IMG/VR virus record: IMGVR_UViG_3300035670_000025 | DNA: 64,000 bases | Origin: a virus | Strand: one strand, 5' to 3' | Shown here: in pieces, positions 1 to 64,000 of the stretch | Layout: every line of letters starts with the position of its first letter | How positions within the stretch are numbered: position 1 is the stretch's first letter | Translations under genes and position numbers: made by a program | The notes under the pieces: model-generated | Seen by the model: only the letters and a program-made list of their open reading frames with translations | Told to the model about the DNA's origin: nothing | Databases searched by the model: none

Positions 1-35
1 ATATATCTCAACCTAAAATTTTCATTAAGAAATAT

Positions 36-482
36 TTGGATTTATTAAAGACTACAAATGTAAAAGCCCTTAATTCTATTGCATTGATTGAGTGTGCAAA
101 ATATGCACAAGAAAATGGAGGTATCATAGTTTCTGCTGATCATTTAGGTGATGTTGGATACAATAAATCAACTGGAATTATGTTAGCAGGGTTTTCGGAA
201 TGGGATTATTACACAGATATTATAGTAGATGATAACATTTTGATTCCGTTTTTTCAGTATGATTTAAGCATAGTTAATTCTATGGTAAATTTATTTGATA
301 AATCCACATCTGAGAAATTCAAATCAAATTTATATCAAACTATTTTTAGACCAAAATTTAGACAACATTTTGACAGAAAAATCAATAATGTGCTATTACG
401 CATCAATGAAAAGAAAAAGACACAACCAAAATCACAAGTTACATATACTAAAAAACAATTTTTAGAATTAATTAAAATGTAA
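36..482 (+). CDS. hypothetical protein (probably 5'-truncated by the window edge)
   Basis: 148-aa ORF with a TTG start near the window edge; no recognisable motif. Confidence 0.5.
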   Translation: MDLLKTTNVKALNSIALIECAKYAQENGGIIVSADHLGDVGYNKSTGIMLAGFSEWDYYTDIIVDDNILIPFFQYDLSIVNSMVNLFDKSTSEKFKSNLYQTIFRPKFRQHFDRKINNVLLRINEKKKTQPKSQVTYTKKQFLELIKM

Positions 483-490
483 ATAATAAA

Positions 491-1456
491 ATGTTTTTTG
501 ATAATCAAAATATATTGATAAACATTGAAAACTTGACATCTTTCAAAAACTGGGATTGGTTGACAGAACCAACTGAGTCTTTTAAAGAACTTTGTAAACA
601 AAGGGCATTGCAGATAAGACAATCATATGATTATGTCATAGTATATCATTCTGGAGGTTCAGATTCTACGACTGTATTAAATAGTTTTTTGGATAATAAT
701 ATTCATGTAGATGAAATAATAACCTGTTATTATGAAAATGTTAATTCTCCAAATGTTGATGGTAAAAAGTCTATATTTGATCTAAAGCAAAAAAATTTCA
801 AAGGCATTTATAATAGAGTAAATATAACTTTTGATTCTCTCGTAAATTATTACAAAAAAGAAAATCTATTAGAAGATGGTTCAAACATACAATTTGCACA
901 TTTTATGCCTGCTATTCAACGATATAACATTAAATACTTAGAACAGTATGGGTTCGCAAAACCTATGAATAGAAAAGAAAAAACTGCACATGTTGTTGGT
1001 GTTGGTGAACCAAAAATAGTAAGAAAAGAAAACAAATTTTATTCTAGATTAGATTTGAAAATCTGTTTTATGGCATCATCATTTCACGAAAATACATATT
1101 TTTTCACAACCAACGATTTTCCAAAATTGCATATAAAACAATCATATATGGTTGCAAAAGATATGAAAGAAAATAACAAATATGTTAGTAATATAAAAAG
1201 AATGAAAAGATTGATAAGAGATGTATACAATCCTTTAATATCACCAACACCAATTATGTTTGGTGATGTTAAAAACAAACTCAATAATATTGAACCATAT
1301 TCAGATATTCATGTTTTGCTTAATTCATACAGTAAAGAAGATGATAAATTTAAAGACTTATATATAAATTCTTCTCTAAAAGATTCTTTCAAAAGATTGA
1401 ACAATATTAACAACTATACTAGCAAATCATATATTGACTGTTTATTAAATATTTAA
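491..1456 (+). CDS. PP-loop (adenine nucleotide alpha-hydrolase-like) protein
   Basis: VIVYHSGGSDSTTVL matches the SGGxDS PP-loop motif. Confidence 0.65.
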   Translation: MFFDNQNILINIENLTSFKNWDWLTEPTESFKELCKQRALQIRQSYDYVIVYHSGGSDSTTVLNSFLDNNIHVDEIITCYYENVNSPNVDGKKSIFDLKQKNFKGIYNRVNITFDSLVNYYKKENLLEDGSNIQFAHFMPAIQRYNIKYLEQYGFAKPMNRKEKTAHVVGVGEPKIVRKENKFYSRLDLKICFMASSFHENTYFFTTNDFPKLHIKQSYMVAKDMKENNKYVSNIKRMKRLIRDVYNPLISPTPIMFGDVKNKLNNIEPYSDIHVLLNSYSKEDDKFKDLYINSSLKDSFKRLNNINNYTSKSYIDCLLNI

Positions 1457-2067
1457 TAAAACTTTGGACCCAAACACCATACTACCAAAGACCTTCTCTT
1501 CCCTTTAGTTACAGGTGTAACCCTATGACACATAAAGGATGGAAATAATAATGCTCTACCTTTCTGTGCAGGTAAAATAGCAGGTTCGTTTTGATTTCCT
1601 ACATTAAGTTGAAATTCACCACCTTCAAAATCATCATCCAACAACAAAGTCATTGACAATTTACGAATTTCAAATTGGTCAGTGGAACTGCCCATACAAG
1701 TATCCATATGCCAATCATAATTACCATTCTTTTCCGCATCATATGTAGTATACTGAAAAGAATCATAACCATTCAAATGAAATCCATAAAACATCTCATT
1801 TGCACTTTGTAAAACAAAATTTACTCTATCAAATATCCATGCCGTTTCTGGATTTCTATTATGAAAACCAACATCCGATATTCTAATCTTTTCTGTTTCT
1901 TCTTTTGTTTGTTGACCAAAAGTAGTTCCATGAGATAATTCTTTAGACTCACAATAATCAATTATCTTTTGCAATTCTTCATCAGTAAATGCATTGTCCC
2001 AATAACACCATGGTTCAAAAACAGTTGCTCTTCTTACTGGATCATTATAAATTGTAGTGTATTTCAT
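1453..2067 (-). CDS. 2OG-Fe(II) oxygenase (PKHD/prolyl-hydroxylase-like)
   Basis: WHMD (HxD), RKLSMT, FEGGEF, FPSFMCHRVTPVTKGKRRSLV (distal His and Arg). Confidence 0.9.
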   Translation of the reverse strand: MKYTTIYNDPVRRATVFEPWCYWDNAFTDEELQKIIDYCESKELSHGTTFGQQTKEETEKIRISDVGFHNRNPETAWIFDRVNFVLQSANEMFYGFHLNGYDSFQYTTYDAEKNGNYDWHMDTCMGSSTDQFEIRKLSMTLLLDDDFEGGEFQLNVGNQNEPAILPAQKGRALLFPSFMCHRVTPVTKGKRRSLVVWCLGPKFY

Positions 2068-2753
2068 TATTCAAACAATCTCCAATTTTTCACAGGTTGT
2101 AATCCTAAATGTTTTGAATTCTTTTCTTTATGAGTTAACAATATATCTCCAGCAATAGCAATTCTTCTGTTTTCAATATCTTCAACGATTTTTATATTAC
2201 ACGACAATCTTTCATCATGTCCTATTGTGTCATGATTTAATGATGCTGGAAATACCATTAGTTGTCCATCTATCGGTTTGAATTGCCATGTATATGAATT
2301 GAAATGATCCCACATATTATTTTGATTATTCATTTTACAAAACAATGAAAAAGGTTCGTGTCTGTTTTCATAATTATAAAATCTTATTGAATTTTGAACA
2401 GTATCTGGCACATGTACATAATATACGAATGAAATGTGTGCATCTGCATGATTATGATTTGGGTTTGATTGTCCTCCTAATATGTTCAACCAAGATTTGA
2501 CAACATTTATATCAAATAAATCTGGATTTACATTATATGTTCTAATAAATTGTTTGACACAAGAAACGGCAAACTCATAAATTTCTTTGTATCTTTCATC
2601 ATGATGTATTGTTACATGACATGTTTGTTCACTTGATTCACCATTTTCATTTAAGTGATCAAACACACTTTCAAAAAATACTTTTTTAAATCTCAAAGGA
2701 TATTCATAGTGAAATTCACTTACCAATGTTGGAAATAAAGCATAATTTATCAT
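2067..2753 (-). CDS. putative 2OG-Fe(II) oxygenase (TIGR02466-like)
   Basis: SWLN..HNHADAHISFVYYV, LMVFPASLNH, RIAIAGD. Confidence 0.8.
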   Translation of the reverse strand: MINYALFPTLVSEFHYEYPLRFKKVFFESVFDHLNENGESSEQTCHVTIHHDERYKEIYEFAVSCVKQFIRTYNVNPDLFDINVVKSWLNILGGQSNPNHNHADAHISFVYYVHVPDTVQNSIRFYNYENRHEPFSLFCKMNNQNNMWDHFNSYTWQFKPIDGQLMVFPASLNHDTIGHDERLSCNIKIVEDIENRRIAIAGDILLTHKEKNSKHLGLQPVKNWRLFE

Positions 2754-3580
2754 TCTTTTATCCTATTTTTTTTAACCCATTCGCCAAAAATTACTGATTG
2801 ACTTTCAAGTGAATTAATACATTTTTTATATGGAACATATCGTGTTTTCTGTAATTCTGATACAATAACATCTTCTCTAAAAACATCTTCAATTTTATTG
2901 AATATATCTCTCTGCTCTGTTGTTACTTTAGGATCATAATATAATTGGGTTAACCATTTATACCCTCTTTCTTCTTTAATATCATTAGGAAAAGTGCAAT
3001 TTATAGATAAACAACCTTTTGTCCACTCTACAAATATAAACGGAAAAATATAAACCCACCACCCATTAGGATGTTCTTGATATATCCAACCATCACCATT
3101 TTCTAATTTTACAGAGTATGGATCAATTTGAGATGCTAACCATGGATGAACTCCATTCTCTATTATATGTAATAAATCTGCCTCAATTTCCATCAACCAC
3201 AACCAATTTCCAGTACTTTCACCAGTATAACTATGACTATATTCTAAATTTGTTTCATTGGCAACATCATCAACCCACTTATGATTAGGTTCTACAAAAT
3301 TTTTAAAAACAATTCCAGACTTGCCATTATTAGAACTTTGACAGTTTAACTTATACGGATTGTTTTGTGGACTGCCATCAGAATTAAAACCAAATCCATG
3401 CAATTTACATTTGATTTCACTATTTCCTATTTCACCAATAGGATAAAATCTATGAGGACACAATCGATTGAATAATTTGATTTCATCGTCAACTTTTGAC
3501 ATAATATATTCTTGACCTACGAACGGTCCTTTTTTTAGTGCTGATATATGTCCAATCACTTTTGGTGGATTTCTAAACAT
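2750..3580 (-). CDS. Rieske non-heme iron oxygenase alpha-subunit-like protein
   Basis: Rieske ligands CPHR...CKLHG; mononuclear Fe motif E..D..H.....H (EIEADLLHIIENGVH) and a late Asp (REDV). Start moved to ATG 3580 (GGAG upstream) because the longer ORF overlaps gp13. Confidence 0.8.
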   Translation of the reverse strand: MFRNPPKVIGHISALKKGPFVGQEYIMSKVDDEIKLFNRLCPHRFYPIGEIGNSEIKCKLHGFGFNSDGSPQNNPYKLNCQSSNNGKSGIVFKNFVEPNHKWVDDVANETNLEYSHSYTGESTGNWLWLMEIEADLLHIIENGVHPWLASQIDPYSVKLENGDGWIYQEHPNGWWVYIFPFIFVEWTKGCLSINCTFPNDIKEERGYKWLTQLYYDPKVTTEQRDIFNKIEDVFREDVIVSELQKTRYVPYKKCINSLESQSVIFGEWVKKNRIKE

Positions 3581-3594
3581 AAAATATGCTCCAT

Positions 3595-3602
3595 GATAAA
3601 TA
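3595..3602 (+). promoter_or_regulatory. T4-type late promoter (GATAAATA) for gp13
   Basis: One mismatch to TATAAATA, 40 nt upstream of gp13. Confidence 0.55.
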
Positions 3603-3620
3603 GTAATTATAGCACAATCA

Positions 3621-3628
3621 TATTTATA
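3621..3628 (-). promoter_or_regulatory. T4-type late promoter (TATAAATA) for the oxygenase operon
   Basis: tatttata on + is TATAAATA on -, 40 nt upstream of the Rieske ATG. Confidence 0.65.
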
Positions 3629-3642
3629 TGTAAAGGAAGTCC

Positions 3643-4383
3643 ATGGCATTTCCAAATTCAAGAGCAACTTTTAAAGAAAATTGCCTCCGTAGATTAGGAG
3701 CACCAGTAATCGAAATCAACGTTTCAGATGAACAAGTTGATGATAGAGTTGATGAAGCATTAACTTATTATTGGGATTACCATTTTGATGGTACAGAAAA
3801 ACAATACTACAAACACCAAATAACAGCACAAAACAAAACTGATGGGTATATAGAATTACCAGAAAATATCATCGGTGCAGTAAACCTTTTCACTATTGGT
3901 GAAGGATTGAATACCAACAATTTATTTAATATTAGATATCAAATTGCATTAAATGATCTTTATACATTAACAAATGTATCTCTGGTTCCATATTATATGG
4001 CAATGCAACACATTTCTATGCTAGAAGAAATTCTCGTTGGAAGACAACCTATTAGATACAATAGACATAGAAACAGATTACATATAGATGTTGATTGGAG
4101 CAAAGTTAATACTGGAGAATATATTATTGTTGAAGCATATCAAATTGTTGATCCAGATACATTTACTGATGTATGGAAAGATCGTTGGTTGTTACAATAT
4201 TGCACTGCTTTGATTAAACGTCAGTGGGGAAATAATTTAAAGAAGTTTACTGGTATGGTTATGCCAGGAGGCATTCAATTTAATGGTCAGCAGATATATG
4301 ATGAAGCAATTGAGGAAATAAGATTGTTAGAACAAGATATGATTATATCGTATTCATTACCTATCAGTGATCTTGTAGGATAA
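3643..4383 (+). CDS. gp13: neck protein gp13
   Basis: LRRLGAPVIEINV..QVDDRVDEAL, KRQWGNNLKKF..MPGG; synteny. Confidence 0.95.
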   Translation: MAFPNSRATFKENCLRRLGAPVIEINVSDEQVDDRVDEALTYYWDYHFDGTEKQYYKHQITAQNKTDGYIELPENIIGAVNLFTIGEGLNTNNLFNIRYQIALNDLYTLTNVSLVPYYMAMQHISMLEEILVGRQPIRYNRHRNRLHIDVDWSKVNTGEYIIVEAYQIVDPDTFTDVWKDRWLLQYCTALIKRQWGNNLKKFTGMVMPGGIQFNGQQIYDEAIEEIRLLEQDMIISYSLPISDLVG

Positions 4384-4396
4384 TTAAGGAGATTTT

Positions 4397-4702
4397 ATGT
4401 TAACATTTAGTCAATTCTTATCTGAAGCAAAAATAGATAAAAGCAAAATGGCATGTAATAAACCAAGAGCACAAGCAGTCGGTGATTCTCAAACTGGTAA
4501 GTCTCATGTGGTAAAAGCATGTTCTGGTGGTAAAGAAAAGATTATTCGTTTTGGACAACGAGGAGTGAAAGGTTCTCCTAAGAAAAAAGGAGAATCAGAA
4601 GCATATGCGAATAGAAGAAAGAGATTCAAAGCAAGACATGCCAAAAATATAGCAAAAGGTAAAATGTCTGCTGCCTATTGGGCAAATAAGGTTAAATGGT
4701 AA
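4397..4702 (+). CDS. basic putative internal head protein with capsid-targeting-like N-terminus
   Basis: MLTFSQFLSE N-terminus; IRFG...RRKRFKARH...SAAYWA. Confidence 0.65.
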   Translation: MLTFSQFLSEAKIDKSKMACNKPRAQAVGDSQTGKSHVVKACSGGKEKIIRFGQRGVKGSPKKKGESEAYANRRKRFKARHAKNIAKGKMSAAYWANKVKW

Positions 4703-5208
4703 TGCTAACATTCAAACAATTCTTTAATATAAATGAAGAATATTTGACAGAATTAAAAAGACCAAAAAGATTTTTTCATATAGGCCCTGATGATTTACAA
4801 CCTGGAGAGGATTTGAAATCACTTTCATCTCTTGTTGGACATGAAGAAGCAAAAAAAATATTTAAGAAAAAATGGGGAGACACTTTTTCAAATGATGAAG
4901 ACTTAAACAAAGCTGCGGATGAACAAACAAAACATGTTCATATAAGTGATCATTGGGATGATACTGATCCAACAAATGAAAAAAGTGGTTCTTGGAAAAT
5001 TAGTTCTGCAAATAAGAAAGCTGGTATACAAAAAAAATTAGCATTATATAGAATTATTCCTGGTAGAAATATGCCAAATCCTATTGAAAAAGGCGGTAAC
5101 TACGGTGGTTATAAAGTAAAAGACAAAATACCAGCAAGATACATTCGTGACAAATGGGATCACAAAAATAAAAAATGGATTCCATTCAATAGACAATATT
5201 CTGAATAA
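4702..5208 (+). CDS. putative internal head protein, ADP-ribosyltransferase (Arr-like) fold
   Basis: MLTFKQFFNINEE N-terminus; FFHIGPDDLQPGEDL / KHVHIS / LYRIIP resemble Arr strands. Confidence 0.45.
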   Translation: MLTFKQFFNINEEYLTELKRPKRFFHIGPDDLQPGEDLKSLSSLVGHEEAKKIFKKKWGDTFSNDEDLNKAADEQTKHVHISDHWDDTDPTNEKSGSWKISSANKKAGIQKKLALYRIIPGRNMPNPIEKGGNYGGYKVKDKIPARYIRDKWDHKNKKWIPFNRQYSE

Positions 5209-5235
5209 CAAACATTTTTACAGGGCAACCAATTT

Positions 5236-5784
5236 ATGCTAACATTCAAACAATTCCTTGCTGAAATGCAAGCAAGCAACGATAATCCAGAAGACATACA
5301 CATCAAAAAAGCACATAATGATTCTATTCATGCTTATCTGAATCCAAAAACCTCAGCAAGTGAAAAAAAATTTCATCTAACAAAGATTAATGCTCTAAGA
5401 CATAATCTTGGGCATACACCATTGAATAATAAAATGTCTGCGCAAGAAATAAGAGGTTCGTTGCTAGAATCAAAATCATTGAGAGCAATGATAGCAGCAA
5501 CAATGCTTGCCGCATCTCCAGCACAAGCAGGTGGAATGGCACATGAATTGCCAGTTTATTCTCATGGAGAGATTAATAAACCAAACTTAAATCCAGAGTT
5601 GATTGCTAAATCAAAAGCAGCATTGGAAAAAGCACAAGATGAATACGACGAATCTATGCCAGGGGAACATCTCTCCAATGCTATTGATTCTCACAACAAT
5701 GGTGATATTAATGCGGCATTTGAACATCTTAAACAACATAATAAAAAGATGATAAATACTAAACAATCATCACCTATGTCATAA
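5236..5784 (+). CDS. putative internal head protein
   Basis: MLTFKQFLAE N-terminus; internal LLE site. Confidence 0.6.
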   Translation: MLTFKQFLAEMQASNDNPEDIHIKKAHNDSIHAYLNPKTSASEKKFHLTKINALRHNLGHTPLNNKMSAQEIRGSLLESKSLRAMIAATMLAASPAQAGGMAHELPVYSHGEINKPNLNPELIAKSKAALEKAQDEYDESMPGEHLSNAIDSHNNGDINAAFEHLKQHNKKMINTKQSSPMS

Positions 5785-5795
5785 GGTATTAGAAT

Positions 5796-6542
5796 ATGCC
5801 CACGTCAACTTTTTTCAACAATTTTGGAAACTCTATGGAGCAAGAACTCCTAGAAGATCTTGTTGTAGAGAGCATTCGTCTGTATGGGCAAGATATGTAT
5901 TACCTTCCCAGAAGAAGAAATAACTTTGATGGGGTTTATTATGAAGATGATATTTCTTCATTTGATACATTTTATACAATAGAAGTATATACAAAATCAA
6001 CTGAAGGTTTTGGTGGTCAAGGTTCATTCTTTTCCAAATTTGGATTAGAAATCAGAGATCAAGTTATATTATCAATTGCTAGAAGAACTTTTGAAATAGA
6101 AATAACTAGAGAAGAAGCAGAATTATTAAGACCTAGAGAAGGAGATTTAATATATTTTCCTCTCAATAAAAAATGCTTTGAAATCAAGTATGTAGATAAT
6201 AAACCTTTCTTCTATCAACTTGGTGAATTGCAAATGTATGATTTAACATGTGAACTATACGAATATTCTAATGAAGTATTAGAAACTGGCATAGAAGATA
6301 TTGATAAATTGCAAAAGAATTTTTCAGTCAATGCAATTGATTTTGGATTACTTGCAGCAAACGGTAAGGTGCTTAAAACCAATAACGGAGATTATCTTGT
6401 TACATCTAAATTCCAAGATAACATTGAGCAATTTGATCCGTTAGCAGATAATAAACGAATTGGTGATGAAATAACAGATGATAGTGTAATAGATTGGACA
6501 GAAACCAATCCTTTTGGCAATTCTCCAGATGGAAAGTATTAA
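5796..6542 (+). CDS. gp14: neck protein gp14
   Basis: EQELLEDLVVESIRLYG..YYLPR, FSKFGLEIRD, RPREGDLIYFP, ETNPFG. Confidence 0.95.
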   Translation: MPTSTFFNNFGNSMEQELLEDLVVESIRLYGQDMYYLPRRRNNFDGVYYEDDISSFDTFYTIEVYTKSTEGFGGQGSFFSKFGLEIRDQVILSIARRTFEIEITREEAELLRPREGDLIYFPLNKKCFEIKYVDNKPFFYQLGELQMYDLTCELYEYSNEVLETGIEDIDKLQKNFSVNAIDFGLLAANGKVLKTNNGDYLVTSKFQDNIEQFDPLADNKRIGDEITDDSVIDWTETNPFGNSPDGKY

Positions 6543-6550
6543 ACCCAAAC

Positions 6551-6585
6551 CAATTATAAATACTATTGTATTTAAATTGCAGGAG
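6551..6585 (+). promoter_or_regulatory. late promoter (TATAAATA 6555-6562) inside a hairpin upstream of the endonuclease RBS
   Basis: taaatac-tatt-gtattta stem extended by caatt/aattg; AGGAG at 6581. Confidence 0.65.
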
Positions 6586-6593
6586 AATTATTA

Positions 6594-7235
6594 ATGAAAC
6601 CTTATACATATTATCTATATCATCACCCCACCGGACTAAAATATTATGGAGTAAGATATGCTAAGAATTGTGACCCTAAAGATTTATGGGATAAATATTT
6701 CACTTCTTGTAAAAAAGTAAAAGAGTTAATTAATGAATATGGCATAAATTCATTTGAAGTTGAAATTAGAAAAATTTTTGAAAACAAAATTGATGCTATA
6801 AACTGGGAAAATAAAGTGTTGAGAAGATTGAAAGTAAAAAGGAAAAAAGAATGGATAAACATAAGTGAAGGAAAAATGCCTTTTGATAATATCACTTATG
6901 GAATGCTCGGCAAACATCACTCCGAAGATAGTAAGAAAAAAATAGCATTAGCACAACTTGGTTCTAAAAACCATATGTTTAACAAAACACACTCCGCAGA
7001 AGCAAGAAAAAAAATAAGTGAAGGAAATAAAGGGAAAAAACATTCTGAAGAAACAAAAACTACAATAAGTAAAAAAATGAAAGGCAGAGATGTCGGGTTT
7101 GGCAAAGGACACAAACATACTCCAGAAACAATAGAAAAAATAAAAATGGCAAGAGCAAAACAAATATTTTCCGAAGAACACAAGAAAAAAATGTCAGAAT
7201 CTGCCAAAAATAGAAAAAAGAGTACGAGGTATTAA
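6594..7235 (+). CDS. GIY-YIG (Seg-like) homing endonuclease with NUMOD3 repeats
   Basis: YTYYL..TGLKYYGVR..YFTS; repeated HSEExKKKIS motifs; inserted between gp14 and gp15. Confidence 0.85.
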   Translation: MKPYTYYLYHHPTGLKYYGVRYAKNCDPKDLWDKYFTSCKKVKELINEYGINSFEVEIRKIFENKIDAINWENKVLRRLKVKRKKEWINISEGKMPFDNITYGMLGKHHSEDSKKKIALAQLGSKNHMFNKTHSAEARKKISEGNKGKKHSEETKTTISKKMKGRDVGFGKGHKHTPETIEKIKMARAKQIFSEEHKKKMSESAKNRKKSTRY

Positions 7236-7237
7236 TA

Positions 7238-8086
7238 ATGTTTGGACACGGAGTATTTTATTTTTCAACTATTCGTAAAATGGTTATTTATTTTGGTAAT
7301 ATTTTTAATGATGTAAGAATAACAAGATCTAATGCTGATGGAAATACAGTTGCAGTATTAAAAATACCTTTGTCTTATGCACCAAAGGATAAAATGCTTG
7401 CACGAGTGGATGCCGATCCAGAAATCACAAGACAAACAGCAATATTTTTACCAAGAATGTCATTTGAGATGACCGGTCTAGGTTATGATGGTTCTAGAAA
7501 ACTTAATACTATATCAAGACAAGTAGTTAAAGATGCATCAAATGCAAATAAATTAAAATCACAATATAATCCAGTTCCATACAATTTTGATTTTAATTTA
7601 TATGTATACGTTAAAAATGCTGAAGACGGAACAAAGATCATTGAACAGATTATTCCATTCTTCACTCCAGATTGGACAGCAACAGTAAACCTAATTCCTG
7701 AAATGAATATTGCTATGGATATTCCAATCATTCTTAATAACATCAGTATGGAAGATACATATGCAGGAAATTTTGAAGAAAGACGAGCAATCATATGGAC
7801 TTTGAATTTTACGGTTAAAGGATGGATGTATGGTCCAGTTGTAAGCAAACCAATTATCAAGATTGCTAATACTCAATTCTTTGTTCCTTCTGGAGGATCA
7901 CAAGCAAATGTTGCTGCATCTGTTGGAGAAACAGATGTTATAGGTAGAGTAACAGTAAACCCTGGATTGGATGCTAATGGCAATCCAACATCAGATGCAA
8001 ATGTTTCTATAGACTATTCATTGATTGAAGTAGATGATGATTTTGGGTATATTATAACATCGGAAGGAATTATTTTGAATGAGTGA
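7238..8086 (+). CDS. gp15: tail sheath stabilizer/terminator gp15
   Basis: FYFSTIRKMVIYFGNIFND, IPLSYAPKDK, LPRMSFE, QIIPFFTP. Confidence 0.95.
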   Translation: MFGHGVFYFSTIRKMVIYFGNIFNDVRITRSNADGNTVAVLKIPLSYAPKDKMLARVDADPEITRQTAIFLPRMSFEMTGLGYDGSRKLNTISRQVVKDASNANKLKSQYNPVPYNFDFNLYVYVKNAEDGTKIIEQIIPFFTPDWTATVNLIPEMNIAMDIPIILNNISMEDTYAGNFEERRAIIWTLNFTVKGWMYGPVVSKPIIKIANTQFFVPSGGSQANVAASVGETDVIGRVTVNPGLDANGNPTSDANVSIDYSLIEVDDDFGYIITSEGIILNE

Positions 8087-8459
8087 TGATACTATTGCCA
8101 CTGCATTAGATTTAACTCCTTTAGAACCAACAAGAAAAGATTTGGTTGCAGTTAAAACTAATAGTGATTATGAAACGGCAAAAGGGAATATGCACAATGT
8201 TATTGATGTTGGGACAAGAGCAATGTCTGATTTAGCAGACATGGCACAGCAATCTCAAGACCCAAGAGTGTACAGAGTTTTGACAGAATTAATTTCTGCA
8301 ATGACCACTGCAAATAAAGAACTTATGGAAATCAAATCCAAAGAAGTTGATATTAGACACAAAGAAGAAAAGGCAAACGATTCACCAAAAACTGTTAATC
8401 AAAATTTATTTGTTGGATCAACTGCTGATTTATTAACATTATTACAAAAGAAAGAATAA
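8079..8459 (+). CDS. gp16: terminase small subunit gp16
   Basis: DYETAKGN..PRVYRV..NQNLFVGSTADL; position. Confidence 0.9.
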   Translation: MSDDTIATALDLTPLEPTRKDLVAVKTNSDYETAKGNMHNVIDVGTRAMSDLADMAQQSQDPRVYRVLTELISAMTTANKELMEIKSKEVDIRHKEEKANDSPKTVNQNLFVGSTADLLTLLQKKE

Positions 8460-9091
8460 TGAAAACTTTTAAACAATTTCTTAAAGAAGACTCGGGGTAT
8501 CTACCCCCAACATCTATGCAACCTCCTGCAATAGTAACTCCAAGACGTGGAATTGATCATATTGGTAATTTGATTAAAAAATATGTTGCGCCACCAAAAG
8601 ATGAAATAGGAGATTTAATTAGAAGACTAGACAATCCTATAGATCATAAAAAAGAATCAGAAGATTTTATTGAAAGAACTTTCAAGTTGGAAGGGGGATT
8701 ATCAAAAGATAAATCTGATCCTGGAGGAACAACAAAGTTTGGAGTGAGTGAAAAAGGAACAGGACTTTCAAAAAATGAAATAAAAAATCTCTCACACGAA
8801 AAAGCAGGAGAAATATATAAAACACAATATTATAATGAAATGATAAAACATCCAAAATATCATACACTGAGCAAACCATCAAGAGCAATTGTATTGGATG
8901 CATCTGTACATCATGGTCCAAGATTTGCAAAAAAATTAATTGATACCGTAGGAGATAATCCACACGAACTTTTAAACGCAAGACAAAAGGATTATAATAG
9001 ATTAACCGCAAACCCAAAATATGAAAAATATCGTGAAGGGTGGAAAGCAAGATTAAATAAAATAAAAGATGAGTTTGGATTACATAATTAA
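8459..9091 (+). CDS. glycoside hydrolase family 108 lysozyme with capsid-targeting-like N-terminus
   Basis: EGG...DPGGTTKFGV, YKTQYY, LDASVHHGP, GWKARL; N-terminus MKTFKQFLKE. Confidence 0.8.
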   Translation: MKTFKQFLKEDSGYLPPTSMQPPAIVTPRRGIDHIGNLIKKYVAPPKDEIGDLIRRLDNPIDHKKESEDFIERTFKLEGGLSKDKSDPGGTTKFGVSEKGTGLSKNEIKNLSHEKAGEIYKTQYYNEMIKHPKYHTLSKPSRAIVLDASVHHGPRFAKKLIDTVGDNPHELLNARQKDYNRLTANPKYEKYREGWKARLNKIKDEFGLHN

Positions 9092-10713
9092 TGGAACTTA
9101 AAGGTTATCGTGGATCATCCACACTAAAAAAATCAAATGTACAAATAGATTGGACTCCTGAAAAAGTCCAAGAAATGGTTAAGTGTTCACAAGACCCAAT
9201 CTACTTTGCTGAAAATCATATGAAAATTGTGAATGTTGACCAAGGACTAATCACTATTCCTTTATATGATTATCAAAAAGATATCATCACAACAGTTCTT
9301 AATGAAAGGTTTACAGTAGCAGAATGCAGTAGACAGTCAGGGAAAACAACTTCTATTACTGTATTCGTTCTTTGGTATATTATTTTTAATCCAAATAAAA
9401 CTGTAGCAATTCTTGCTAATAAAGCAGAAACTGCAAGAGAAATTCTATCAAGGATACAGTTAGCATACGAACATTTGCCAAAATGGTTACAACAAGGTGT
9501 TATAGAATGGAATAAAGGTTCGTTTGAATTAGAAAACGGATCAAGAGTTATTGCAGCAGCAACCTCTTCAAATAACATTCGTGGTTATTCAATTAATTTA
9601 TTAATCATTGATGAGGCAGCATTTATTGATAATTGGGACGAGTTTTTTACTTCAGTATTTCCAACTATATCATCAGGTGCATCTACAAAACTTGTTCTTG
9701 TATCAACAGTAAACGGATTAAATCATTTTTATAAGATAACATCTTTGGCAAGACAAAATAAAAACAATTACAAATTGATTTCTGTTCCGTGGCAAAATGT
9801 TCCTAACAGAGATGAAAAATGGAAAGAAGAAATTCTTGCAGGAATGAATTTTGACTATGATAGATTTGCACAAGAATATGAAAATCAATATCTTGGTTCA
9901 TCAGGAACTCTTATTGCTGGTTGGAAATTACAAGAATTAGTTCCTCAAACACCAATAGCAGAACATGCTGGTATTAGTCAATATGAAAAACCAAAGAAAA
10001 ACAGGACATATGTTGGTGTTGCTGATGTTTCTCGTGGAAAAGGATTAGATTATTCTGCATTGCAAGTATTTGATGTGACAGAAATGCCATATCAACAAGT
10101 TTTATCGTTCAGAGATAATATGACAACTCCTGGAGATTTTGCAGAAATATTAAACAGAATCGGAAGACAATATAACAATTGTTCTATGTTAATTGAAGTA
10201 AATGATATAGGACAACAAGTAGCAGAATCGTTATATTTTGATTATGAATATGAATCAATGATGTTTACTGAGTCTGCTGGAAAGCAAGGAAAACGAATTA
10301 CTCTGAACTACAAATCTTCAGGAACTGATAGAGGAATAAGAACTACAAAATCTGTAAAAGCAATTGGATGTTCTATGTTAAAATTATTAGTAGAACAAAA
10401 TCAATTACTTATTAATGATTATGAAACAATTCACGAGTTATCTACATTTTCTAAAAAAGGTGCTTCATATGAAGCAGAATCAGGATGCCATGATGATTTG
10501 GTTATGTGTTTAGTTTTGTTTGGATGGTTAACAGAACAGAAATTCTTCAAAGACTTAACTGATATAAACACATTAATGAAATTGAAAGAAAAGAGTTTAG
10601 AAGAATTAAACGATGATATGTTACCGTTTGGATTTATTGATGATGGAGTAGAACCTGTCTCTGATGAAATGTCTTATAGAGATGATTATTGGATTGTTGT
10701 GGATCAAAATTGA
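9091..10713 (+). CDS. gp17: terminase large subunit gp17
   Basis: SRQSGKTT Walker A, LIIDEAAF Walker B, DVSRG, HDDLVM. Confidence 0.97.
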   Translation: MELKGYRGSSTLKKSNVQIDWTPEKVQEMVKCSQDPIYFAENHMKIVNVDQGLITIPLYDYQKDIITTVLNERFTVAECSRQSGKTTSITVFVLWYIIFNPNKTVAILANKAETAREILSRIQLAYEHLPKWLQQGVIEWNKGSFELENGSRVIAAATSSNNIRGYSINLLIIDEAAFIDNWDEFFTSVFPTISSGASTKLVLVSTVNGLNHFYKITSLARQNKNNYKLISVPWQNVPNRDEKWKEEILAGMNFDYDRFAQEYENQYLGSSGTLIAGWKLQELVPQTPIAEHAGISQYEKPKKNRTYVGVADVSRGKGLDYSALQVFDVTEMPYQQVLSFRDNMTTPGDFAEILNRIGRQYNNCSMLIEVNDIGQQVAESLYFDYEYESMMFTESAGKQGKRITLNYKSSGTDRGIRTTKSVKAIGCSMLKLLVEQNQLLINDYETIHELSTFSKKGASYEAESGCHDDLVMCLVLFGWLTEQKFFKDLTDINTLMKLKEKSLEELNDDMLPFGFIDDGVEPVSDEMSYRDDYWIVVDQN

Positions 10714-10773
10714 TAAATTGATAAATATCACTAACCACAATAATAATAACAACTCTGAAAAGGAGACAATACA

Positions 10774-13296
10774 ATGCCATTTTTAGTTTCGCCTGGAGTT
10801 AATGTCAGAGAGATTGATTTAACTACCATTGTACCAGCAGTTTCAACAACTGAAGGTGCACTTGGTGGAGTTTTTCGTTGGGGACCAATCGATCAAAGAG
10901 TATTAATCGATTCTGAAACCGAATTAGTAAAAAGATTTGGCAAACCAACAAATCTAAACGCAGAAACTTGGTTTACTGCTGCATCATTCCTTGGTTATGG
11001 AAATCGTCTTTATATTTCACGTGCAGCAAATACTACTGGAGTAACCCCTACTGTTACAGCAAATGTTGAATCCAGCAATGGTATTGTTACACTTGCAACT
11101 GGTAATACTTCCGAACTTTCTGTTGGATTAATTGTCATTTCTTCTGCAAATTCAGGAGTTGCGACTGGAGCAACAATTGCATCAATCATCAATTCTACTG
11201 CATTCTCTATCACAGATACTGATGATGCAATTGCAAATACAACGAACGATGCAATTCAATTTGTATCTAACACAGCATTTTCTGCCGTAGCAAATACTGC
11301 TGCTGTAGCAAATCTAGAATATCAAATAGTTAAAAATGAAGATCACTTCACACAAAAAGATGGAACATTTGATACTGATGTAAAATTTGTTGCTAGATTC
11401 CCAGGAGAATTGGGCAATTCATTAAAGATTTCAGTGTGCGGAAATTCTACTGGTTATTCTTCAACCATTAATCTTTCTTCATATGGCACAAGAACAACAA
11501 TACCAATCACAATCAATTCAAATACTGCCACAGTTCGTCAATCTGCAACATCAAACACCAATGCTTCTGCAAATGCAACCGCATTAAAAGCATTACTAAA
11601 TGTAACAGATCTGATTGAAGTTGGCAATACTTTAATTGGTACACAATTTATGAAAATCACTGCAATTGGTAATACAACAGTTTATGGTAATGCCGCATCA
11701 AATGTTTATGTAAGCACAACTGGAAATTCAACAGTATTAGTAACAAATTCTACAGGTGGTTCAGAAGCAGCAACAAGTAATACTGATGCCCTATATGCGG
11801 GTATGGTTATAACTGCTGGAAACACTTTTGCAGTAGATGCTGTTGTTAACAATGTTATTAACTCAACTGCATTTAATACAACAGTTGCAATTTCTGCAAA
11901 TCTTGTTACAAATGCTACTTTCACAACAGAAGTAACAGTTTCTCCTGCTGCCACATATACAATAAACTTTGAAGATCGTTATGCACTATCTACAGACTAC
12001 ACATTTGTTTCAAACAGCACAACAACAAATGCTGTCACAAGATATTGGGAATTTTATCCATCAGTTGATTCTGCACCAGGACAATCTGATTATGTAATCA
12101 ATTTTGGAAATTCTTCAATCAATTCTGATGAAATGCATGTTGTTGTTTCTGATGAAGGTGGCAAGATTACAGGTGTTCCAGGAACAATCCTTGAAGTTTA
12201 TCGTGCAGTTTCTCGTGCTACCGATGCTAAGACAATCGATGGTGGAGCAAACTACTGGAGAACAGTTATAAACGACCAATCACAATATGTTTATGCAGTA
12301 AATGATATTGCAGGTGCTGCATCAGCAGCAGCAGAAAATCTTGTTAGTTCAACACTAGACAATGTTACATTCCAAATGTCTCTTGGAAGAGATGGTAAGG
12401 ACGAATCAAACATTGAACAATCAATTCTTCTTTCTGCATATGATAAGTTTGCTTCTGCCGAAGACATTGATATTTCATTAATTCTTCAAGGCAAGGCAAG
12501 ATCATTTACTCTTGCAAATTATCTAATTGATAATATCGCAGAAAAGAGAAAAGATTGCATTGTTTTAATTTCACCACAAAAAGGTGATGTTGTTAATAAC
12601 ATTGGTAATGAAGCAGAAGCAGTTGTTAATTTCAGAAATAACATTCGTTCAACTTCATATGCTGTAATGGATTCTGGTTATAAGTATATGTATGATCGTT
12701 ATAATGACATTTATCGTTGGATTCCATTAAACGGTGATACTGCTGGTCTTTGTGTTAGAACTGATCAAACCAATGATCCTTGGTGGTCTCCTGCTGGATT
12801 TAATCGTGGTCAAATTAAGAACATTGTTAAACTTGCATATAATCCAAGACAAGCAGACCGTGATACTCTTTATAAAGCAGGAGTTAATCCAGTAGTAACA
12901 TTCCCAGGTCAAGGAACTGTTTTATTTGGTGATAAGACACTTCTTGCTAAACCATCTGCATTTGATCGCATTAATGTTCGTAGACTATTCATTGTCCTTG
13001 AAAAGGCAATTGCAACTGCATCTAAGTTCACACTTTTTGAATTTAACGATGCATTTACTCGTAGTCAGTTTAAGAATCTTGTTGTTCCATATCTTCGTGA
13101 TGTTCAGGGCCGTCGTGGTATCACAGATTTCCTTGTTGTCTGTGACAGCACAAACAACACCGCAGAAGTTATTGATAGAAACGAATTTGTTGGTGATATC
13201 TATATAAAACCTGCTCGCTCGATTAATTTTATCACCCTAAATTTTGTCGCCGTTCGCACAGGGGTAAACTTCTCTGAAGTTGTTGGACAGTTTTAA
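10774..13296 (+). CDS. gp18: tail sheath protein gp18 with a large N/S/T-rich insertion
   Basis: SPGVNVREIDLT, WWSPAGFNRG, FDRINVRRLF, IKPARSINFI. Confidence 0.97.
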   Translation: MPFLVSPGVNVREIDLTTIVPAVSTTEGALGGVFRWGPIDQRVLIDSETELVKRFGKPTNLNAETWFTAASFLGYGNRLYISRAANTTGVTPTVTANVESSNGIVTLATGNTSELSVGLIVISSANSGVATGATIASIINSTAFSITDTDDAIANTTNDAIQFVSNTAFSAVANTAAVANLEYQIVKNEDHFTQKDGTFDTDVKFVARFPGELGNSLKISVCGNSTGYSSTINLSSYGTRTTIPITINSNTATVRQSATSNTNASANATALKALLNVTDLIEVGNTLIGTQFMKITAIGNTTVYGNAASNVYVSTTGNSTVLVTNSTGGSEAATSNTDALYAGMVITAGNTFAVDAVVNNVINSTAFNTTVAISANLVTNATFTTEVTVSPAATYTINFEDRYALSTDYTFVSNSTTTNAVTRYWEFYPSVDSAPGQSDYVINFGNSSINSDEMHVVVSDEGGKITGVPGTILEVYRAVSRATDAKTIDGGANYWRTVINDQSQYVYAVNDIAGAASAAAENLVSSTLDNVTFQMSLGRDGKDESNIEQSILLSAYDKFASAEDIDISLILQGKARSFTLANYLIDNIAEKRKDCIVLISPQKGDVVNNIGNEAEAVVNFRNNIRSTSYAVMDSGYKYMYDRYNDIYRWIPLNGDTAGLCVRTDQTNDPWWSPAGFNRGQIKNIVKLAYNPRQADRDTLYKAGVNPVVTFPGQGTVLFGDKTLLAKPSAFDRINVRRLFIVLEKAIATASKFTLFEFNDAFTRSQFKNLVVPYLRDVQGRRGITDFLVVCDSTNNTAEVIDRNEFVGDIYIKPARSINFITLNFVAVRTGVNFSEVVGQF

Positions 13297-13304
13297 TAAA
13301 TAGA

Positions 13305-13312
13305 TATAAATA
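13305..13312 (+). promoter_or_regulatory. T4 late promoter
   Basis: TATAAATA upstream of gp19. Confidence 0.75.
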
Positions 13313-13340
13313 ACAAGATTATCAAAGGAGTTATTAAAAA

Positions 13341-13964
13341 ATGACATTCAATATAGAACGATTCAAATCGGAAGGTCTTAATCTAGGAGGAGCCAGACCT
13401 TCTCTATTTGAAATAGAAATGTCTACTTTTCCTGGAAGCAATGGAACCACCTCCCCAGAAAGAATTAGATTTTTGGCAAAAGCATCTTCGATTCCACCAT
13501 CAGTGGTGGAATCTATCGACATTCCATACTTTGGAAGAAAAGTAAAAATTATAGGTGATAGAGTATTTCCAAATTGGTCAATTACAGTAATGAACGATGA
13601 AGATTTTCTAGTCAGAAACTCATTTATGAATTGGCACGAACAATTGAATGGAAAAATAACAAACATTATGTCAGGACAAGTTGGTCCTTCACCATTAACT
13701 TATAAAGCAAATATCGTGGTGAAACAATATTCCAAAGGAGGTTTTGAATATGGAATTCAAGAAGAACCCGGAGTAATTTTTAAATGTACTTTAGTTGGTG
13801 CATTTCCAGTAACAGTTGATGCAATTCAATTGGATTGGGATGCAATCAATCAAGTCGAACAATTTGATGTAGAATTTGCATATGATTATTGGATTTCTGG
13901 AGAATTGACTGCGGAAAGAGGAAATGATACGGCAGATATTTCTACTCCTCCTGGAGTAAGATAA
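13341..13964 (+). CDS. gp19: tail tube protein gp19
   Basis: GGARPSLF, YFGRKVKIIGDRVF..WSITVMNDEDF, FAYDYW. Confidence 0.95.
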   Translation: MTFNIERFKSEGLNLGGARPSLFEIEMSTFPGSNGTTSPERIRFLAKASSIPPSVVESIDIPYFGRKVKIIGDRVFPNWSITVMNDEDFLVRNSFMNWHEQLNGKITNIMSGQVGPSPLTYKANIVVKQYSKGGFEYGIQEEPGVIFKCTLVGAFPVTVDAIQLDWDAINQVEQFDVEFAYDYWISGELTAERGNDTADISTPPGVR

Positions 13965-13977
13965 GGACTGATATAAT

Positions 13978-15612
13978 ATGGCAGATAACAATGGATTTAA
14001 TTTCTTTGGGTTCCAAATTAAACGCAAAGAACCCAAGGAAACAATAAAGTCCTTTACTCCAGAAGTAAAGGACGATGGTGCCGTTGTTGTTGCTGCTGGC
14101 GGGACATTTGGCCAATATATAGATTTAGATGGTACTGTTCGTACAGAAGCAGAACTGGTTGCAAAATACAGAGAAATGTCTTTGCAACCAGAAATCGATA
14201 AAGCAGTAAATGAAGTAACAAATGAAGCAATCGTATCAGAAGATGGTAAAAAAACAGTTGAATTAATCCTAGATGATCTCCCAGTACAAGACAATCTAAA
14301 AAAAGTTATTCTTCAAGAATTCGATAATGTTATCGATTTATTAGATTTCAAAAATAATGCATATGATGTTTTTAAAAGATGGTATATTGATGGAAGAAGT
14401 TATTACCATATCATCATTGACGAAGCAAGACCTGCTGAAGGTATAAAAGAATTGAGATATATTGATCCTCGAAAGATTCGTAAAATTCGTGAGGTAACAA
14501 AGAAAAGAGATGGCAAAACAGATGCCGTAATCCAAAATACCAAAAAAGAATATTACATATACAATGAACGAGGATTGAATTATGGTTCAAAAATAATCTC
14601 TCAACTAGGAACAACCGGTGTAAGAGTTAATCCAGATTCTATTATTCAAGTAGTATCTGGATTGATGGATAAAAATAATACAATGGTATTATCATATCTC
14701 CATCCATCTATTAAACCATTGAATCAATTGAGAGCACTAGAAGATTCTTCTCTAATTTACCATTTGTCTCGTGCTCCCGAAAGAAGAATATTTTATATTG
14801 ATGTTGGAAATCTGCCAAAAATTAAAGCAGAACAATATCTTCGTGAAATGATGGTTAAATATAAGAATAAATTATCATATGATGCAAATACAGGTGAAAT
14901 TCGTGATGACCGTAAGTTTATGACTATGCTTGAAGATTATTGGTTGCCACGCAGAGAAGGTGGAAGAGGAACACAAATAGATGTTCTTCAAGGTGGAACA
15001 GCATTACCACAATTGCTTGAATCTGTTCAATATTTTGAAGATAAATTATACAGATCACTGCAAGTTCCAATGTCAAGATTGAAACCTGATACTGTATATA
15101 CATTAGGTCGTGCAACTGAAATTTCTAGGGATGAAGTCAACTTTGCCAAATTTGTTGACAGAGTAAGAAATAAATTTTCTATGCTATTCATTGCTGCATT
15201 AGAAAAACAACTTATACTGAAGAAAATTGCTGCTCCTGAAGATTGGGAACAGATCAAGAAATTTATTAGATTTAGATTCCTAAGAGATAATTATTTTGCC
15301 GAGTTGAAAGAAATGGAAATTATGGCAGAAAGAATGAATCGTCTTAGAGATGTAGATGATTATGCAGGTAAGTATTATTCGCATCTTTGGATTCGCAGAA
15401 ATGTATTAAAGCAATCTGATGAAGAAATTGAAGAAATGAATGAACAAATTGCGGAAGAAATAGAAAATCCGCAATATAATCAAGAACTTATGATGCAACA
15501 GATGCAACAACAAATGGAACAAGGGCAACCTCCTCCAAAACCTGCTGCTAAAAAACCAGCAAAAAAACAAAAATCTGATGAGAAAAGTGAAGATAAAAAG
15601 GGAGATAAATAA
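13978..15612 (+). CDS. gp20: portal protein gp20
   Basis: WYIDGR, RAPERRIFYIDVGNLPK, MLEDYWLPRREGGRGT. Confidence 0.97.
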   Translation: MADNNGFNFFGFQIKRKEPKETIKSFTPEVKDDGAVVVAAGGTFGQYIDLDGTVRTEAELVAKYREMSLQPEIDKAVNEVTNEAIVSEDGKKTVELILDDLPVQDNLKKVILQEFDNVIDLLDFKNNAYDVFKRWYIDGRSYYHIIIDEARPAEGIKELRYIDPRKIRKIREVTKKRDGKTDAVIQNTKKEYYIYNERGLNYGSKIISQLGTTGVRVNPDSIIQVVSGLMDKNNTMVLSYLHPSIKPLNQLRALEDSSLIYHLSRAPERRIFYIDVGNLPKIKAEQYLREMMVKYKNKLSYDANTGEIRDDRKFMTMLEDYWLPRREGGRGTQIDVLQGGTALPQLLESVQYFEDKLYRSLQVPMSRLKPDTVYTLGRATEISRDEVNFAKFVDRVRNKFSMLFIAALEKQLILKKIAAPEDWEQIKKFIRFRFLRDNYFAELKEMEIMAERMNRLRDVDDYAGKYYSHLWIRRNVLKQSDEEIEEMNEQIAEEIENPQYNQELMMQQMQQQMEQGQPPPKPAAKKPAKKQKSDEKSEDKKGDK

Positions 15613-15615
15613 ATT

Positions 15616-15930
15616 ATGGCTGATAAAGAAGATATTATCACACAAACATTAGACAAAGATGTGGTTGGTATGCAAACCACATTTGCAGAATTAATGCTTG
15701 ATAAGATTCGTGATGCTGTTGCTGAAAGAAAAGCACAAGTAGCACAAGAATTTATGGGAGTCAATTCAGATGATGAAGAATCTGAAGATGACGACACAGA
15801 AGAAGAAACAGAAGATTACGAAGAAAGTGAAGAAGAAGAATTTGAGGATGATGATCTTGAAGTAGGAGATGAACTAGATTTCGATTTTGAAGAAGAAGAC
15901 TTAGAAGGAGATTCAGATGAAAACGCTTAA
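15616..15930 (+). CDS. acidic prohead core protein (gp67-like)
   Basis: Directly after portal; very acidic C-terminus. Confidence 0.6.
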   Translation: MADKEDIITQTLDKDVVGMQTTFAELMLDKIRDAVAERKAQVAQEFMGVNSDDEESEDDDTEEETEDYEESEEEEFEDDDLEVGDELDFDFEEEDLEGDSDENA

Positions 15931-16792
15931 AGAAATTCTTCAATTAGAGGTTTATGAACCTAAATCTCCTGATGAAAAGAGATTCAAGGACAAGCATGTT
16001 GTTGTTAAGCATAAAGATGCAAATGGCAACGATGATAATTTATTCAATGCAAAGAATATTAAGACTGTAAATCGTACACCTGAGCATGGATATAATCCTG
16101 GTGAAGATGAAAAGGTTTATGAAGAAACCATTGAAGAAAAATCTAAAATAGAACATCCTTTATTCACTGCTGCTAGAAATCGCACAGTTGCTTTGAATCA
16201 AAAAGAAAAGAAAAAAAATAAAACCCCCAAGAATGAAGAATTTGAAGAATTGGAATATTTTGAAACATTAGATGAAAGAGTAACCCGAAAACTTTCACCA
16301 AAAGAACAAAGTAAGATTGCCAAGGTTATGCGGGAGTTTTCTGCTGGAGAACTTAAAGATAGTCACGGCAAACAGGTAACAGATAAAAAGCAAGCATTAG
16401 CAATTGCTTACAGTCAGATGAATGAATCTTCAGACGAACAATCTTTAATAGCAATAAAAAAAGCATATAAAGATACTTTCAACAAAAGAAGCCCAGGCAT
16501 TGTTGCAAAAAGAAACGAATTGAAAGCAGCAGCAAAAGAAGCAACATCTCCTCCATCAACTACAAAAAGAATGTCAAAAATTCTAAAAGGTATTGATGTA
16601 AATAGAATTAGAGCACCAGAATATCCTAAAGAAATGCTAGGTCCAGCAGACGCAGGACCAGATGAAAGATATGGATCAGGTCCAATGGACCCCACACGGG
16701 CATTAGCAAAAGTTCCTGGTAAAGGGGTTGTAGTTGGAACTTTAGATCCAAATTACAAAAAACCATCAAAATCTACAAAAAGCAAGAAGTAA
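15917..16792 (+). CDS. putative prohead core/internal protein (gp68 position)
   Basis: MKTLKEILQLE N-terminus; several I/L-x-E sites; lies between gp20 and gp21. Confidence 0.55.
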   Translation: MKTLKEILQLEVYEPKSPDEKRFKDKHVVVKHKDANGNDDNLFNAKNIKTVNRTPEHGYNPGEDEKVYEETIEEKSKIEHPLFTAARNRTVALNQKEKKKNKTPKNEEFEELEYFETLDERVTRKLSPKEQSKIAKVMREFSAGELKDSHGKQVTDKKQALAIAYSQMNESSDEQSLIAIKKAYKDTFNKRSPGIVAKRNELKAAAKEATSPPSTTKRMSKILKGIDVNRIRAPEYPKEMLGPADAGPDERYGSGPMDPTRALAKVPGKGVVVGTLDPNYKKPSKSTKSKK

Positions 16793-16795
16793 TCC

Positions 16796-17167
16796 ATGAG
16801 TTATTCAATTGTACATAATAGACAAAATTTATCAGTAACAATTCATGCTACCGGCAATAGTACAATAACTATTGCTGGTAATAGTTCTACTTCAAATGTT
16901 GCCACATCAAACGAAATATTAACAGGTGCTGTTATTAAACAAGTTTGGTGGGGATCTCAACCAAATGAAGGTGCTTGTTGGATTGTGAAAAGAGGATCAA
17001 ATACTGTTGGAGTTTATGATTCTACAGGATGGGCAGATTATGCTGGAAACGGTAAAGCATTACTAAAAGATCAAAGTGCAACTCTTGTCCTTGAACTTAT
17101 AGGTACTTCAAACGGTTATATTATGATTGATCTACAAAAGATCGGCAATTTTATTAGCACATATTAA
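16796..17167 (+). CDS. hypothetical protein, likely virion-associated
   Basis: Head gene cluster; beta-rich, N/S/T-rich sequence. Confidence 0.55.
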   Translation: MSYSIVHNRQNLSVTIHATGNSTITIAGNSSTSNVATSNEILTGAVIKQVWWGSQPNEGACWIVKRGSNTVGVYDSTGWADYAGNGKALLKDQSATLVLELIGTSNGYIMIDLQKIGNFISTY

Positions 17168-17176
17168 GAGGAATTC

Positions 17177-17824
17177 ATGAAACTTATTTTAGAACAAGCA
17201 GATGAAGTATCGTTCATCACAGAAGCATCAGAAAATGGAAAGAAAAATCTTTTCATTGAAGGTTGTTACATGGTCTATGGAAAAGGTAACAAGAACGGAA
17301 GAGTTTATTCTGAAGGAGTGATGAGAAACGAAGTCAATCGTTATCTAAAAGAAGTAGTTTCAGAAAAACGTGCTTATGGTGAATTAAATCATCCATCAGG
17401 ACCACAAATCAATCTTGATAGAGTATCACACCTCATTGAAAATCTTGAAGTTAGATCAAATGGTGTTGTTTGGGGTAGAGCAAAAGTTCTTGATACTCCT
17501 ATGGGAAATATTGCCAGAGGATTGATTGAAGGTGGAGCAAATCTTGGTGTTTCTTCACGTGGACTAGGTTCATTGAAGGCAGGACAAAATGGATTGATGG
17601 AAGTACAAGACGATTTTCGTATTGTAACAGCAGCAGATATTGTTGCAGATCCATCAGCACCAGGAGCATTTGTTCAAGGAATCATGGAGAATGTAGAATA
17701 TTTCTACAATGAACAAACTGGTGAATTTGTAGAAAAGATTAAAGAAAGTGTTAAGAAAATGTCATCAAGACAACTTGAAGAACAGAAAGTAAAGTTGTTT
17801 GAGCAATTCCTAAAATCACTTTAA
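17177..17824 (+). CDS. gp21: prohead protease gp21
   Basis: NKNGRVY, GELNHP, GVSSRGLGS, DIVADPSAPGA. Confidence 0.97.
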   Translation: MKLILEQADEVSFITEASENGKKNLFIEGCYMVYGKGNKNGRVYSEGVMRNEVNRYLKEVVSEKRAYGELNHPSGPQINLDRVSHLIENLEVRSNGVVWGRAKVLDTPMGNIARGLIEGGANLGVSSRGLGSLKAGQNGLMEVQDDFRIVTAADIVADPSAPGAFVQGIMENVEYFYNEQTGEFVEKIKESVKKMSSRQLEEQKVKLFEQFLKSL

Positions 17825-17832
17825 TATAAATA
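17825..17832 (+). promoter_or_regulatory. T4 late promoter
   Basis: TATAAATA upstream of gp22. Confidence 0.75.
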
Positions 17833-17862
17833 GAAATAAACTCACACTTTAAAGAGGAAAAT

Positions 17863-19089
17863 ATGCCAACAACAACTATGAAAGATCGTTTGGGGAAAGA
17901 ATTTCGGGTTACTCCAGGACCATTAGGAATAACTGTTCATGCAGATCATATGAAAGATGGCCCAAAACTGATACCCAAAAAGCATCCATCCCATGATGAA
18001 TTGTTAAAAAAAATTAATGATGGGAGTGCCAAAACTGATGATGTTAAAGGTGCTTTAGTTAGAGTTGAACAAAAAGTAAATGAATCTTACCACAATAAGA
18101 AGAAAGGCAAAAATATGAAGAAGAAACCAGAAGTAATGGAGGAAGCCATGGAAGGTGACAATACTTCTGCTGCTTCTTCTATCGAAGCAAAACCATCAGA
18201 TGCCTCAAAATCAGGCATGATGGCACAAGCAATGACATCAATGGCAGCAATGGATAAGTCACAACTAGAACAAGTCCTTGCTATGATGACTTCTAAACAA
18301 TTTGCTTCCACAATTCCAGATGATGCTGCTGCCAAGAATGCCGCATCAATTGCTATGAAAGGTGCTGTTAAGGAAGATGTTGCAGAACTATTTTCCGGTG
18401 AAGAACTTTCAGAAGAATTCAAAGAAAAGACAGCAGTTCTTTTTGAAGCAGCAGTAAATGCAAAAGTTATCGCAGAAGTTGCTCGTATTGAAGAAGAATA
18501 CGAAGCAAAACTTACTGAAGAAGTAGAACAAGTTACAGAAACACTTACTGAGCAAATTGATTATTATATGTCATATGTTGCTCAAAATTGGGTAGAAGAA
18601 AATAAAGTTGCAATTGATACATCATTGCGCAACGAACTAGCAGAAGATTTCATTATGGGTCTCCGTAATCTATTCGCAGAACATTATGTTCAATTCCCAG
18701 AAGAACAAGTTGATGCAGTTGAAGCACTTGCAGAAAAAGTTGAAGAACTAGAAGCAAGACTTAACGAACAACTTGAAAAGAATATTGAGCTTAATGCAAT
18801 CGTTGAAGAACGTAACAAAGAAAAGGTTTTTGCCGAAGTCTCTGAAGGACTTGCTCTTACACAAGTAGACAAGTTTAAGACTTTGACAGAAGGAGTTGAG
18901 TTTGAAAATAATCCAGACAACTACAAGAAGAAACTTGAAATTGTCAAGGAAAAGTATTTTGGCATTAAGACAGCACCTTCAACTTTAAATGAAGAAGTTG
19001 AAGAAGTTACACAATCTCAAGAAGTAAAATATCTTGAACCACAAATTGCTAATTATGCCAAAGCAATTTCAAGAACTATCAAAAAGTAA
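17863..19089 (+). CDS. gp22: prohead scaffold/core protein gp22 with N-terminal extension
   Basis: LSEEFKEKTAVLFEAAV, YVAQNWVEEN, LFAEHY; coiled coil before gp23. Confidence 0.92.
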   Translation: MPTTTMKDRLGKEFRVTPGPLGITVHADHMKDGPKLIPKKHPSHDELLKKINDGSAKTDDVKGALVRVEQKVNESYHNKKKGKNMKKKPEVMEEAMEGDNTSAASSIEAKPSDASKSGMMAQAMTSMAAMDKSQLEQVLAMMTSKQFASTIPDDAAAKNAASIAMKGAVKEDVAELFSGEELSEEFKEKTAVLFEAAVNAKVIAEVARIEEEYEAKLTEEVEQVTETLTEQIDYYMSYVAQNWVEENKVAIDTSLRNELAEDFIMGLRNLFAEHYVQFPEEQVDAVEALAEKVEELEARLNEQLEKNIELNAIVEERNKEKVFAEVSEGLALTQVDKFKTLTEGVEFENNPDNYKKKLEIVKEKYFGIKTAPSTLNEEVEEVTQSQEVKYLEPQIANYAKAISRTIKK

Positions 19090-19094
19090 TTAAT

Positions 19095-19102
19095 TATAAA
19101 TA
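19095..19102 (+). promoter_or_regulatory. T4 late promoter
   Basis: TATAAATA upstream of gp23. Confidence 0.8.
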
Positions 19103-19142
19103 ATAACAACCCATAAAGAAATTCTAGGGAGTAAACACAAAA

Positions 19143-20492
19143 ATGTTAACAGAACAACTTAATAACAAGTGGAAGCCAATTCTAGAGCATGAAGACCTTA
19201 ACCCAATTAAGGACATTCATCGCCGTAATACAACTGCCGTTCTTCTTGAAAATACAGAAAAGGCACTTCGTGAAGGTTCTGCTTATTCAAGCCAGTTCCT
19301 TGTTGAAAATCCAATTCCAGCAAACGCAATGAGAGCATCTAGCTCTACAGCATCTGATGGTGCAATCGACACTTTCGATCCTGTTCTTATTTCTCTCGTT
19401 CGTCGTGCAATGCCAAATCTTATTGCTTATGATATCTGCGGCGTTCAGCCAATGACAGGTCCAACAGGACTTATCTTCGCAATGCGTGCAAGATATGCTA
19501 ACCAAACACACACAGAAACATTCTACAACGAAGTCAATACTGCATTCTCTTCAGTTGTTTCTGGTGCAAACACACTTGGTCAAAAGCATGTTGGTACTCT
19601 TCCAGGCAACACAACTGTAACAGCAAACCTTGCTGAAGAAGGAATCTATAACTTCGGTTCAGCAATGTCAACTGCACAAGCAGAAGCACTTGGTACAACT
19701 GACAATACTGCATTTGCTCAAATGGCATTCAGCATTGAAAAGGTTGCCGTTACTGCAAAGTCACGTGCTCTCAAAGCAGAATACACAATGGAACTTGCAC
19801 AAGATCTTAAGGCAATTCACGGTCTTGATGCAGAAACAGAACTATCAAACATTCTTTCTGCTGAAATTCTTGCAGAAATCAATCGTGAAGTAGTTCGTAC
19901 AATCCTTGTTACTGCAACTAAGGGTGCTACAGAAGGTACAACAACTTCTGGTATCTTTGATCTTGATACAGACTCAAACGGTCGTTGGTCAGTTGAAAAG
20001 TTCAAGGGTCTTATGTTCCAAGTTGAAAGAGAAGCTAATAAGATCGCAAAAGATACCCGTAGAGGGAAGGGCAATATCGTAATCTGTTCATCAGATGTTG
20101 CTTCTGCACTTCAAATGGCAGGTATCCTTGATTATGCTCCAGCACTTAATAGCAACCAACTTAATGTTGATGATACTGGTAATACATTTGCTGGTGTTCT
20201 TAACGGTCGTATGCGTGTCTATATCGACCCATATGCAACAGGTGGAAACTATATGGTCGTAGGTTATAAGGGATCAAACGCATTTGATGCCGGTCTATTC
20301 TACTGCCCATACGTTCCTCTCCAAATGGTTCGTGCAGTTGATCAAGACTCATTCCATCCAAAGATTGGATTCAAGACTCGTTATGGAATGGTAGCAAATC
20401 CATTTGCCGAAGGTGCAACTGCTGGTGTTGGTGCACTTACTAAGGACAGCAATGTTTACTACAGAAGAGTTCTTGTTACAAACTTGATGTAA
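19143..20492 (+). CDS. gp23: major capsid protein gp23
   Basis: LVRRAMPNLIAYDICGVQPMTGPTGLIFAMR, KSRALKAEY, YCPYVPL, GFKTRYG. Confidence 0.98.
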   Translation: MLTEQLNNKWKPILEHEDLNPIKDIHRRNTTAVLLENTEKALREGSAYSSQFLVENPIPANAMRASSSTASDGAIDTFDPVLISLVRRAMPNLIAYDICGVQPMTGPTGLIFAMRARYANQTHTETFYNEVNTAFSSVVSGANTLGQKHVGTLPGNTTVTANLAEEGIYNFGSAMSTAQAEALGTTDNTAFAQMAFSIEKVAVTAKSRALKAEYTMELAQDLKAIHGLDAETELSNILSAEILAEINREVVRTILVTATKGATEGTTTSGIFDLDTDSNGRWSVEKFKGLMFQVEREANKIAKDTRRGKGNIVICSSDVASALQMAGILDYAPALNSNQLNVDDTGNTFAGVLNGRMRVYIDPYATGGNYMVVGYKGSNAFDAGLFYCPYVPLQMVRAVDQDSFHPKIGFKTRYGMVANPFAEGATAGVGALTKDSNVYYRRVLVTNLM

Positions 20493-20512
20493 AATAGTCA
20501 ATACATATTATT

Positions 20513-20541
20513 AGAAGGGGGTTGATTCCCCCTTCTTTTTT
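20513..20541 (+). terminator. intrinsic terminator after gp23
   Basis: agaaggggg-ttgatt-cccccttct followed by a T-run. Confidence 0.85.
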
Positions 20542-20584
20542 ATCTATATTACAACAGATACCAAACCATAGAATGGAAACTATA

Positions 20585-22102
20585 ATGATTGATCTCAAAC
20601 AAATATGTGACGAAAGAATCTTTGATAAGAAATATATGATTTCTTTATCAGTAAACAAACAACTTCGTGAAACAATAATAAATTATACACAATGGATGCC
20701 GATTGATTCTCCACTAAAGATTCGTTGTTTAGCAATACATCTTGGTTATACGGAGCAAACTTTCCCTAACTGTATAGTCTGTGGGTTGCCTGTAACATAT
20801 AACAAATCATATCAAAATAAATTTAGCAATTATTGTGGTCCAGATTGTAGTAGATCTCATAGACACAGATTGAATCAAGATACTTATCAAAAACTAAATG
20901 ATAAAGATTGGTTATATTATCAAAGAATTGATTTGAAAAAGTCTTATGAAGAAATCGCAGAATTGATTAACTGTTCTATTAATCCAATAAAAAAAGCATG
21001 TATTCAACATAACATACCTATGGTTCAACACAATTGTTCTCAACCCCTTATATTGTTGAAACTACAAGATAAACAATGGTTGTTTGATTTACATTGTAAT
21101 CAAAGAAAGAAGGTTGAAGAAATAGCAGAAATGGTTGGTAGTTCTAAAGCAACAGTAAGTAGGTGGTTGAACTATCACGAAATTGAGACCAATCAACCAA
21201 ACAGTTATCCAAGAAAATTTAATAAAATATCTGGACAACATCAGCAAGTTATTGATTATGTTTGTTCTATTATTGGACAAGACCAAGTTTTAATCAACGA
21301 CAGAACATTATTGAATGGCAAGGAAGTAGATTTATATATTCCATCTAAAAAACTTGCGATTGAATATAATGGAGTGTTTTATCACGCATTTAGACCAGAA
21401 CACTCCAACCCTGCATTAAGAAAAGACAGAAAGTATCATATATCAAAAACACTTGAGTGCGAGAAAGTAGGTGTTAGGTTGATTCATATCTTTAGTGATG
21501 ATTGGATCTATAAACAAGATATATGGAAGTCTATTCTGGTAAATCTTTTGGAACAACCATACCAAAGATTGTATGCGAGGAAATTGACAATAAGAATACC
21601 ATCACAAACAGACAAAAAACAGTTTTTAAATAAAAATCATTTGCAAGGTGATGATAAATCAAGCATTTGGTTTGCCTTATATGACGATGATAAAATCATA
21701 AGCATTATGACTTTTTGTAAATCCAGGTATAACAAAAACTATCCGTGGGAACTGTCAAGATATTGTGTTGGTCAAGGAATTTCTTGTGTAGGAGGATTTT
21801 CTAAACTACTAAAGAATTTTCAAAAACAATATCAAGGAGATATTATATCCTATGCTGATTATTCAAGGTCACAAGGAAATGTATATTTGAAAAATGGGTT
21901 TGTATTAATTAAACGCAATCCACCATCATATGCTTATGTTGATTTATCAAAAAACGAAAAAAGAATGCATAGGTCAAATTATACAAAGAAAAAATTAAAT
22001 ATATGTAATGATATTACAGAGAAACAATATATGGAAGACAACGGATACAAAAGAATATATGATTGTGGAACATTGGTATTTGTAAAAAAGTCAATTTTAT
22101 AA
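20585..22102 (+). CDS. Hef-like homing endonuclease (Zn/HTH N-terminus, Vsr-like nuclease)
   Basis: CxxC..YCGPDC; EVDLYIPSKKLAIEYNGVFYH; WELSRYC..ISYAD..YLKNGF..IYDCG. The listed TTG start lies in the terminator, so ATG 20573 or 20585 is more likely. Confidence 0.75.
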   Translation: MIDLKQICDERIFDKKYMISLSVNKQLRETIINYTQWMPIDSPLKIRCLAIHLGYTEQTFPNCIVCGLPVTYNKSYQNKFSNYCGPDCSRSHRHRLNQDTYQKLNDKDWLYYQRIDLKKSYEEIAELINCSINPIKKACIQHNIPMVQHNCSQPLILLKLQDKQWLFDLHCNQRKKVEEIAEMVGSSKATVSRWLNYHEIETNQPNSYPRKFNKISGQHQQVIDYVCSIIGQDQVLINDRTLLNGKEVDLYIPSKKLAIEYNGVFYHAFRPEHSNPALRKDRKYHISKTLECEKVGVRLIHIFSDDWIYKQDIWKSILVNLLEQPYQRLYARKLTIRIPSQTDKKQFLNKNHLQGDDKSSIWFALYDDDKIISIMTFCKSRYNKNYPWELSRYCVGQGISCVGGFSKLLKNFQKQYQGDIISYADYSRSQGNVYLKNGFVLIKRNPPSYAYVDLSKNEKRMHRSNYTKKKLNICNDITEKQYMEDNGYKRIYDCGTLVFVKKSIL

Positions 22103-22141
22103 ATAATATTAAACAAGAACCAGAATAACTGGTCTTACTGA

Positions 22142-22167
22142 GGGAGGCAGAAATGCCTCCCCTTTTT
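22142..22167 (+). terminator. intrinsic terminator
   Basis: gggaggca-gaaa-tgcctccc followed by a T-run. Confidence 0.85.
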
Positions 22168-22169
22168 GT

Positions 22170-22199
22170 TATAAATACTCCATAAGACAACAGGAGTAT
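22170..22199 (+). promoter_or_regulatory. late promoter overlapping an RBS-sequestering hairpin
   Basis: TATAAATA 22170-22177; atactcc pairs with ggagtat (SD). Confidence 0.7.
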
Positions 22200-22202
22200 A
22201 AA

Positions 22203-22490
22203 ATGGCATATCTATATGTAATCGGTGGAACAGAAAAACCATATAAAATTGGAATAACAAATAATCCTGCAAGAAGATTGAAAAATCTTCAAACAGGACA
22301 TCCAAAAAAACTTAAATTGCATCACATTGAATTGATTTCTGATGATCAAGTTAGATTACTTGAACAAACTATTCACAATACGATTAAACACAGAAAAACA
22401 CATGGGGAATGGTTTGATATTGATTTAGAACAAGCAATATCAGAAGTAAAACACGCAAGAATTAGGTATCTTAAAGATGAAGAAGTTTAA
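22203..22490 (+). CDS. GIY-YIG nuclease (T5orf172/Mug113-like)
   Basis: YLYVIG..YKIGITNNPARRLKNLQTG..E..IH..GEWF. Confidence 0.85.
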   Translation: MAYLYVIGGTEKPYKIGITNNPARRLKNLQTGHPKKLKLHHIELISDDQVRLLEQTIHNTIKHRKTHGEWFDIDLEQAISEVKHARIRYLKDEEV

Positions 22491-22821
22491 ACAATATATC
22501 ACAGAAGAAAATCACATAACAATATATCGTGGAGAATCTGTACACAATCGTAAAGGTGGACCACTAAAAGGAAAATTTTATTCTGTAGATAAAGAGTTTG
22601 CTAGACAATTTACACAATCAGGACAAGAAAAAGAAGTATTGACAAAACAAATACCAACAAATCGTGTAAAAGATATGAGTCACATTTATGCAGGAGATGA
22701 TATAGAACCACATCTGAATCAAGCAAAAAGTGAAGGATTTGCCGCAGTAAGATTTAATGAAGGTGGAAATGAACCACATTCAATTTATGTATTCGATCAC
22801 AAAGCATTAAGGAGAATTTAA
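22477..22821 (+). CDS. putative internal head protein, ADP-ribosyltransferase-like
   Basis: MKKFKQYITE N-terminus; IYRG, FYS..KEFARQF, GFAAV..IYVFD. Confidence 0.5.
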   Translation: MKKFKQYITEENHITIYRGESVHNRKGGPLKGKFYSVDKEFARQFTQSGQEKEVLTKQIPTNRVKDMSHIYAGDDIEPHLNQAKSEGFAAVRFNEGGNEPHSIYVFDHKALRRI

Positions 22822-22822
22822 A

Positions 22823-23344
22823 ATGTCAGCACTTGATAATATTCCAGAAAATAAAAACTTTCTGAGTCCTTTGAATTTCAGATTTCAAATCAAAAAGTGC
22901 CCCAATGTTAATTTCTTTCTTCAAAATGTAAATCTTCCAGGAATGGTATTAAATGGTCCAGAACAACCTAACCCATTCGTCAGAATACCAAAAGCAGGAG
23001 ATCATATCGATTTTGATGATCTTATGATTAACTATAAAGTTGATGAAGATCTTCAGAACTATCTTGAGTTGTATAATTGGATAAGAGAACTTGGATTTCC
23101 AAATAGTTTTGATGAATACAAATCAATATCAGGAAATCCAGTTTATACTGGACTTGGAATAACTTCTGATATGTCATTGATTATTCTAACATCTTCAAGA
23201 AATCCAAATTATGAAGTAGTATTTAAAGATGCTTTTCCTATTTCAATATCATCATTGATTTTCGATTCTACCCCACAAGATGTTCAATATCTTGAAGCAT
23301 CAGCAACATTTAGATATAGATCATATAGTATCCAAAAAATGTAA
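22823..23344 (+). CDS. gp3: tail tube terminator/completion protein gp3
   Basis: NFLSPLNFRF, VDEDLQNYLELYNW, FKDAFPISIS, ATFRY. Confidence 0.85.
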   Translation: MSALDNIPENKNFLSPLNFRFQIKKCPNVNFFLQNVNLPGMVLNGPEQPNPFVRIPKAGDHIDFDDLMINYKVDEDLQNYLELYNWIRELGFPNSFDEYKSISGNPVYTGLGITSDMSLIILTSSRNPNYEVVFKDAFPISISSLIFDSTPQDVQYLEASATFRYRSYSIQKM

Positions 23345-23353
23345 AGGATAAAA

Positions 23354-23812
23354 ATGTATACATTTAAACAGTTTATCACTGAAAATTATAAAGGACAGCA
23401 TGAAGCGCCAGATAAGGAAACTGGAGCACCCTTACATGATGTTACTTCTAATGGAATTTATCCAAAAGATGTTTATTCACATAAAGGATTTGAATATTAT
23501 GGAAATCAAGGAAATGATTATGATCAATCTAATTTTAATAAAATACAAAGGATGAAAGATAAACCAGACGAAAAAATTTATATATTTAGAGCAGTTCCGT
23601 TATCTGTTCGTAAAGAAGCAATGAAAAAAGAAATACCAATAAGACATATGATTAGACCAGGAGATTGGGTAACAACATCAAAAGAATATGCACACGAGCA
23701 TGGTAGAAATCATTTAAATGGCGAATATCATGTTGCCGCAATGAGAGTACCAGCAAAACATATATTCACTGATGGCAATTCTCATTTAGAATGGGGGTAT
23801 GATCCAAAATAA
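23354..23812 (+). CDS. putative internal head protein, ADP-ribosyltransferase-like
   Basis: MYTFKQFITE N-terminus; IYIFRAVP, PGDWVTTSKEYA, LEWGY (R-S/T-E pattern). Confidence 0.5.
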   Translation: MYTFKQFITENYKGQHEAPDKETGAPLHDVTSNGIYPKDVYSHKGFEYYGNQGNDYDQSNFNKIQRMKDKPDEKIYIFRAVPLSVRKEAMKKEIPIRHMIRPGDWVTTSKEYAHEHGRNHLNGEYHVAAMRVPAKHIFTDGNSHLEWGYDPK

Positions 23813-23868
23813 TTGCTTGACATTACTCAACATATTCAGTAGTCTCCTTACAAAAAGAGGAGAATATT

Positions 23869-24303
23869 ATGTATTTTGAAGATATACAAAAATGTTGGGA
23901 TTCTGACTCTAAGATAGATAGCACCAATATCGGACAAGAGTCAATAAGAACCCCACAACTACATGCAAAATATATCAAACTATACTTTGCTGAAAAAACA
24001 AAATTACTAAAACATCAACACGCATATAAAACTCTAAGAGCAGAAAAGAAAGAGTTTTTTATTAATCCTACCAAAGAAGTAATGCAAGAAAAACAATGGA
24101 AAATTCCAGAAAGAGGAAAGATTCTCAAATCTGAAATAGAATTTTTCCTTGATTATGATTCGGAATTGCTCGAAATGGAATTGAAAATTGGTGTGCAACA
24201 AGAAAAAGTAGAATATCTCAAAATGATTCTTCAATCAATAAATGGAAGAACATTTGTTATAAAAAACTTTATTGAAGAAAGAAAGTGGTTATCTGGAGCA
24301 TGA
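23869..24303 (+). CDS. uvsY: recombination mediator UvsY
   Basis: WDSDSKID..ESIRTPQLHAKY..RTFVIKNFIE..KW..G; precedes uvsW. Confidence 0.85.
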   Translation: MYFEDIQKCWDSDSKIDSTNIGQESIRTPQLHAKYIKLYFAEKTKLLKHQHAYKTLRAEKKEFFINPTKEVMQEKQWKIPERGKILKSEIEFFLDYDSELLEMELKIGVQQEKVEYLKMILQSINGRTFVIKNFIEERKWLSGA

Positions 24304-25730
24304 TAGAAATTTCAAAAATAAATGAAGTATATATTAAAGTCTCTTCAACCGATAAAGGCATCGAAGAAGAACTTAAAGAATATTTCACGTTCCAAGTTCC
24401 TGGATATAAGTTTATGCCCGCATTTAAACGTGGAACATGGGATGGGAAATTGAGACTTTATAATCCTAGAAATAAGTCAATTTATCACGGACTTTTTCAA
24501 GAAATCGTAAAGTTTGCTGAAGATAGAGAATATAATATATCGTATACTAACGAGTTTACGAATACCCCATTTTCACTCACTGAGAGTAGACATTTCTTTG
24601 ATTCTCTAAACCTTCCTTTAGAACCAAGAGATTATCAAATAGATGCTTTTGTATCTGCCATAAGAAGCAGTAGAAGAGTATTATTAAGTCCTACTGGAAG
24701 TGGCAAATCTTTTATTATATATCTTATATCCAGATATTATGCCAAGAAAACTTTATTTATAGTTCCAACAACAGGATTAGTTCATCAATTGGCATCTGAT
24801 TTTAAATCATATGGTTATAATTTAAATTGTCATCTAATTACTTCTGGAAAAGAAAAAGATACTGATTGTCAATATACAATTTCCACATGGCAAAGCATAT
24901 ATCGTATGCCACAAGAATGGTTTAATCAATTTGAAGTAGTGATATGTGACGAAGTTCATTTAGCAAAAGCAGCATCACTTACTAAAATTATGTGCAACCT
25001 TGCAAATTGTAAATATCGTTTTGGATTTACAGGAACTTTAGATGGAACACAAACAAATAAATTAGTTGTTGAAGGATTGTTTGGTCCTGTGAAAGAAGTA
25101 ACAACAACTGCTAAGTTAATAGAAGAAAAACATCTTGCAGATTTTCGTGTCAAATGCATAGTATTTGATTATGCAGATGATGTTAAAAAAGCAGCAAAGA
25201 AACTTGATTATCAACAAGAAATTGATTATATTATATCAAATCAAAAAAGAAATAAGTTCATAGTAAACTTAGCAAATTCTCTTAATGGTAATACTCTAAT
25301 ATTATTTCAATATGTTGAGAAACACGGTGAAGTATTACATCGTATGCTTCAATCTATTACTGATAGACCAGTATATTTCATACATGGTGGGGTAGATGGA
25401 GAAGAAAGAAATGATATGAGAGAAATTGTTGAATCTCAAACAAATGCTATAATTGTTGCTTCTGTTCAGACATTTTCTACTGGAATAAATATCAAGAGTC
25501 TTGAGAATATAATATTTGCATCACCATCTAAATCGAGAGTTAGAACGTTGCAATCTATTGGTCGTGTATTGAGAAAAAGTGAAAGTAAAGTAAAATCTAC
25601 ATTATTTGATATTGCAGACGATTTATCATGGAAATCTAGTAAGAATTATACTATTCTTCATTATATAGAAAGAGTTAAGATTTATAATCAAGAGAAATTT
25701 CCATATAAAGTTTATAGAGTTAGTATTTAA
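24300..25730 (+). CDS. uvsW: DNA helicase UvsW
   Basis: WDGKLRL, PRDYQ, SPTGSGKS, DEVH, LQSIGRVLR. Confidence 0.95.
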   Translation: MIEISKINEVYIKVSSTDKGIEEELKEYFTFQVPGYKFMPAFKRGTWDGKLRLYNPRNKSIYHGLFQEIVKFAEDREYNISYTNEFTNTPFSLTESRHFFDSLNLPLEPRDYQIDAFVSAIRSSRRVLLSPTGSGKSFIIYLISRYYAKKTLFIVPTTGLVHQLASDFKSYGYNLNCHLITSGKEKDTDCQYTISTWQSIYRMPQEWFNQFEVVICDEVHLAKAASLTKIMCNLANCKYRFGFTGTLDGTQTNKLVVEGLFGPVKEVTTTAKLIEEKHLADFRVKCIVFDYADDVKKAAKKLDYQQEIDYIISNQKRNKFIVNLANSLNGNTLILFQYVEKHGEVLHRMLQSITDRPVYFIHGGVDGEERNDMREIVESQTNAIIVASVQTFSTGINIKSLENIIFASPSKSRVRTLQSIGRVLRKSESKVKSTLFDIADDLSWKSSKNYTILHYIERVKIYNQEKFPYKVYRVSI

Positions 25731-25747
25731 TCCTCATAGGAGGAAGC

Positions 25748-26140
25748 ATGTCAGAAAACATACAACACATAAGACTTATTAACGGTGAAGAAATTATTGG
25801 AGACATAATAGATTATTACGATAATAAACTTCTTATTTCTTGTCCATTAGTGGTATCTGAAAAGATGACCCCTGGAGGCAAATCAGCAATAGTATTAACA
25901 AAATACATGCCTTTTGCAACAACAAATATATGTGAAATATCAACCAATCATATTATTACTACAACAGATTTACATGAAGAAATGATAAGATATTATCATC
26001 ATTCCTTAAGATTTTCTTTTGTACATGAAGAGAATATGATTAAAGAAATACAATCAGTGAATATTATGATGGAAGCATCATTGATGGATAGTTATTCTAA
26101 CAGCATTAAATCAAATGATGGTTCAGGATCATTACATTAA
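25748..26140 (+). CDS. conserved T4-like hypothetical protein (Sm/SH3-like) upstream of gp55
   Basis: IRLINGEEIIG motif; synteny. Confidence 0.6.
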   Translation: MSENIQHIRLINGEEIIGDIIDYYDNKLLISCPLVVSEKMTPGGKSAIVLTKYMPFATTNICEISTNHIITTTDLHEEMIRYYHHSLRFSFVHEENMIKEIQSVNIMMEASLMDSYSNSIKSNDGSGSLH

Positions 26141-26158
26141 CATTTCACTGACACAGTC

Positions 26159-26186
26159 ATTATACAGGCACCAGAAATCTCGTCAA
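26159..26186 (-). promoter_or_regulatory. sigma70-type promoter, antisense to uvsW
   Basis: TTGACG-16nt-TATAAT on the - strand; near-copy of the primase promoter. Confidence 0.6.
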
Positions 26187-26200
26187 GGAAAAAATACAGC

Positions 26201-26728
26201 ATGAGAAAAAGAAATTATGTGAATAACAAAAGATTGTATGAAGTGATTTGCGAATATAAAATTGAATGCAATCAAAACAAACTTATGAACAAAGAATCTC
26301 CTCCAATTCCTTCATATATTGGAGAAGCAATATTATTGATTGCAACTAATCTGGCAAACAAGTCCAGTTTCTTTGCTTATTCATATAAAGATGAAATGAT
26401 TTCTGATGGTGTGGAAAATTGTTTGCTATATCTTCATAATTTTAATCCAGATAAAACAAACAACCCATTTGCATATTTTACACAAATAATTAAATTTGCC
26501 TTTATTAGAAGGATTGACAAAGAGAAGAAACAACAATATATAAAAATTAAAAATATGAAATCGTTGATGCTTGAAGATGTTGGAGATGATTTGTATAATT
26601 ATGCTCAACAAGATTCTGTATTCAATGAAGTATCGGATGAATTTGTCAGACAGTATGAAAATAAGTTGACAGAGAAAAAGAAAATTGCTAAGGTCAGTTC
26701 TAATACAATTCAACAATTTTTTGAATGA
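26201..26728 (+). CDS. gp55: late sigma factor gp55
   Basis: NYVNNK, YSYKDEMISDGVENC, NPFAYFTQI..AFIRRI.KEKKQ. Confidence 0.95.
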   Translation: MRKRNYVNNKRLYEVICEYKIECNQNKLMNKESPPIPSYIGEAILLIATNLANKSSFFAYSYKDEMISDGVENCLLYLHNFNPDKTNNPFAYFTQIIKFAFIRRIDKEKKQQYIKIKNMKSLMLEDVGDDLYNYAQQDSVFNEVSDEFVRQYENKLTEKKKIAKVSSNTIQQFFE

Positions 26729-26940
26729 GGTTAACTATGTATATGAAAGAAGAAGCAAAAAACAAACTGCCACCTATCATCGTTGAATACATTGAAAAGT
26801 TGTCTGATGATAAGACAAATAAATGGCAAAGAGATATGTATTGTGTGATGCTTGAAAGGATTCAACGTGCCTGTCAAGATGCAATTAATACACATAATAT
26901 GAAAACCTTAAAAGCACCAAAAATTACAACAAAGAAATAA
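26725..26940 (+). CDS. hypothetical protein
   Basis: ORF fills the gp55-gp47 gap. Confidence 0.55.
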   Translation: MRLTMYMKEEAKNKLPPIIVEYIEKLSDDKTNKWQRDMYCVMLERIQRACQDAINTHNMKTLKAPKITTKK

Positions 26941-26945
26941 ATATT

Positions 26946-28001
26946 ATGTTAATTGCTATTGTTTGTGACACACACTATGGTGCTAGATCAGATTCTACTA
27001 TTCTTCTAGATAACCAAAAACAGTTTTTTGATAACACCTTTTTCCCAACATTAAAGGAAAAGGGTGTGAATACTGTTATTCATTTGGGAGATTTAGTAGA
27101 TAGAAGAAAATATATTAATTTTAATACATCAAAAAGAATGAGAACAGATTTTCTCAATCCGTTGCAAGAATATACTGTTCATATGATTGTTGGAAATCAT
27201 GATGTATTTCATAAAAATACGAACGAAGTAAACGCATTGCAAGAATTGCTGAATAGTTATTCTTTTGATGTTTATACAAACACAACTAAAATTGTGATTG
27301 ATGGTTCTCCTATTCTTTTAGTTCCTTGGATAACAACACAAAATGAATCGCATACAATGCAAATGATTGATGATACAAAAGCACAAATTTGTATGGGTCA
27401 TTTTGAACTTTCAGGATTTGAATTTTATAAAGGTGTTGTATCAGAACATGGTATGTCTCCTGATACTTTAAGTAAATTTGATTTGGTATTTTCGGGACAT
27501 TATCATCAGAAATCATCAAAAGGAAATATTCATTATCTTGGTGCTCCTTATCCAATGACTTGGGCAGATTATGATTGTCCTAGAGGATTTCATTTATTTG
27601 ATACAAATATAAGAGAACTTACTTTCATTGCAAATCCTTATTCTATCTTTACACAAATTAATTATGATGATACAAACTGTAAGACATTAGAGGATATTAT
27701 CCAACAGTTTGTATCATGTAATAATATTACTAACAATTATTGTAAAGTTATTGTTAAGAAAAAGTCAAACCCATATTTGTTTGATCTTTTTATTAATGAG
27801 TTAGAGAAACAATCTCCAAACGAAATAAAAATCATTGAACATAGTATATTAGTTACTGAAGAAACGACTTTTGACCAAGCAGAAGATACAATTTCAATCT
27901 TAAGAAAAACGATTGATGGTCTTGATGTAGAAGTAAATAAACCACAATTACAAGATTTATTTTCTGACTTATATCAGCAAGCAAGCAATATGGAAATTTG
28001 A
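26946..28001 (+). CDS. gp47: recombination endonuclease subunit gp47 (Mre11/SbcD-like)
   Basis: DTHYG, HLGDLVD, GNHD, GHFE, SGHYH. Confidence 0.95.
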   Translation: MLIAIVCDTHYGARSDSTILLDNQKQFFDNTFFPTLKEKGVNTVIHLGDLVDRRKYINFNTSKRMRTDFLNPLQEYTVHMIVGNHDVFHKNTNEVNALQELLNSYSFDVYTNTTKIVIDGSPILLVPWITTQNESHTMQMIDDTKAQICMGHFELSGFEFYKGVVSEHGMSPDTLSKFDLVFSGHYHQKSSKGNIHYLGAPYPMTWADYDCPRGFHLFDTNIRELTFIANPYSIFTQINYDDTNCKTLEDIIQQFVSCNNITNNYCKVIVKKKSNPYLFDLFINELEKQSPNEIKIIEHSILVTEETTFDQAEDTISILRKTIDGLDVEVNKPQLQDLFSDLYQQASNMEI

Positions 28002-28002
28002 T

Positions 28003-28224
28003 ATGTTGACTTTTGAAAAAATCCGATGGCAGAAAAGTATCATAAATACTCATAAAAGAACATTATCTGGGATTGATGGTGGTTATCAATTAGACCACAT
28101 CATATCGATAAAATTTGGATTTGACAATAACATATCTCCTGAGGCATTATCAGAAAAAAGTAATTTGAGAATGTTGCCTTGGAAAAAGAACCTAGAAAGA
28201 AATTGGGTTAAAAATACCTTTTAA
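28003..28224 (+). pseudogene. orphan gp46 N-terminus fused to a remnant HNH endonuclease C-terminus
   Basis: MLTFEKIRWQ matches the gp46 start ILIFSKIRWQ; followed by CATAAATA and YQLDHIISIK..NLRMLPWKKN. Confidence 0.65.
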
Positions 28225-28253
28225 GTTAAAATTATTATGTGGAGGATGTGACC

Positions 28254-29960
28254 ATTCTTATATTTTCTAAAATCCGATGGCAAAATTTTCTGTCTACGGG
28301 AAACATGTTTACGGAAATCCAACTTAATTCTCATAATAATACTTTAATTTGTGGGGTCAATGGTTCTGGAAAAAGTACTTTGATTGATGCGATAACATTT
28401 GTTCTTTTTGGAAAATCGTTTCGTAATATAAACAAACCACAATTAATCAACAGTACAAATTCTAAAAATATGTTGGTAGAAATAGAATTTTCTATCAATG
28501 GAAACAAATACATAGTTCGTCGTGGAATGAAACCAAATATATTTGAAATCTATCAAAACGGAACTTTGATAAATCAATCAGCAGACAGTAAAGATTATCA
28601 ATCAATTTTAGAAAAAACAATTCTTAAAATGAATTATAAATCATTTTGTCAGGTTGTTGTTCTTGGTTCTGCAAACTTTACTCCGTTTATGCTATTACCA
28701 GCAGCACAAAGAAGAGCATTTGTTGAAGATTTGTTGGATATACAAATATTCACAACCATGAATGCTTTGCTTAAAGATAAAACAGCAGAAAACAAGTTTG
28801 AGATCACAGATTGTGATACCAAAATCAAGATTGCAGAAAATACTTTAGAAGTGAATAAAAAGCATAGAGAACGTGCTTCTCGTGATATCATGGAATTAAT
28901 TTCTCAAAAAGAAACATTGATTAAAGAAACTCAATTAGAATTAGATACTCACAATTCTGAGTTCTCTTCCTTGGAAATTAAAAGCAATCAATTACAGTCA
29001 AAAATAAGCAAGAACAGGCAGAAAAATAAGAATGCACTGGATAAGGCATACAATATGAGAACTGCCCTAGAATCTAAATTAAAGGGCAATGAGAAGGGTA
29101 TTGCATTCTATCAGGGAAATGATTCTTGTCCCACCTGTGAACAACATATTACTTCTGATTTTAAAGATAAGAAATTGCTTGATATTTCTACAAAGAAAGA
29201 AGAAAACGAATCTATTCTCAAAGAATTATCAGAAAAGATTTCAAAACTGGAAAAGAATCAAGAGCAAATTATTTCATGGGCAGATGAATTACAACAACTA
29301 AACAAAGAACTTATTGAACTTTCTTCTAAAATTAATTTCTGCATGAAAGTAATTTCTTCATATGAGAAAGATATCAAAGATTTGAACAATAATTCGTTGG
29401 TCGAAATTGATGATACAGAAACTATTAATAAATTGAATTATTTGAAAAAAACAAAAGAACATCTTTTTGCTCAAAGAGAACTATATAATGTTGGTCTCGT
29501 TTTGTTGAAAGATGGTGGAATTAAGGCAAAAATTATCAAACAATATATTCCAGTTATCAATCAGATGATTAACAAGTATTTGGACGATATGGAATTTTTC
29601 TGTCAATTTACTATTGATGAAACCTTTGAAGAAAAGATAAAGTCCAGATATAGGGATGCTTTTACCTTTGAATCTTTTTCTGAAGGAGAAAAAATGAGAT
29701 TGAATCTTGCTATTCTTTTTACATGGAGAGAATTGGCAAGAATGAGAAATTCAGCAGCAACGAATCTTCTAATACTTGATGAAATCATGGATTCTTCTTT
29801 AGATTCATCTGGTACTGAAGAATTCATTAAAATTGTTCAATCGTTAACAAAACGAAATAATGTATTTGTTATTAGTCATAAGACGGATCAAATACAAGAA
29901 CGATTTGAAAATATTATTAGATTTGAAAAGAAAAAGAACTTTTCAAAGATTGTAGAATAG
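28254..29960 (+). CDS. gp46: recombination ATPase gp46 (Rad50/SbcC-like); likely ATT start
   Basis: NFLSTGN, GVNGSGKST, CPTC hook, FSEGEK, LILDE; GGAGG 8 nt before ATT 28254. Confidence 0.95.
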   Translation: MLIFSKIRWQNFLSTGNMFTEIQLNSHNNTLICGVNGSGKSTLIDAITFVLFGKSFRNINKPQLINSTNSKNMLVEIEFSINGNKYIVRRGMKPNIFEIYQNGTLINQSADSKDYQSILEKTILKMNYKSFCQVVVLGSANFTPFMLLPAAQRRAFVEDLLDIQIFTTMNALLKDKTAENKFEITDCDTKIKIAENTLEVNKKHRERASRDIMELISQKETLIKETQLELDTHNSEFSSLEIKSNQLQSKISKNRQKNKNALDKAYNMRTALESKLKGNEKGIAFYQGNDSCPTCEQHITSDFKDKKLLDISTKKEENESILKELSEKISKLEKNQEQIISWADELQQLNKELIELSSKINFCMKVISSYEKDIKDLNNNSLVEIDDTETINKLNYLKKTKEHLFAQRELYNVGLVLLKDGGIKAKIIKQYIPVINQMINKYLDDMEFFCQFTIDETFEEKIKSRYRDAFTFESFSEGEKMRLNLAILFTWRELARMRNSAATNLLILDEIMDSSLDSSGTEEFIKIVQSLTKRNNVFVISHKTDQIQERFENIIRFEKKKNFSKIVE

Positions 29961-29968
29961 GAGACCTA

Positions 29969-30385
29969 ATGATAAGAATAGCATTAGCAATAGTATTAGC
30001 ATTTTCAACCCCAACAATAGCAGAACCATATAAAGTATTACGGGTGTTGGATGGGGATACTGTAGAAATAGAAGCAAAATTTTTACCAAAAGAATTGAAA
30101 CAAACTTTGCTTCTCAGAATTTCTGGTATTGATAGTCCAGAAATTGGAGGAAAAGCAAAATGTCCAAATGAAAATAAATTAGCACAAGAAGCAAAATCTT
30201 TTGTTATTACAGAAATTAATAAAGCAAAAGTGGTTGACATAAAACTTATAAAATGGGATAAGTATGGAGGCAGAATAGTTGGAGATGTTTATGTAGATGG
30301 TATTTTGTTGAGTAAGAAATTGATTGCAATGAAACTTGCAGTTTCATATGATGGAAAGAAAAAACCAGATTGGTGTAACAAATAA
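29969..30385 (+). CDS. SNase-like thermonuclease with signal peptide
   Basis: Hydrophobic N-terminus; VLDGDT, RISGIDSPE, DKYGGR. Confidence 0.85.
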   Translation: MIRIALAIVLAFSTPTIAEPYKVLRVLDGDTVEIEAKFLPKELKQTLLLRISGIDSPEIGGKAKCPNENKLAQEAKSFVITEINKAKVVDIKLIKWDKYGGRIVGDVYVDGILLSKKLIAMKLAVSYDGKKKPDWCNK

Positions 30386-30396
30386 GGATTAAAAAA

Positions 30397-30885
30397 ATGC
30401 ATTATCGTATTTTTAGAGACATTTTATTTGCACTAGCATTGACATTTTTAGTTTTTGTTATTTTTACAACAAAACCCGCAAGAGCACAAATAGATTGTTT
30501 TCCAAATTGTTTTTCTTCTGAAACAAGTCAACAAAAACTTGTAAAGGTGAAGCAACAAAAACTTGCAAAAAAGAAAAGAATCAGAACAGTTGCAAGAACA
30601 AGAAATGTAGATTCTTCTGGGTTAGCATCCTATTATTGGCAACCACAAAGAGTTGCTTCAGGAGGATGGTTTAATCCAAATGCATTGACTGCTGCACATA
30701 GAACCTTGCCTTTTGGAACAAGAGTTAGAGTTACAAATGTAAGAAATAATAAGTCTGTAATTGTAACAATCAATGACCGTGGACCTTTTATTAGAGGAAG
30801 AATTATTGACTTATCTCTTGCTGCTGCTAAAGTGATTGCGATGACAAAATCGGGAGTGGTTCCTGTTAAAATTGAAAGGGTATAA
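30397..30885 (+). CDS. rlpA: RlpA-like lytic transglycosylase (DPBB domain)
   Basis: N-terminal TM/signal; ASYY, TAAHRTLPFGTRVRVTN, INDRGPF, IIDLS. Confidence 0.9.
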   Translation: MHYRIFRDILFALALTFLVFVIFTTKPARAQIDCFPNCFSSETSQQKLVKVKQQKLAKKKRIRTVARTRNVDSSGLASYYWQPQRVASGGWFNPNALTAAHRTLPFGTRVRVTNVRNNKSVIVTINDRGPFIRGRIIDLSLAAAKVIAMTKSGVVPVKIERV

Positions 30886-30886
30886 T

Positions 30887-31123
30887 ATGGATTATGAAAC
30901 AGCAGTGAAAGCAGAAACAATTCTGGAAATGAAAGATAGATTTCTCAAAACTGTTATTGATGTCATGAAAATGCATGGAGACGATAAAACAGGATTGCCA
31001 ATGATTTCTGCTTCAATTGTTATGTTTGTACAAGAATTGGATAGATCAATACATCCAGGATTTTCTTTAATTGTTTCTGAACAACTCATTTCTGATGTAA
31101 GAAAGAGAAAAGATAATGGATAG
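30887..31123 (+). CDS. hypothetical protein
   Basis: ORF packed in the operon. Confidence 0.55.
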   Translation: MDYETAVKAETILEMKDRFLKTVIDVMKMHGDDKTGLPMISASIVMFVQELDRSIHPGFSLIVSEQLISDVRKRKDNG

Positions 31124-31610
31124 TTTGGTAAGACAATTAGTTCCTAGTACAGATGAAATCTTATTTAAGAAAACGGAGAGATTTGATTTTTCAAATCCTC
31201 CTATTCATCCATCTGAACTGGCACACATTTTAGCACAAACTATGATTGCTAATAATGGAATAGGATTAGCAGCACCTCAAGTGGGTCTACCTTATAGAGC
31301 ATTTGTTATGACAGGTAAACCTATCACGTGTTGTTTTAATCCTATTATTGTTGATATTTCTTCAGAAGAAATATATTTGGAAGAAGGGTGTTTAACTTTT
31401 CCAAATTTGATTGTTAAGGTCAAAAGACCTAAGATGATTAGAGCAAGATATACTAATCCAGACGGGCAAACTGTAACAAATAAATTTATTGGTATGACTG
31501 CAAGAATATTCCAACATGAATTAGATCATTTAAATGGAATTCTATTTACACAAAGAGCAAACAGTTATCATTTAGAACAAGCAAGAAAAAAGAAAGTGAG
31601 GATGAAATAA
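31116..31610 (+). CDS. def: peptide deformylase
   Basis: GIGLAAPQ, EGCLT, QHELDHL. Confidence 0.95.
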   Translation: MDSLVRQLVPSTDEILFKKTERFDFSNPPIHPSELAHILAQTMIANNGIGLAAPQVGLPYRAFVMTGKPITCCFNPIIVDISSEEIYLEEGCLTFPNLIVKVKRPKMIRARYTNPDGQTVTNKFIGMTARIFQHELDHLNGILFTQRANSYHLEQARKKKVRMK

Positions 31611-31903
31611 TGGTTATGACTACATCATCTCTATACGTTGATCCGATACAACCACAAGTTCAACAAGAACAACCAAAGGTAAAATCTGATGGTGGATCTA
31701 CATCATATTATGAATTACCAGATAGTGCAAAAGAACTGAATGATTTGATTGAATACAAGAATATGAATTTTGCATTGGGAAATATATTCAAGGCATGTTA
31801 TAGATTTGGTGAAAAGGATGGTGCAGAAAAAATATATGACTTGAACAAGATTATATATTTTGCAGAGAGATTGAAGACGATGGTTGAAAAAGGACAAGCA
31901 TAA
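31610..31903 (+). CDS. DUF3310-like protein
   Basis: SYY..NFALGNIFKACYR.G.K...DLNK. Confidence 0.6.
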   Translation: MVMTTSSLYVDPIQPQVQQEQPKVKSDGGSTSYYELPDSAKELNDLIEYKNMNFALGNIFKACYRFGEKDGAEKIYDLNKIIYFAERLKTMVEKGQA

Positions 31904-31945
31904 ATACTATCGTGATTATATCAATGATTAAGGAGAAATAATAAT

Positions 31946-32812
31946 ATGGAAATCAAGATTCCCGTTGCAGAATTAAAGAAGAAAAAGTTATTCCTAGCAG
32001 TTCCGATGTACGGAGGAAATTGCAGCGGAATGTTTGCCAGATCGATTGCTGATTTATCTGCAATGTGTGTGCATTATGGTGTGGCATTGCAGATGTATTT
32101 TCTATTCAATGAATCACTAATTCCCCGAGCAAGAAACTATTGTTGTGATGAATTTATGCGTTCTGATGCAACCCATATGATGTTTATTGACGCAGATATT
32201 GGGTTTAATCCACATGATGTTATTGCTCTGCTTGCACTACAATCAGATGAATCCGAATATGATGTTATCGGTGGTCCATATCCCAAGAAGTGCATTGCAT
32301 GGGAAAAGATTAAGATGGCAGTTGATAAGGGATTTGCTGATGAAGATCCAGGTAAGTTAGAAGCATTTGTTGGTGATTATGTTTTCAATCCAAAGGGAAA
32401 TCAAACTTCAATTCCATTAGGACAACCAGTTGAAGTGCTAGAAATTGGCACTGGATTTATGATGATGCGTAGAAAGACATTCCAGACTTTCGTTGAAAAG
32501 TTCCCACAATATTCATATAAACCAGATCATGTTCGTACTGAACATTTTGATGGTTCTCGTGAAATTATGATGTTCTTCCAAGCAGAAATCGATCCAGTTT
32601 CTAAAAGATATCTATCAGAAGATTATTGGTTCTGTCAAAAGTTGCAAGAAGCAGGGTTGAAGACTTGGTTATGTCCATGGATGAAACTGCAACACGTTGG
32701 TACAATGGTGTTTGGTGGATCATTAGTTGATCTTGCAGCATTGGGTGCTAGTGCTACTGCTGATGCTGGACAACTTGATGAAATTAAGAAGAGAAAAAAG
32801 AAGGCGGGTTGA
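31946..32812 (+). CDS. GT-A fold glycosyltransferase-like protein
   Basis: PMYGG, ESLIPRARN, FIDADI (DxD), GTGFMM, YLSEDYWFC; CATAAATA late-like promoter at 31899. Confidence 0.75.
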   Translation: MEIKIPVAELKKKKLFLAVPMYGGNCSGMFARSIADLSAMCVHYGVALQMYFLFNESLIPRARNYCCDEFMRSDATHMMFIDADIGFNPHDVIALLALQSDESEYDVIGGPYPKKCIAWEKIKMAVDKGFADEDPGKLEAFVGDYVFNPKGNQTSIPLGQPVEVLEIGTGFMMMRRKTFQTFVEKFPQYSYKPDHVRTEHFDGSREIMMFFQAEIDPVSKRYLSEDYWFCQKLQEAGLKTWLCPWMKLQHVGTMVFGGSLVDLAALGASATADAGQLDEIKKRKKKAG

Positions 32813-32867
32813 CCGTCTTAATTCCTTCTGATAAGGTGAGTTCCTTTTGCAATGATGGAGATATATT

Positions 32868-33515
32868 ATGAAATTAAACCAGCAAACCATTGCTGTTCTA
32901 CAAAACTTTCAAACTTTGAACCCTTCGATTGTACTAACTCCAGGAAACATTATTAAAACTATGACAAAAACCTCTGTCGCAAAGGCAGAGGTTTCTGATG
33001 TTTTTCCTATGAAAGTTGGTATTTATGATTTGTCTAAGTTTTTGGGTATTCTATCTTTAGATAGGGAATCTGATATAGATTTTCATGATAATCATATGAT
33101 TATTAGACAAGGAAGAAGCAAGGTAAAATATAACTATTGTGATCCTTCTCTGATTCTTTATCCAGAGAAAGAAATGAAGGATTTGCCTGTATATGTTGTG
33201 TTTGATTTGACCCCAGAAATTCTACAAGGGGTTACTAAAGCAATGTCTATTCTTGGATTTTCAGAAATTGAAATCCGTGGAGAAGATGGAGTTTTATCAA
33301 TATCAACAGTTAACACAAAGAATAAAGGTTCGGATGTATTCTCTACAGAGATTGGAGAAACCGATAAAACCTTTTCTGCTATTATTGAATCTGAAAAACT
33401 TAAGTTGATTCCTGCAACATATACTGTATCTTTAAGTAGTGAGGGAAGAGCACATCTTAAGAGTGATGTGGTTGAATATTGGATTGCACTAAGTGTCAAA
33501 TCGGTCTTTGAATAA
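32868..33515 (+). CDS. gp45: sliding clamp gp45
   Basis: MKL...T..VLQNF..LNPSI, GIYDLSKFL, YWIAL; precedes gp44. Confidence 0.9.
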   Translation: MKLNQQTIAVLQNFQTLNPSIVLTPGNIIKTMTKTSVAKAEVSDVFPMKVGIYDLSKFLGILSLDRESDIDFHDNHMIIRQGRSKVKYNYCDPSLILYPEKEMKDLPVYVVFDLTPEILQGVTKAMSILGFSEIEIRGEDGVLSISTVNTKNKGSDVFSTEIGETDKTFSAIIESEKLKLIPATYTVSLSSEGRAHLKSDVVEYWIALSVKSVFE

Positions 33516-33526
33516 GGATTTATATT

Positions 33527-34456
33527 ATGGAACATTATTTGTTTGTAGAAAAGTATCGTCCAAAGACGGTTGCTGAAACCATTCTTCCTGAGAGACTAAA
33601 ACAGACTTTTCTTGATTTTGTATCTCAGAAAAGCATTCCAAATCTGATTCTATCAGGTGCTCCTGGAGTTGGTAAAACTACTATTGCCAGAGCAATGCTA
33701 GAAGAACTAAATTGTGATTATATGATTATCAATGGATCTCTTGATGGAAACATTGATACTCTTAGAACACAAATTAAGGATTTTGCTTCTTCCATGTCTA
33801 TTTCTGGTGGAAGAAAGTATGTAATCCTTGATGAAGCAGATTACCTAACAACTGCCACACAACCTGCACTTCGTAATTTTATGGAAGAGTTTTCGGCAAA
33901 CTGTGGTTTTATTCTTACTTGTAATTTTAAGCATAAGATCATTGAACCTTTGCATTCTCGGTGTTCTACTGTTGAATTTATTTACAGTAAGCAGGAAAGA
34001 TTAGAAATTGCTGCACAGTTCTATAAGAGAATCCGTGACATTTTAACAAAAGAAAACATTGAGTTTGATAAGAATGCTGTTGCTGAAGTAATCAGAAAGT
34101 TCTTCCCAGATTTCAGAAAGATTCTGAATGAACTACAGAAGTATTCTGTATCTGGTAAGATTGATTCTGGTATTTTGACAGACTTTGAGACTGTTCAATT
34201 AAAGCAACTTGTTGGTATGATAAAGGAGAAGAACTTTACGGGCATTCGTAAATGGTCGGTTGAAGCAGAATATGATGATACTACATTATATCGTAAATTG
34301 TATGATACTGCATCTACATATTTCACTCCACAATCAATACCAACTTTAGTATTAATCTTATCAAAATATATGTATCAGGCAGCCTTTGCCGCAGATAAAG
34401 AGATAAATACAATGGCGTGTTTAGTTGAAATTATGTTGGAATGTGAGATGAAATAA
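33527..34456 (+). CDS. gp44: clamp loader large subunit gp44
   Basis: VEKYRP, GAPGVGKTT, ILDEAD, LHSRC. Confidence 0.96.
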   Translation: MEHYLFVEKYRPKTVAETILPERLKQTFLDFVSQKSIPNLILSGAPGVGKTTIARAMLEELNCDYMIINGSLDGNIDTLRTQIKDFASSMSISGGRKYVILDEADYLTTATQPALRNFMEEFSANCGFILTCNFKHKIIEPLHSRCSTVEFIYSKQERLEIAAQFYKRIRDILTKENIEFDKNAVAEVIRKFFPDFRKILNELQKYSVSGKIDSGILTDFETVQLKQLVGMIKEKNFTGIRKWSVEAEYDDTTLYRKLYDTASTYFTPQSIPTLVLILSKYMYQAAFAADKEINTMACLVEIMLECEMK

Positions 34457-34476
34457 TTATTGTTGGGCAAGAACAC

Positions 34477-34650
34477 ATGTCTAAGATGGACAAATACTTC
34501 AAGAGAACTTGTCAACTTTGCGGGAGTGTATATTCTAAGACATTTCCGAATAAGATTAAAGTTAAAACCTCTGATGGGGTTTTAAAAATGAAGATATGTG
34601 ATTCTTGTGCCAACACTCTTGAAGAGATAAAGTTGAAGGATATACAATGA
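34477..34650 (+). CDS. small zinc-ribbon protein (57 aa, not in the ORF track)
   Basis: MSKMDKYFKRTCQLC...ICDSC...; fills the gp44-gp62 gap and overlaps the gp62 start (ATGA). Confidence 0.6.
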   Translation: MSKMDKYFKRTCQLCGSVYSKTFPNKIKVKTSDGVLKMKICDSCANTLEEIKLKDIQ

Positions 34651-35021
34651 CCCCTTTTGATTTTGTGAATGATATTATGTTCAAGAAAGAACATATAATG
34701 GTTGATGAATACCTAGAATCGTTATATGTGCCCTTTGTTTGTAATCGGGCACTTTCTCTATATCCAGATACACTATTTCATGCAAACGAGATGAATATCA
34801 ATCATCATCTGGATAAAAAACTCCAATATGAATACCATTATAACTCTATTCGTAAAAAGAAAAGGTTTGAAAAATGGCCTTGGAAAAAGACATCTGCCTC
34901 TGATGTTGATCTAATTTGTGATGTTTATAAATATAATCGTGTCAAAGCAAGAGAAGTTCTTTCTATTTTGACCGATGAACAATTATCCGAATTGAAAAAA
35001 CAACAAGAAAAGGGCGGATAG
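34647..35021 (+). CDS. gp62: clamp loader small subunit gp62
   Basis: PFDFVN, YVPFVCNRALS, ANEMN, IRKKKRF. Confidence 0.92.
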   Translation: MTPFDFVNDIMFKKEHIMVDEYLESLYVPFVCNRALSLYPDTLFHANEMNINHHLDKKLQYEYHYNSIRKKKRFEKWPWKKTSASDVDLICDVYKYNRVKAREVLSILTDEQLSELKKQQEKGG

Positions 35022-35417
35022 ATGATTGATAAGTTAGTTGAAGTGAAACTAGAAAAGGAACAAGATTTTCTTAAAATAAAAGAAACTCTAACACGAATCG
35101 GTGTTGCATCCAGAAAAGAAAATAAGTTATATCAATCTTGTCATATTTTACATAAACAAGGTAGATATTTTATAGTTCATTTTAAAGAATTGTTTGCATT
35201 AGATGGAAAACAAACCGATTTCTCTGATGATGATAAAGGTAGAAGAAATACAATTGCTGCTCTTTTAGAAGAATGGGGATTGTTGAAACTAATTTCTCCT
35301 GATAAAATTAAAGAACCTAGATCACCATTATCTCAAATCAAAATTCTTTCTTTTAAAGAAAAACCAAATTGGGAATGCGTTGCTAAGTATACAATAGGTC
35401 GTAAAGGCAACTCATAG
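35022..35417 (+). CDS. regA: translational repressor RegA
   Basis: DFLKIKETLTRIGVAS..LYQSCHILHKQGRYFIVHFKELF. Confidence 0.97.
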   Translation: MIDKLVEVKLEKEQDFLKIKETLTRIGVASRKENKLYQSCHILHKQGRYFIVHFKELFALDGKQTDFSDDDKGRRNTIAALLEEWGLLKLISPDKIKEPRSPLSQIKILSFKEKPNWECVAKYTIGRKGNS

Positions 35418-35495
35418 TAATCTGTATACATGTGGTAATTGTGTTAAGTATTAAAGACAACTCATAGTAATCTGTATACATGTGGTAATTGTGTT
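35402..35495. repeat. direct repeat, 44 nt x2, period 50
   Basis: taaag(g/a)caactcatagtaatctgtatacatgtggtaattgtgtt at 35402 and 35452. Confidence 0.9.
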
Positions 35496-35601
35496 GGGTT
35501 GTATCTAAATAATTGAGTTTAGTCCACCATATACAACCTATATATACAACAAATCATATACAACCTATGCTTTTTTGCATACCTTTTATGCAAAAAAGTG
35601 C

Positions 35602-35630
35602 TTGACATTAGGTGTAGGGTTTGGTATTAT
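35602..35630 (+). promoter_or_regulatory. sigma70-type early promoter
   Basis: TTGACA-17-TATTAT. Confidence 0.75.
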
Positions 35631-35636
35631 ACTTGT

Positions 35637-35978
35637 ATGAATAACGGACGCAAACGCAAAGGTCGAACAGACCGCACCCACATCATCTACGAGCTTAACG
35701 TAGAAGGTGATACCTATATCGGCATTACCTTCTTGAGGGATAAATCCGTTCGTAAGTCGATGCATAAACGCATCGGTCAGCATTGGTATAATGCTCATAC
35801 GAGAGGATACTCCTGGAAGCTGTCTAAGGCTTTGCTAAGTCTTGAGACGGTAGAGGATGTTGGATACCGTGTACTGGCAAAGGTTCGTGGTAAAGATGCT
35901 GCTCATTTGATGGAGCGTGAACTTATCGCAGAACTGGAACCCACTCTCAACACGGATATACGAGAAATCGCAGAGTGA
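35637..35978 (+). CDS. GIY-YIG-like protein, probably leaderless
   Basis: HIIY..YIGIT..R..QH..AH..ERELI...PTLN; ATG 6 nt after the -10 box. Confidence 0.7.
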   Translation: MNNGRKRKGRTDRTHIIYELNVEGDTYIGITFLRDKSVRKSMHKRIGQHWYNAHTRGYSWKLSKALLSLETVEDVGYRVLAKVRGKDAAHLMERELIAELEPTLNTDIREIAE

Positions 35979-36002
35979 GGGATTCGTTCCTCACTCTTTT
36001 TT
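35972..36002 (+). terminator. intrinsic terminator
   Basis: agagtgaggga-ttcg-ttcctcactct followed by a T-run. Confidence 0.85.
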
Positions 36003-36017
36003 CATATAGAGGAAACA

Positions 36018-36191
36018 ATGCAAAGTCCATGTATTAAGGTGTGTAAGATTGATCCACACACAGAGATGTGTGTTGGATGTAAACGATATGTTGAAGAAAT
36101 TGAAGTTTGGTCTATCTTGACAGACGAGAATCGTTCTTCTATAATGGAAGAACTAAAGGAGAGATCAGATGAGAAAACAAAAGAAACCTAG
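36018..36191 (+). CDS. DUF1289-like protein (57 aa, not in the ORF track)
   Basis: MQSPCIKVC...CVGCKR..EEI..W; GAGG RBS. Confidence 0.75.
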   Translation: MQSPCIKVCKIDPHTEMCVGCKRYVEEIEVWSILTDENRSSIMEELKERSDEKTKET

Positions 36192-36297
36192 AACAGCATA
36201 TGTTCTTTTTGCTAAAGACACTCCTTTCAAACCAAAGGTAGTGCGAGACAAAACGAAATATACTAGAAAGGTAAAGCATAAAAATGAACGATATTGA
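36169..36297 (+). CDS. small basic ArfA-like protein (42 aa, not in the ORF track)
   Basis: MRKQKKPRTAYVLFAKDTPFKPKVVRDKTKYTRKVKHKNERY; AAGGAG RBS. Confidence 0.55.
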   Translation: MRKQKKPRTAYVLFAKDTPFKPKVVRDKTKYTRKVKHKNERY

Positions 36298-36742
36298 TCG
36301 ACCGAGACGGCCACTGAAAGATAAGTCTTTCGGTGGCAGACACGATAAGTATATGAACATCCTGTCTAAGATGGCAAGTGCAGTTGAACCTGTTAGGCAA
36401 GCACGAATTGCTGCTTGTCTTGTTCTTAAAAATGAGATCGTTTCGTTTGGTATAAATCAAATGAAAACACATCCGTTTCAAGCAATGTATGGTAAGAATA
36501 AAGAGTCTATTTTCTTACATGCTGAAACAGATTGTATCAAAAATGCATTGAGAGAAATAAGTATTGACGATCTAACACGATGCACGTTATATGTATGTAG
36601 AATGAAGTACGAGACAAATGAAAAGAAAAAGTTTGTTTATGGTCTTGCGAAACCGTGTCCAGGATGTGCAAGAGCAATTGCAACTTTTGATATCAAAAAT
36701 GTGTTCTATAGTTTAGACAATAATGGTTATGTGCAATTGTGA
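36284..36742 (+). CDS. cytidine/dCMP deaminase-family zinc protein
   Basis: HAE ... PCPGC. Confidence 0.85.
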   Translation: MNDIDRPRRPLKDKSFGGRHDKYMNILSKMASAVEPVRQARIAACLVLKNEIVSFGINQMKTHPFQAMYGKNKESIFLHAETDCIKNALREISIDDLTRCTLYVCRMKYETNEKKKFVYGLAKPCPGCARAIATFDIKNVFYSLDNNGYVQL

Positions 36743-36748
36743 GGCAAA

Positions 36749-37030
36749 ATGAAAATTCAAATTGAATTAGATGAAACGCAGATGATCCCGTATCTAACAG
36801 AAATGGCAAGAGATCAAATCTGGCATATCAATTATACAATTAAAATGCTACGGAATAATTATACAGATTCTGCATCTCCAATTCATTTGTTTAAAGATTT
36901 GCAAGACTTTTTTGCAACACTTGATGCGACAAATAAGTTACTTGTATATCACGGAGGAGAACCAGTAGAACTGGTGTGTGCTAATGTTGAAGTGGGATAT
37001 GATTTAGACGGAGAACCCTTCAACAAATAG
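36749..37030 (+). CDS. hypothetical protein
   Basis: ORF with GAGG RBS. Confidence 0.55.
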   Translation: MKIQIELDETQMIPYLTEMARDQIWHINYTIKMLRNNYTDSASPIHLFKDLQDFFATLDATNKLLVYHGGEPVELVCANVEVGYDLDGEPFNK

Positions 37031-37086
37031 GCCTTGACATCTGTATTTGTGTGTGCTATATTAGTATCACAATTAGGAGAGACGAG

Positions 37087-37356
37087 ATGAAAACCCAGGT
37101 TAAGATTGTTCCGATCTCTTACCGTTCTGTTATGCATTCCAAGCATTTCAATCTTGGTGTGGATGATGTTGTGAAGAATAAAGGATGGAATATTCTTTAT
37201 GATACTTGGACTGCAAACAAACAGTGGAACTATGAACGTGGTCGTCTTTTTGCAGTTTATACTAAGGGCGGTGTGCCTGTAAAGGGAAACAAAAAAGTAA
37301 CAAGTGAAGCAATTCGTGCAATGTTTGACGGATTTATAGAGAAAGCAATTCTATAA
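37087..37356 (+). CDS. hypothetical early protein
   Basis: AGGAG RBS; upstream TTGACA (37034) promoter. Confidence 0.6.
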   Translation: MKTQVKIVPISYRSVMHSKHFNLGVDDVVKNKGWNILYDTWTANKQWNYERGRLFAVYTKGGVPVKGNKKVTSEAIRAMFDGFIEKAIL

Positions 37357-37392
37357 TAATTACCCTCGGAATTTTATTCCGGGGGTAATTTT
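37357..37392 (+). terminator. intrinsic terminator
   Basis: aattaccctcgga...tccgggggtaatt followed by Ts. Confidence 0.75.
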
Positions 37393-37397
37393 GTATA

Positions 37398-37425
37398 TTG
37401 ACAATGATTCTGAAGTTGCCTATAT
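37398..37425 (+). promoter_or_regulatory. heat-shock (RpoH-type) or sigma70 promoter of hsp20
   Basis: TTGACA ... CCTATAT resembles the alphaproteobacterial RpoH consensus. Confidence 0.55.
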
Positions 37426-37430
37426 ATATG

Positions 37431-37488
37431 TTGTGCTGCCTAATGGAGCACATAATTCAAACCTTGCTTAAATAGGAGGAATAACATG
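37431..37488 (+). promoter_or_regulatory. ROSE-like RNA thermometer
   Basis: 5' hairpin tgtgct..agcaca; CCUUGCU pairs with the SD AGGAGG leaving a bulged G; sits upstream of an sHsp gene. Confidence 0.7.
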
Positions 37489-37938
37489 GGTTACAATTCT
37501 TTTCCAGACGTTTATCGTGCATTATCTGTTGGTTTTGAAGATACTGTAAAGCAACTTGATTCAATTGCACGAAATACCGCAAAGTCTTTTGGATATCCAC
37601 CTTACAATATTGTGAAGGTTGATGAGAATAAGTATGTAATTGAAGTTGCCGTTGCTGGATTTTCCAAACAAGATTTGACTGTTGAACTAAAGGAAAACTC
37701 GTTGGTGGTTTCTGGTAACATTACAGCAAACACTCCTGCGGAAAATTATCTCTACAAGGGTATTGCAGATCGTGCCTTTACCCGTGCTTTCAATATTGCA
37801 GATACGGTAGAGATTCAAAACACACAACTTATGAATGGAATGCTTAAGATATTCCTAGAGAATATTATTCCAGAACATAAGAAATCACGAAAGTTTGATA
37901 TTGAAGATGTACAGGATACCACAAAAACAAAAAAGTAA
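37486..37938 (+). CDS. hsp20: small heat shock protein Hsp20 (IbpA-like)
   Basis: YPPYNI, IEVAVAGF, YLYKGIADRAFTRAF, NGMLKI. Confidence 0.95.
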   Translation: MGYNSFPDVYRALSVGFEDTVKQLDSIARNTAKSFGYPPYNIVKVDENKYVIEVAVAGFSKQDLTVELKENSLVVSGNITANTPAENYLYKGIADRAFTRAFNIADTVEIQNTQLMNGMLKIFLENIIPEHKKSRKFDIEDVQDTTKTKK

Positions 37939-37961
37939 CTTTTTTTGAAAAAGTATTTGGA

Positions 37962-37992
37962 AAGAGAAGGGGGTAACTCCTTCTCTTTTTTT
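37962..37992 (+). terminator. intrinsic terminator
   Basis: aagagaagggg-gtaa-ctccttctctt followed by a T-run. Confidence 0.85.
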
Positions 37993-38063
37993 GTTATTGA
38001 CGATTATTCATAAATGGATCATGCTAGTGCCATATGACCTGTTTATAGATCAAGAGAGGTATA

Positions 38064-40556
38064 ATGAACTTCTATACAAATGTTGCACAATACAAGAGTC
38101 AAATTCTTGTACGTGGATACGATAATGGGAAAAGATTCAAGGAAGAAGTTCCTTACTGCCCGTATTTGTTTGTATCTTCAAGAAAAGATAGTAAGTATCG
38201 AACAATCGATGGTTCTCCTGTTATGAAAAAACAGTTTGAATCAATCTACGAAGCACATCAGTATTATAAAACACATAACAATGTTGATGGGTTCAATATC
38301 TATGGACTCAATCAATATGCATATACTTATATCCATGATACCTTTCCAAATATCAAATATGATACAAATCTAATCAAAACTGTAGTGCTCGATATCGAAG
38401 TAAGCACTGATGAAAAATTCCCAAATATTCAAGAAGCAGATTGTAAAATTACTGCTATTACACTGTTGTATAATGACATCATCTTTGCTCTTGGGTATGG
38501 TGATTTTGCAACGAAAGATAATAAAGTGAAGTATATTCGTTGTAAGAACGAGCATGATTTGCTTCATAAGTTCATTAAGATCTGGTCATCAGAATTATAT
38601 AGTCCTGATGTTGTTACAGGTTGGAACGTAGAACTATTCGATATTCCATATTGCGTTAATCGTATTTCTAGGGTGCTAGGACGAGAATTTGCGGACATGC
38701 TGTCCCCATGGGGCATACTAGAAGAAAGAACTGTAGTATCTCACGGGAAAGAGAATACGGCATTTACTCCTATTGGTGTGAATGTTCTTGATTATTTTCA
38801 GTTATATAAAAAGTTCACATATACACAACAGGAATCATATAAGTTAGATAACATTTGTTATGTTGAACTTGGAGAGAAGAAATTAGATTATTCTGAATAT
38901 GAATCGTTGGCAGGATTGTATCGAAACGATCATCAAAAGTTCATGGAATATAATATTCGTGATTGTTTGCTAGTAAAGAAACTAGACGACAAGATGAAAT
39001 TGCTCGATCTTGTTTATACCTTTGCATACGATTCTGGAATTAATTTTGTTGACGCATTAACTACGGTGAGAACCTGGGATGTAATTATTCATAATTATTT
39101 GTTGGATAGAAATATCGTAATTCCACAAAAGAAAGATAATAAAGCAGATCGTATTCCAGTTGGTGGATATGTAAAAGATCCGCAAACGGGAATGCACGAT
39201 TGGATCGTATCTTTTGATTTGACGAGTCTATATCCACATTTGATTATGGGTTATAACATCTCACCAGATACTTATCGTGGTAAACTGGATAAGATTTATT
39301 CTACAGAAGAATTGTTGGAAGGAGTTAATCCTGACGTTCAACAATACTGCATAGATAAAAACTTATCCTTCACTGCAAATTCTTGTTTTTATACCCGAGA
39401 GTTTCAAGGGTTTCTTCCTGCATTGATGGAAGAACTCTTTAATAAAAGAAAAGAGTATAAGAATAAGATGCTTGATTTGAAGAAAGAATACGAGAAAACC
39501 AAGAATCTGGAATTGCAGAATGAGATTGCTAAGTATGAGAATCTACAGATGGCAGCAAAGATCAAACTCAATTCTGCCTATGGTGCTCTTGCAAATACTT
39601 ATTTCAGATGGTTTGATTTTAATTATGCAGAATCTATTACTATGTCCGGACAATTAACAATTCGTTGGGCAGAAAAGTATTTGAATGCATACTTAAATAA
39701 AATACTCAAGACAGATGGAATAGATTACTGCATTGCAAGTGATACCGATTCTGTTTATCTTAATTTTGGTCCTGTTGTTTCTAAATTTGGAACGACGGAT
39801 AAGATAGAGATTATCAAAACGATTGATAATTTGTGTGAAAAGAAAATCCAACCGATCTTAGATAAGATCTATACCGATTTGTCAAACCAGATGAATGCTT
39901 ATAAACAGGCAATGTTTATGAAACGAGAAGGCATATCAGATCGTGCAATTTTCATTGCAAAGAAACGATATATTACCAATCTTTGGAACAATGAAGGCAT
40001 TCAATATGAAAAACCAAAGTTGAAAATGATGGGCATCGAAGCAGTTCGATCTTCAACTCCTGCTTCCTGTAGACTTGCAATTAAGAATGCCATACAAGTT
40101 ATCTTGACTGGAACTGAGGATGATGCTATTAAATTCATCAATGAGTTTAGAGACTCATTTGTAACTCTTCCGTTTGAAGATGTTGCTTTTCCTCGTGGAG
40201 TAAATGGCATGGATAAGTATTTTGATAGAGAAAACATTTATAAAAAGAGTACACCAATCCATGTTCGTGGTGCATTACTTTACAACAAACTAATCAAAGA
40301 TAGAAAATTGACTGACAGGTTTTCTGAAATCTTTGATAAGGAAAAGGTAAAGTTCTGTTATTTAAAAATGCCAAATCCATTACAAGAAAATGTAATATCT
40401 GTGCCTACTGTTTTGCCCAAACAACTTGAATTAGATAAATATATAGATTACGAACTTCAATTCGAGAAAGCATTTCTTGAACCAATTAAAACCATCTTGG
40501 ATGTTATTGGTTGGCAAACAGAAAAGAAAACCACAATATCTACATTTTTTGCATAA
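38064..40556 (+). CDS. gp43: family B DNA polymerase gp43
   Basis: LDIE exonuclease motif, SFDLTSLYP, KIKLNSAYG, SDTDS, KKRY. Confidence 0.97.
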   Translation: MNFYTNVAQYKSQILVRGYDNGKRFKEEVPYCPYLFVSSRKDSKYRTIDGSPVMKKQFESIYEAHQYYKTHNNVDGFNIYGLNQYAYTYIHDTFPNIKYDTNLIKTVVLDIEVSTDEKFPNIQEADCKITAITLLYNDIIFALGYGDFATKDNKVKYIRCKNEHDLLHKFIKIWSSELYSPDVVTGWNVELFDIPYCVNRISRVLGREFADMLSPWGILEERTVVSHGKENTAFTPIGVNVLDYFQLYKKFTYTQQESYKLDNICYVELGEKKLDYSEYESLAGLYRNDHQKFMEYNIRDCLLVKKLDDKMKLLDLVYTFAYDSGINFVDALTTVRTWDVIIHNYLLDRNIVIPQKKDNKADRIPVGGYVKDPQTGMHDWIVSFDLTSLYPHLIMGYNISPDTYRGKLDKIYSTEELLEGVNPDVQQYCIDKNLSFTANSCFYTREFQGFLPALMEELFNKRKEYKNKMLDLKKEYEKTKNLELQNEIAKYENLQMAAKIKLNSAYGALANTYFRWFDFNYAESITMSGQLTIRWAEKYLNAYLNKILKTDGIDYCIASDTDSVYLNFGPVVSKFGTTDKIEIIKTIDNLCEKKIQPILDKIYTDLSNQMNAYKQAMFMKREGISDRAIFIAKKRYITNLWNNEGIQYEKPKLKMMGIEAVRSSTPASCRLAIKNAIQVILTGTEDDAIKFINEFRDSFVTLPFEDVAFPRGVNGMDKYFDRENIYKKSTPIHVRGALLYNKLIKDRKLTDRFSEIFDKEKVKFCYLKMPNPLQENVISVPTVLPKQLELDKYIDYELQFEKAFLEPIKTILDVIGWQTEKKTTISTFFA

Positions 40557-40565
40557 AGGTAACAA

Positions 40566-41507
40566 ATGAAATCTTTTAAAGAGTTTAGAGAACAATATCA
40601 AAATCTTCCTCTACTTACAGAGGAAGAGTTTCAAATCTTTCTTCAAATTTTACAAGAATCAGAAAATCCTGAAGATTATTATGAACAAACAAAAAAACAA
40701 ATGGGTCCAAAGATGGGTCCATTATTGGGTAAAGGTTCTTCAAGAGCAGCACATGCTGGAGTAACTATTCCAATTAAATTGAGACAATATAGTAAGGATG
40801 GTGGTTCATATACTGTGGTGGACCATCATGTTCCTGTTGTTTATAAGTTTGCTATAAAACATTATAGCAGTTATGATTCTGTGCGTGAACCACATCAAAA
40901 AATGTTGGGTCAATTGCAAAATTTGAATGAAGTACATCCTGTTTTTGATCCTCTGAGAACATATCACAAACATGAAGATGGTACATATTCTGCAAATCCA
41001 CATGGTATTATACCAACGGTATTTCATGCACATCCAGAAGGATTATATTTAATATCAGAAAGAATTCGTCCTATTAAAACAGCAGATTTCCATAAGATTC
41101 ATGGAATACATATGGATGATATGGGAGATTATTTAAATGCTTTGCGTAATCATGCGATAAGGGGTCTTGGCAGTACAACTACTGGTATGGATATACAACA
41201 ACACCAAGAATATGGTAAACATAATATAACAGAAGATCATCCATTGGTAAAATCATGGAGGTCCGCTGTAACAGAAGCAGGACTTCATGGTGGAGACTTC
41301 AACGAAGATAATACTGGGATGAGCATAAATCATCCACACGGAGAAAGAGTATTGATGGCAGATTCTGGATTTCTTACACCACCTGGGCATGTAGAAGGAT
41401 TACATAATACTGTTAAAGAATATGCTAAACGTAGTGATAAAAAATATCAAGCTGATCGTAAAAAAATAAGAATGGGGATTCCATTAACTAATTATTCGAG
41501 AGAGTAA
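40566..41507 (+). CDS. protein kinase-like fold protein with capsid-targeting-like N-terminus
   Basis: LGKGSSR (Gly loop), VYKFA, QNLNE, GDFNEDN (catalytic loop), ADSGF (DFG-like); N-terminus MKSFKEF. Confidence 0.6.
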   Translation: MKSFKEFREQYQNLPLLTEEEFQIFLQILQESENPEDYYEQTKKQMGPKMGPLLGKGSSRAAHAGVTIPIKLRQYSKDGGSYTVVDHHVPVVYKFAIKHYSSYDSVREPHQKMLGQLQNLNEVHPVFDPLRTYHKHEDGTYSANPHGIIPTVFHAHPEGLYLISERIRPIKTADFHKIHGIHMDDMGDYLNALRNHAIRGLGSTTTGMDIQQHQEYGKHNITEDHPLVKSWRSAVTEAGLHGGDFNEDNTGMSINHPHGERVLMADSGFLTPPGHVEGLHNTVKEYAKRSDKKYQADRKKIRMGIPLTNYSRE

Positions 41508-41509
41508 AA

Positions 41510-41776
41510 ATGATAAAAAATGATGATGATGATTTCGGTTTTACTATTGTTACTGAAGAAGAATTAAAAGAATATGAACGATTGCTTGAAAAGCAATTAG
41601 TTGAAGTTCAAACTTCTGCACAACAAAAAATGGAAGGACTGAAAACACTATTTATGCCTTTACTTATTAATCTGATGAAAGATGAAGGCAAAACTTATAT
41701 TTATTGGCCAAATCGAGTAGAAAAGATTAAAGCATTTATACAGAAAATAGATAAGTATATACAAGACAACAAATAA
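41510..41776 (+). CDS. conserved hypothetical protein
   Basis: DDFGF..PLLINL.K...YIYWPNR. Confidence 0.6.
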   Translation: MIKNDDDDFGFTIVTEEELKEYERLLEKQLVEVQTSAQQKMEGLKTLFMPLLINLMKDEGKTYIYWPNRVEKIKAFIQKIDKYIQDNK

Positions 41777-41846
41777 AAAAGACCTTGACTTTTGGTTTTG
41801 ATTATGGTAATCTACACATACTGAAATCAGACCAAAAGGAGGACTT

Positions 41847-42803
41847 ATGGTTCTGAATCACGTCGCACGATTAGTTGCGATTATTATATCCATTGCTGCT
41901 GGAACGATCTCTGTGATCGGACTAGCATCAATGTTCTCTGGTGCCTTTTGGCCTGTCGTTATTGTTGCTTCATTACTTGAGGTTGCCAAAGTAGTAACTG
42001 CTGCTTGGCTGGAGCAACATTGGAAAACACTTGGGTATAAACTCAAGAGTTATCTAGTTTCTGCTGTTATCGTGCTGATGTTAATTACATCACTCGGCAT
42101 TTATGGGTTCTTCGCAAGAGCACATATTGAACAGCAGATTCAAATGACAACCGGGGAAACTTCTCGATTGCCTTTGATTGAGAGTAAAATCAAGATCGAA
42201 CGGCAAAAGCTTGCTGACCTTGACAAGCAAATTGCCCAGATAGATACTGCGGTATCTACTATGACAGAGAAGAGTAGGGCAACGAAAGACGCCAGATCGG
42301 CACTTGCTGCTGCACAACAGCAACGCAAGACACGTGATGGGTTGGTCGCCAACAAAGATAAACTCTTTGTTGTTATTACAGAACTAGAAACGGAGAAATC
42401 ACGACTAGAAAATGTAATAAAAAAGAATGAGGTTGAAGTAGGACCGTTGAAGTATCTTGCTAAACTCTATTATGGAGAGGCAAATGCTTCTAATCTTGAG
42501 CAAGCGGTTCAAATGCTCATCCTCACGCTAGTGTTTGTGTTCGATCCACTTGCAATTGCTCTATTGCTAGCATCGAATCATACAGCAAGCATTAGAAAAC
42601 AAGAAACGCAATCTGTTAAACAGACCGTTTCTGCACCGGTAAATCGGCAATCCCGAGTTATACCGATGCCCGCAAAAGCGGCAAAATTGGCGAGTGTAAA
42701 AGCTCCTAAATTGCGCCGTGATAAGCGACCAACTTCCACGCCGATTCTTAAGCGTCCTAGAAAAAAAAGAAAAGCACTAGATATGACTAATGCTAAATTC
42801 TGA
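41847..42803 (+). CDS. membrane protein with coiled coil (DUF4407-like)
   Basis: Three N-terminal TM helices, a coiled coil, TM with VFDPLAI, basic tail; own promoter and terminator. Confidence 0.65.
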   Translation: MVLNHVARLVAIIISIAAGTISVIGLASMFSGAFWPVVIVASLLEVAKVVTAAWLEQHWKTLGYKLKSYLVSAVIVLMLITSLGIYGFFARAHIEQQIQMTTGETSRLPLIESKIKIERQKLADLDKQIAQIDTAVSTMTEKSRATKDARSALAAAQQQRKTRDGLVANKDKLFVVITELETEKSRLENVIKKNEVEVGPLKYLAKLYYGEANASNLEQAVQMLILTLVFVFDPLAIALLLASNHTASIRKQETQSVKQTVSAPVNRQSRVIPMPAKAAKLASVKAPKLRRDKRPTSTPILKRPRKKRKALDMTNAKF

Positions 42804-42811
42804 TTTTTCGG

Positions 42812-42843
42812 TCCCCATGGATTAGTTTCCATGGGGATTTTTT
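42812..42843 (+). terminator. intrinsic terminator
   Basis: tccccatgga..tccatgggga followed by a T-run. Confidence 0.85.
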
Positions 42844-42907
42844 ATTGACCTATACTTCAATTTGTATTATGATAATCCTATTATCCAAATAACATAGGAG
42901 ACATTAT

Positions 42908-43915
42908 ATGTCATTAATGAAAAAACTAATGAGCAATTCAAAGATAAAGAAAACATCAATCCTCACCGAAAGTGAAGTTTTCACAGATAAGGATGTAATT
43001 CAAACAGATGTTCCAATGATCAATGTTGCATTGTCGGGTAAACTTGACGGTGGATTATCTCCAGGTCTACTAGTAATTGCAGCAGAAAGCAAACATTTCA
43101 AAAGTTCATTTGCTCTAGTATTAGGCAGTGCATTTCAAAAGAAATATGCTGATGGTATTATTCTGTTTTATGATACAGAATTTGGAATGCCACAACAATA
43201 TTTCAAACAGTTTGGAATTGATACGGATAGAGTAGTTCATGTTCCAATTACAGATGTTGAAGAACTAAAACACGATATTGTTAATCAATTAGATAATATT
43301 AATCGAGGAGAAAAGGTTTTCATTATCCTTGATTCTCTCGGCAATCTTGCTTCAAAGAAAGAAGTTGAAGATGCTATGGAAGGAAAAAGTGTTGCTGATA
43401 TGTCTCGTGCCAAGCAATTCAAATCCTTGTTTAGAATGGTTACTCCGCATCTTACACTAAAGGATATTCCTATGGTTGTTATCAATCATGTGTATAAGGA
43501 AATCGGAACTATGTTTCCAAAAACTATTCCAGGTGGTGGAACAGGTGCTTATTATTCAGCAAGTGATATTTGGATCATTGGTAGGCAACAAGAGAAAGAA
43601 AAGGGGTCTTCTGAAGTTGCCGGGTTTAACTTTATTATCAACATTGAGAAGTCTAGAACAGTGAAAGAGAAATCAAAGATACCAATTACTGTAATGCTAG
43701 AATCTGGTATAGAAAAATGGTCAGGATTGTTTGAAGTTGCTTTGGCAGGAGAATATATTAAAGAAATGTCTTCTGGATGGTTTTCTACAGATGGTGAAAA
43801 GAAACGAAGAAGGGCAGACATTGAAAATGACAATGAGTTCTGGCATAATCTATTACAAGACGATAAGTTCAAAACATTCGTTCAACAAAAGTATTCTTTG
43901 GTAAAAGGAGAATAA
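42908..43915 (+). CDS. uvsX: RecA-like recombinase UvsX
   Basis: NVALSG, ESKHFKS, YDTEFG, DSLGNLAS, DMSRAK. Confidence 0.95.
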   Translation: MSLMKKLMSNSKIKKTSILTESEVFTDKDVIQTDVPMINVALSGKLDGGLSPGLLVIAAESKHFKSSFALVLGSAFQKKYADGIILFYDTEFGMPQQYFKQFGIDTDRVVHVPITDVEELKHDIVNQLDNINRGEKVFIILDSLGNLASKKEVEDAMEGKSVADMSRAKQFKSLFRMVTPHLTLKDIPMVVINHVYKEIGTMFPKTIPGGGTGAYYSASDIWIIGRQQEKEKGSSEVAGFNFIINIEKSRTVKEKSKIPITVMLESGIEKWSGLFEVALAGEYIKEMSSGWFSTDGEKKRRRADIENDNEFWHNLLQDDKFKTFVQQKYSLVKGE

Positions 43916-43916
43916 C

Positions 43917-44159
43917 ATGAGTGATATGTATGAAATTATCTTCAAAGAAGATGAAATTCAATTAAATCTGACATCATGCAAACAACCTTGGGCATGTTCA
44001 TGTAAAACAAAAGTAGACGGTGAACCAAAGTGTGGATATAGTCCAGATGAAGCAAAGCAAAGATTTATTCAATATTTCCAAAGAAGAATAAATCATCTGA
44101 ATACAATATCTACTGCACAGTTTATGAGAGAACTCGGTTATTATTCATACGAGGAATAA
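43917..44159 (+). CDS. hypothetical protein
   Basis: AGGAG RBS; fills the gap. Confidence 0.55.
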   Translation: MSDMYEIIFKEDEIQLNLTSCKQPWACSCKTKVDGEPKCGYSPDEAKQRFIQYFQRRINHLNTISTAQFMRELGYYSYEE

Positions 44160-44167
44160 CACAATTC

Positions 44168-45562
44168 ATGGAACAACTAATACTATCGCATCTAATTGAA
44201 AACGAAAGTTATGGAAGAAAGGTTCTTCCATTTCTTAAACTAGAATATTTCCAGTCAGAAACCGATAAGACGGTTTTTGACCTAATCGATTCTTATGCAA
44301 AGAAGTATAATCAATTTCCTACAAAAGAAGCTTTGTTCATTGATTTGGAAAACAAAACAAATCTTAACGAACAGTCTTTCAAAGATGTGAGAGATTTGAT
44401 TTCAAGACTATCAATCGATAAAACAACAAACCTTGATTGGTTGTTAGATAAAACTGAAGAGTTTTGTCAGGAAAAAGCATTATTCAATGCTCTAAGACAA
44501 TCAATCAAAGTTATGGATAAGGATTCAAAGACACCAAAGGGAACTATTCCTAAACTATTACAAGATGCTTTGCAGGTATCCTTTGATTCTCATGTTGGAC
44601 ACGATTTCGTTGAAGATGCATCAGATCGATTTGATGTATATCATAAAAAAGAAATCAAACTCGATTTTGATATCGAATATCTAAACAAAATTACAGGTGG
44701 TGGTGTACCACAAAAAACACTATGTTGTCTTATTGCAACAACAGGTGGTGGTAAATCATTAGCAATGTGTCATATGGCATCACATAATTTGATGTGTAAT
44801 AGGAATGTATTATACATCACACTAGAAATGGCAGAAGAACGCATTGCCCAACGAATAGATGCGAATCTATTAGATGTTGGCATTCAAGATTTGATGCAAC
44901 TATCAAAACTTGAATATCAGAAGAAGATGGATAAGATTAAGAGAACAACGAAAGGCAAATTGATTATCAAAGAGTATCCAACAGCATCTGCTGGTTCTGC
45001 ACATTTCAGACATCTTCTAAACGAATTGAAGATTAAGAAGAATTTTGTTCCTGATGTCATATACATAGATTACTTGAATCTTTGTATATCTTCAAGAATC
45101 AAACCGGGTTCTCAAGTGAATACTTATTCATATGTTAAAGCAGTTGCAGAAGAATTGAGAGGATTGGCAGTAGAGTTCAAGGTTCCAATTTGGACTGCAA
45201 CACAAGCAAACCGTGGAGCATTTAATGCATCTGATGTTGGTCTTGAGAATACTTCTGATAGTATTGGATTGCCAATGACGGTTGATTTGATGCTGGCATT
45301 AATTGCAACAGAAGAACTTGACGATCTTGGACAGATTATGGTAAAACAATTGAAGAATAGATTTGGAGATCCAAATATCAACAAGAGATTTGTTGTTGGG
45401 GTTGACAGATCTAAAATGCGATTGTACAATGTAGAAAATGCTGCACAGGATGATGTCCTGGATGGTCCAGTATTTGATGGAAGTAAATTTGGTGAGGAGG
45501 AAGAAGAGAGAAAGAAACCAAAAAAGAAATTCAACAAAAATAAATTCAAAGGATTTGTATGA
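44168..45562 (+). CDS. gp41: replicative helicase gp41
   Basis: TGGGKS, LEMAEE, IDYLN, TATQANR, KQLKNR. Confidence 0.96.
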   Translation: MEQLILSHLIENESYGRKVLPFLKLEYFQSETDKTVFDLIDSYAKKYNQFPTKEALFIDLENKTNLNEQSFKDVRDLISRLSIDKTTNLDWLLDKTEEFCQEKALFNALRQSIKVMDKDSKTPKGTIPKLLQDALQVSFDSHVGHDFVEDASDRFDVYHKKEIKLDFDIEYLNKITGGGVPQKTLCCLIATTGGGKSLAMCHMASHNLMCNRNVLYITLEMAEERIAQRIDANLLDVGIQDLMQLSKLEYQKKMDKIKRTTKGKLIIKEYPTASAGSAHFRHLLNELKIKKNFVPDVIYIDYLNLCISSRIKPGSQVNTYSYVKAVAEELRGLAVEFKVPIWTATQANRGAFNASDVGLENTSDSIGLPMTVDLMLALIATEELDDLGQIMVKQLKNRFGDPNINKRFVVGVDRSKMRLYNVENAAQDDVLDGPVFDGSKFGEEEEERKKPKKKFNKNKFKGFV

Positions 45563-45774
45563 TGGTATCATTTAGTCGTTCTATTAATTCAACCATTATC
45601 AGGTTGCAAAATTTGCATTCTGCTCTTGCATTTGTAACTGAATCTACAAAGTATGATATTGATATTAGAGATTATATGTGTGAATCTTTAATGAAAGAAA
45701 TTAAAGATATTGAAAATGAGATTGGGTTAGTTATGTCTGAAGAAGCATGGGAAAATTATAGAGGGGTGATCTAA
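45559..45774 (+). CDS. hypothetical protein
   Basis: Coupled to the gp41 stop. Confidence 0.5.
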   Translation: MMVSFSRSINSTIIRLQNLHSALAFVTESTKYDIDIRDYMCESLMKEIKDIENEIGLVMSEEAWENYRGVI

Positions 45775-45968
45775 TGAATTATGATATTTCTCGCACAAAC
45801 AAAATTTTTAATGTAATTGAAAAGCAAACAGGACATTGTATTAAATCTTTTGAAACTCAAAAGAAAGCATTTGAATATTGTTGTTTTCTTAATGCGGGAG
45901 GTGGATTTGATGGATTTACACCAGAATTTTTTATCAAAAATGTAAAAATTATAAATAGTGAACAATGA
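45774..45968 (+). CDS. conserved hypothetical protein
   Basis: LNAGGGFDGFTPEFF motif; coupled start. Confidence 0.55.
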   Translation: MNYDISRTNKIFNVIEKQTGHCIKSFETQKKAFEYCCFLNAGGGFDGFTPEFFIKNVKIINSEQ

Positions 45969-46133
45969 GTCGTGTTTATGGTTTTCCATAAGAGGCAAGT
46001 GTTTATTTAGTTTAGACGCAAGGAAGTGACGAGACCACAGGTGGGGTTCCTCTCGTTCACGACATTTTTGTTTTTAATAGGCATCGTATTGCCGATAAGG
46101 GAAGTAGAGGCAACTTTACTTCCCTATTTTTTT
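45963..46133 (+). ncRNA. candidate structured non-coding RNA
   Basis: Late promoter TATAAATA (45950), GC-richer multi-stem intergenic sequence, closing stem gtcgtg/cacgac, terminator 46098-46133. Confidence 0.55.
46098..46133 (+). terminator. intrinsic terminator
   Basis: agggaagtagag-gcaa-ctttacttccct followed by a T-run. Confidence 0.85.
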
Positions 46134-46167
46134 ATGCTATGATCCTTCATCAACAAGGAGATTGACC

Positions 46168-46260
46168 GTGAACATCTTTTATATTTCGACCGATCCAATC
46201 ATTGCTGCTCAAATGATGGTAGATCGTCATGTAGTAAAAATAATTTTGTGTAATTTCTAA
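46168..46260 (+). pseudogene. orphan 5' fragment of the denV-like gene
   Basis: AAGGAG + GTG; MNIFYISTDPIIAAQMMVDRHVVKIILCNF* parallels the N-terminus at 46849. Confidence 0.8.
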
Positions 46261-46303
46261 ATTTACTAAATAATAAAACAGAAATTGCACAAAGGAAAAT
46301 TTT

Positions 46304-46852
46304 ATGACAATTCAAACCCCCCCACCAAGAAAAATGCCACAGATGGCAAGATCAGGCAAAAATAAGTATGGGAATCCAAAACCAAAAATACAATGCCAAA
46401 AATGTAAAGAATATTTGCGTGAAAATAAATTTTCTTTAATAGACAAAACAGACAGCAAAAAAGGTCGGAGGTCAAATTGCAAATCTTGTTCTGCAAAAAA
46501 AGCAAAAATAGAACGAGATAGAAGAAAAAACGATTGGAAATATAAACCGACCTTATCTATGCTGAATAACTCAAAGCAAAGAGCAAAAAATAGTAATTTG
46601 GAACATACTTTAGTTATTGAAGATATAGTTATACCGGATTATTGTCCGGTGTTCGGCATTAAGTTAGAAACAGGAAATAGAAAAAATCATATAAACGCAC
46701 CCAGTATTGATAGAATTGACAACACTAAAGGTTATATTAAAGACAATATTTTAATTATGTCAGTAAAAGCAAATATATTAAAAAAAGATGCAACGTTAGA
46801 TGAATTGATTATGCTTGGAAAATGGGCAGAAAAAATGAAAGACAAACTATGA
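46304..46852 (+). CDS. HNH-like (His-Me finger) homing endonuclease
   Basis: CxxC..CxxC; CPVFG..PSIDRIDNTKGY..DN....KAN. Confidence 0.8.
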   Translation: MTIQTPPPRKMPQMARSGKNKYGNPKPKIQCQKCKEYLRENKFSLIDKTDSKKGRRSNCKSCSAKKAKIERDRRKNDWKYKPTLSMLNNSKQRAKNSNLEHTLVIEDIVIPDYCPVFGIKLETGNRKNHINAPSIDRIDNTKGYIKDNILIMSVKANILKKDATLDELIMLGKWAEKMKDKL

Positions 46853-47385
46853 ATATTTTTTATCTATCACCAAATGCAAAACTATCAGCACAAACGTTGG
46901 TCAATAGACATGTTGTTTCTCAAACAAAAGAAACAGCACAACTATTATCTACAGCACACAGAGTATTAGATGGTAATATGGTAGTTGTTCCAAATGAAAA
47001 TGGAAGGAAAATGAAACGGTGGGTATTACGAGATGATAGAGAAACCAAGTTATATCTTGCTTCTCACACAAATCATCCAAGTGCAATTTGGTGTAGAGAA
47101 ACATCTGCTAACTATCAGTGGTTGTATTGGCATTTTGTTGGATTGTTGGATGAATATACTCACAGATATGGCAAAGTTCACAAATGTGCATCTATGAAAG
47201 ATGTATTATCGGAGTTGCCAAAGAGCATTAAGTTTGGTGGATTTAGTGAACCAACTCCTGCTATGGATGAGCAGTATATTGTGAAAGGTAACAGTTTGAA
47301 GTCGTATATGAATTATTATAAATATGGTAAAGTGCATTTGCACGCATGGACCAACAGATCACCACCGGACTGGATTAAGGAATGA
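46849..47385 (+). CDS. pyrimidine dimer DNA glycosylase/endonuclease V-like protein
   Basis: MNIFYL..RHVV..ETAQLLSTAH, HTNHPSAIW, EYTHRYGKVH, PAM, RSPPDW. Confidence 0.75.
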   Translation: MNIFYLSPNAKLSAQTLVNRHVVSQTKETAQLLSTAHRVLDGNMVVVPNENGRKMKRWVLRDDRETKLYLASHTNHPSAIWCRETSANYQWLYWHFVGLLDEYTHRYGKVHKCASMKDVLSELPKSIKFGGFSEPTPAMDEQYIVKGNSLKSYMNYYKYGKVHLHAWTNRSPPDWIKE

Positions 47386-48416
47386 TGAGATTTAAAACCT
47401 TTATAAATGAGTCTTATGGAAGATACTTTCGCAGAGAAAAAGCAAGAAAAAAAGGAAGCAGAGTAAACAAAACTGTTTCCGATTATTTTGAAATGGCCAC
47501 GGTTGTGCACACTCACAATTCATTAAGTCATCCAAATCAACATCCAGAATATTTAGATCACATTGAAGATTTAAAAACAAAATTGGACACGATCAGAGCA
47601 AACAATCCTCATTTAAAAGACAGGTTGGATTCTCAAGATTCTTTAGCAAAAAAATCTTCAAAATTATTAATAGATAAATTGTCTGAAAAAAGGTCTAAGG
47701 AAAAAGATTTTACTTTACAAGATGTATCTGAAGTAAGGCATGTAAAAAATGCTAGACATTTATTTAGTTTAATAGGAAGAACCCCTGACAGTTCTTTTAG
47801 TGCTAGAAGATATCCACACGATTTAATGTTTAAACTAAGAACCGGTTCTTTTCATGGAGCATCGTTGAAAGGATCAGAAAAAGATTTTGGAACATACAAC
47901 AATCTTGGGGCTCGCAGGCATTCATCAGAGGACACGACTGGAATAGCATCTCATGCGTATGCTGATTATAATTCTGCAAGAACCAGAGAACTTGGTTCAA
48001 ACAAGACAAAAGAAAATAAAGAAAGCAAAAGATCTTCTTATTTAGAAACAAGAAAAGGCATTGTTGATAAAATAACAAAGAATTTCAATGGTGCAAATTC
48101 AATAGATCAACAAAGAAAATATCTTCATTCTTTATTAAAACCAGAATCGGATATACCATATTATACTGTTTTGCCACATAGAAATCAAGGACAGGGTGAA
48201 GCAATTCTTCATGGCAGAGGAACAATGAGAAAAAGGATCAATTCTGCTACAAGATTGTCTGCTACCCAACATGGAAACGGAGTTATACAATATCATACGC
48301 ATCATGAAGATGGACGAAAAATACCTCTATTTTATGTAGAACACCGGTCTACAAAAGGTCCATGGGGTTCATTACAATTTAATGTAAAACTGGGACAATT
48401 TAAGAAAGAAGAATAA
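47385..48416 (+). CDS. putative PD-(D/E)xK-like nuclease with capsid-targeting-like N-terminus
   Basis: MRFKTFINE; FE...PHDLM...GASLK. Confidence 0.45.
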   Translation: MRFKTFINESYGRYFRREKARKKGSRVNKTVSDYFEMATVVHTHNSLSHPNQHPEYLDHIEDLKTKLDTIRANNPHLKDRLDSQDSLAKKSSKLLIDKLSEKRSKEKDFTLQDVSEVRHVKNARHLFSLIGRTPDSSFSARRYPHDLMFKLRTGSFHGASLKGSEKDFGTYNNLGARRHSSEDTTGIASHAYADYNSARTRELGSNKTKENKESKRSSYLETRKGIVDKITKNFNGANSIDQQRKYLHSLLKPESDIPYYTVLPHRNQGQGEAILHGRGTMRKRINSATRLSATQHGNGVIQYHTHHEDGRKIPLFYVEHRSTKGPWGSLQFNVKLGQFKKEE

Positions 48417-49123
48417 TGTTACCATTTAAATCATTCATTCAATTAGACGAACAACTACTAAAATCCATAATGAAAAAACTGTATGGAGGAAAAAAATTTG
48501 TAAGTTGGTTTGATCTGGACGACACACTGGTCAAACATGACCCAGAAAAAGGAGCAAAGGTTCATGTAAATGATGAAAAAGGAAACAGAGTGGAAACTCT
48601 ATCCACCTCTGAATTTAATACTCATGTCAAGGGAGACAATCTAAAACCAGGACATAGTTATGACTTCAAAGAATTTAAAGATCCAAAGGTGTTTGCTAAC
48701 TCTGCACACCCAATCAGAAAAATGATTAACCACGCACAAAGATTATTAGATAACGGACATCATGTTCATATCATCACCGCAAGAAGTGATTTAGAAAATC
48801 CAGAAATTCTATTGGGATCTTTGAAACAAATGGGATTGGATACTTCACATCCTAATTTCCATTTACACAGAGCAGGAAATTACGGCAAAAACCCAACACA
48901 CATTAATAAAGCAAGAATGTTGCATCGCATATTGACAGAACCAAAGTTTGGTTTATCTGGAGTTAAAAAAATCGTTGGATACGATGACCATAAAGCAAAT
49001 GTTGATGATATTCACACAACCCCCCTTGAAGAGTTGGGCGGAAAATCTCTTAGAGATCATCACACAGATAAAGAATTTGTTGGTATACACTTCACCAAAG
49101 GAAAAGTTAAGAGAGTATCATAA
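48416..49123 (+). CDS. HAD-superfamily phosphatase with capsid-targeting-like N-terminus
   Basis: MLPFKSFIQLDE; FDLDDTL, IITAR, K, YDD..N. Confidence 0.75.
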   Translation: MLPFKSFIQLDEQLLKSIMKKLYGGKKFVSWFDLDDTLVKHDPEKGAKVHVNDEKGNRVETLSTSEFNTHVKGDNLKPGHSYDFKEFKDPKVFANSAHPIRKMINHAQRLLDNGHHVHIITARSDLENPEILLGSLKQMGLDTSHPNFHLHRAGNYGKNPTHINKARMLHRILTEPKFGLSGVKKIVGYDDHKANVDDIHTTPLEELGGKSLRDHHTDKEFVGIHFTKGKVKRVS

Positions 49124-50424
49124 TGGCACAATTTAGAAAAGATACCCACCAATACTTAAATGATGGAAAAACAGTATTTGAAGTAGTAATGCTTGCAGAC
49201 CAATATGGTAATCTTGTTGGTGCTGCTAATCCAACAGGAACAACAGTAGATGCTTTTGGTAGAGCAAGAGTATCTACACCATTAACACTATTTGATTCAT
49301 ATCATAGATATGATCCAAATGGTAAATTTGATACTGCAAATACTGCTGGTGGTACATATACATTTAATGCAAATACTGCTGCATTTTCTATGACTGTAGA
49401 TACTGCTAATAATGCACAAGTTGTTCGTGAGTCAAAAAGAGTTTTTGCATATCAACCTGGAAAAAGTTTACAAGTTCTTCAAACATTCGTTATGAATCCT
49501 GCACAAGACGGATTGAGACAGAGAACAGGTTATTTTGATGATAGAAATGGTATTTTTCTTGAATTAGAAAATTCAACATTATCTTTTGTTAAAAGAAGCA
49601 ATTCAACTAATACTCCTACTGATAATAAAGCATCACAGTCAGAATGGAATTATGATAAATTAGACGGCACAGGACCATCTGGGTTGACTTTAGATATTAC
49701 CAAAGGTCAAATCATGTTTATAGATATTGAATGGTTGGGTCTTGGATCAGTTAGATGTGGTTTTATCATAAATGGTCAATTAATTCATTGTCATTCATTT
49801 CATCATGCTAATATTTCTGATGGACCATATATGACAACAGCATGTTTGCCCGTTAGATTTGAAATAAAAAATATTGCAAATACAACAACTTCATCAACAT
49901 TGAAACAAGTTTGTTCTTCAGTTATTTCTGAAGGTGGTTATGAATTGAAGGGCAGACCTAGATCAATAGGCACCCCAGCAAATAGCAATTTTAATATGGC
50001 AACAGCAGGAATATGGTATCCTATCGTATCTATTAGATTAAAATCATCCCAAATTGATTCAATTGTTATTCCAACAAATATATCTTTCTTAGGAGAAGGA
50101 AATACCGGAAGAATAAAATTTGGATTAATTTCAGGTGGCACTTTAGGTGGTAATACTGATTTTACATCTGCTGCTAATGATTCTCCTGTAGAATATAATA
50201 TGGTAGCAAATACAATAACTGGTGGTGATGTTATTCAACAAGGATTTGTGGGAGTAACAAATCAATCATCATCTATTATTCAACTTGGTAAAGATGATTT
50301 ATTTAAATTTCAATTACGAAGAAATGGTTTGACAAATACCCCTGAGATATTGACTCTTGCTGGCATGGCAGGAACTGCTGGAGATGATGCATCAGGTGCT
50401 ATAGATTGGGAAGAAATAACTTAA
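49123..50424 (+). CDS. putative virion structural protein
   Basis: DAFGRARVS.P.TLFD, YQPGKS, WLGLGSVRCGF; beta-rich, ends in WEEIT. Confidence 0.6.
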   Translation: MAQFRKDTHQYLNDGKTVFEVVMLADQYGNLVGAANPTGTTVDAFGRARVSTPLTLFDSYHRYDPNGKFDTANTAGGTYTFNANTAAFSMTVDTANNAQVVRESKRVFAYQPGKSLQVLQTFVMNPAQDGLRQRTGYFDDRNGIFLELENSTLSFVKRSNSTNTPTDNKASQSEWNYDKLDGTGPSGLTLDITKGQIMFIDIEWLGLGSVRCGFIINGQLIHCHSFHHANISDGPYMTTACLPVRFEIKNIANTTTSSTLKQVCSSVISEGGYELKGRPRSIGTPANSNFNMATAGIWYPIVSIRLKSSQIDSIVIPTNISFLGEGNTGRIKFGLISGGTLGGNTDFTSAANDSPVEYNMVANTITGGDVIQQGFVGVTNQSSSIIQLGKDDLFKFQLRRNGLTNTPEILTLAGMAGTAGDDASGAIDWEEIT

Positions 50425-50432
50425 TATAAATA
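50425..50432 (+). promoter_or_regulatory. T4 late promoter
   Basis: TATAAATA. Confidence 0.75.
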
Positions 50433-50451
50433 ATAAATAAAAGGCATTTTC

Positions 50452-51618
50452 ATGAAAGATTTAGTTGTAGAAAAGGTTATGTCTATTGCTCAACGCAGAA
50501 AAAGAGCACAGCAATTAAGACGCATTGAACCTAAATTAGTAAGACAAAGAGCAATCAAAAGAAAACGTCTTGCTGATGAAAATGTAATATATGCCAGAGC
50601 ACAAAAATTGGCAAGAAAAATGTTTCGCATTAAGTTTGCTGGACAACAAGGTGCTCACTATCAATCACTTTCTCCCACACAAAAAATTCAAATTGATAAA
50701 CTAATCGATGAAAAAGGCAAAGCAATTAAAAGACTTGCTATGCGATTGGTTCCTGTAGTTCGTATGGCAGAATATAAAAGATTTCAAGCATTAAAAGGCA
50801 AACATGGAGAACCAACAGTTCCACATTTACAAAATGAAGAAAAGGTACACAATAACAATGGTGACCACGTTGGTGATATTATGAAAATATCAGGGACCCA
50901 TGCTAAAATACCAACGAGAACCGTAACCAAGTATCGGGCAGAACGCAAAGCAGACGGCGAAACATTAATCACGACAAACAAGAAAACTGCGATCGATTTT
51001 TTAATTAATGAGCAAACAGAACAATTGGATGAAATATCCAGATTAGAGCTATTAAGAAGAAAAGCACAATCTGAAAGAAATATTCATAAAAGAAAAAGAG
51101 GACAATATTCCAGACAACAAAGATTTGCTTCGCCAGAAGCAGAAGCAAGAACTGCTTGGAGAAATGTTCGCAAATCAAAAAAACATCTTAAAGGATTTGA
51201 TGCAGCGGATGCAGATAATTGGACAATTGCCCAAATGATTCGTGGTGTTTCCGGAAAATCTGCTAAGAAATCTGTTAGAAGAGGAAGAACAGCAACCGGA
51301 CCAGAATCAATAACTGGAGCTGATACTCAAGTTGGATATAGAAATAAACTTATGACAGATGAAGTTGAAATCCTTACATTTGCAGAAGTAATCCTTGAAG
51401 ATGATATGTCCAAATTCAATAAACTAATGGCAGTTGGTCTTGTAGATAAAAATAAGTATCTACAATATAAAAAAGCAATGTCTGACATTAGAAAGAATTC
51501 TAAAATTGCTGCCTATAGAGAAATGATTATGGATGTATTAGATGAACTTATGGATGTTGTAACAAAAGATTCTTCCATTTATCAAAGAGTCAAAATGGCA
51601 GTTGAGAAAAATGACTGA
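50452..51618 (+). CDS. basic modular late protein (putative head polyprotein)
   Basis: K/R-rich modules separated by VVE, LINE, LDE and ILE sites; late promoter. Confidence 0.55.
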   Translation: MKDLVVEKVMSIAQRRKRAQQLRRIEPKLVRQRAIKRKRLADENVIYARAQKLARKMFRIKFAGQQGAHYQSLSPTQKIQIDKLIDEKGKAIKRLAMRLVPVVRMAEYKRFQALKGKHGEPTVPHLQNEEKVHNNNGDHVGDIMKISGTHAKIPTRTVTKYRAERKADGETLITTNKKTAIDFLINEQTEQLDEISRLELLRRKAQSERNIHKRKRGQYSRQQRFASPEAEARTAWRNVRKSKKHLKGFDAADADNWTIAQMIRGVSGKSAKKSVRRGRTATGPESITGADTQVGYRNKLMTDEVEILTFAEVILEDDMSKFNKLMAVGLVDKNKYLQYKKAMSDIRKNSKIAAYREMIMDVLDELMDVVTKDSSIYQRVKMAVEKND

Positions 51619-54022
51619 CATAAACGAAGACTTAAGAAAATGGTTTAAGGAAAAATGGGTTCGTTTTGACACCAAAGGGAAGATTAAAGGTGATTGTGCC
51701 AAAGAACCAGGAGAAGGCAAACCAAAATGTTTGCCTAGGGCAGAAGCACATGCTTTAGGTGAAAAAAGAAGAGCATCAGCAGCAAGAAGAAAAAGAAGAG
51801 AAGATCCAAATGCTGAAAGAAAAGGAAAGGCAAAATTCGTGAAAACTCATAACGAAGAAGTTCTTTTGGAAAAGAATGTACCCACAAATCCTAAACTATG
51901 GGCACAAGCAAAAGCACAAGCAAAGAAAAAGTTTAAGATATATCCTTGTGTGCCAATGGACAGTCAAGCAATTACTAGAGAAGGATTGAAATCTTTTGAT
52001 GAACTTTCTATAGGAGAAGAAATACTTACATACAATATTAATAAAGATGTGTTGGAATGGGGTCCAATAACAAATCTACATTTTTATGAAAATGCTCCTT
52101 TGAAAAAAATATATAAATCAACCGGATTTTGTATTAAAGCAACAGAAAATCATAAATGGGTTGTCAAGACCGGAACTGCTTATGATCAAGTATCTTTGGT
52201 AGAAACTAAAGATATACATAAAAGAATGAGAATTGTCACAGGAGCAGTTTTAGAGAACGAAGAAAATAAATTTTTAGAGGAAAATTGGTCTAAAAAGGAT
52301 AATTGGGTATCTAAAGTTTTATCTTGGTCTAAAGAAACGAGAGAAGTTTTCTTGGCATCTTCTATTATATATGATGGGCATGATGTTGGGGGATCATCAA
52401 AAATCAAAGATAGACATACTTTTGGATTTACTCAAAAAAACGATGATCATTTTTGGTCTGCGTTGTTTGCTGCGTATCTTAACGGTTATCATATCAGTTT
52501 TTATGAAAAAACAGAAAGTATATCTGGAGCATCTATAATTAGAAATAAAAAATACCATAACACACAAAACCTAATTATAGAAGATGCGGGGTCTGAAGAT
52601 GTTTGGTGCCCAACAACAGAAAATCAAACTTGGGTAATGGTACAAAATGGATTTATAACCATTACAGGAAATTCTGCCTATGCGAATGGTTGGGCAGCAA
52701 AATGGTATAAATCTAAAGGTGGTGGATGGAAATCCTTGAATGAAGATTATGAACATGAAATGGCCAGAAACGAATTGCGAACAGCAATGAGAGGCATTGA
52801 AAGACTGATGAAGCATCTTGATGGTGAGGGAGAATTAGAAGCATGGGTACAGTCTAAACTGACTAAAGCAGCAGACTATATTGATACTCTTGCTGACTAT
52901 ATGGATTCAAGGGACGAAACAGTTAAAGAAGCATATGAACTAATAGAAGAAGCAAAAAAGAAAATGGATAAAAAAACAATTCCACAAACAGTTCAAATGA
53001 TGACACCTGGATCAAATCCTTATGCTGATGATAGCACATCTCCTTCTTATGTTTCTACACCAGGACAAGCAATAACAGAAGCAAGAAGATCATTAAAGGG
53101 TGAATATAAAAGATTGAGTTCTGTAAAAGGACCAAAGGCAGCACGTGAAAGAGAACTTTTAAGAACTTTAGCAGCAGCAAGAAAAAGAAAAGCATCTGAA
53201 AAAAAAGCAGAAAAACAACCAGATCCACCTATGAAACCAAAAGAAGATACTCCAAGAGAAAGAATTGCATCTGCTTTTAATAGACCAGGATACACTTCAA
53301 AACCAGAAGAAACTAAAAAAGAAACTGGACCAACTTCTCCTTTTTGGGCATATGTAAAAGATATTAAAAAATCAGGCGAACAATACAACCCAAAAAAAGG
53401 AAAACAACTGATTAAAGCAGAATATAAAGAAGCAAAATCAAACATTCAACCAAACGATCAATTTGGTTGGTTGAAAAGACACAGTGCCGAAGAATCATAT
53501 TTAAAACAAATGCAACACCACAGAGATTTAAAAAATTCTATAGTTCACAGATTATTGAAAGGAATTGGGTTGAGAGAAGAAGGGGGAGCAGGAGATATGG
53601 GAACCACAGAACTCACTAAGAACTATATTGAACATACTCCAGGACAATTACCAATTGATGACAAGAAAAAGAAAATTACTGATACTATCAAACAAACAAT
53701 AAAAGAAGAAGTATTGTGTGAGGCAGTTCCAAGAATAGGTGCTGGACAAACTACAAGAAGAACAGTTAGATTTCAAGAAAAGAAAAGATCTGCACCTCCT
53801 GGAAGAAAAGTTACTATAAAAAGACCAACAGCAAAACACAATGTTGCAACACGTGGACCAGGACCAATAAGAAAACCAAGACCAGGATCAACTGTTGCTG
53901 GTGGTATTCGTAATACAGCAAAATTTGTGAAAGCAGCAACAAAGAGCAGAAGAATGTCTCAAGTATCCATGAGAAATCGTCAAAATGCAAGACGAACATT
54001 AACAATGTCAGCAAGAGGATAA
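51611..54022 (+). CDS. modular late protein (putative head polyprotein) containing an intein
   Basis: LRKWFKEKWV..KPKCLP; KF.IYP/SAYANGW split by an intein; many I/L-x-E junctions. Confidence 0.65.
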   Translation: MTDINEDLRKWFKEKWVRFDTKGKIKGDCAKEPGEGKPKCLPRAEAHALGEKRRASAARRKRREDPNAERKGKAKFVKTHNEEVLLEKNVPTNPKLWAQAKAQAKKKFKIYPCVPMDSQAITREGLKSFDELSIGEEILTYNINKDVLEWGPITNLHFYENAPLKKIYKSTGFCIKATENHKWVVKTGTAYDQVSLVETKDIHKRMRIVTGAVLENEENKFLEENWSKKDNWVSKVLSWSKETREVFLASSIIYDGHDVGGSSKIKDRHTFGFTQKNDDHFWSALFAAYLNGYHISFYEKTESISGASIIRNKKYHNTQNLIIEDAGSEDVWCPTTENQTWVMVQNGFITITGNSAYANGWAAKWYKSKGGGWKSLNEDYEHEMARNELRTAMRGIERLMKHLDGEGELEAWVQSKLTKAADYIDTLADYMDSRDETVKEAYELIEEAKKKMDKKTIPQTVQMMTPGSNPYADDSTSPSYVSTPGQAITEARRSLKGEYKRLSSVKGPKAARERELLRTLAAARKRKASEKKAEKQPDPPMKPKEDTPRERIASAFNRPGYTSKPEETKKETGPTSPFWAYVKDIKKSGEQYNPKKGKQLIKAEYKEAKSNIQPNDQFGWLKRHSAEESYLKQMQHHRDLKNSIVHRLLKGIGLREEGGAGDMGTTELTKNYIEHTPGQLPIDDKKKKITDTIKQTIKEEVLCEAVPRIGAGQTTRRTVRFQEKKRSAPPGRKVTIKRPTAKHNVATRGPGPIRKPRPGSTVAGGIRNTAKFVKAATKSRRMSQVSMRNRQNARRTLTMSARG
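51947..52672 (+). mobile_element. intein (242 aa) with a degenerate LAGLIDADG-like region
   Basis: Starts CVPMDS..ITREG, block B ATENHKW, FLASSIIYDG, VWCPTT, ends ITGN followed by Ser+1. Confidence 0.85.
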
Positions 54023-54023
54023 T

Positions 54024-54461
54024 ATGGAAGAATTAATCAATAAAATGAAAGTTGTGCTTGCTTCTTCATTTGCTTTTTATCTTAAAGCACAAAATTATCA
54101 TTGGAATGTTGAAGGAGTAAATTTTCCTCAATACCACGAATTCTTTGGTAATTTGTATGAAGAAGTTCACGGTTCGATTGATGTAATTGCGGAACAAATT
54201 CGTGCATTAGATTCATATGCTCCAGGTTCATTGAAAAGATTCTCTGAATTGTCAACAATCATGGACGAAACATCAGTTCCATCTGCTGTTATCATGTGTC
54301 AAAGATTGGCAAAAGATAACGAATCTTTATTGATAGATTTAGAACTTGCTTATACAGAAGCAGAAAGAACAAAGCAACTCGGATTAGCAAACTTTCTACA
54401 AGATAGAATAGATGCACATAAAAAACATGCTTGGATGTTAAAAGCAGTACAAAAGGGATAA
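54024..54461 (+). CDS. dps: Dps family ferritin-like DNA protection protein
   Basis: HWNVEG..F..YHEFF..LYE..D.IAEQIRAL..H.K.AWML. Confidence 0.93.
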   Translation: MEELINKMKVVLASSFAFYLKAQNYHWNVEGVNFPQYHEFFGNLYEEVHGSIDVIAEQIRALDSYAPGSLKRFSELSTIMDETSVPSAVIMCQRLAKDNESLLIDLELAYTEAERTKQLGLANFLQDRIDAHKKHAWMLKAVQKG

Positions 54462-54462
54462 A

Positions 54463-55272
54463 ATGTCAAAGTATCGTTCATTAGAAAACACAATTCGTTT
54501 TGGTTCTATTAATGAGTTATCATCAACTCATGATCCAAGACACGGCAAAAAAGAAAAAGATATGAACGATCAAGTATATGCTGGTTCATATAGAAGTCAA
54601 CATTTTGAAGTATCACCAGATGCACAAAGAATATATTCAGATATATCAAAAGACATTTCAGGAGATAAAGTAGAACGTTCTGTAAAAACACAGGATGAAC
54701 TATTTGGTATAATGAAAAAAGTAATTGCTTCTGGTTATTCAACAAAACAAGATATTGATACAGCAGAACAATTAGCAAATAAAATTTTTGATGTGACTGG
54801 AAGATTTGAAGTAAAAATTGACCATTCACACGTGGATAAGATTGTCAATGAAATAAAATCTAAATATAAAGATATGCCACAAGTTGTAGATTCTATTACT
54901 CCAGAAGAATTAAGAAAAAGATTTTTGAATCCTGAAAAAGAATATATTACACAAGAACCAAATTCTGATTCTGATATGGATAATAAGAAGAAATTTCATA
55001 TAACCAGAGCAAAAGCAGTTGCTAAGAAAAGATATTTAAATTTAGGAGTAGACGAACAGATGTCAATCAAAGATCTTCCTTCAGGATTAGTTGAAAGTGT
55101 TAAAAGTTTTCTTGAAGAAAAAAAACATGAAAGAGAAAAAGAAACAACCATTAAAATAGGTAAAACTGAGTTTAAAGTTGAAGTGGAAGAACCAGAAAGT
55201 CACAAGAAGAAATCAAAAGAAAAACACCCTCACATTGAGACAAGTAAGAAAAAAAAACAAGAAAAAGAATAA
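54463..55272 (+). CDS. hypothetical late protein
   Basis: ORF in the operon; SINE, VDE and LEE sites; basic tail. Confidence 0.55.
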   Translation: MSKYRSLENTIRFGSINELSSTHDPRHGKKEKDMNDQVYAGSYRSQHFEVSPDAQRIYSDISKDISGDKVERSVKTQDELFGIMKKVIASGYSTKQDIDTAEQLANKIFDVTGRFEVKIDHSHVDKIVNEIKSKYKDMPQVVDSITPEELRKRFLNPEKEYITQEPNSDSDMDNKKKFHITRAKAVAKKRYLNLGVDEQMSIKDLPSGLVESVKSFLEEKKHEREKETTIKIGKTEFKVEVEEPESHKKKSKEKHPHIETSKKKKQEKE

Positions 55273-55490
55273 TGCCAATAATTTTGAAAAACAAAAATGA
55301 GTCTACTATAAATATACAAGATAACAAAGTAGATATAATTGATGATAGAAACAAATCATCAGTAACTGCTATTTCAAAAAATGGAGATAGAGTAACTGAC
55401 GATAAATTAAAGTTGTTTATTAATGGTGAAAGAGTAGTTCTTAATGATATATTAAGAAAAAAATTAATAGAACTTTTAATGGAAGTATAA
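55272..55490 (+). CDS. hypothetical protein
   Basis: Coupled ORF. Confidence 0.5.
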   Translation: MPIILKNKNESTINIQDNKVDIIDDRNKSSVTAISKNGDRVTDDKLKLFINGERVVLNDILRKKLIELLMEV

Positions 55491-55720
55491 TGGAAAACTT
55501 AGAAGAAATTTCAAATTTAGATAAAAACAAACTTGCTTCTTTTCTTGGAATGCTTGCAACTCTGCAATCAGGAGACATTTCTTCTAAATTACATAAAATG
55601 GCAAAAGAGTCAAAATATCAATCAATAATATCAAATAAATCTAGTGGAAAATATGGCAAAGTGCCAGATAAATGGGGTACTCTTTTTAAGACAGCAATTA
55701 AAAATAAAAAAGGGAAGTAA
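55490..55720 (+). CDS. hypothetical protein
   Basis: Coupled ORF; MENLEEIS start. Confidence 0.5.
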   Translation: MENLEEISNLDKNKLASFLGMLATLQSGDISSKLHKMAKESKYQSIISNKSSGKYGKVPDKWGTLFKTAIKNKKGK

Positions 55721-55726
55721 AGAACA

Positions 55727-56587
55727 ATGTCTCAATGGAAAAACGACGATTCGGCAGCAAACTCTGTTCTATGGGGCGTTGCTCAATATAACAAGACTGC
55801 CAATACTACAAATCAAACAAACTTTTATAACAATACAACATCAGGAGCATTTGTCTCTGGTGTTAGTGTAGGACAATTTGGTGTTGATACAGCAGAAATG
55901 GCAATTTCTGCTGGCAATCTAGCATTTGCATATGTCACATCAGGTGGTTCTGGTTATTCAGCAAATGCTGTTGTTACTTTAACATTTGCCAACGGTTCAA
56001 CAAATGCTACAGCAGTAAATGCTTTTGCTAATGTCAGTGCTGGTGTAGGTGGTTCTATCACATCACTATTAATTGAAGAAGCGGGTAACAATTATACAGT
56101 TGCTCCAGCAGTATCTATTGCTGCACCATCTGCAATCAATATCACTGCAAATACCACTGGATTTTCAAATACAGACAATGTAATTTTAGTTTCTACTGCC
56201 AATTCATTATTCCAGGCAGGAGATAGACTATTCTATACTGTACCCACTGGAAACACTCCTATTGCCCCTCTAACAGGTAATGCATTTTACTATGTATCAT
56301 TTGCTAATACTACTGCACTTGCTTTATCAGCAACATCAGGCGGAGCAAACATTGATATTACAGATGATAGAACAGACGATCCAGGAGAAACACACACATT
56401 TACTGGTGATACTGCTACAGGATATGTTGTTGTAGGTGGTGCAAAGAATACGGGTGTTACTCATGCTGGATGGGTTGTAAGAACAGAAGGAACTGGTGGC
56501 AGAGCAGGAAGAGTTTCTTATGAAACACTTGTTGCTATGGGTTCAATGACATCTGATGCTTCAGATGATACTGTTCTTCCTGAATAA
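55727..56587 (+). CDS. putative virion structural/decoration protein
   Basis: MSQW..D, GGSGYS, HAGWV..GGRAGRV.YETLVAM; N/S/T-rich. Confidence 0.65.
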   Translation: MSQWKNDDSAANSVLWGVAQYNKTANTTNQTNFYNNTTSGAFVSGVSVGQFGVDTAEMAISAGNLAFAYVTSGGSGYSANAVVTLTFANGSTNATAVNAFANVSAGVGGSITSLLIEEAGNNYTVAPAVSIAAPSAINITANTTGFSNTDNVILVSTANSLFQAGDRLFYTVPTGNTPIAPLTGNAFYYVSFANTTALALSATSGGANIDITDDRTDDPGETHTFTGDTATGYVVVGGAKNTGVTHAGWVVRTEGTGGRAGRVSYETLVAMGSMTSDASDDTVLPE

Positions 56588-56606
56588 TTAAAGGTTATAA
56601 TATAAC

Positions 56607-56933
56607 ATGGCAGATAATGCAGTAACAATATCAGATTTACCAACACTTGCAGCACCTAATGCAAACACAGTGTTGGTAGTCAATCATACAGTTGGTAGTG
56701 TAGTTAATACCTACCAACTTTCTACAAATAATTTGTATAGCAATGTTGCTGCTAATGTTACTTTAGTAAACACTGCCGTACTATCAGCAAATACTATTAT
56801 TGTGAGAAATAAACAAACTCCAGCAAACTCAACCATTACAGTTACTAGAGGCACAATTTTATTTGATGATAATTTCATCTATATTGCAATTGCAAACAAT
56901 AGTTTGAAGAGAGTTGCTTTAAGTAGTTTCTAA
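56607..56933 (+). CDS. putative virion structural protein
   Basis: ISDLP N-terminus; GTILFDDNFIYIAIANN.LKRVAL C-terminus. Confidence 0.55.
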   Translation: MADNAVTISDLPTLAAPNANTVLVVNHTVGSVVNTYQLSTNNLYSNVAANVTLVNTAVLSANTIIVRNKQTPANSTITVTRGTILFDDNFIYIAIANNSLKRVALSSF

Positions 56934-57323
56934 ATGGATGAAATACTTACTGAAAATAATTTCATTTTATATTGTGCGAAACATTATGATGGCAGACATT
57001 GTTCTTCTACAGAAGATTTTTATGAAGATTTGAAAAGAATTGCATATATTAAAAAATTAATAACCCGATATACAATATCTGGAGATTTGAAAGAAAGATT
57101 GATATTAAATCACATTATTACATTAAACAATGTTTTTGGTCCTACAGTAACATGTAGGATTTTGTATTTTAAGTTAAAAGATTATATGAAATACATCAAA
57201 CCTTTCTTGATTTTGTTGAACATATTGCCAGAAAAAATTTACAACATTGAAAAAATTAATAGCATAAATACCGATTGTATAGATATGGACCAAAATATAA
57301 TAGAGGCACTACGAAGAATATGA
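56934..57323 (+). CDS. conserved T4-like hypothetical protein
   Basis: NFILYCAKHY..FYEDLKR..YIK.L..RY...LKERLILNH. Confidence 0.7.
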   Translation: MDEILTENNFILYCAKHYDGRHCSSTEDFYEDLKRIAYIKKLITRYTISGDLKERLILNHIITLNNVFGPTVTCRILYFKLKDYMKYIKPFLILLNILPEKIYNIEKINSINTDCIDMDQNIIEALRRI

Positions 57324-57484
57324 AGAAAGTAAATGAAGATCAAGTTCCTGTCAATGCTACAGGAAGTGGTGTTTCTGGTACAGACGGAGATAATTCTTTT
57401 TCTCCAAGATTGTTAGGTGTATTGAAGCGGGTATTGGAGAGAGCAATTCCGGAGAAGAAGAAAAAGAAAAATGGCAGAAAATAA
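57320..57484 (+). CDS. small hypothetical protein
   Basis: MKKVNEDQVPVNATGSG; ATGA coupling. Confidence 0.5.
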   Translation: MKKVNEDQVPVNATGSGVSGTDGDNSFSPRLLGVLKRVLERAIPEKKKKKNGRK

Positions 57485-57923
57485 TATAAACGAACTATAC
57501 AAAGATGTGTATCAATTAAAAGCAGATATGCAACATGTCAATTCATTAATTGACAGATTAGATATCGCAATAAGTCAATTATCTAATGTTTCAAAAAATA
57601 TTTCTGAATTATTGGCAGTTCAAGGAACTCGTCTACAATATCAAGAAAAAATGTCTGAACAGTTATCACAACTTATTCAAAATACAGACAAAGAATCTGA
57701 AAAAAGCAATAATGAAATTGAAAGAAATTTCAATCGTAAAATTGATGACCTAGAATCTGAATTGCTTTCAGAAATCAAATCTTTAAAAGAAGAAAATAAA
57801 AAACAGCACGAAGAAATGAAAACCAAATTAGCACTTGTTGAAAAATGGATATGGGTTGTTACAGGTGGTGCTGCTGTTATTGGATTTCTTATCTCAAAAG
57901 CATCTTCATACATAAAATTCTAA
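57471..57923 (+). CDS. coiled-coil protein with a C-terminal TM helix
   Basis: Heptads followed by VEKWIWVVTGGAAVIGFLI. Confidence 0.6.
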   Translation: MAENNINELYKDVYQLKADMQHVNSLIDRLDIAISQLSNVSKNISELLAVQGTRLQYQEKMSEQLSQLIQNTDKESEKSNNEIERNFNRKIDDLESELLSEIKSLKEENKKQHEEMKTKLALVEKWIWVVTGGAAVIGFLISKASSYIKF

Positions 57924-57940
57924 AATCTTACATTTTTCAC

Positions 57941-57968
57941 TTGACAAGGTTTTTTTTGCCTGTATAAT
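57941..57968 (+). promoter_or_regulatory. sigma70-type promoter for primase
   Basis: TTGACA-16-TATAAT. Confidence 0.8.
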
Positions 57969-58004
57969 GACTATGTCAATGAAATGTAATGTAGGATTTA
58001 TATT

Positions 58005-59048
58005 ATGATGTGGTTAGATAAAAAGTATATTCTATTACTATCAAGTCAATTACCTCACTTTAAACAAAAATCAGAAAACTTGTTTAACTTTCGTTGTATC
58101 TTATGTGGTGATTCAAAAACCAATAAGAACAAAACAAGAGGTTATATCTATTTCAAATCTGGTAAATATGTTTACCATTGTCATAATTGCAATGCTTCAC
58201 ATCATTTTGTGACAATACTAAAGAAAATTAATTCAACCCTGTATGATCAATATCTACAAGAAAAACTATCAAGTTCTAATGAACAACCAACGGTTGAACA
58301 AAAGAAAACTGTAGTAAAAAATTCTAATTCATACTTATCACAACTTAAAAAAGTATCTCAATTAAATGCAGATCACCTATGCAAAAAGTATGTAGTATCT
58401 AGGCAAATTCCCACTACAATCCATTATAAATTATACTACTGTTCCAAGTTCAAGGAATGGACAAATAATATACTCCCAGGAAAATTTAATGATCTGAAGA
58501 TAGATTATCCAAGACTTATTATTCCAATGTTTTGGACTGATGGATCTTTGATAGGATATCAAGGTAGAGCATTACATCCTAATGATTCTATCAGATATAT
58601 TACTATTATGCTTGATGAAACGAAACCTAGAGTATATGGCATAGATACAACCGATTTTAACTATAAGTATTACATATTTGAAGGACCAATAGATTCAATG
58701 TTTATTTCTAATTCTATTGCTACTTGTGGTGGTCAACTTACACGAGAGATGGATTTGTTGAATAAAAATGTCTCAAATGCTGTTGTGGTTTATGATAATG
58801 AACCAAGAAATAAAGACATTGTGAAGAACATATTGACTGCAATTCAAAAGGGATATAAGGTTTGCCTGTGGCCACCATCTATGGAGCAGAAAGATATAAA
58901 TGATATGATATTGAAGAAAGTCTCTGGTACTTATTGTAAGACTGAAGTTATACAAAGAGCAGCAGAAAAAATCAAATCAATCATTGATGATAATACATAT
59001 CAAGGATTGGAAGCAGAACTTAAATTTTCGTCATGGAGAAAAGTATGA
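58005..59048 (+). CDS. gp61: DNA primase gp61
   Basis: FRCILCGDS..CHNC zinc finger, GYQGR, EGPIDSMF, YDNEPRN, KDINDM. Confidence 0.95.
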   Translation: MMWLDKKYILLLSSQLPHFKQKSENLFNFRCILCGDSKTNKNKTRGYIYFKSGKYVYHCHNCNASHHFVTILKKINSTLYDQYLQEKLSSSNEQPTVEQKKTVVKNSNSYLSQLKKVSQLNADHLCKKYVVSRQIPTTIHYKLYYCSKFKEWTNNILPGKFNDLKIDYPRLIIPMFWTDGSLIGYQGRALHPNDSIRYITIMLDETKPRVYGIDTTDFNYKYYIFEGPIDSMFISNSIATCGGQLTREMDLLNKNVSNAVVVYDNEPRNKDIVKNILTAIQKGYKVCLWPPSMEQKDINDMILKKVSGTYCKTEVIQRAAEKIKSIIDDNTYQGLEAELKFSSWRKV

Positions 59049-59103
59049 CATATAAAGTTTAATTTTAATTGGTCTTTAAAATATTCAAATGGAGACTAAT
59101 GTT

Positions 59104-59658
59104 ATGCATTACAGGAAAATATGGGAATCATATCACAACGAATCTATACCAGAAAAATATGAAATACATCATGTTGATGGTAATAGAAATAACAACCACC
59201 CAGATAATCTTTTATGTGTTTCTATCGAAGAACATTTAAAAATACATAAAACACAAGAAGATTGGGGGGCAGTACAAGCAATTCTTGCTAGAATGGAAAA
59301 TAGAGATGGTATAATTGAAGCAGCAAGAAATTTTCAATTGCAAAAATTGCAAGAAAATACTCACAATTTTCAACGCATGAGTAAAAAGAGACGAACTGAA
59401 ATAAGTAAAAAAACTATGAAAAAAAGATTGAAAATAGAAGGGGTTGCTTTTTTAGGTATAGATGATGTTAAATTGAATAGTAAAAAAGCAGGGTTGGTTG
59501 CAGCACAAAAAAAATCAGGATTTTTAAACCCTGATACTGATAAACACGGAAGCAATTATGTTAAAGATACTTTTTGGTGGACGAATGTTGAAACCGGAGT
59601 AAGAATTAGAAGTAAATTTGCTCCAAATGAAAAATGGAAAAAAGGAATGAAGTTATGA
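59104..59658 (+). CDS. HNH homing endonuclease
   Basis: YRKIWE..EIHHVDGNRNNNHPDNLLCV..EEH..IH; start moved to the ATG after GGAG (59091). Confidence 0.85.
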   Translation: MHYRKIWESYHNESIPEKYEIHHVDGNRNNNHPDNLLCVSIEEHLKIHKTQEDWGAVQAILARMENRDGIIEAARNFQLQKLQENTHNFQRMSKKRRTEISKKTMKKRLKIEGVAFLGIDDVKLNSKKAGLVAAQKKSGFLNPDTDKHGSNYVKDTFWWTNVETGVRIRSKFAPNEKWKKGMKL

Positions 59659-60341
59659 CATATGATTGGCAAAAAGTAAAACTCGTAGCAATAACTCAAC
59701 CAGATATTGATAATGAACAAGGAATAAAAATTAATGCAGAAGAATTTATTGCATATTGCGCCAGAGTTTCAAATAAATCAAATCAGATGAATGTTCAAAC
59801 AGCAAACAAATTGTTGAAATATTGCATAACAAATAATCATTGGAGCATTTTTGAAATGGTATCTTTAACCATGGAAATTGAGACTACCCGAGATATTGGT
59901 AGACAGATTCTACGACATCGTTCATTTAGTTTTCAGGAGTTTAGTCAACGATATGCAGAATCTGGTGAAGAATTTCCTGATAAGGATATGAGAGAATGCA
60001 GACTACAAGATATGAAGAATCGTCAGAATTCTCTTGAAACTGATAATGATATGCTGCGGATGAATTGGTTGCTTGCACAAACGAGAGTGCAAGAAATTGC
60101 ATTGCGTGAATATAATTGGGCAATTAAAGCAGGTATTGCTAAAGAGGTAGCAAGATCAATTCTTGCAGAAGGTCTTACTATGTCCAGAATCTATATGAGT
60201 GGGACACTTAGGTCTTGGATTCATTATTGCCAATTGAGAATGGAAAATGGAACACAAAAAGAACATCAGGATATTGCTGACAAGTGTTGGAATATTCTGC
60301 TTGAAAAGTTTAAGTTTCTGAAGGATTTGAAAAATGAATAG
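59655..60341 (+). CDS. thyX: flavin-dependent thymidylate synthase
   Basis: ARVS, HWSIFE, RHRSFSFQEFSQRY, TQKEH. Confidence 0.95.
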   Translation: MTYDWQKVKLVAITQPDIDNEQGIKINAEEFIAYCARVSNKSNQMNVQTANKLLKYCITNNHWSIFEMVSLTMEIETTRDIGRQILRHRSFSFQEFSQRYAESGEEFPDKDMRECRLQDMKNRQNSLETDNDMLRMNWLLAQTRVQEIALREYNWAIKAGIAKEVARSILAEGLTMSRIYMSGTLRSWIHYCQLRMENGTQKEHQDIADKCWNILLEKFKFLKDLKNE

Positions 60342-60852
60342 TATAGAAAGAATGAGAGAAAAAGAAAAACTTCTCACATATGAAGAAGTAAAAGAAATGT
60401 TTGATTACGATTCAGAGAAAGGAATATTGATTTGGAAAACACGCCCGATTAACTCAAAATATCTCATTGGAACTGTTGCTGGTAGTTTACACTCAACAGG
60501 ATATGTAACTATAAGAATAAAAAAAATAGAATATAAATCTCATAGAATTATATGGTTGTTGATGACGGGTAAATGGCCAGAAAACCAAATAGATCACATA
60601 AACGGCATTAGAAATGATAATCGTTTTTGTAATTTGAGAGAAGCAACCGGTTCTCAGAATAATGCCAACACTCCGAGAAGAATCAACGTTTCTGGATATA
60701 AAGGAGTTTCTAAAGAGCGCAAAAAATGGAGAGCAAGAATAAGTTTAAATAATAAACCGATGTCTATAGGATATTATGATACTCCAGAAGAAGCACATGC
60801 GGCATATGTTGCCAAAGCAAAAGAACTATTTGGAGACTACGCAAAAGTTTGA
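60334..60852 (+). CDS. HNH endonuclease with AP2-like domain
   Basis: HRIIW..IDHINGIRNDNRFCNLREAT..N; SGYKGV..KWRARI..GYYDTPEEAHAAY. Confidence 0.9.
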   Translation: MNSIERMREKEKLLTYEEVKEMFDYDSEKGILIWKTRPINSKYLIGTVAGSLHSTGYVTIRIKKIEYKSHRIIWLLMTGKWPENQIDHINGIRNDNRFCNLREATGSQNNANTPRRINVSGYKGVSKERKKWRARISLNNKPMSIGYYDTPEEAHAAYVAKAKELFGDYAKV

Positions 60853-60895
60853 TATTATGAAGGTTTGAACTAACAATAAAACAAAGAGGTAAAAA

Positions 60896-62788
60896 ATGGA
60901 TTTGTACCAGCAGTACATACACAAGAGCAGATACGCAAGATATCTTTCTAATGAAAATCGTAGAGAACATTGGCAAGAAACTGTGTCACGATATGTAGAC
61001 TTTATGCAAGAACATATTAAGACACAATGTAATTATACATTATCAAATTCTCTCAAAATAGAAATTTATGAAGCAATTTTGAACATGGAAGTAATGCCTT
61101 CTATGCGAGCAATGATGACTGCTGGAAAGGCACTAGCAAGAGATAATACTGCTGGATACAATTGCTCATACCTTCCTGTAGATGATCCTAAAGCATTTGA
61201 TGAATGTATGCATATTCTGATGAATGGTACAGGTGTTGGATTTTCTGTAGAAAGACAATATATCAATAAATTGCCAGAAATCCCAGAACAAATGTTTGAT
61301 TCTGATACAACAATTGTTGTTAAAGATTCAAAAGAAGGTTGGGCAAAAGCATTGAGAATGCTTGTAGCACTTCTATATTCTGGAGAAATTCCAAAGTGGG
61401 ATTTGTCAAAGGTTCGTCCAGCAGGAGCACCACTCAAAACATTTGGTGGAAGATCATCTGGTCCAGCACCGATGAATGAACTATTTAAGTTTGTTATTCG
61501 TATCTTTACAAATGCAAGAGGACGAAAACTAACATCACTTGAATGTCATGATATCATGTGTAAGATTGCTGAAGTGGTTGTTGTAGGTGGAGTTCGTCGT
61601 TCTGCAATGATTTCACTATCAAATCTATCAGATGATAGAATGAGAAATGCAAAGTCAGGAGCATGGTGGGAAGCAAATGTTCAACGAGCACTATCGAATA
61701 ATTCTGCTGTCTATACAGAGAAACCCGAAGTCGGAATGTTTCTTGAAGAATGGTTATCACTATATCAGTCGAAAAGCGGAGAACGTGGTATCTTTTCTAG
61801 AGAAGCTTCACAAAAAGTAGCAAAGAAAAATGGTCGTAGAGATGCAAATCAAGAATTTGGAACAAATCCATGTTCAGAAATTATTCTTCGTCCATATCAA
61901 TTTTGCAATCTAACTGAAGTGATTGTTCGTGTTGATGACACTGAAGAATCATTAGCAAGAAAAGTACGTTTAGCAACTATTCTTGGTACGTTCCAATCTA
62001 CTCTTACATATTTTCCATATCTAAGAAAGATTTGGCAAAAGAATACAGAAGAAGAAAGATTGCTTGGTGTTTCACTAACTGGAATTTATGATTCTGCATT
62101 GACAAATAATTATAAAGATCCAGAACTACCACACAGGTTAGAAATGCTAAGACAGATTGCAGTTGATACAAATCAACAGTTTGCAGAAGAATTAGGAGTT
62201 CCTGTTTCTGCTGCTATTACTGCTGTCAAACCTTCTGGCACTGTTTCGCAATTGGTTGATGCTGCTTCTGGTATTCATCCAAGACACGATCCATATTATT
62301 TCAGAAGAGTTCGTTCTGATAATAAAGATCCGTTGACTAAGCATATGATTGATGCTGGAATTCCACATGAACCAGATGTTACTAAACCAGATTCAACAAC
62401 AGTTTTCACATTTCCAAAGAAAGCACCAGATAATGCTACAATGAGAAGTGATGTTTCTGCCATCGATCACCTAGAACTATGGTTGAAGTATCAGCGTCAT
62501 TGGTGTGAACATAAACCTTCTGTAACAATTTCTGTTAAGGAAGAAGAATGGCCAACTGTTGGTGCATGGGTATGGGAACACTTTGATGAAATGTCTGGTG
62601 TATCATTCTTACCGCATGATGGAGGAACATATCGTCAAGCACCATATGAAACTGTTTCAAAGGAACAGTATGAAGAACTATTGTCTATGATGCCAACTAA
62701 CATTGATTGGACACAATTGGTTGAAAAGGAAGACAATGTTGAAGGTGTACAGACATTAGCATGTGTTGCTGGTGGTTGTGAGATTTAA
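60896..62788 (+). CDS. nrdJ: class II (adenosylcobalamin-dependent) ribonucleotide reductase
   Basis: PSMR, YNC, GTGVGF, VVGGVRRSA, TNPCSEI, VKPSGT, C-terminal CVAGGC. Confidence 0.93.
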   Translation: MDLYQQYIHKSRYARYLSNENRREHWQETVSRYVDFMQEHIKTQCNYTLSNSLKIEIYEAILNMEVMPSMRAMMTAGKALARDNTAGYNCSYLPVDDPKAFDECMHILMNGTGVGFSVERQYINKLPEIPEQMFDSDTTIVVKDSKEGWAKALRMLVALLYSGEIPKWDLSKVRPAGAPLKTFGGRSSGPAPMNELFKFVIRIFTNARGRKLTSLECHDIMCKIAEVVVVGGVRRSAMISLSNLSDDRMRNAKSGAWWEANVQRALSNNSAVYTEKPEVGMFLEEWLSLYQSKSGERGIFSREASQKVAKKNGRRDANQEFGTNPCSEIILRPYQFCNLTEVIVRVDDTEESLARKVRLATILGTFQSTLTYFPYLRKIWQKNTEEERLLGVSLTGIYDSALTNNYKDPELPHRLEMLRQIAVDTNQQFAEELGVPVSAAITAVKPSGTVSQLVDAASGIHPRHDPYYFRRVRSDNKDPLTKHMIDAGIPHEPDVTKPDSTTVFTFPKKAPDNATMRSDVSAIDHLELWLKYQRHWCEHKPSVTISVKEEEWPTVGAWVWEHFDEMSGVSFLPHDGGTYRQAPYETVSKEQYEELLSMMPTNIDWTQLVEKEDNVEGVQTLACVAGGCEI

Positions 62789-63420
62789 TGCCATATTTAA
62801 ATCATAACCTGCCGACATTTACTTGTTTCATCAGAAATGAATATTTGTTCAATCACGAAAAAGGACACGGGGAATTTACCCCGTGTGATGTTCATTCTGT
62901 TGCATCTATAGAAAAGAGAGTTCCATTATTTGAGGCATTTTTAGAAAATGGGGTCAATTGGACTCGTAGACCTATAATTGCTTTTTGTTGGAAAAAATCT
63001 GCACCAGTCGTTGCATTGGAAAATGCAATGTATTGGGATTGTTTTTCTCCATATATAGATGTTCAAATTAGATCAAGATTATCAGGACTTAAAGCAGAAC
63101 TTATAACCCCACAAAACACAAAAGAATTTGGTACATATATGTTTACTTTGGATTGGTCTTGGGAAAATAAATCTACATTAGATACTAATTTTTCAGAGAG
63201 TCCTGAACACAAATGTGGACATTTTTTCAAAATGGATAATGGTAATTTTTATTGCTATCCAAATAATAGAATCATTTGGTTTGATGATGCTTGGGTAGAA
63301 AATAGAATAACTCAAAATCCAGGATATATCATAGATCAAACTGTCTATAGTGTTGAAAATAAAAGACAAATTGAAACAAATAACAATTATATATATGGAA
63401 TAAAATCAGATGTTAAATAA
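62788..63420 (+). CDS. conserved hypothetical protein
   Basis: YLNHNLP..RNEYL, WDCFS, YMFTLDW, EHKCGH, PNNRI. Confidence 0.65.
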   Translation: MPYLNHNLPTFTCFIRNEYLFNHEKGHGEFTPCDVHSVASIEKRVPLFEAFLENGVNWTRRPIIAFCWKKSAPVVALENAMYWDCFSPYIDVQIRSRLSGLKAELITPQNTKEFGTYMFTLDWSWENKSTLDTNFSESPEHKCGHFFKMDNGNFYCYPNNRIIWFDDAWVENRITQNPGYIIDQTVYSVENKRQIETNNNYIYGIKSDVK

Positions 63421-63706
63421 AACATTGATTGTTGTTTTTTTATTATATCTGTTTTCTCCAGCATCTTTATTTTTTATATTAAGAGAAAATGTTTTTTCTG
63501 GTATTGAATATCATGATACAGAAATTACGCAATTGGAAGAAATCAAAATAGTTGTTGAAGAAAAATTTATTCCGCAATCATTACTTCGTGGTGAAGATAT
63601 GACAATGTTTTATTTTAGAAATATTAGACCAACTTTGCCAGATTATAATAAAAATTATAGACCTGTTGTTGTTAAACCAAAACAAAAAAGCATACGAACT
63701 AATTAA
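63410..63706 (+). CDS. hypothetical membrane/secreted protein
   Basis: Hydrophobic N-terminus. Confidence 0.5.
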   Translation: MLNKTLIVVFLLYLFSPASLFFILRENVFSGIEYHDTEITQLEEIKIVVEEKFIPQSLLRGEDMTMFYFRNIRPTLPDYNKNYRPVVVKPKQKSIRTN

Positions 63707-63717
63707 GGAGAATTTAA

Positions 63718-63963
63718 ATGGGATGGGCATCTGGATCAAGTTTGTTTTCTGATATCATTGAAGCATTTAATGATTGTGATGTTGATGTTGAAACAAAAAA
63801 AGCATTATATGAAAAGTTGATTCCAATTTTTGAAGATGAAGATTGTGATACATTGCAAGAATGTTTGGGTGAAGATTCTGTTTTCGATCAAGTATATTAT
63901 GCGTTATATCCAAAAGATGAAGATGATGATTTCTTAGATTTTGAAAATGAAGATGGATGCTAA
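63718..63963 (+). CDS. hypothetical acidic protein
   Basis: AAGGAG RBS; MGWASGS..FEDEDCD. Confidence 0.6.
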   Translation: MGWASGSSLFSDIIEAFNDCDVDVETKKALYEKLIPIFEDEDCDTLQECLGEDSVFDQVYYALYPKDEDDDFLDFENEDGC

Positions 63964-64000
63964 TTATGTTAAAAACAAAATATAAGACTTTATTTGTTTC

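Follow-up and report, generated by a model that had tools for sequence, protein, structure and literature searches.

A predicted T4-type head-loading peptide at the start of nine unrelated late genes of an uncultured T4-like phage

The internal proteins (IPs) of phage T4 bear an N-terminal capsid targeting sequence (CTS; Mullaney & Black 1996; reviewed in PMC3012670, PMC9026906), and the T4 proteins so tagged are ejected (PMC3012670, PMC9391042). Mutagenesis assigned positions 4 and 7 of the tag to targeting and positions 8 and 10 to processing (PMC9026906, section 2.6). The ADP-ribosyltransferase (ART) Alt of T4 is likewise packaged and injected, and is processed by gp21 (PMC5694885, PMC9026906). 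In phages phiKZ and SPN3US, ejection proteins carry long propeptides with x-x-E cleavage sites for a gp21-related protease (PMC5694885, PMC7411985).

The DNA analyzed here, a window of 64,000 nucleotides from a 149-kb genome (IMGVR_UViG_3300035670_000025), belongs to a distant, uncultured T4-like lineage; in the aligned parts, its major capsid protein and T4 gp23 share 44-48% identity. What is, judged by its sequence, a T4-type head-loading peptide stands at the start of nine unrelated late genes, of which several probably encode enzymes. By analogy with T4, the packaged, and probably injected, protein set of an uncultured T4 relative would thereby become readable from its genome.

The IPII and IPIII proteins of T4 start with M-K-T-Y-Q-E-F-I-A-E and IPI with M-K-T-F-K-E-F, while the tag found here reads M-K-T-F-K-Q-F-L-K-E. 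An [LI]-x-E end for a gp21-type protease is common to both, as is the occurrence of 10-residue and 19-residue forms; the T4 IPI propeptide is cleaved after residue 19 at I-T-E, and the leader family of the gene at 40566 is equal to it in build and length. The proteins behind the tags are in both phages unrelated, hypervariable and tending to basic. The present phage differs from T4 in having nine tags rather than three, in cargo of mostly 100-340 aa with several predicted enzyme folds as opposed to small inhibitors, and in the scattering of its tagged genes over junctions of the late structural operons, as deduced from sequence, whereas the T4 genes lie in two IP loci. With phiKZ and SPN3US it would share, as far as can be read from genes, the loading of many head-internal proteins by N-terminal propeptides trimmed by a T4-type prohead protease, but the propeptides of those phages span 80-130 residues and have no common sequence, in contrast to the single tag of about 10 residues which is reused here.

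Occurrence and portability of the tag

A first-pass annotation of this DNA had listed ten ORFs with a shared N-terminal peptide, and all ten N-termini were found in place (genes are named below by their start positions; Table 1). The tag consensus is M-x-T-F-K-Q-F-[LI]-x-E. With a PSSM trained on the N-termini of database homologues only, nine starts (4397, 4702, 5236, 8459, 22477, 23354, 40566, 47385 and 48416) scored 10.8 to 22.8, the scores of 22477, 23354 and 47385 not being independent because their own homologues were in the training set. The next best among 1,427 forward ATG-ORF starts reached 7.6, and the maximum of 706 reverse-strand control starts was 4.0. As a family, these nine stand well clear of chance, and the score of the remaining start, 15917, is that of background. 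For the loose DNA pattern ATG-N6-TWY-N3-SAR-TWY-HTN-N3-GAR, 0.02 matches were expected in the window and five found; in T4 it matched at exactly three places, ipII, ipIII and gene 61.1, with zero matches in the control for that search. Neither internal (non-start) positions nor the remaining ~85 kb of the genome yielded a tag. The positions conserved in the tags (4, 7, 8 and 10) are the same as those from T4 mutagenesis, and the Glu of the presumptive cleavage site is mostly residue 10, but two variants have it at residue 12, one at residue 9, and the leader of 40566 at residue 19. No similarity was detectable among the bodies behind the tags, and with a median pI of 9.4 (vs 6.7; Mann-Whitney p=0.005) the tagged proteins are basic. 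The tag family is genuine and near-identical to the T4 CTS.

Table 1. Tagged genes and head genes of the window
Feature	Position	Strand	PSSM score	Remarks
Tagged gene 1	4397..4702	+	22.1	10-residue tag ending F-L-S-E; between gp13 and gp14
Tagged gene 2	4702..5208	+	16.4	12-residue tag variant …F-F-N-I-N-E; 156-aa body
Tagged gene 3	5236..5784	+	22.8	Canonical 10-residue tag; last gene before gp14
Tagged GH108 N-acetylmuramidase	8459..9091	+	22.8	Pfam PF05838 5.8e-14, above cut-off
Doubtful tag M-K-T-L-K-E-I-L-Q-L-E	15917..16792	+	3.0 to 3.3	291-aa basic low-complexity protein
gp21-type prohead protease (Peptidase_S77)	17177..17824	+		Pfam PF03420 2.5e-32; PHROG head maturation protease
gp22-type scaffolding core protein	17863..19089	+		Pfam T4_CASP 9.5e-65; PHROG scaffolding protein
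Major capsid protein (Gp23 family)	19143..20492	+		Pfam PF07068 1.8e-151
Tagged, predicted minimal ART-fold protein	22477..22821	+		104 aa after tag; AF2 and VIA-align
Tagged, possibly ART-fold-like protein	23354..23812	+		142 aa after tag; family phrog_2579
IPI-type leader with kinase-like body	40566..41507	+	12.8	19-residue leader M-K-S-F-K-E-F … L-L-T-E
Tagged basic protein	47385..48416	+	13.4 (own homologues in training set)	343 aa; 9-residue tag ending I-N-E
Tagged, weakly HAD-phosphatase-like	48416..49123	+	10.8	12-residue variant tag ending L-D-E

In IMG/VR at least 128 strict tags were identified in 118 loci, nearly all at ORF starts. The contigs are mostly T4-like, and genes in common with the phage studied here occur in 94 of the 118 loci. 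Vibrio phage VH7D and Stenotrophomonas phage DLP6 are cultured carriers. Sorting of 115 tagged proteins gave 85 unrelated groups, and the cargo families of tagged relatives include SAM lyase, lysozymes, ARTs, a zeta-type kinase, DUF6267, glucosaminidase and DPBB. The portability claimed for the tag was borne out by three cargo families which have relatives without a tag elsewhere, and by insertion hot spots in relatives, where the gp13|gp14 and gp16|gp17 junctions are either empty (3-8 bp) or occupied by one to five tagged genes. In the present genome, tags occur at these two junctions, in the vicinity of gp3 and ahead of a virion gene, in agreement with the proposed placement of tagged genes between conserved core genes. 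In AF2 models of 22477 and 23354 the tag is disordered and lies outside the fold.

Head machinery and the proposed fate of the tagged proteins

The S77 protease is presumed to read and cut the tags, and the gp22-type scaffold to be their docking partner. The C-terminus of the protease, …L-F-E-Q-F-L-K-S-L, resembles the tag. A sequence F-L-V-E in the capsid protein aligns with the known maturation site of T4 gp23, and L-x-E at this site is kept across the clade. Of 15 long contigs with tags, 9 have the S77 protease, among them all that are at least 66% complete. The same protease family is present in four cultured relatives (phiM12, Melnitz, Mosig and S-SSM7) which have no such tag, so the tag is not required by this head type.

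The shared N-terminus is probably a T4-type CTS, that is, a short flexible propeptide which loads cargo into the head and is cut by the gp21-type protease, the cargo being ejected later. Docking of the new protein on the gp22-type scaffolding core, while the prohead assembles, would be the task of its aromatic residues 4 and 7, and the tag end, [LIF]-x-E, would serve as the S77 protease site, cut after Glu once the shell has closed. Mature cargo would remain in the head alongside the DNA and, by analogy with the T4 IPs and Alt, exit via the tail with the DNA to act in the new host before phage gene expression. The tagged genes are inserted at late structural operon junctions and are often translationally coupled, which places synthesis of their products at the time when proheads assemble. 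The putative cargo set comprises a small basic protein, a GH108 muramidase, two ART-fold proteins, a kinase-like and a HAD-like protein, and three proteins without assignment. The first-pass proposal of a T4-type capsid-targeting tag on unrelated cargo between conserved late genes agreed with every available computational test. From the T4 analogy we infer docking, packaging and head residence, cleavage after Glu, and an action on the host for each cargo; ejection and any anti-defence role are drawn wholly from that parallel.

An unlikely alternative, though the best of those considered, is that the tag does load the prohead but the cargo works inside the particle as a core or scaffold accessory, DNA-charge neutralizer or maturation factor, its enzyme folds being incidental or inactive. 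The marked basicity of the tagged proteins recalls DNA-condensing proteins, 4397 and 15917 encode small or low-complexity basic proteins, and the portal-protease interval, the home of core proteins gp67 and gp68 in T4, has tagged genes in relatives. Against this, cargo which is hypervariable among close relatives and junctions which are often empty fit poorly with essential assembly factors; the GH108, lysozyme, SAM lyase, ART and kinase families have their substrates in the host cell and not in the head, and the T4 proteins with this tag leave the head.

Still less probable is a role of the tag as address or regulatory label for another destination (cell membrane, host chaperone or protease, another phage structure); it would then resemble the T4 CTS by convergence, as a generic amphipathic start. 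The untagged cultured relatives and the want of any AF2 structure in the tag would suit such a label, but the pattern in T4 picks out only IP genes and 61.1, the conserved positions are the four from T4 mutagenesis, the tag always ends in the L-x-E motif of the protease, like the cut site of the capsid protein, tag and S77 protease co-occur, and the hydrophobicity of the tag is too low for a signal peptide.

Selection on the nucleic acid, as a translation-initiation enhancer or recombination microhomology with a functionless peptide, is very improbable: the opening 21 nt of 4702 and 5236 match exactly, as first noted, cassettes are swapped at fixed junctions among relatives, and conserved elements flanking T-even IP loci are linked to shuffling in the passage of PMC2839356 that cites Repoila 1994, but synonymous sites vary freely (TTT/TTC, CAA/CAG, ACA/ACT/ACG, AAA/AAG) without loss of the peptide, DNA upstream of the tags is not conserved, and the 47385 family keeps the peptide pattern at 26-35% body identity with other residues of the same class. 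The spread of the tag may well be aided by recombination there, which does not replace the function of the peptide.

Predicted products of the tagged genes

The GH108 assignment of 8459 is solid, since the above-cut-off Pfam match is joined by a PHROG endolysin, GH108-type chains in PDB and an NCBIfam muramidase. The tag is followed by a linker of ~60 aa and then the catalytic domain, and the gene lies between gp16 (terminase small subunit) and gp17 (large subunit), with stop/start overlaps on both sides. It is the sole GH108 and the sole recognizable muramidase of the genome, PF00959 being absent, and its product might alternatively, or additionally, be a plain endolysin. The internal core of phage T7 includes gp16, which has a lytic transglycosylase domain and is ejected before the DNA. 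The same logic, a cell-wall hydrolase stored in the head and delivered at infection, likely fits the tagged GH108 protein and likely extends to the tagged lysozyme, glucosaminidase and DPBB cargo of relatives. T7 differs in its enzyme family and in how the enzyme is loaded; to our knowledge T7 has neither a cleaved tag nor a prohead protease.

Gene 22477 is predicted with good confidence to encode an ART fold. Its AF2 model (pLDDT 85, residues 1-9 disordered) gave 26 VIA-align rows with Z>=5, nearly all of ART fold; the best structure match was 6kyf (AcrIF11; Z 7.4, rmsd 3.6, 94 aligned), and NatT, ParT and MbcT followed at Z 6.3-6.6. Close homologues are tagged and remote ones have a variant leader or none. 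For 23354 (pLDDT 88, residues 1-14 disordered) the indication of an ART fold is weak but consistent: a Foldseek search gave no significant match, and about 40 of 50 VIA rows were ART-fold proteins, with a top Z of only 5.2. Its homologues carry the 10-aa tag, a longer leader ending F-L-K-E, or no tag; KVP40-like Vibrio phages have a tagged homologue, among replication genes and not late genes. A third ART-like cargo had been suggested and is not supported; 4702 has nothing but the tag in common with the ART families. Alt of T4 would offer a precedent for 22477, 23354 and the many tagged ART-like genes of relatives, as a head-carried ART-fold enzyme with a propeptide removed by the prohead protease. 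Unlike Alt, the two proteins are minimal ART domains (104-142 aa) with no detectable sequence kinship to it, and the nearest folds for 22477 are AcrIF11 and ParT/RES-type toxins.

At the gp13|gp14 junction, 4397 encodes a very basic body of 91 aa (pI about 10.7; family phrog_7595), whose homologues in podo- and siphoviruses (SIO1, CRP-810, S-EIVl, P12053L) are without the tag. The start of 4702 overlaps the preceding stop (TAATG); the single homologue found (L099) shows 37% identity and has a canonical tag. The 172-aa body of 5236 has a hydrophobic stretch and gave no match in Pfam, PHROG, NCBIfam or cultured phages.

Gene 15917 is located between a gp67-like prohead core gene and the protease gene. 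What speaks for a tag there is only this position; the portal-protease interval holds canonical tagged genes in two relatives (L082 and L075) and none in two others (L118 and L094).

Directly after the DNA polymerase gene lies 40566, whose leader is kept in 11 homologues. Its 294-aa body shows a glycine loop, A-x-K, D-x4-N and D-x-G, and Pkinase clusters are among its Atlas structure neighbours; at TM 0.40-0.46 these make the kinase-like assignment a weak one. The HAD assignment of 48416 is similarly weak, its family matches all falling below cut-off (Pfam HAD IIIB E=0.005, PHROG polynucleotide kinase 2.6e-6, NCBIfam HAD-IIIC 0.006) and a sequence search of PDB giving no match; the gene adjoins, upstream, a virion structural gene (49123-50424). 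The nuclease-like cargo of the first-pass list is not supported; one weak Atlas row for 47385 was the single lead. Most of the 20 homologues of 47385 (26-35% identity) start with M-x-x-F-x-x-[FY]-[LIF]-x-E, and a late-promoter-like TATAAATA box is present at 47317, with further boxes at 22098 and 22170.

An N-terminal peptide shared by nine genes

The first-pass annotation had claimed that ten ORFs, here named by their start coordinates, share an N-terminal peptide (the tag, M-x-T-F-K-Q-F-[LI]-x-E) in front of different protein bodies (the cargo). All ten N-termini were found where it had placed them, and the 21-nt identity which it reported for the starts of 4702 and 5236 was borne out. Five instances of the loose DNA pattern for M-x-x-[FY]-x-[QE]-[FY]-[LIMF]-x-E were counted in the window, where 0.02 would be expected. 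With a PSSM built from six window tags those tags scored at least 20, while none of 43,430 internal windows exceeded 12.8. A second PSSM, trained on database homologues only, gave 10.8-22.8 for nine of the starts; among 1,427 forward ATG-ORF starts the runner-up reached 7.6, and the best reverse-strand start 4.0. By these three measures, chance does not account for the family. In this profile scan of the window, which had also been proposed in the first-pass annotation, nine starts stand apart, while the tenth, 15917 (score 3.0), is unsupported as a tag. No tag was found among the approximately 125 genes of the record outside the window. Synonymous sites differ among the tags, and conservation does not extend into the upstream DNA; selection thus acts on the peptide. 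A signal peptide was ruled out since the tag is not hydrophobic.

Judged by its sequence, the tag is the T4 capsid targeting sequence (CTS) in all but name, because the positions conserved here (F4, F/Y7, L/I8 and E10) are the four identified by mutagenesis of the T4 IPIII CTS, where residues 4 and 7 serve mainly in targeting and residues 8 and 10 in processing (PMC9026906, section 2.6). Nine of the ten starts, all but 15917, match the CTS, for which a propeptide of 10-19 residues with aromatics at positions 4 and 7 was taken as the mark, and the tags end in the gp21 motif [LI]-x-E. T4 ipII and ipIII start M-K-T-Y-Q-E-F-I-A-E, and over the whole T4 genome the loose pattern was found in exactly three places (ipII, ipIII and gene 61.1), with zero control matches. 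T4 ipI, as read from its record, starts M-K-T-F-K-E-F and reaches I-T-E at residue 19; the 40566 family has the architecture and length of ipI, with a conserved M-K-[ST]-F-K-E start and L-P-[LV]-L-T-E at residues 14-19. In the literature searched, the motif T-F-K-Q-F was not found printed for any phage.

The unstudied T4 gene 61.1 (NC_000866, 19130-18966; L004 among the loci bearing the tag pattern, which carry L-numbers) encodes 54 aa. It opens with a canonical CTS, M-K-T-F-K-E-F-I-K-E, behind which come a stretch rich in Gly and Ser and a run of K-K-K-K. Similarly built small tagged proteins are present in IMG/VR loci L017, L028, L042 and L079; the similarity of the L017 protein to 61.1 is weak (30% identity over 43 residues). 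Gene 61.1 may encode a fourth CTS protein of T4.

Late gene module and placement of the tagged genes

The phage is a T4-like myovirus. The whole virus record, in which the window lies, is 149,078 bp in length, has direct terminal repeats and was rated 100% complete; the GC content is approximately 32%. The capsid protein (Pfam Gp23) shares 71% identity with its counterpart in Stenotrophomonas phage DLP6, approximately 65% with those of Sinorhizobium phage phiM12, Melnitz, Pelagibacter phage Mosig and cyanomyoviruses, and 44-48%, over aligned stretches, with T4 gp23. Based on PHROG and Pfam scans, the late module contains genes for gp13, gp14, gp15, gp16, gp17, gp18, gp19, gp20, a gp67-like core protein, the gp21 protease (Peptidase_S77), the gp22 scaffold (T4_CASP), gp23 and gp3, and is followed by the genes for UvsY, UvsW and DNA polymerase.

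Tagged genes and other features of the window
Coordinates	Placement	Residue of tag Glu	Assignment
4397	between gp13 and gp14	10	
4702	between gp13 and gp14	12	
5236	between gp13 and gp14	10	
6594-7235	structural module		homing-endonuclease-type gene
8459	between gp16 and gp17	10	predicted GH108 muramidase
15917			unsupported as tag
16796-17167	directly upstream of protease		conserved 123-aa ORF
17177-17824			S77 gp21-type prohead protease
17863-19089			gp22-type scaffold
19143-20492			major capsid protein
20522-22102	structural module		homing-endonuclease-type gene
22203-22490	structural module		homing-endonuclease-type gene
22477	one flank of gp3	10	probable ART fold
23354	other flank of gp3	10	possible ART fold
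28003-28224			73-aa ORF
28239-29960			gp46-like gene
40566	after polymerase gene	19	weakly kinase-like
47385	before virion structural gene	9	
48416	before virion structural gene	12	HAD-like, lead only

Several of the tagged genes overlap the stop codon of a neighbouring gene, and TATAAATA boxes are found at 47317, 22098 and 22170. In relatives, the gp13/gp14 junction is either closed (gap of 3-8 bp) or occupied by between one and five tagged genes, with five in L060, the closest relative. The gp16/gp17 junction is likewise closed or filled, and L033 keeps a 23354 homologue there. Since they are empty in some relatives and filled in others, both junctions were taken to be cassette sites. They behave comparably to the hypervariable internal protein (IP) loci of the T-even phages, where more than 30 IP variants are cited (PMC2839356). 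Compared with the remaining proteome, the tagged proteins are more basic (median pI 9.4 vs 6.7, p=0.005).

The prohead protease (PF03420, 2.5e-32) and the scaffold (PF25623, 9.5e-65) were both identified by Pfam. The known T4 gp23 maturation site (F-L-T-E/A-E-I-G-G) aligns with F-L-V-E/N-P-I-P in this capsid protein, and with L-x-E in all relatives examined. Because the capsid cut sites align, a φ-x-E specificity of the protease, the motif in which the tags end as well, appears to be conserved. Among 15 long tag-bearing IMG/VR contigs, nine carry an S77 protease, including every contig which is at least 66% complete; the remaining six are fragments (9-57% complete). Use of the tag by all phages of the same head type was rejected, as phiM12, Melnitz, Mosig and S-SSM7 lack the loose pattern.

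The C-terminus of the protease, K-L-F-E-Q-F-L-K-S-L (17780-17821), was the second best of the 43,430 internal windows by tag PSSM. The proteases of tag-bearing relatives end in L-F-Q-E-F-L-S-N-L, L-F-N-E-F-L-S-N-L, I-F-E-A-F-M-K-N-L and V-F-T-N-F-I-S-K-L, and T4 gp21 ends in Y-M-A-L-A-E-A-M-K-K-A-L. This tag-like C-terminus fits the published guess that the gp21 propeptides bring the enzyme to the core as the CTS does (PMC9026906).

Three homing-endonuclease-type genes, including one 526-aa HNH and one short GIY-YIG-like ORF, adjoin tagged genes. The ORF directly upstream of the protease is without a family match; its positional counterparts in L118 and L094 are 88 aa long. The 73-aa ORF upstream of the gp46-like gene starts M-L-T-F, yet this is not a tag; its F-E-K-I-R-W-Q repeats F-S-K-I-R-W-Q near the start of the gp46-like gene, which points to duplication or displacement of a 5' end.

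Cargo proteins

The cargo assignments of the first-pass annotation (a GH108 domain, three ART-like proteins, a kinase-like, a HAD and a nuclease-like protein) fared unequally. The GH108 domain lies in 8459 and was confirmed by Pfam (PF05838, 52.8 bits vs a cut-off of 21.2) with the motif E-G-G…D-x-x-D-x-G-G-x-T intact at residues 78-92, and by matches to PDB GH108-type chains down to 2.5e-6. The product is solidly predicted to be a GH108 muramidase. As no other muramidase was found in the genome, a role as endolysin is possible.

An ADP-ribosyltransferase (ART) fold was recovered for 22477 and, weakly, for 23354. For the 22477 model the top rows of VIA-align are all ART, led by 6kyf (Z 7.4, rmsd 3.6, 94 aligned), which is AcrIF11 according to published papers. 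NatT, ParT and MbcT (toxins of ParT, NatT and RES type) follow at Z 6.3-6.6, and 26 rows have Z of at least 5. Because Z stays below 8, this good model-based assignment applies to the fold level only. Across the family alignment R18 and S48 do not vary, and E95 hardly does. With the 23354 model approximately 40 of 50 VIA rows are of ART fold (best Z 5.2, rmsd 3.0, 76 aligned), Foldseek gave nothing significant (E of 0.13 or more) and the family profile had zero matches among PDB sequences. The fold is visible only by the exhaustive structural aligner, and the modelling is weak but consistent with an ART. By hhalign, the 23354 family had no significant match to the 22477 family. The third proposed ART, 4702, was rejected, since its hhalign alignment with the 22477 family covered the tag only.

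The 22477 model also aligns with part of chain B of PDB 9k3a (Z 5.7, rmsd 4.3, 98 aligned), the solved structure of the cyanophage A4 pre-ejectosome, a further case of a phage ejection protein with an ART-like module.

Strings resembling a glycine loop, A-x-K, D-x4-N and D-x-G are visible in 40566; its Atlas structure neighbours with Pkinase reach a TM of only 0.40-0.46 and there were zero Pfam or NCBIfam matches, so it may weakly be called kinase-like. The HAD assignment of 48416 was not upheld by family models, all matches being below cut-off (Pfam 16.7 vs 27 bits; NCBIfam 17.4 vs 35.75 bits). A PHROG polynucleotide kinase match (2.6e-6) and a D-x-D-x-T string near residue 33 leave HAD-like as a weak lead. 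A single Atlas row stands behind the nuclease-like reading of 47385, which is unsupported, and 4702 and 5236 had zero family matches.

Tagged proteins in uncultured phages and proposed function

The strict pattern M-x-T-F-K-Q-F-[LIMF]-x-E gave at least 128 matches in at least 118 loci of IMG/VR, where approximately one would be expected by chance for the whole collection (rough estimate). Nearly all of the listed matches are ORF starts, and 94 of the 118 listed loci have genes in common with this phage. After removal of the first 12 residues, 115 of the tagged proteins listed fell into 85 groups without mutual BLASTP similarity. Pfam families among the tagged proteins listed were DUF6321, DUF6267, S-AdoMet lyase, DPBB_1, Phage_lysozyme, Glucosaminidase, LysM, Zeta_toxin/AAA_33, two ART families and HEAT repeats.

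Untagged relatives exist for three cargo families of the window. Members of the 23354 and 22477 families show the same three states, namely a 10-residue tag, a longer leader (ending F-L-K-E in the 23354 family) or a direct start at the conserved core, and in both AlphaFold models the tag is disordered and outside the fold. The third is 4397, whose homologues in the podo-/siphoviruses SIO1, CRP-810, S-EIVl and P12053L are without the tag. The 47385 family is the reverse case: the bodies are 26-35% identical, yet M-x-x-F-x-x-[FY]-[LIF]-x-E is found in nearly every member. That the ten genes are paralogues was ruled out by the unrelated bodies and the untagged homologues. Single-protein searches for related loci with 8459, 47385 and 40566 returned zero relatives; in one such search there were 226 pattern matches, probably to the tag peptide. 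By tblastn against cultured phages 5236 and 48416 had no match and 15917 a short internal one only.

Most likely the tag works by the T4 CTS mechanism, of which we infer every step from docking onward: the tagged protein would dock on the scaffolding core, the S77 protease would cut after the tag Glu, and the cargo would reside in the mature head, freed of its propeptide. By analogy with T4 (PMC3012670, PMC9391042), the cargo would then be ejected into the host with the DNA. The CTS has been reviewed as a possible evolutionary route by which T4-like phages take various proteins into their capsids (PMC9026906), so that the type of system is already known. What is new is that it is present in an uncultured lineage so distant from T4, that the tag is nearly identical over this distance, that enzymes make up such a share of the cargo, and that the cassette sites are scattered.

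If the tag works as in T4, the packaged proteins of uncultured T4-type phages could be listed from sequence alone, which would give nine proteins in this phage and at least 85 unrelated cargo groups in IMG/VR. Such a list would be a shortlist of candidate pre-made, immediately acting host-takeover and counter-defence factors, including SAM lyases and ARTs resembling an enzymatic anti-CRISPR. The near-identity of the tag to that of T4, though the capsid proteins of the two lineages are less than 50% identical, suggests a strongly conserved docking site on the scaffold core, and therefore the T4 CTS toolbox for loading of foreign proteins might transfer to other phages. A wider reading is offered tentatively and is somewhat doubtful: the T4 CTS would be a sequence-readable address throughout a very large uncultured T4-type clade, defining a horizontally shuffled "injectome" (AcrIF11-like and other ARTs, SAM lyases, cell-wall hydrolases, kinases, and ligase- or phosphatase-type repair enzymes) which strikes host defences before transcription of any phage gene, with fixed late-operon junctions as cassette sites and the protease docking at the same core site through its tag-like C-terminal helix.

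G003, the 140-kb IMG/VR contig of L035 (40% complete), has 12 loose-pattern tags within 22 kb on one strand (approximately 42,256-63,898). Many are on ART-like paralogues, several with an L-[YFW]-R-G motif; the tagged cargo includes one weak ART-PolyVal match and a Zeta-toxin-type P-loop kinase. Two S77 protease matches were found in this contig, one of them weak (23 bits, below cut-off). Among cultured phages, Vibrio phage VH7D (L005, L007) carries the tag on two proteins. One is a 23354 homologue; the other, of 215 aa, contains the methyltransferase-like string L-D-Y-G-A-G-K, and its Pfam search was empty. KVP40-type phages are likewise credited with two tagged genes, including that for the 23354 homologue. 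Stenotrophomonas phage DLP6 (L135) has a tagged protein with a K-Y-D-G string, in which the DUF6267 Pfam domain begins directly after the tag.

What the first reader, a model, noticed from the sequence alone, without database searches (positions are those of the whole stretch)
46155..46960. Homing endonuclease that inserts inside a gene and supplies a recoded replacement N-terminus
Seen: SD + GTG gives MNIFYISTDPIIAAQMMVDRHVVKIIL, then a stop. Next come a hairpin with a late promoter, an intact HNH-like gene, and, overlapping its stop (ATGA), MNIFYLSPNAKLSAQTLVNRHVVSQTKETAQLLSTAH continuing as the full denV-like gene. The orphan copy looks closer to the family pattern I recall (DP..AAQ..D.HVVKM), while the functional copy diverges exactly at the insertion point. 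There is no room for an intron core and no intein motif. Inference: a splicing-free way to home into a conserved coding site, in which the element carries a substitute, cleavage-resistant 5' end. The same layout appears at gp46 and possibly thyX, so it may be a general strategy.
Basis: partly seen in the sequence, partly recalled or inferred. Interest (0 to 1): 0.82.

Follow-up and report, generated by a model that had tools for sequence, protein, structure and literature searches.

The report
Homing nuclease replaces a gene's start
A selfish nuclease gene in a T4-like water phage moved into a DNA-repair gene, bringing its own copy of that gene's first 27 codons and leaving the original start as a dead stub, which marks the likely cutting site of a new nuclease family.

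Summary
A native promoter, ribosome-binding site and GTG open a 27-codon stub (46168-46248). A hairpin, an HNH-like gene (46304-46852) and, ATGA-overlapped, the complete DenV-like gene (46849-47385) follow.

Homology breaks at codon 27 and resumes at codon 28, so 681 bp were inserted.

The nuclease belongs to an unnamed, PacI-like HNH family that lacks the canonical histidine. Every ortholog found, about 45 loci, abuts the 5' end of a DenV-like gene, and its presence is patchy on the gene tree.

In a second case (L114) the nuclease and the first ~26 codons came together from another lineage, with the same right boundary but no stub. A second long stub (L107 group) and shorter start remnants occur in other lineages.

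Best reading: intronless homing with a cut near codons 24-28, obligatory co-conversion of the gene's 5' end, and here an illegitimate left join at a TTTTG microhomology. This is a new variant of a known kind, not a new mobility principle. No cleavage has been shown. The scan had also noted the pattern at gp46 in this genome.

The parts
46098..46143 (+). Native terminator hairpin and sigma-70-like promoter (TTTACT-17-TATGAT) of the DenV-like gene
   Evidence: Conserved with nuclease-free relatives L002-L004.
46155..46160 (+). Native Shine-Dalgarno sequence AAGGAG
   Evidence: Conserved in L002 and L003.
46168..46260 (+). Orphan 5' stub of the DenV-like gene: GTG start, 27 native codons (46168-46248), then C-N-F and a stop
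   Evidence: PHROG 624, E 4e-8. (93% to L003). (homology to L003 ends after codon 27).
46244..46248 (+). Left junction: TTTTG microhomology shared by target codons 26-27 and the base of the cassette hairpin
   Evidence: The stub-less cassette in L114 starts with the same TTTTG-TGTA.
46244..46294 (+). Cassette hairpin: 15-bp stem whose loop holds a late-promoter-like ACTAAATA (46265-46272). The 3' arm runs into the nuclease gene's ribosome-binding site.
   Evidence: dG -14.4, z -4.15. (6 of 12 pairs show compensatory changes in 4 loci). (perfect TATAAATA in most orthologous loci).
46304..46852 (+). HNH-like (PacI-like beta-beta-alpha-metal) putative homing endonuclease, 182 aa, with an N-terminal CxxC...CxxC zinc finger
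   Evidence: PHROG 3322, E 4e-32. (invariant residues). (pLDDT 83.7; PacI E 9.4e-4, Z 6.8). (always next to a DenV-like gene).
46849..46929 (+). Foreign replacement 5' end (27 codons) of the functional gene. Codons 24-27 (46918-46929) read S-Q-T-K instead of K-M-I-L.
   Evidence: The same S-Q-T-K coding block occurs in unrelated gene bodies.
46930..47385 (+). Native body of the DenV-like (Pyr_excise) gene, starting at the invariant Glu28. It is 92% identical to nuclease-free L002.
   Evidence: PF03013, 26.5 bits against a cut-off of 23.. (E28 invariant). (pLDDT 96; T4 endonuclease V 1enj, Z 8.4, next hit 4.5).

Best explanation
The 182-aa protein is a free-standing homing endonuclease. It belongs to an undescribed HNH lineage that lacks the canonical histidine, and it lives immediately upstream of the DenV-like (T4 endonuclease V fold) gene of T4-like aquatic phages.

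Inferred mechanism:
1. During mixed infection it cuts nuclease-free alleles near codons 24-28. This is the K-M-I-L-E coding site just before the invariant Glu28.
2. The nuclease gene lies 81 bp to the left of the cut. Break repair from a nuclease-bearing genome must therefore copy the nuclease together with the donor's first ~27 codons (obligatory co-conversion). The donor's version of the site (here S-Q-T-K; K-L-I-L or K-Q-I-L elsewhere) is presumed to resist cutting.
3. In this phage the right end of the break invaded homologously at codon 28.
4. The left end was hardly resected and was joined illegitimately, through a TTTTG microhomology, to the base of the cassette's hairpin.
5. The native promoter, ribosome-binding site, GTG and 27 codons therefore stayed behind as a dead stub.

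Expression probably follows the T4 pattern. The hairpin would dampen nuclease translation on early read-through transcripts. The late promoter in its loop would release it late. The repair gene would then be translated by ATGA coupling.

Shown here: the anatomy, the breakpoints, the linkage of nuclease and target gene, the patchy distribution, the joint transfer of nuclease and 5' end, and the protein folds.

Inferred only: cleavage, the exact cut site, resistance of the variant alleles, the repair route and the regulation.
For: - **Empty site.** Nuclease-free relatives L002, L003 and L004 have the stub sequence fused to codon 28. DNA homology stops at 46248 and resumes at 46930.
- **Linkage.** All roughly 45 loci whose nuclease is at least ~43% identical abut the 5' end of a DenV-like gene. 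More distant homologs do not.
- **Patchiness.** Nuclease presence needs 16 gains or losses on the gene tree, at least 6 of them forced by well-supported branches. The window's clade mixes carriers (WIN, L114) and non-carriers (L002-L004).
- **Joint transfer.** L114 against L105: nuclease 86% identical, N-terminus 22/26, gene body 61%. L114 against L002: body 95%, N-terminus 17/26. The crossover lies at codon 26/27.
- **L107 group.** Contigs are identical from the stub to about codon 23 and diverge after that (L107 against L112). L107 and L110 are identical over 1.1 kb except two single sites and six changes within 10 nt at codons 22-25.
- **Codon 25.** It is not ATG in 6 of 34 nuclease-linked alleles against 0 of 56 nuclease-free ones (Fisher p about 0.002 by my arithmetic, not corrected for shared ancestry).
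- **Start remnants.** A gene-start motif lies just upstream of the hairpin in 10 of 32 distinct loci, against about 1.7 expected.
- **Fold and regulation.** HNH fold. Conserved hairpin with a late promoter in the loop, as reviewed for T4 homing endonucleases (PMC2988022, section 12).
- **Repair precedent.** One-sided illegitimate break repair at microhomologies is documented for T4 intron homing (PMC2988022, section 5).
Against: - No cleavage data exist.
- The residue that is the general-base histidine in canonical HNH enzymes is an invariant arginine here (D136-R137). No Pfam HNH model matches. Nuclease activity is therefore inferred from fold and genomic context only.
- Many nuclease-linked alleles keep an ordinary K-M-I-L site, so the resistance determinant is unclear and may differ between subclades.
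- No donor with the window's replacement N-terminus was found. The best match is 70% over 40 residues among 5.8 billion proteins.
- The coincident breakpoints could partly reflect a recombination preference for the highly conserved codons 28-37 rather than the cut site.
- The 5-nt microhomology could be chance in AT-rich DNA.
Confidence: 0.75

Rival explanations
1. The stub is a working part of a self-contained cassette, which is the first reader's 'general strategy'. The unit [stub + hairpin + nuclease + replacement 5' end] would home like an intron that needs no splicing. The stub provides the left homology arm right at the cut, codon 28 onward provides the right arm, and each new host keeps its own start as the next stub.
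For: - In the L107 group an identical block, from the stub's ribosome-binding site to codon ~23 of the functional copy, sits between differing flanks. It is seen in 7 contigs from several samples.
- Once a stub exists, homology does abut the presumed cut on both sides.
- gp46 in this genome has a 10-codon stub fused to a truncated HNH fragment, followed by a second copy of the start.
Against: - Only 2 lineages of about 30 have long stubs. Others have 2-10 codons or none.
- L114 gained the nuclease plus the 5' end with no stub, through ordinary flanking homology in the terminator region.
- The differing left flank in the L107 group is explained by a purM/purN insertion or deletion, not by independent insertions.
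- Nothing suggests selection on the stub.
Confidence: 0.15
2. The HNH-like protein is not an active homing nuclease. It could be a DNA-binding or regulatory protein, or a dead relic. The duplication would then be a scar of ordinary illegitimate recombination between mosaic phage genomes.
For: - The canonical catalytic histidine is replaced by an invariant arginine, and the zinc cysteines of the endonuclease VII type core are absent.
- No Pfam HNH hit.
- Weak PHROG hits to Srd-like anti-sigma and sigma-decoy families.
- The fold Z-scores are modest, at most 6.8.
Against: - The protein is strongly conserved (62-86% identity between loci whose target genes are only 44-62% identical), with invariant D136, N148, N157, K160, Y144 and four zinc-finger cysteines. 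That is not a decaying relic.
- Strict linkage to a single target gene, patchy distribution, and three independent recombination boundaries at the same codons are the signature of homing.
- From my memory, not checked here: PacI, the best structural match, is itself an active HNH enzyme without the canonical histidine.
Confidence: 0.07
3. The 681-bp insert is a group I or II intron (or the protein an intein), so that the stub is a true first exon spliced to codon 28.
For: The insert lies exactly between codons 27 and 28, and joining the flanks would restore an in-frame, native-looking gene.
Against: - No intron model matches 46100-47100 even at E up to 10.
- Only 55 nt lie before the ORF and 81 nt after it.
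- The 81 nt are an in-frame, family-like N-terminus with its own ATG.
- The same nuclease-plus-gene arrangement works without any upstream exon in L114, L033, L082, L083 and many others.
- The nuclease has its own start and stop codons, so it is not an intein.
Confidence: 0.02

Closest known systems
Intronless homing by free-standing T4 endonucleases (SegF, SegG, MobE)
   Same: - A free-standing nuclease gene sits beside its target gene.
- The cut lies at a distance from the insertion point, so flanking markers are co-converted.
- Distribution among close relatives is patchy.
- Regulation is by a hairpin plus late promoter (PMC2988022, PMC2790892).
   Different: - The nuclease family differs: PacI-like, no canonical histidine, no Pfam model.
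- The target is new: a DenV-like gene.
- The nuclease is fused by ATGA overlap to the target's start, so the co-converted tract is the gene's own N-terminus.
- In some lineages the recipient's 5' end survives as a stub. I did not find this described in the T4 reviews I searched.
One-sided, illegitimate double-strand-break repair in T4 td intron homing (Parker, Belisle and Belfort 1999, as summarised in PMC2988022, section 5)
   Same: Homology on one side only, junctions at microhomologies, and variable resection. This is the route proposed for the left junction at TTTTG.
   Different: That work used engineered substrates. Here the product appears fixed in natural phage genomes, and the stubs range from 2 to 27 codons.
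MobA and the 50-nt bypass insert of T4 gene 60 as one mobile cassette (Bonocora et al. 2011, recalled from memory, not read here)
   Same: The nuclease travels with an adjacent piece of target-gene sequence that disrupts its own recognition site.
   Different: There the protective piece is an untranslated insert skipped by the ribosome. Here it is a translated alternative N-terminus, and no bypass is needed.
Free-standing GIY-YIG and LAGLIDADG genes in fungal mitochondria with partial duplications of atp9, atp6 or cox1 (PMC7487136), and the Allomyces atp6 element (from memory)
   Same: A nuclease gene is inserted at the end of a host gene, a replacement terminus is supplied, and the displaced original terminus is left as a pseudogene fragment.
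   Different: These are organelle genomes with other nuclease families, and most cases involve C-terminal ends. No phage counterpart was found in the literature searched.
PacI restriction endonuclease (PDB 3ldy)
   Same: It is the best structural match to the catalytic half (Foldseek E 9.4e-4; Z 6.8, rmsd 2.9 over 86 residues). It has a zinc-supported beta-beta-alpha-metal core.
   Different: Only 17% identity, different biology (restriction enzyme against a phage selfish element), and the N-terminal zinc finger is not shared.

Membership tests
HNH (beta-beta-alpha-metal) nuclease superfamily | Beta-beta-alpha-metal fold | tested here: met
   Model pLDDT 83.7. PacI E 9.4e-4. Z-scores: PacI 6.8, Gme HNH 5.6, Hpy99I 4.7, McrA 4.2, endonuclease VII 3.5. 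PHROG HNH and endonuclease families, E 1e-8 to 4e-32.
HNH (beta-beta-alpha-metal) nuclease superfamily | Canonical general-base histidine (the first H of H-N-H) | tested here: not met
   The corresponding motif is an invariant S-I-D-R-I-D (D136, R137) in 27 diverse homologs.
HNH (beta-beta-alpha-metal) nuclease superfamily | Conserved Asn residues of the motif (structural and metal-binding) | tested here: inconclusive
   N148 and N157 are invariant, but their roles are assigned by position only.
HNH (beta-beta-alpha-metal) nuclease superfamily | Match to a curated HNH sequence model (Pfam) | tested here: not met
   No Pfam family even at E up to 10.
HNH (beta-beta-alpha-metal) nuclease superfamily | Metal-dependent DNA cleavage | not testable with these tools
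   Needs a biochemical assay.
F-CphI / DHHRN homing endonucleases (endonuclease VII motif) | Central D-H-D-H flanked by CX2-4C and CX2C (PMC6083498) | tested here: not met
   The core reads S-I-D-R-I-D with a single upstream Cys (C114), and S-x-x-A-N replaces C-x-x-C-N.
Free-standing homing endonuclease (intronless homing) | Nuclease gene outside any intron or intein, next to its target gene | tested here: met
Free-standing homing endonuclease (intronless homing) | Presence/absence polymorphism among close relatives, with an intact empty site | tested here: met
   L002-L004 lack it and L114 and the window carry it within one well-supported clade.
Free-standing homing endonuclease (intronless homing) | Co-conversion of flanking target sequence together with the nuclease gene | tested here: met
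   The L114 N-terminus tracks the nuclease lineage (L105), not its own gene body. The window's first 27 codons are foreign.
Free-standing homing endonuclease (intronless homing) | Site-specific cleavage of the nuclease-free allele and resistance of the carrier allele | not testable with these tools
   Only indirect evidence: breakpoints and a substitution hot spot at codons 22-28, and codon 25 changed in 6/34 against 0/56 alleles.
Group I/II intron or intein | Ribozyme core, or an in-frame protein-splicing domain | tested here: not met
   No Rfam intron match at E up to 10. The nuclease has its own start and stop. Relatives lack any upstream exon.
Target gene: T4 endonuclease V / Pyr_excise (PF03013) | Curated family model and fold | tested here: met
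   PF03013, 26.5 bits against a cut-off of 23. Model pLDDT 96. T4 endonuclease V 1enj Z 8.4 over 118 residues, next hit 4.5. Foldseek and PDB sequence searches missed it.
Target gene: T4 endonuclease V / Pyr_excise (PF03013) | Catalytic residues (N-terminal amine; the Glu23 equivalent) | tested here: inconclusive
   Glu28 is invariant in 32 homologs. Its equivalence to T4 Glu23 rests on my recalled alignment, not on a residue-level superposition.

The most novel reading that the evidence does not exclude
Replacing the end of a gene may be a general and so far unrecognised way for free-standing homing endonucleases to sit inside essential or conserved coding sequences without any splicing. The element would carry a resistant copy of the gene's 5' end, and the displaced native start would persist for a while as a stub. 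Once present, the stub makes the element home as precisely as an intron. Here this is seen with an HNH family lacking the canonical histidine at the DenV-like gene, in several lineages and at the same codons. It is also seen with an unrelated HNH at gp46 in the same genome. A PD-(D/E)xK-like nuclease sits at the same DenV-like position in another phage (L197).
Probability: 0.3. Interest if true: 0.7.

Novelty: new variant of a known kind. Interest (0 to 1): 0.56.

Why it matters
- **A testable cut site from sequence alone.** For an uncharacterised and abundant nuclease family (427 database homologs at E 0.001 or better, no Pfam model, arginine where HNH enzymes have their catalytic histidine), the data give a predicted target within about 15 bp. 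They also give natural candidate resistant alleles (S-Q-T-K, K-L-I-L, K-Q-I-L).
- **A fossil of the invasion step.** The stub appears to record an illegitimate, one-sided repair event that has so far been documented mainly with engineered T4 substrates.
- **Annotation.** Short orphan ORFs upstream of nuclease genes, and chimeric N-termini, should be expected in T4-like metagenomic genomes.
- **Evolution of a repair gene.** Selfish nucleases seem to drive mosaicism and local diversification right next to the invariant glutamate of a DNA-repair enzyme.

Tried and rejected
- **DNA searches of the phage collection** with 45600-47600, near and distant modes: no match.
- **Pfam and PDB sequence searches for the nuclease:** nothing.
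- **PDB sequence and profile searches, and Foldseek, for the target protein:** all missed T4 endonuclease V. Only the all-against-all structural search found it.
- **Intron hypothesis:** no Rfam match.
- **Conserved non-coding stretch upstream:** no tRNA and no convincing Rfam family.
- **Donor of the replacement N-terminus:** not found. The best is 70% over 40 residues. This search did, however, reveal the shared S-Q-T-K block.
- **Self-similarity scan of the whole window:** at E 1e-3 or better, the only pair that is a short orphan beside its own gene was the DenV-like one; the few other hits link distant, unrelated ORFs. The gp46 copy is too short to score.
- **Generic stub scan over 59 distinct nuclease loci:** recovered only the DenV-linked cases. 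The L182 hit is a tandem duplication of nuclease paralogs, not a target stub.
- **thyX:** an HNH_3 gene overlaps its start, but I saw no orphan thyX start on reading the frames.
- **'AATAATTTTG' before the hairpin as a target-site remnant in all loci:** rejected as unsafe, because in several loci that stretch is a -10-like promoter element.
- **Three close nuclease homologs (P0002, P0008, P0009):** no DNA available.
Full report
**What is in the sequence.** The window comes from a complete 149-kb T4-like virus record with terminal repeats. Its closest cultured relatives by this gene are Pelagibacter and Synechococcus myophages, at no more than 47% protein identity.

Downstream of the replicative helicase gene the order is as follows:
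- a terminator hairpin (46098-46125) and a sigma-70-like promoter (46115-46143);
- AAGGAG, then GTG at 46168;
- 27 codons of a DenV-like N-terminus, followed by three junk codons and a stop at 46258-46260;
- a 15-bp hairpin at 46244-46294;
- a 182-codon ORF at 46304-46852;
- overlapping its stop by ATGA, a 178-codon gene at 46849-47385.

The 178-codon protein passes the Pfam Pyr_excise cut-off. Its model (pLDDT 96) matches T4 endonuclease V as a lone top hit, Z 8.4 against 4.5 for the next. 'DenV-like' is therefore justified.

**The stub is the native start.** The 30-residue stub matches PHROG 624 positions 1-27 (E 4e-8). The three closest homologs of the full gene are L002, L003 and L004, at 77-84% identity, and none has a nuclease gene. 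All start with GTG or TTG, and their N-termini are 78-93% identical to the stub. The stub and the window's own functional N-terminus are only about half identical (12/23 aligned residues).

At DNA level the terminator, promoter, ribosome-binding site and codons 1-27 align column for column with L002-L004. Homology then ends abruptly after TTG (46248). In the functional copy it resumes at GAA (46930), which is codon 28. Residues 28-178 are 92% identical to L002.

So 681 bp lie exactly between codons 27 and 28 of the native gene: hairpin, nuclease gene and 27 foreign codons. An independent assembly has the identical 1051 bp.

**The nuclease.** It has no Pfam match and no PDB sequence match. It does hit PHROG 'endonuclease', 'endonuclease VII' and 'HNH endonuclease' families, and it has 427 homologs in metagenomes.

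Twenty-seven diverse homologs share invariant residues: an N-terminal CxxC...CxxC, and a core reading A-P-S-I-D-R-I-D ... G-Y ... N ... S-x-x-A-N-x-x-K. The model (pLDDT 83.7) places residues 76-176 on HNH nucleases. PacI is best (Foldseek E 9.4e-4, Z 6.8). Gme HNH, Hpy99I, McrA, T4 endonuclease VII and Cas9 HNH domains follow.

The canonical histidine is an invariant arginine. The D-H-D-H and cysteine pattern that defines the F-CphI family (PMC6083498) is absent. It is therefore an HNH-fold protein of an undescribed subfamily. That it is catalytically active is an inference.

**Behaviour as a homing element.** I ran a six-frame HMM scan of 94 loci that carry homologs.
- Every nuclease at least ~43% identical to the window's (about 45 loci, 34 distinct alleles) abuts the 5' end of a DenV-like gene. 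Almost all are co-oriented and within 0-50 nt of its start, most within about 10 nt. Two are divergent.
- More distant homologs sit elsewhere.
- On a tree of the gene bodies, nuclease presence needs 16 changes, at least 6 forced by supported branches. The window's clade holds both carriers and non-carriers.
- The nuclease proteins are more alike (62-86%) than the genes they sit beside (44-62%).

**The nuclease and the first ~27 codons travel together.** L114 is a close relative of the window, with the same upstream non-coding region and terminator and a gene body 95% identical to L002. It carries a nuclease 86% identical to that of L105. Its N-terminus also follows L105 (22/26) rather than L002 (17/26), although the L105 body is only 61% identical. 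The switch from L105-like to L002-like DNA lies at codon 26/27. L114 has no stub. Its left junction lies in the shared terminator region, so it is the product of ordinary two-sided homologous repair.

**A second long stub, and a hot spot.** Seven contigs from several samples (L107-L113) carry one identical nuclease, preceded by a 24-codon stub.
- L107 and L112 are identical from the stub's ribosome-binding site to about codon 23 of the functional copy, and then diverge through the gene body.
- L107 and L110 are identical over 1.1 kb except two single sites and six substitutions within 10 nt at codons 22-25.
- In this group stub and functional copy are about 93% identical in DNA. The 'recoding' seen in the window therefore only reflects how different donor and recipient were.

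**Shorter remnants.** A gene-start motif (ATG/GTG/TTG-AAY-RTH) lies just upstream of the hairpin in 10 of 32 distinct loci, against about 1.7 expected from the same loci's background. The remnants run for about 9 codons (L123), 6 (L115) or 3 (L128, L130, L135). L083, L121 and L129 keep only ATGAAT. These are either independent joins after different amounts of resection, or progressive erosion of longer stubs. I cannot tell which.

**Where the cut is.** A stub of 27 intact codons means the left DNA end still reached codon 27. The foreign tract ends by codon 28 in the window and at codon 26/27 in L114. In the L107 group both the boundary and the hot spot lie at codons 22-25. Together these place the break at about codons 24-28, just before the invariant Glu28.

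Codon 25 is ATG in all 56 nuclease-free alleles but is TTG or CAA in 6 of 34 linked alleles. The window's S-Q-T-K block, with near-identical DNA, recurs in unrelated gene bodies (P0121, P0123) and as S-Q-L-K in P0124. One of these lies beside a PD-(D/E)xK-like nuclease and two have no adjacent nuclease. It is therefore an established allele segment and probably functional, not a repair accident.

**The left junction.** Target codons 26-27 (ATT TTG) and the base of the cassette hairpin in stub-less relatives (TTTTG-TGTA in L114) share TTTTG. This fits microhomology-mediated joining, as described for one-sided td intron homing (PMC2988022, section 5).

**Regulation (inferred).** The hairpin is kept by compensatory changes in four loci (6 of 12 pairs). 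Its loop carries TATAAATA in most loci, and a 6/8 match in the window. Its 3' arm touches the nuclease's ribosome-binding site. This is the arrangement reviewed for I-TevI, SegB and MobE (PMC2988022, section 12).

**Alternatives.** An intron is excluded as far as sequence can show (stub-less relatives). A non-nuclease role is unlikely given the linkage, the patchiness and the coincident boundaries, but it cannot be excluded without an assay. A purpose-built cassette that uses the stub is possible once a stub exists. It is not the rule, because most loci lack one.

**Known or new.** Intronless homing, distant cleavage with co-conversion, and illegitimate repair are all established (PMC2988022, PMC2790892). 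Partial gene duplications next to free-standing endonuclease genes are reported in fungal mitochondria (PMC7487136). In the phage literature I could search I found no description of a 5'-end replacement that leaves a native stub, and none of this nuclease family or target. I class it as a new variant of a known kind.

**Elsewhere in this genome.** The gp46 start shows a comparable layout with a truncated canonical HNH. The pattern may therefore recur in this genome, as earlier notes of this scan also proposed.

Noticed in passing
window 28003-28283: gp46 start duplicated. A 10-codon copy of the gene's start is fused in frame to a 63-residue C-terminal fragment of a canonical HNH (D-H ... N ... 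N; PHROG 5104 positions 143-200 of 228). After GGAGG, a second and divergent copy of the same start continues as the 573-aa gp46.
   Followed up: partly
window 59107-59658 and 59634-60341: An HNH_3 endonuclease gene (PF13392, E 1e-11) overlaps the start of thyX (PF02511, E 5e-40). I saw no orphan thyX start upstream when reading the frames.
   Followed up: partly
window 45960-46097: About 140 nt of non-coding sequence between a 64-aa ORF and the terminator is almost identical in L003, L114 and L196, although the neighbouring sequence varies. L114 has a 21-nt insertion within it. There is no tRNA and no Rfam family. It may be a small RNA or a regulatory leader.
   Followed up: partly
L197:874-1353: A 159-aa PD-(D/E)xK-like nuclease (PHROG endonuclease families, E 2e-12; weak Pfam Phage_endo_I and TnsA-like hits) overlaps the start of a DenV-like gene. 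That gene carries the same S-Q-T-K coding block as the window. A second nuclease class may therefore use the same site.
   Followed up: partly
L107 against L110, codons 22-25 of the functional copy (L107:3115-3124): Two contigs are identical over 1.1 kb except two single sites and six substitutions within 10 nt at the presumed target site (H-V-T-K-L against H-I-V-K-M).
   Followed up: yes
L107:863-2355 against L109:1967-2341: A purM/purN-like pair (AIRS and Formyl_trans_N domains) is present or absent immediately upstream of the stub in otherwise near-identical phages. The DenV-like gene therefore sits at a variable-cargo boundary.
   Followed up: no
L140 and L147: In two loci the nuclease gene lies next to the 5' end of the DenV-like gene but in divergent orientation. 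L140 also has GTGAACATT just upstream of the nuclease start.
   Followed up: no
L179, L182, L184, L191, L194: More distant members of the nuclease family occur as tandem paralog pairs. In L182 the leader sequence before each copy is duplicated as well.
   Followed up: partly
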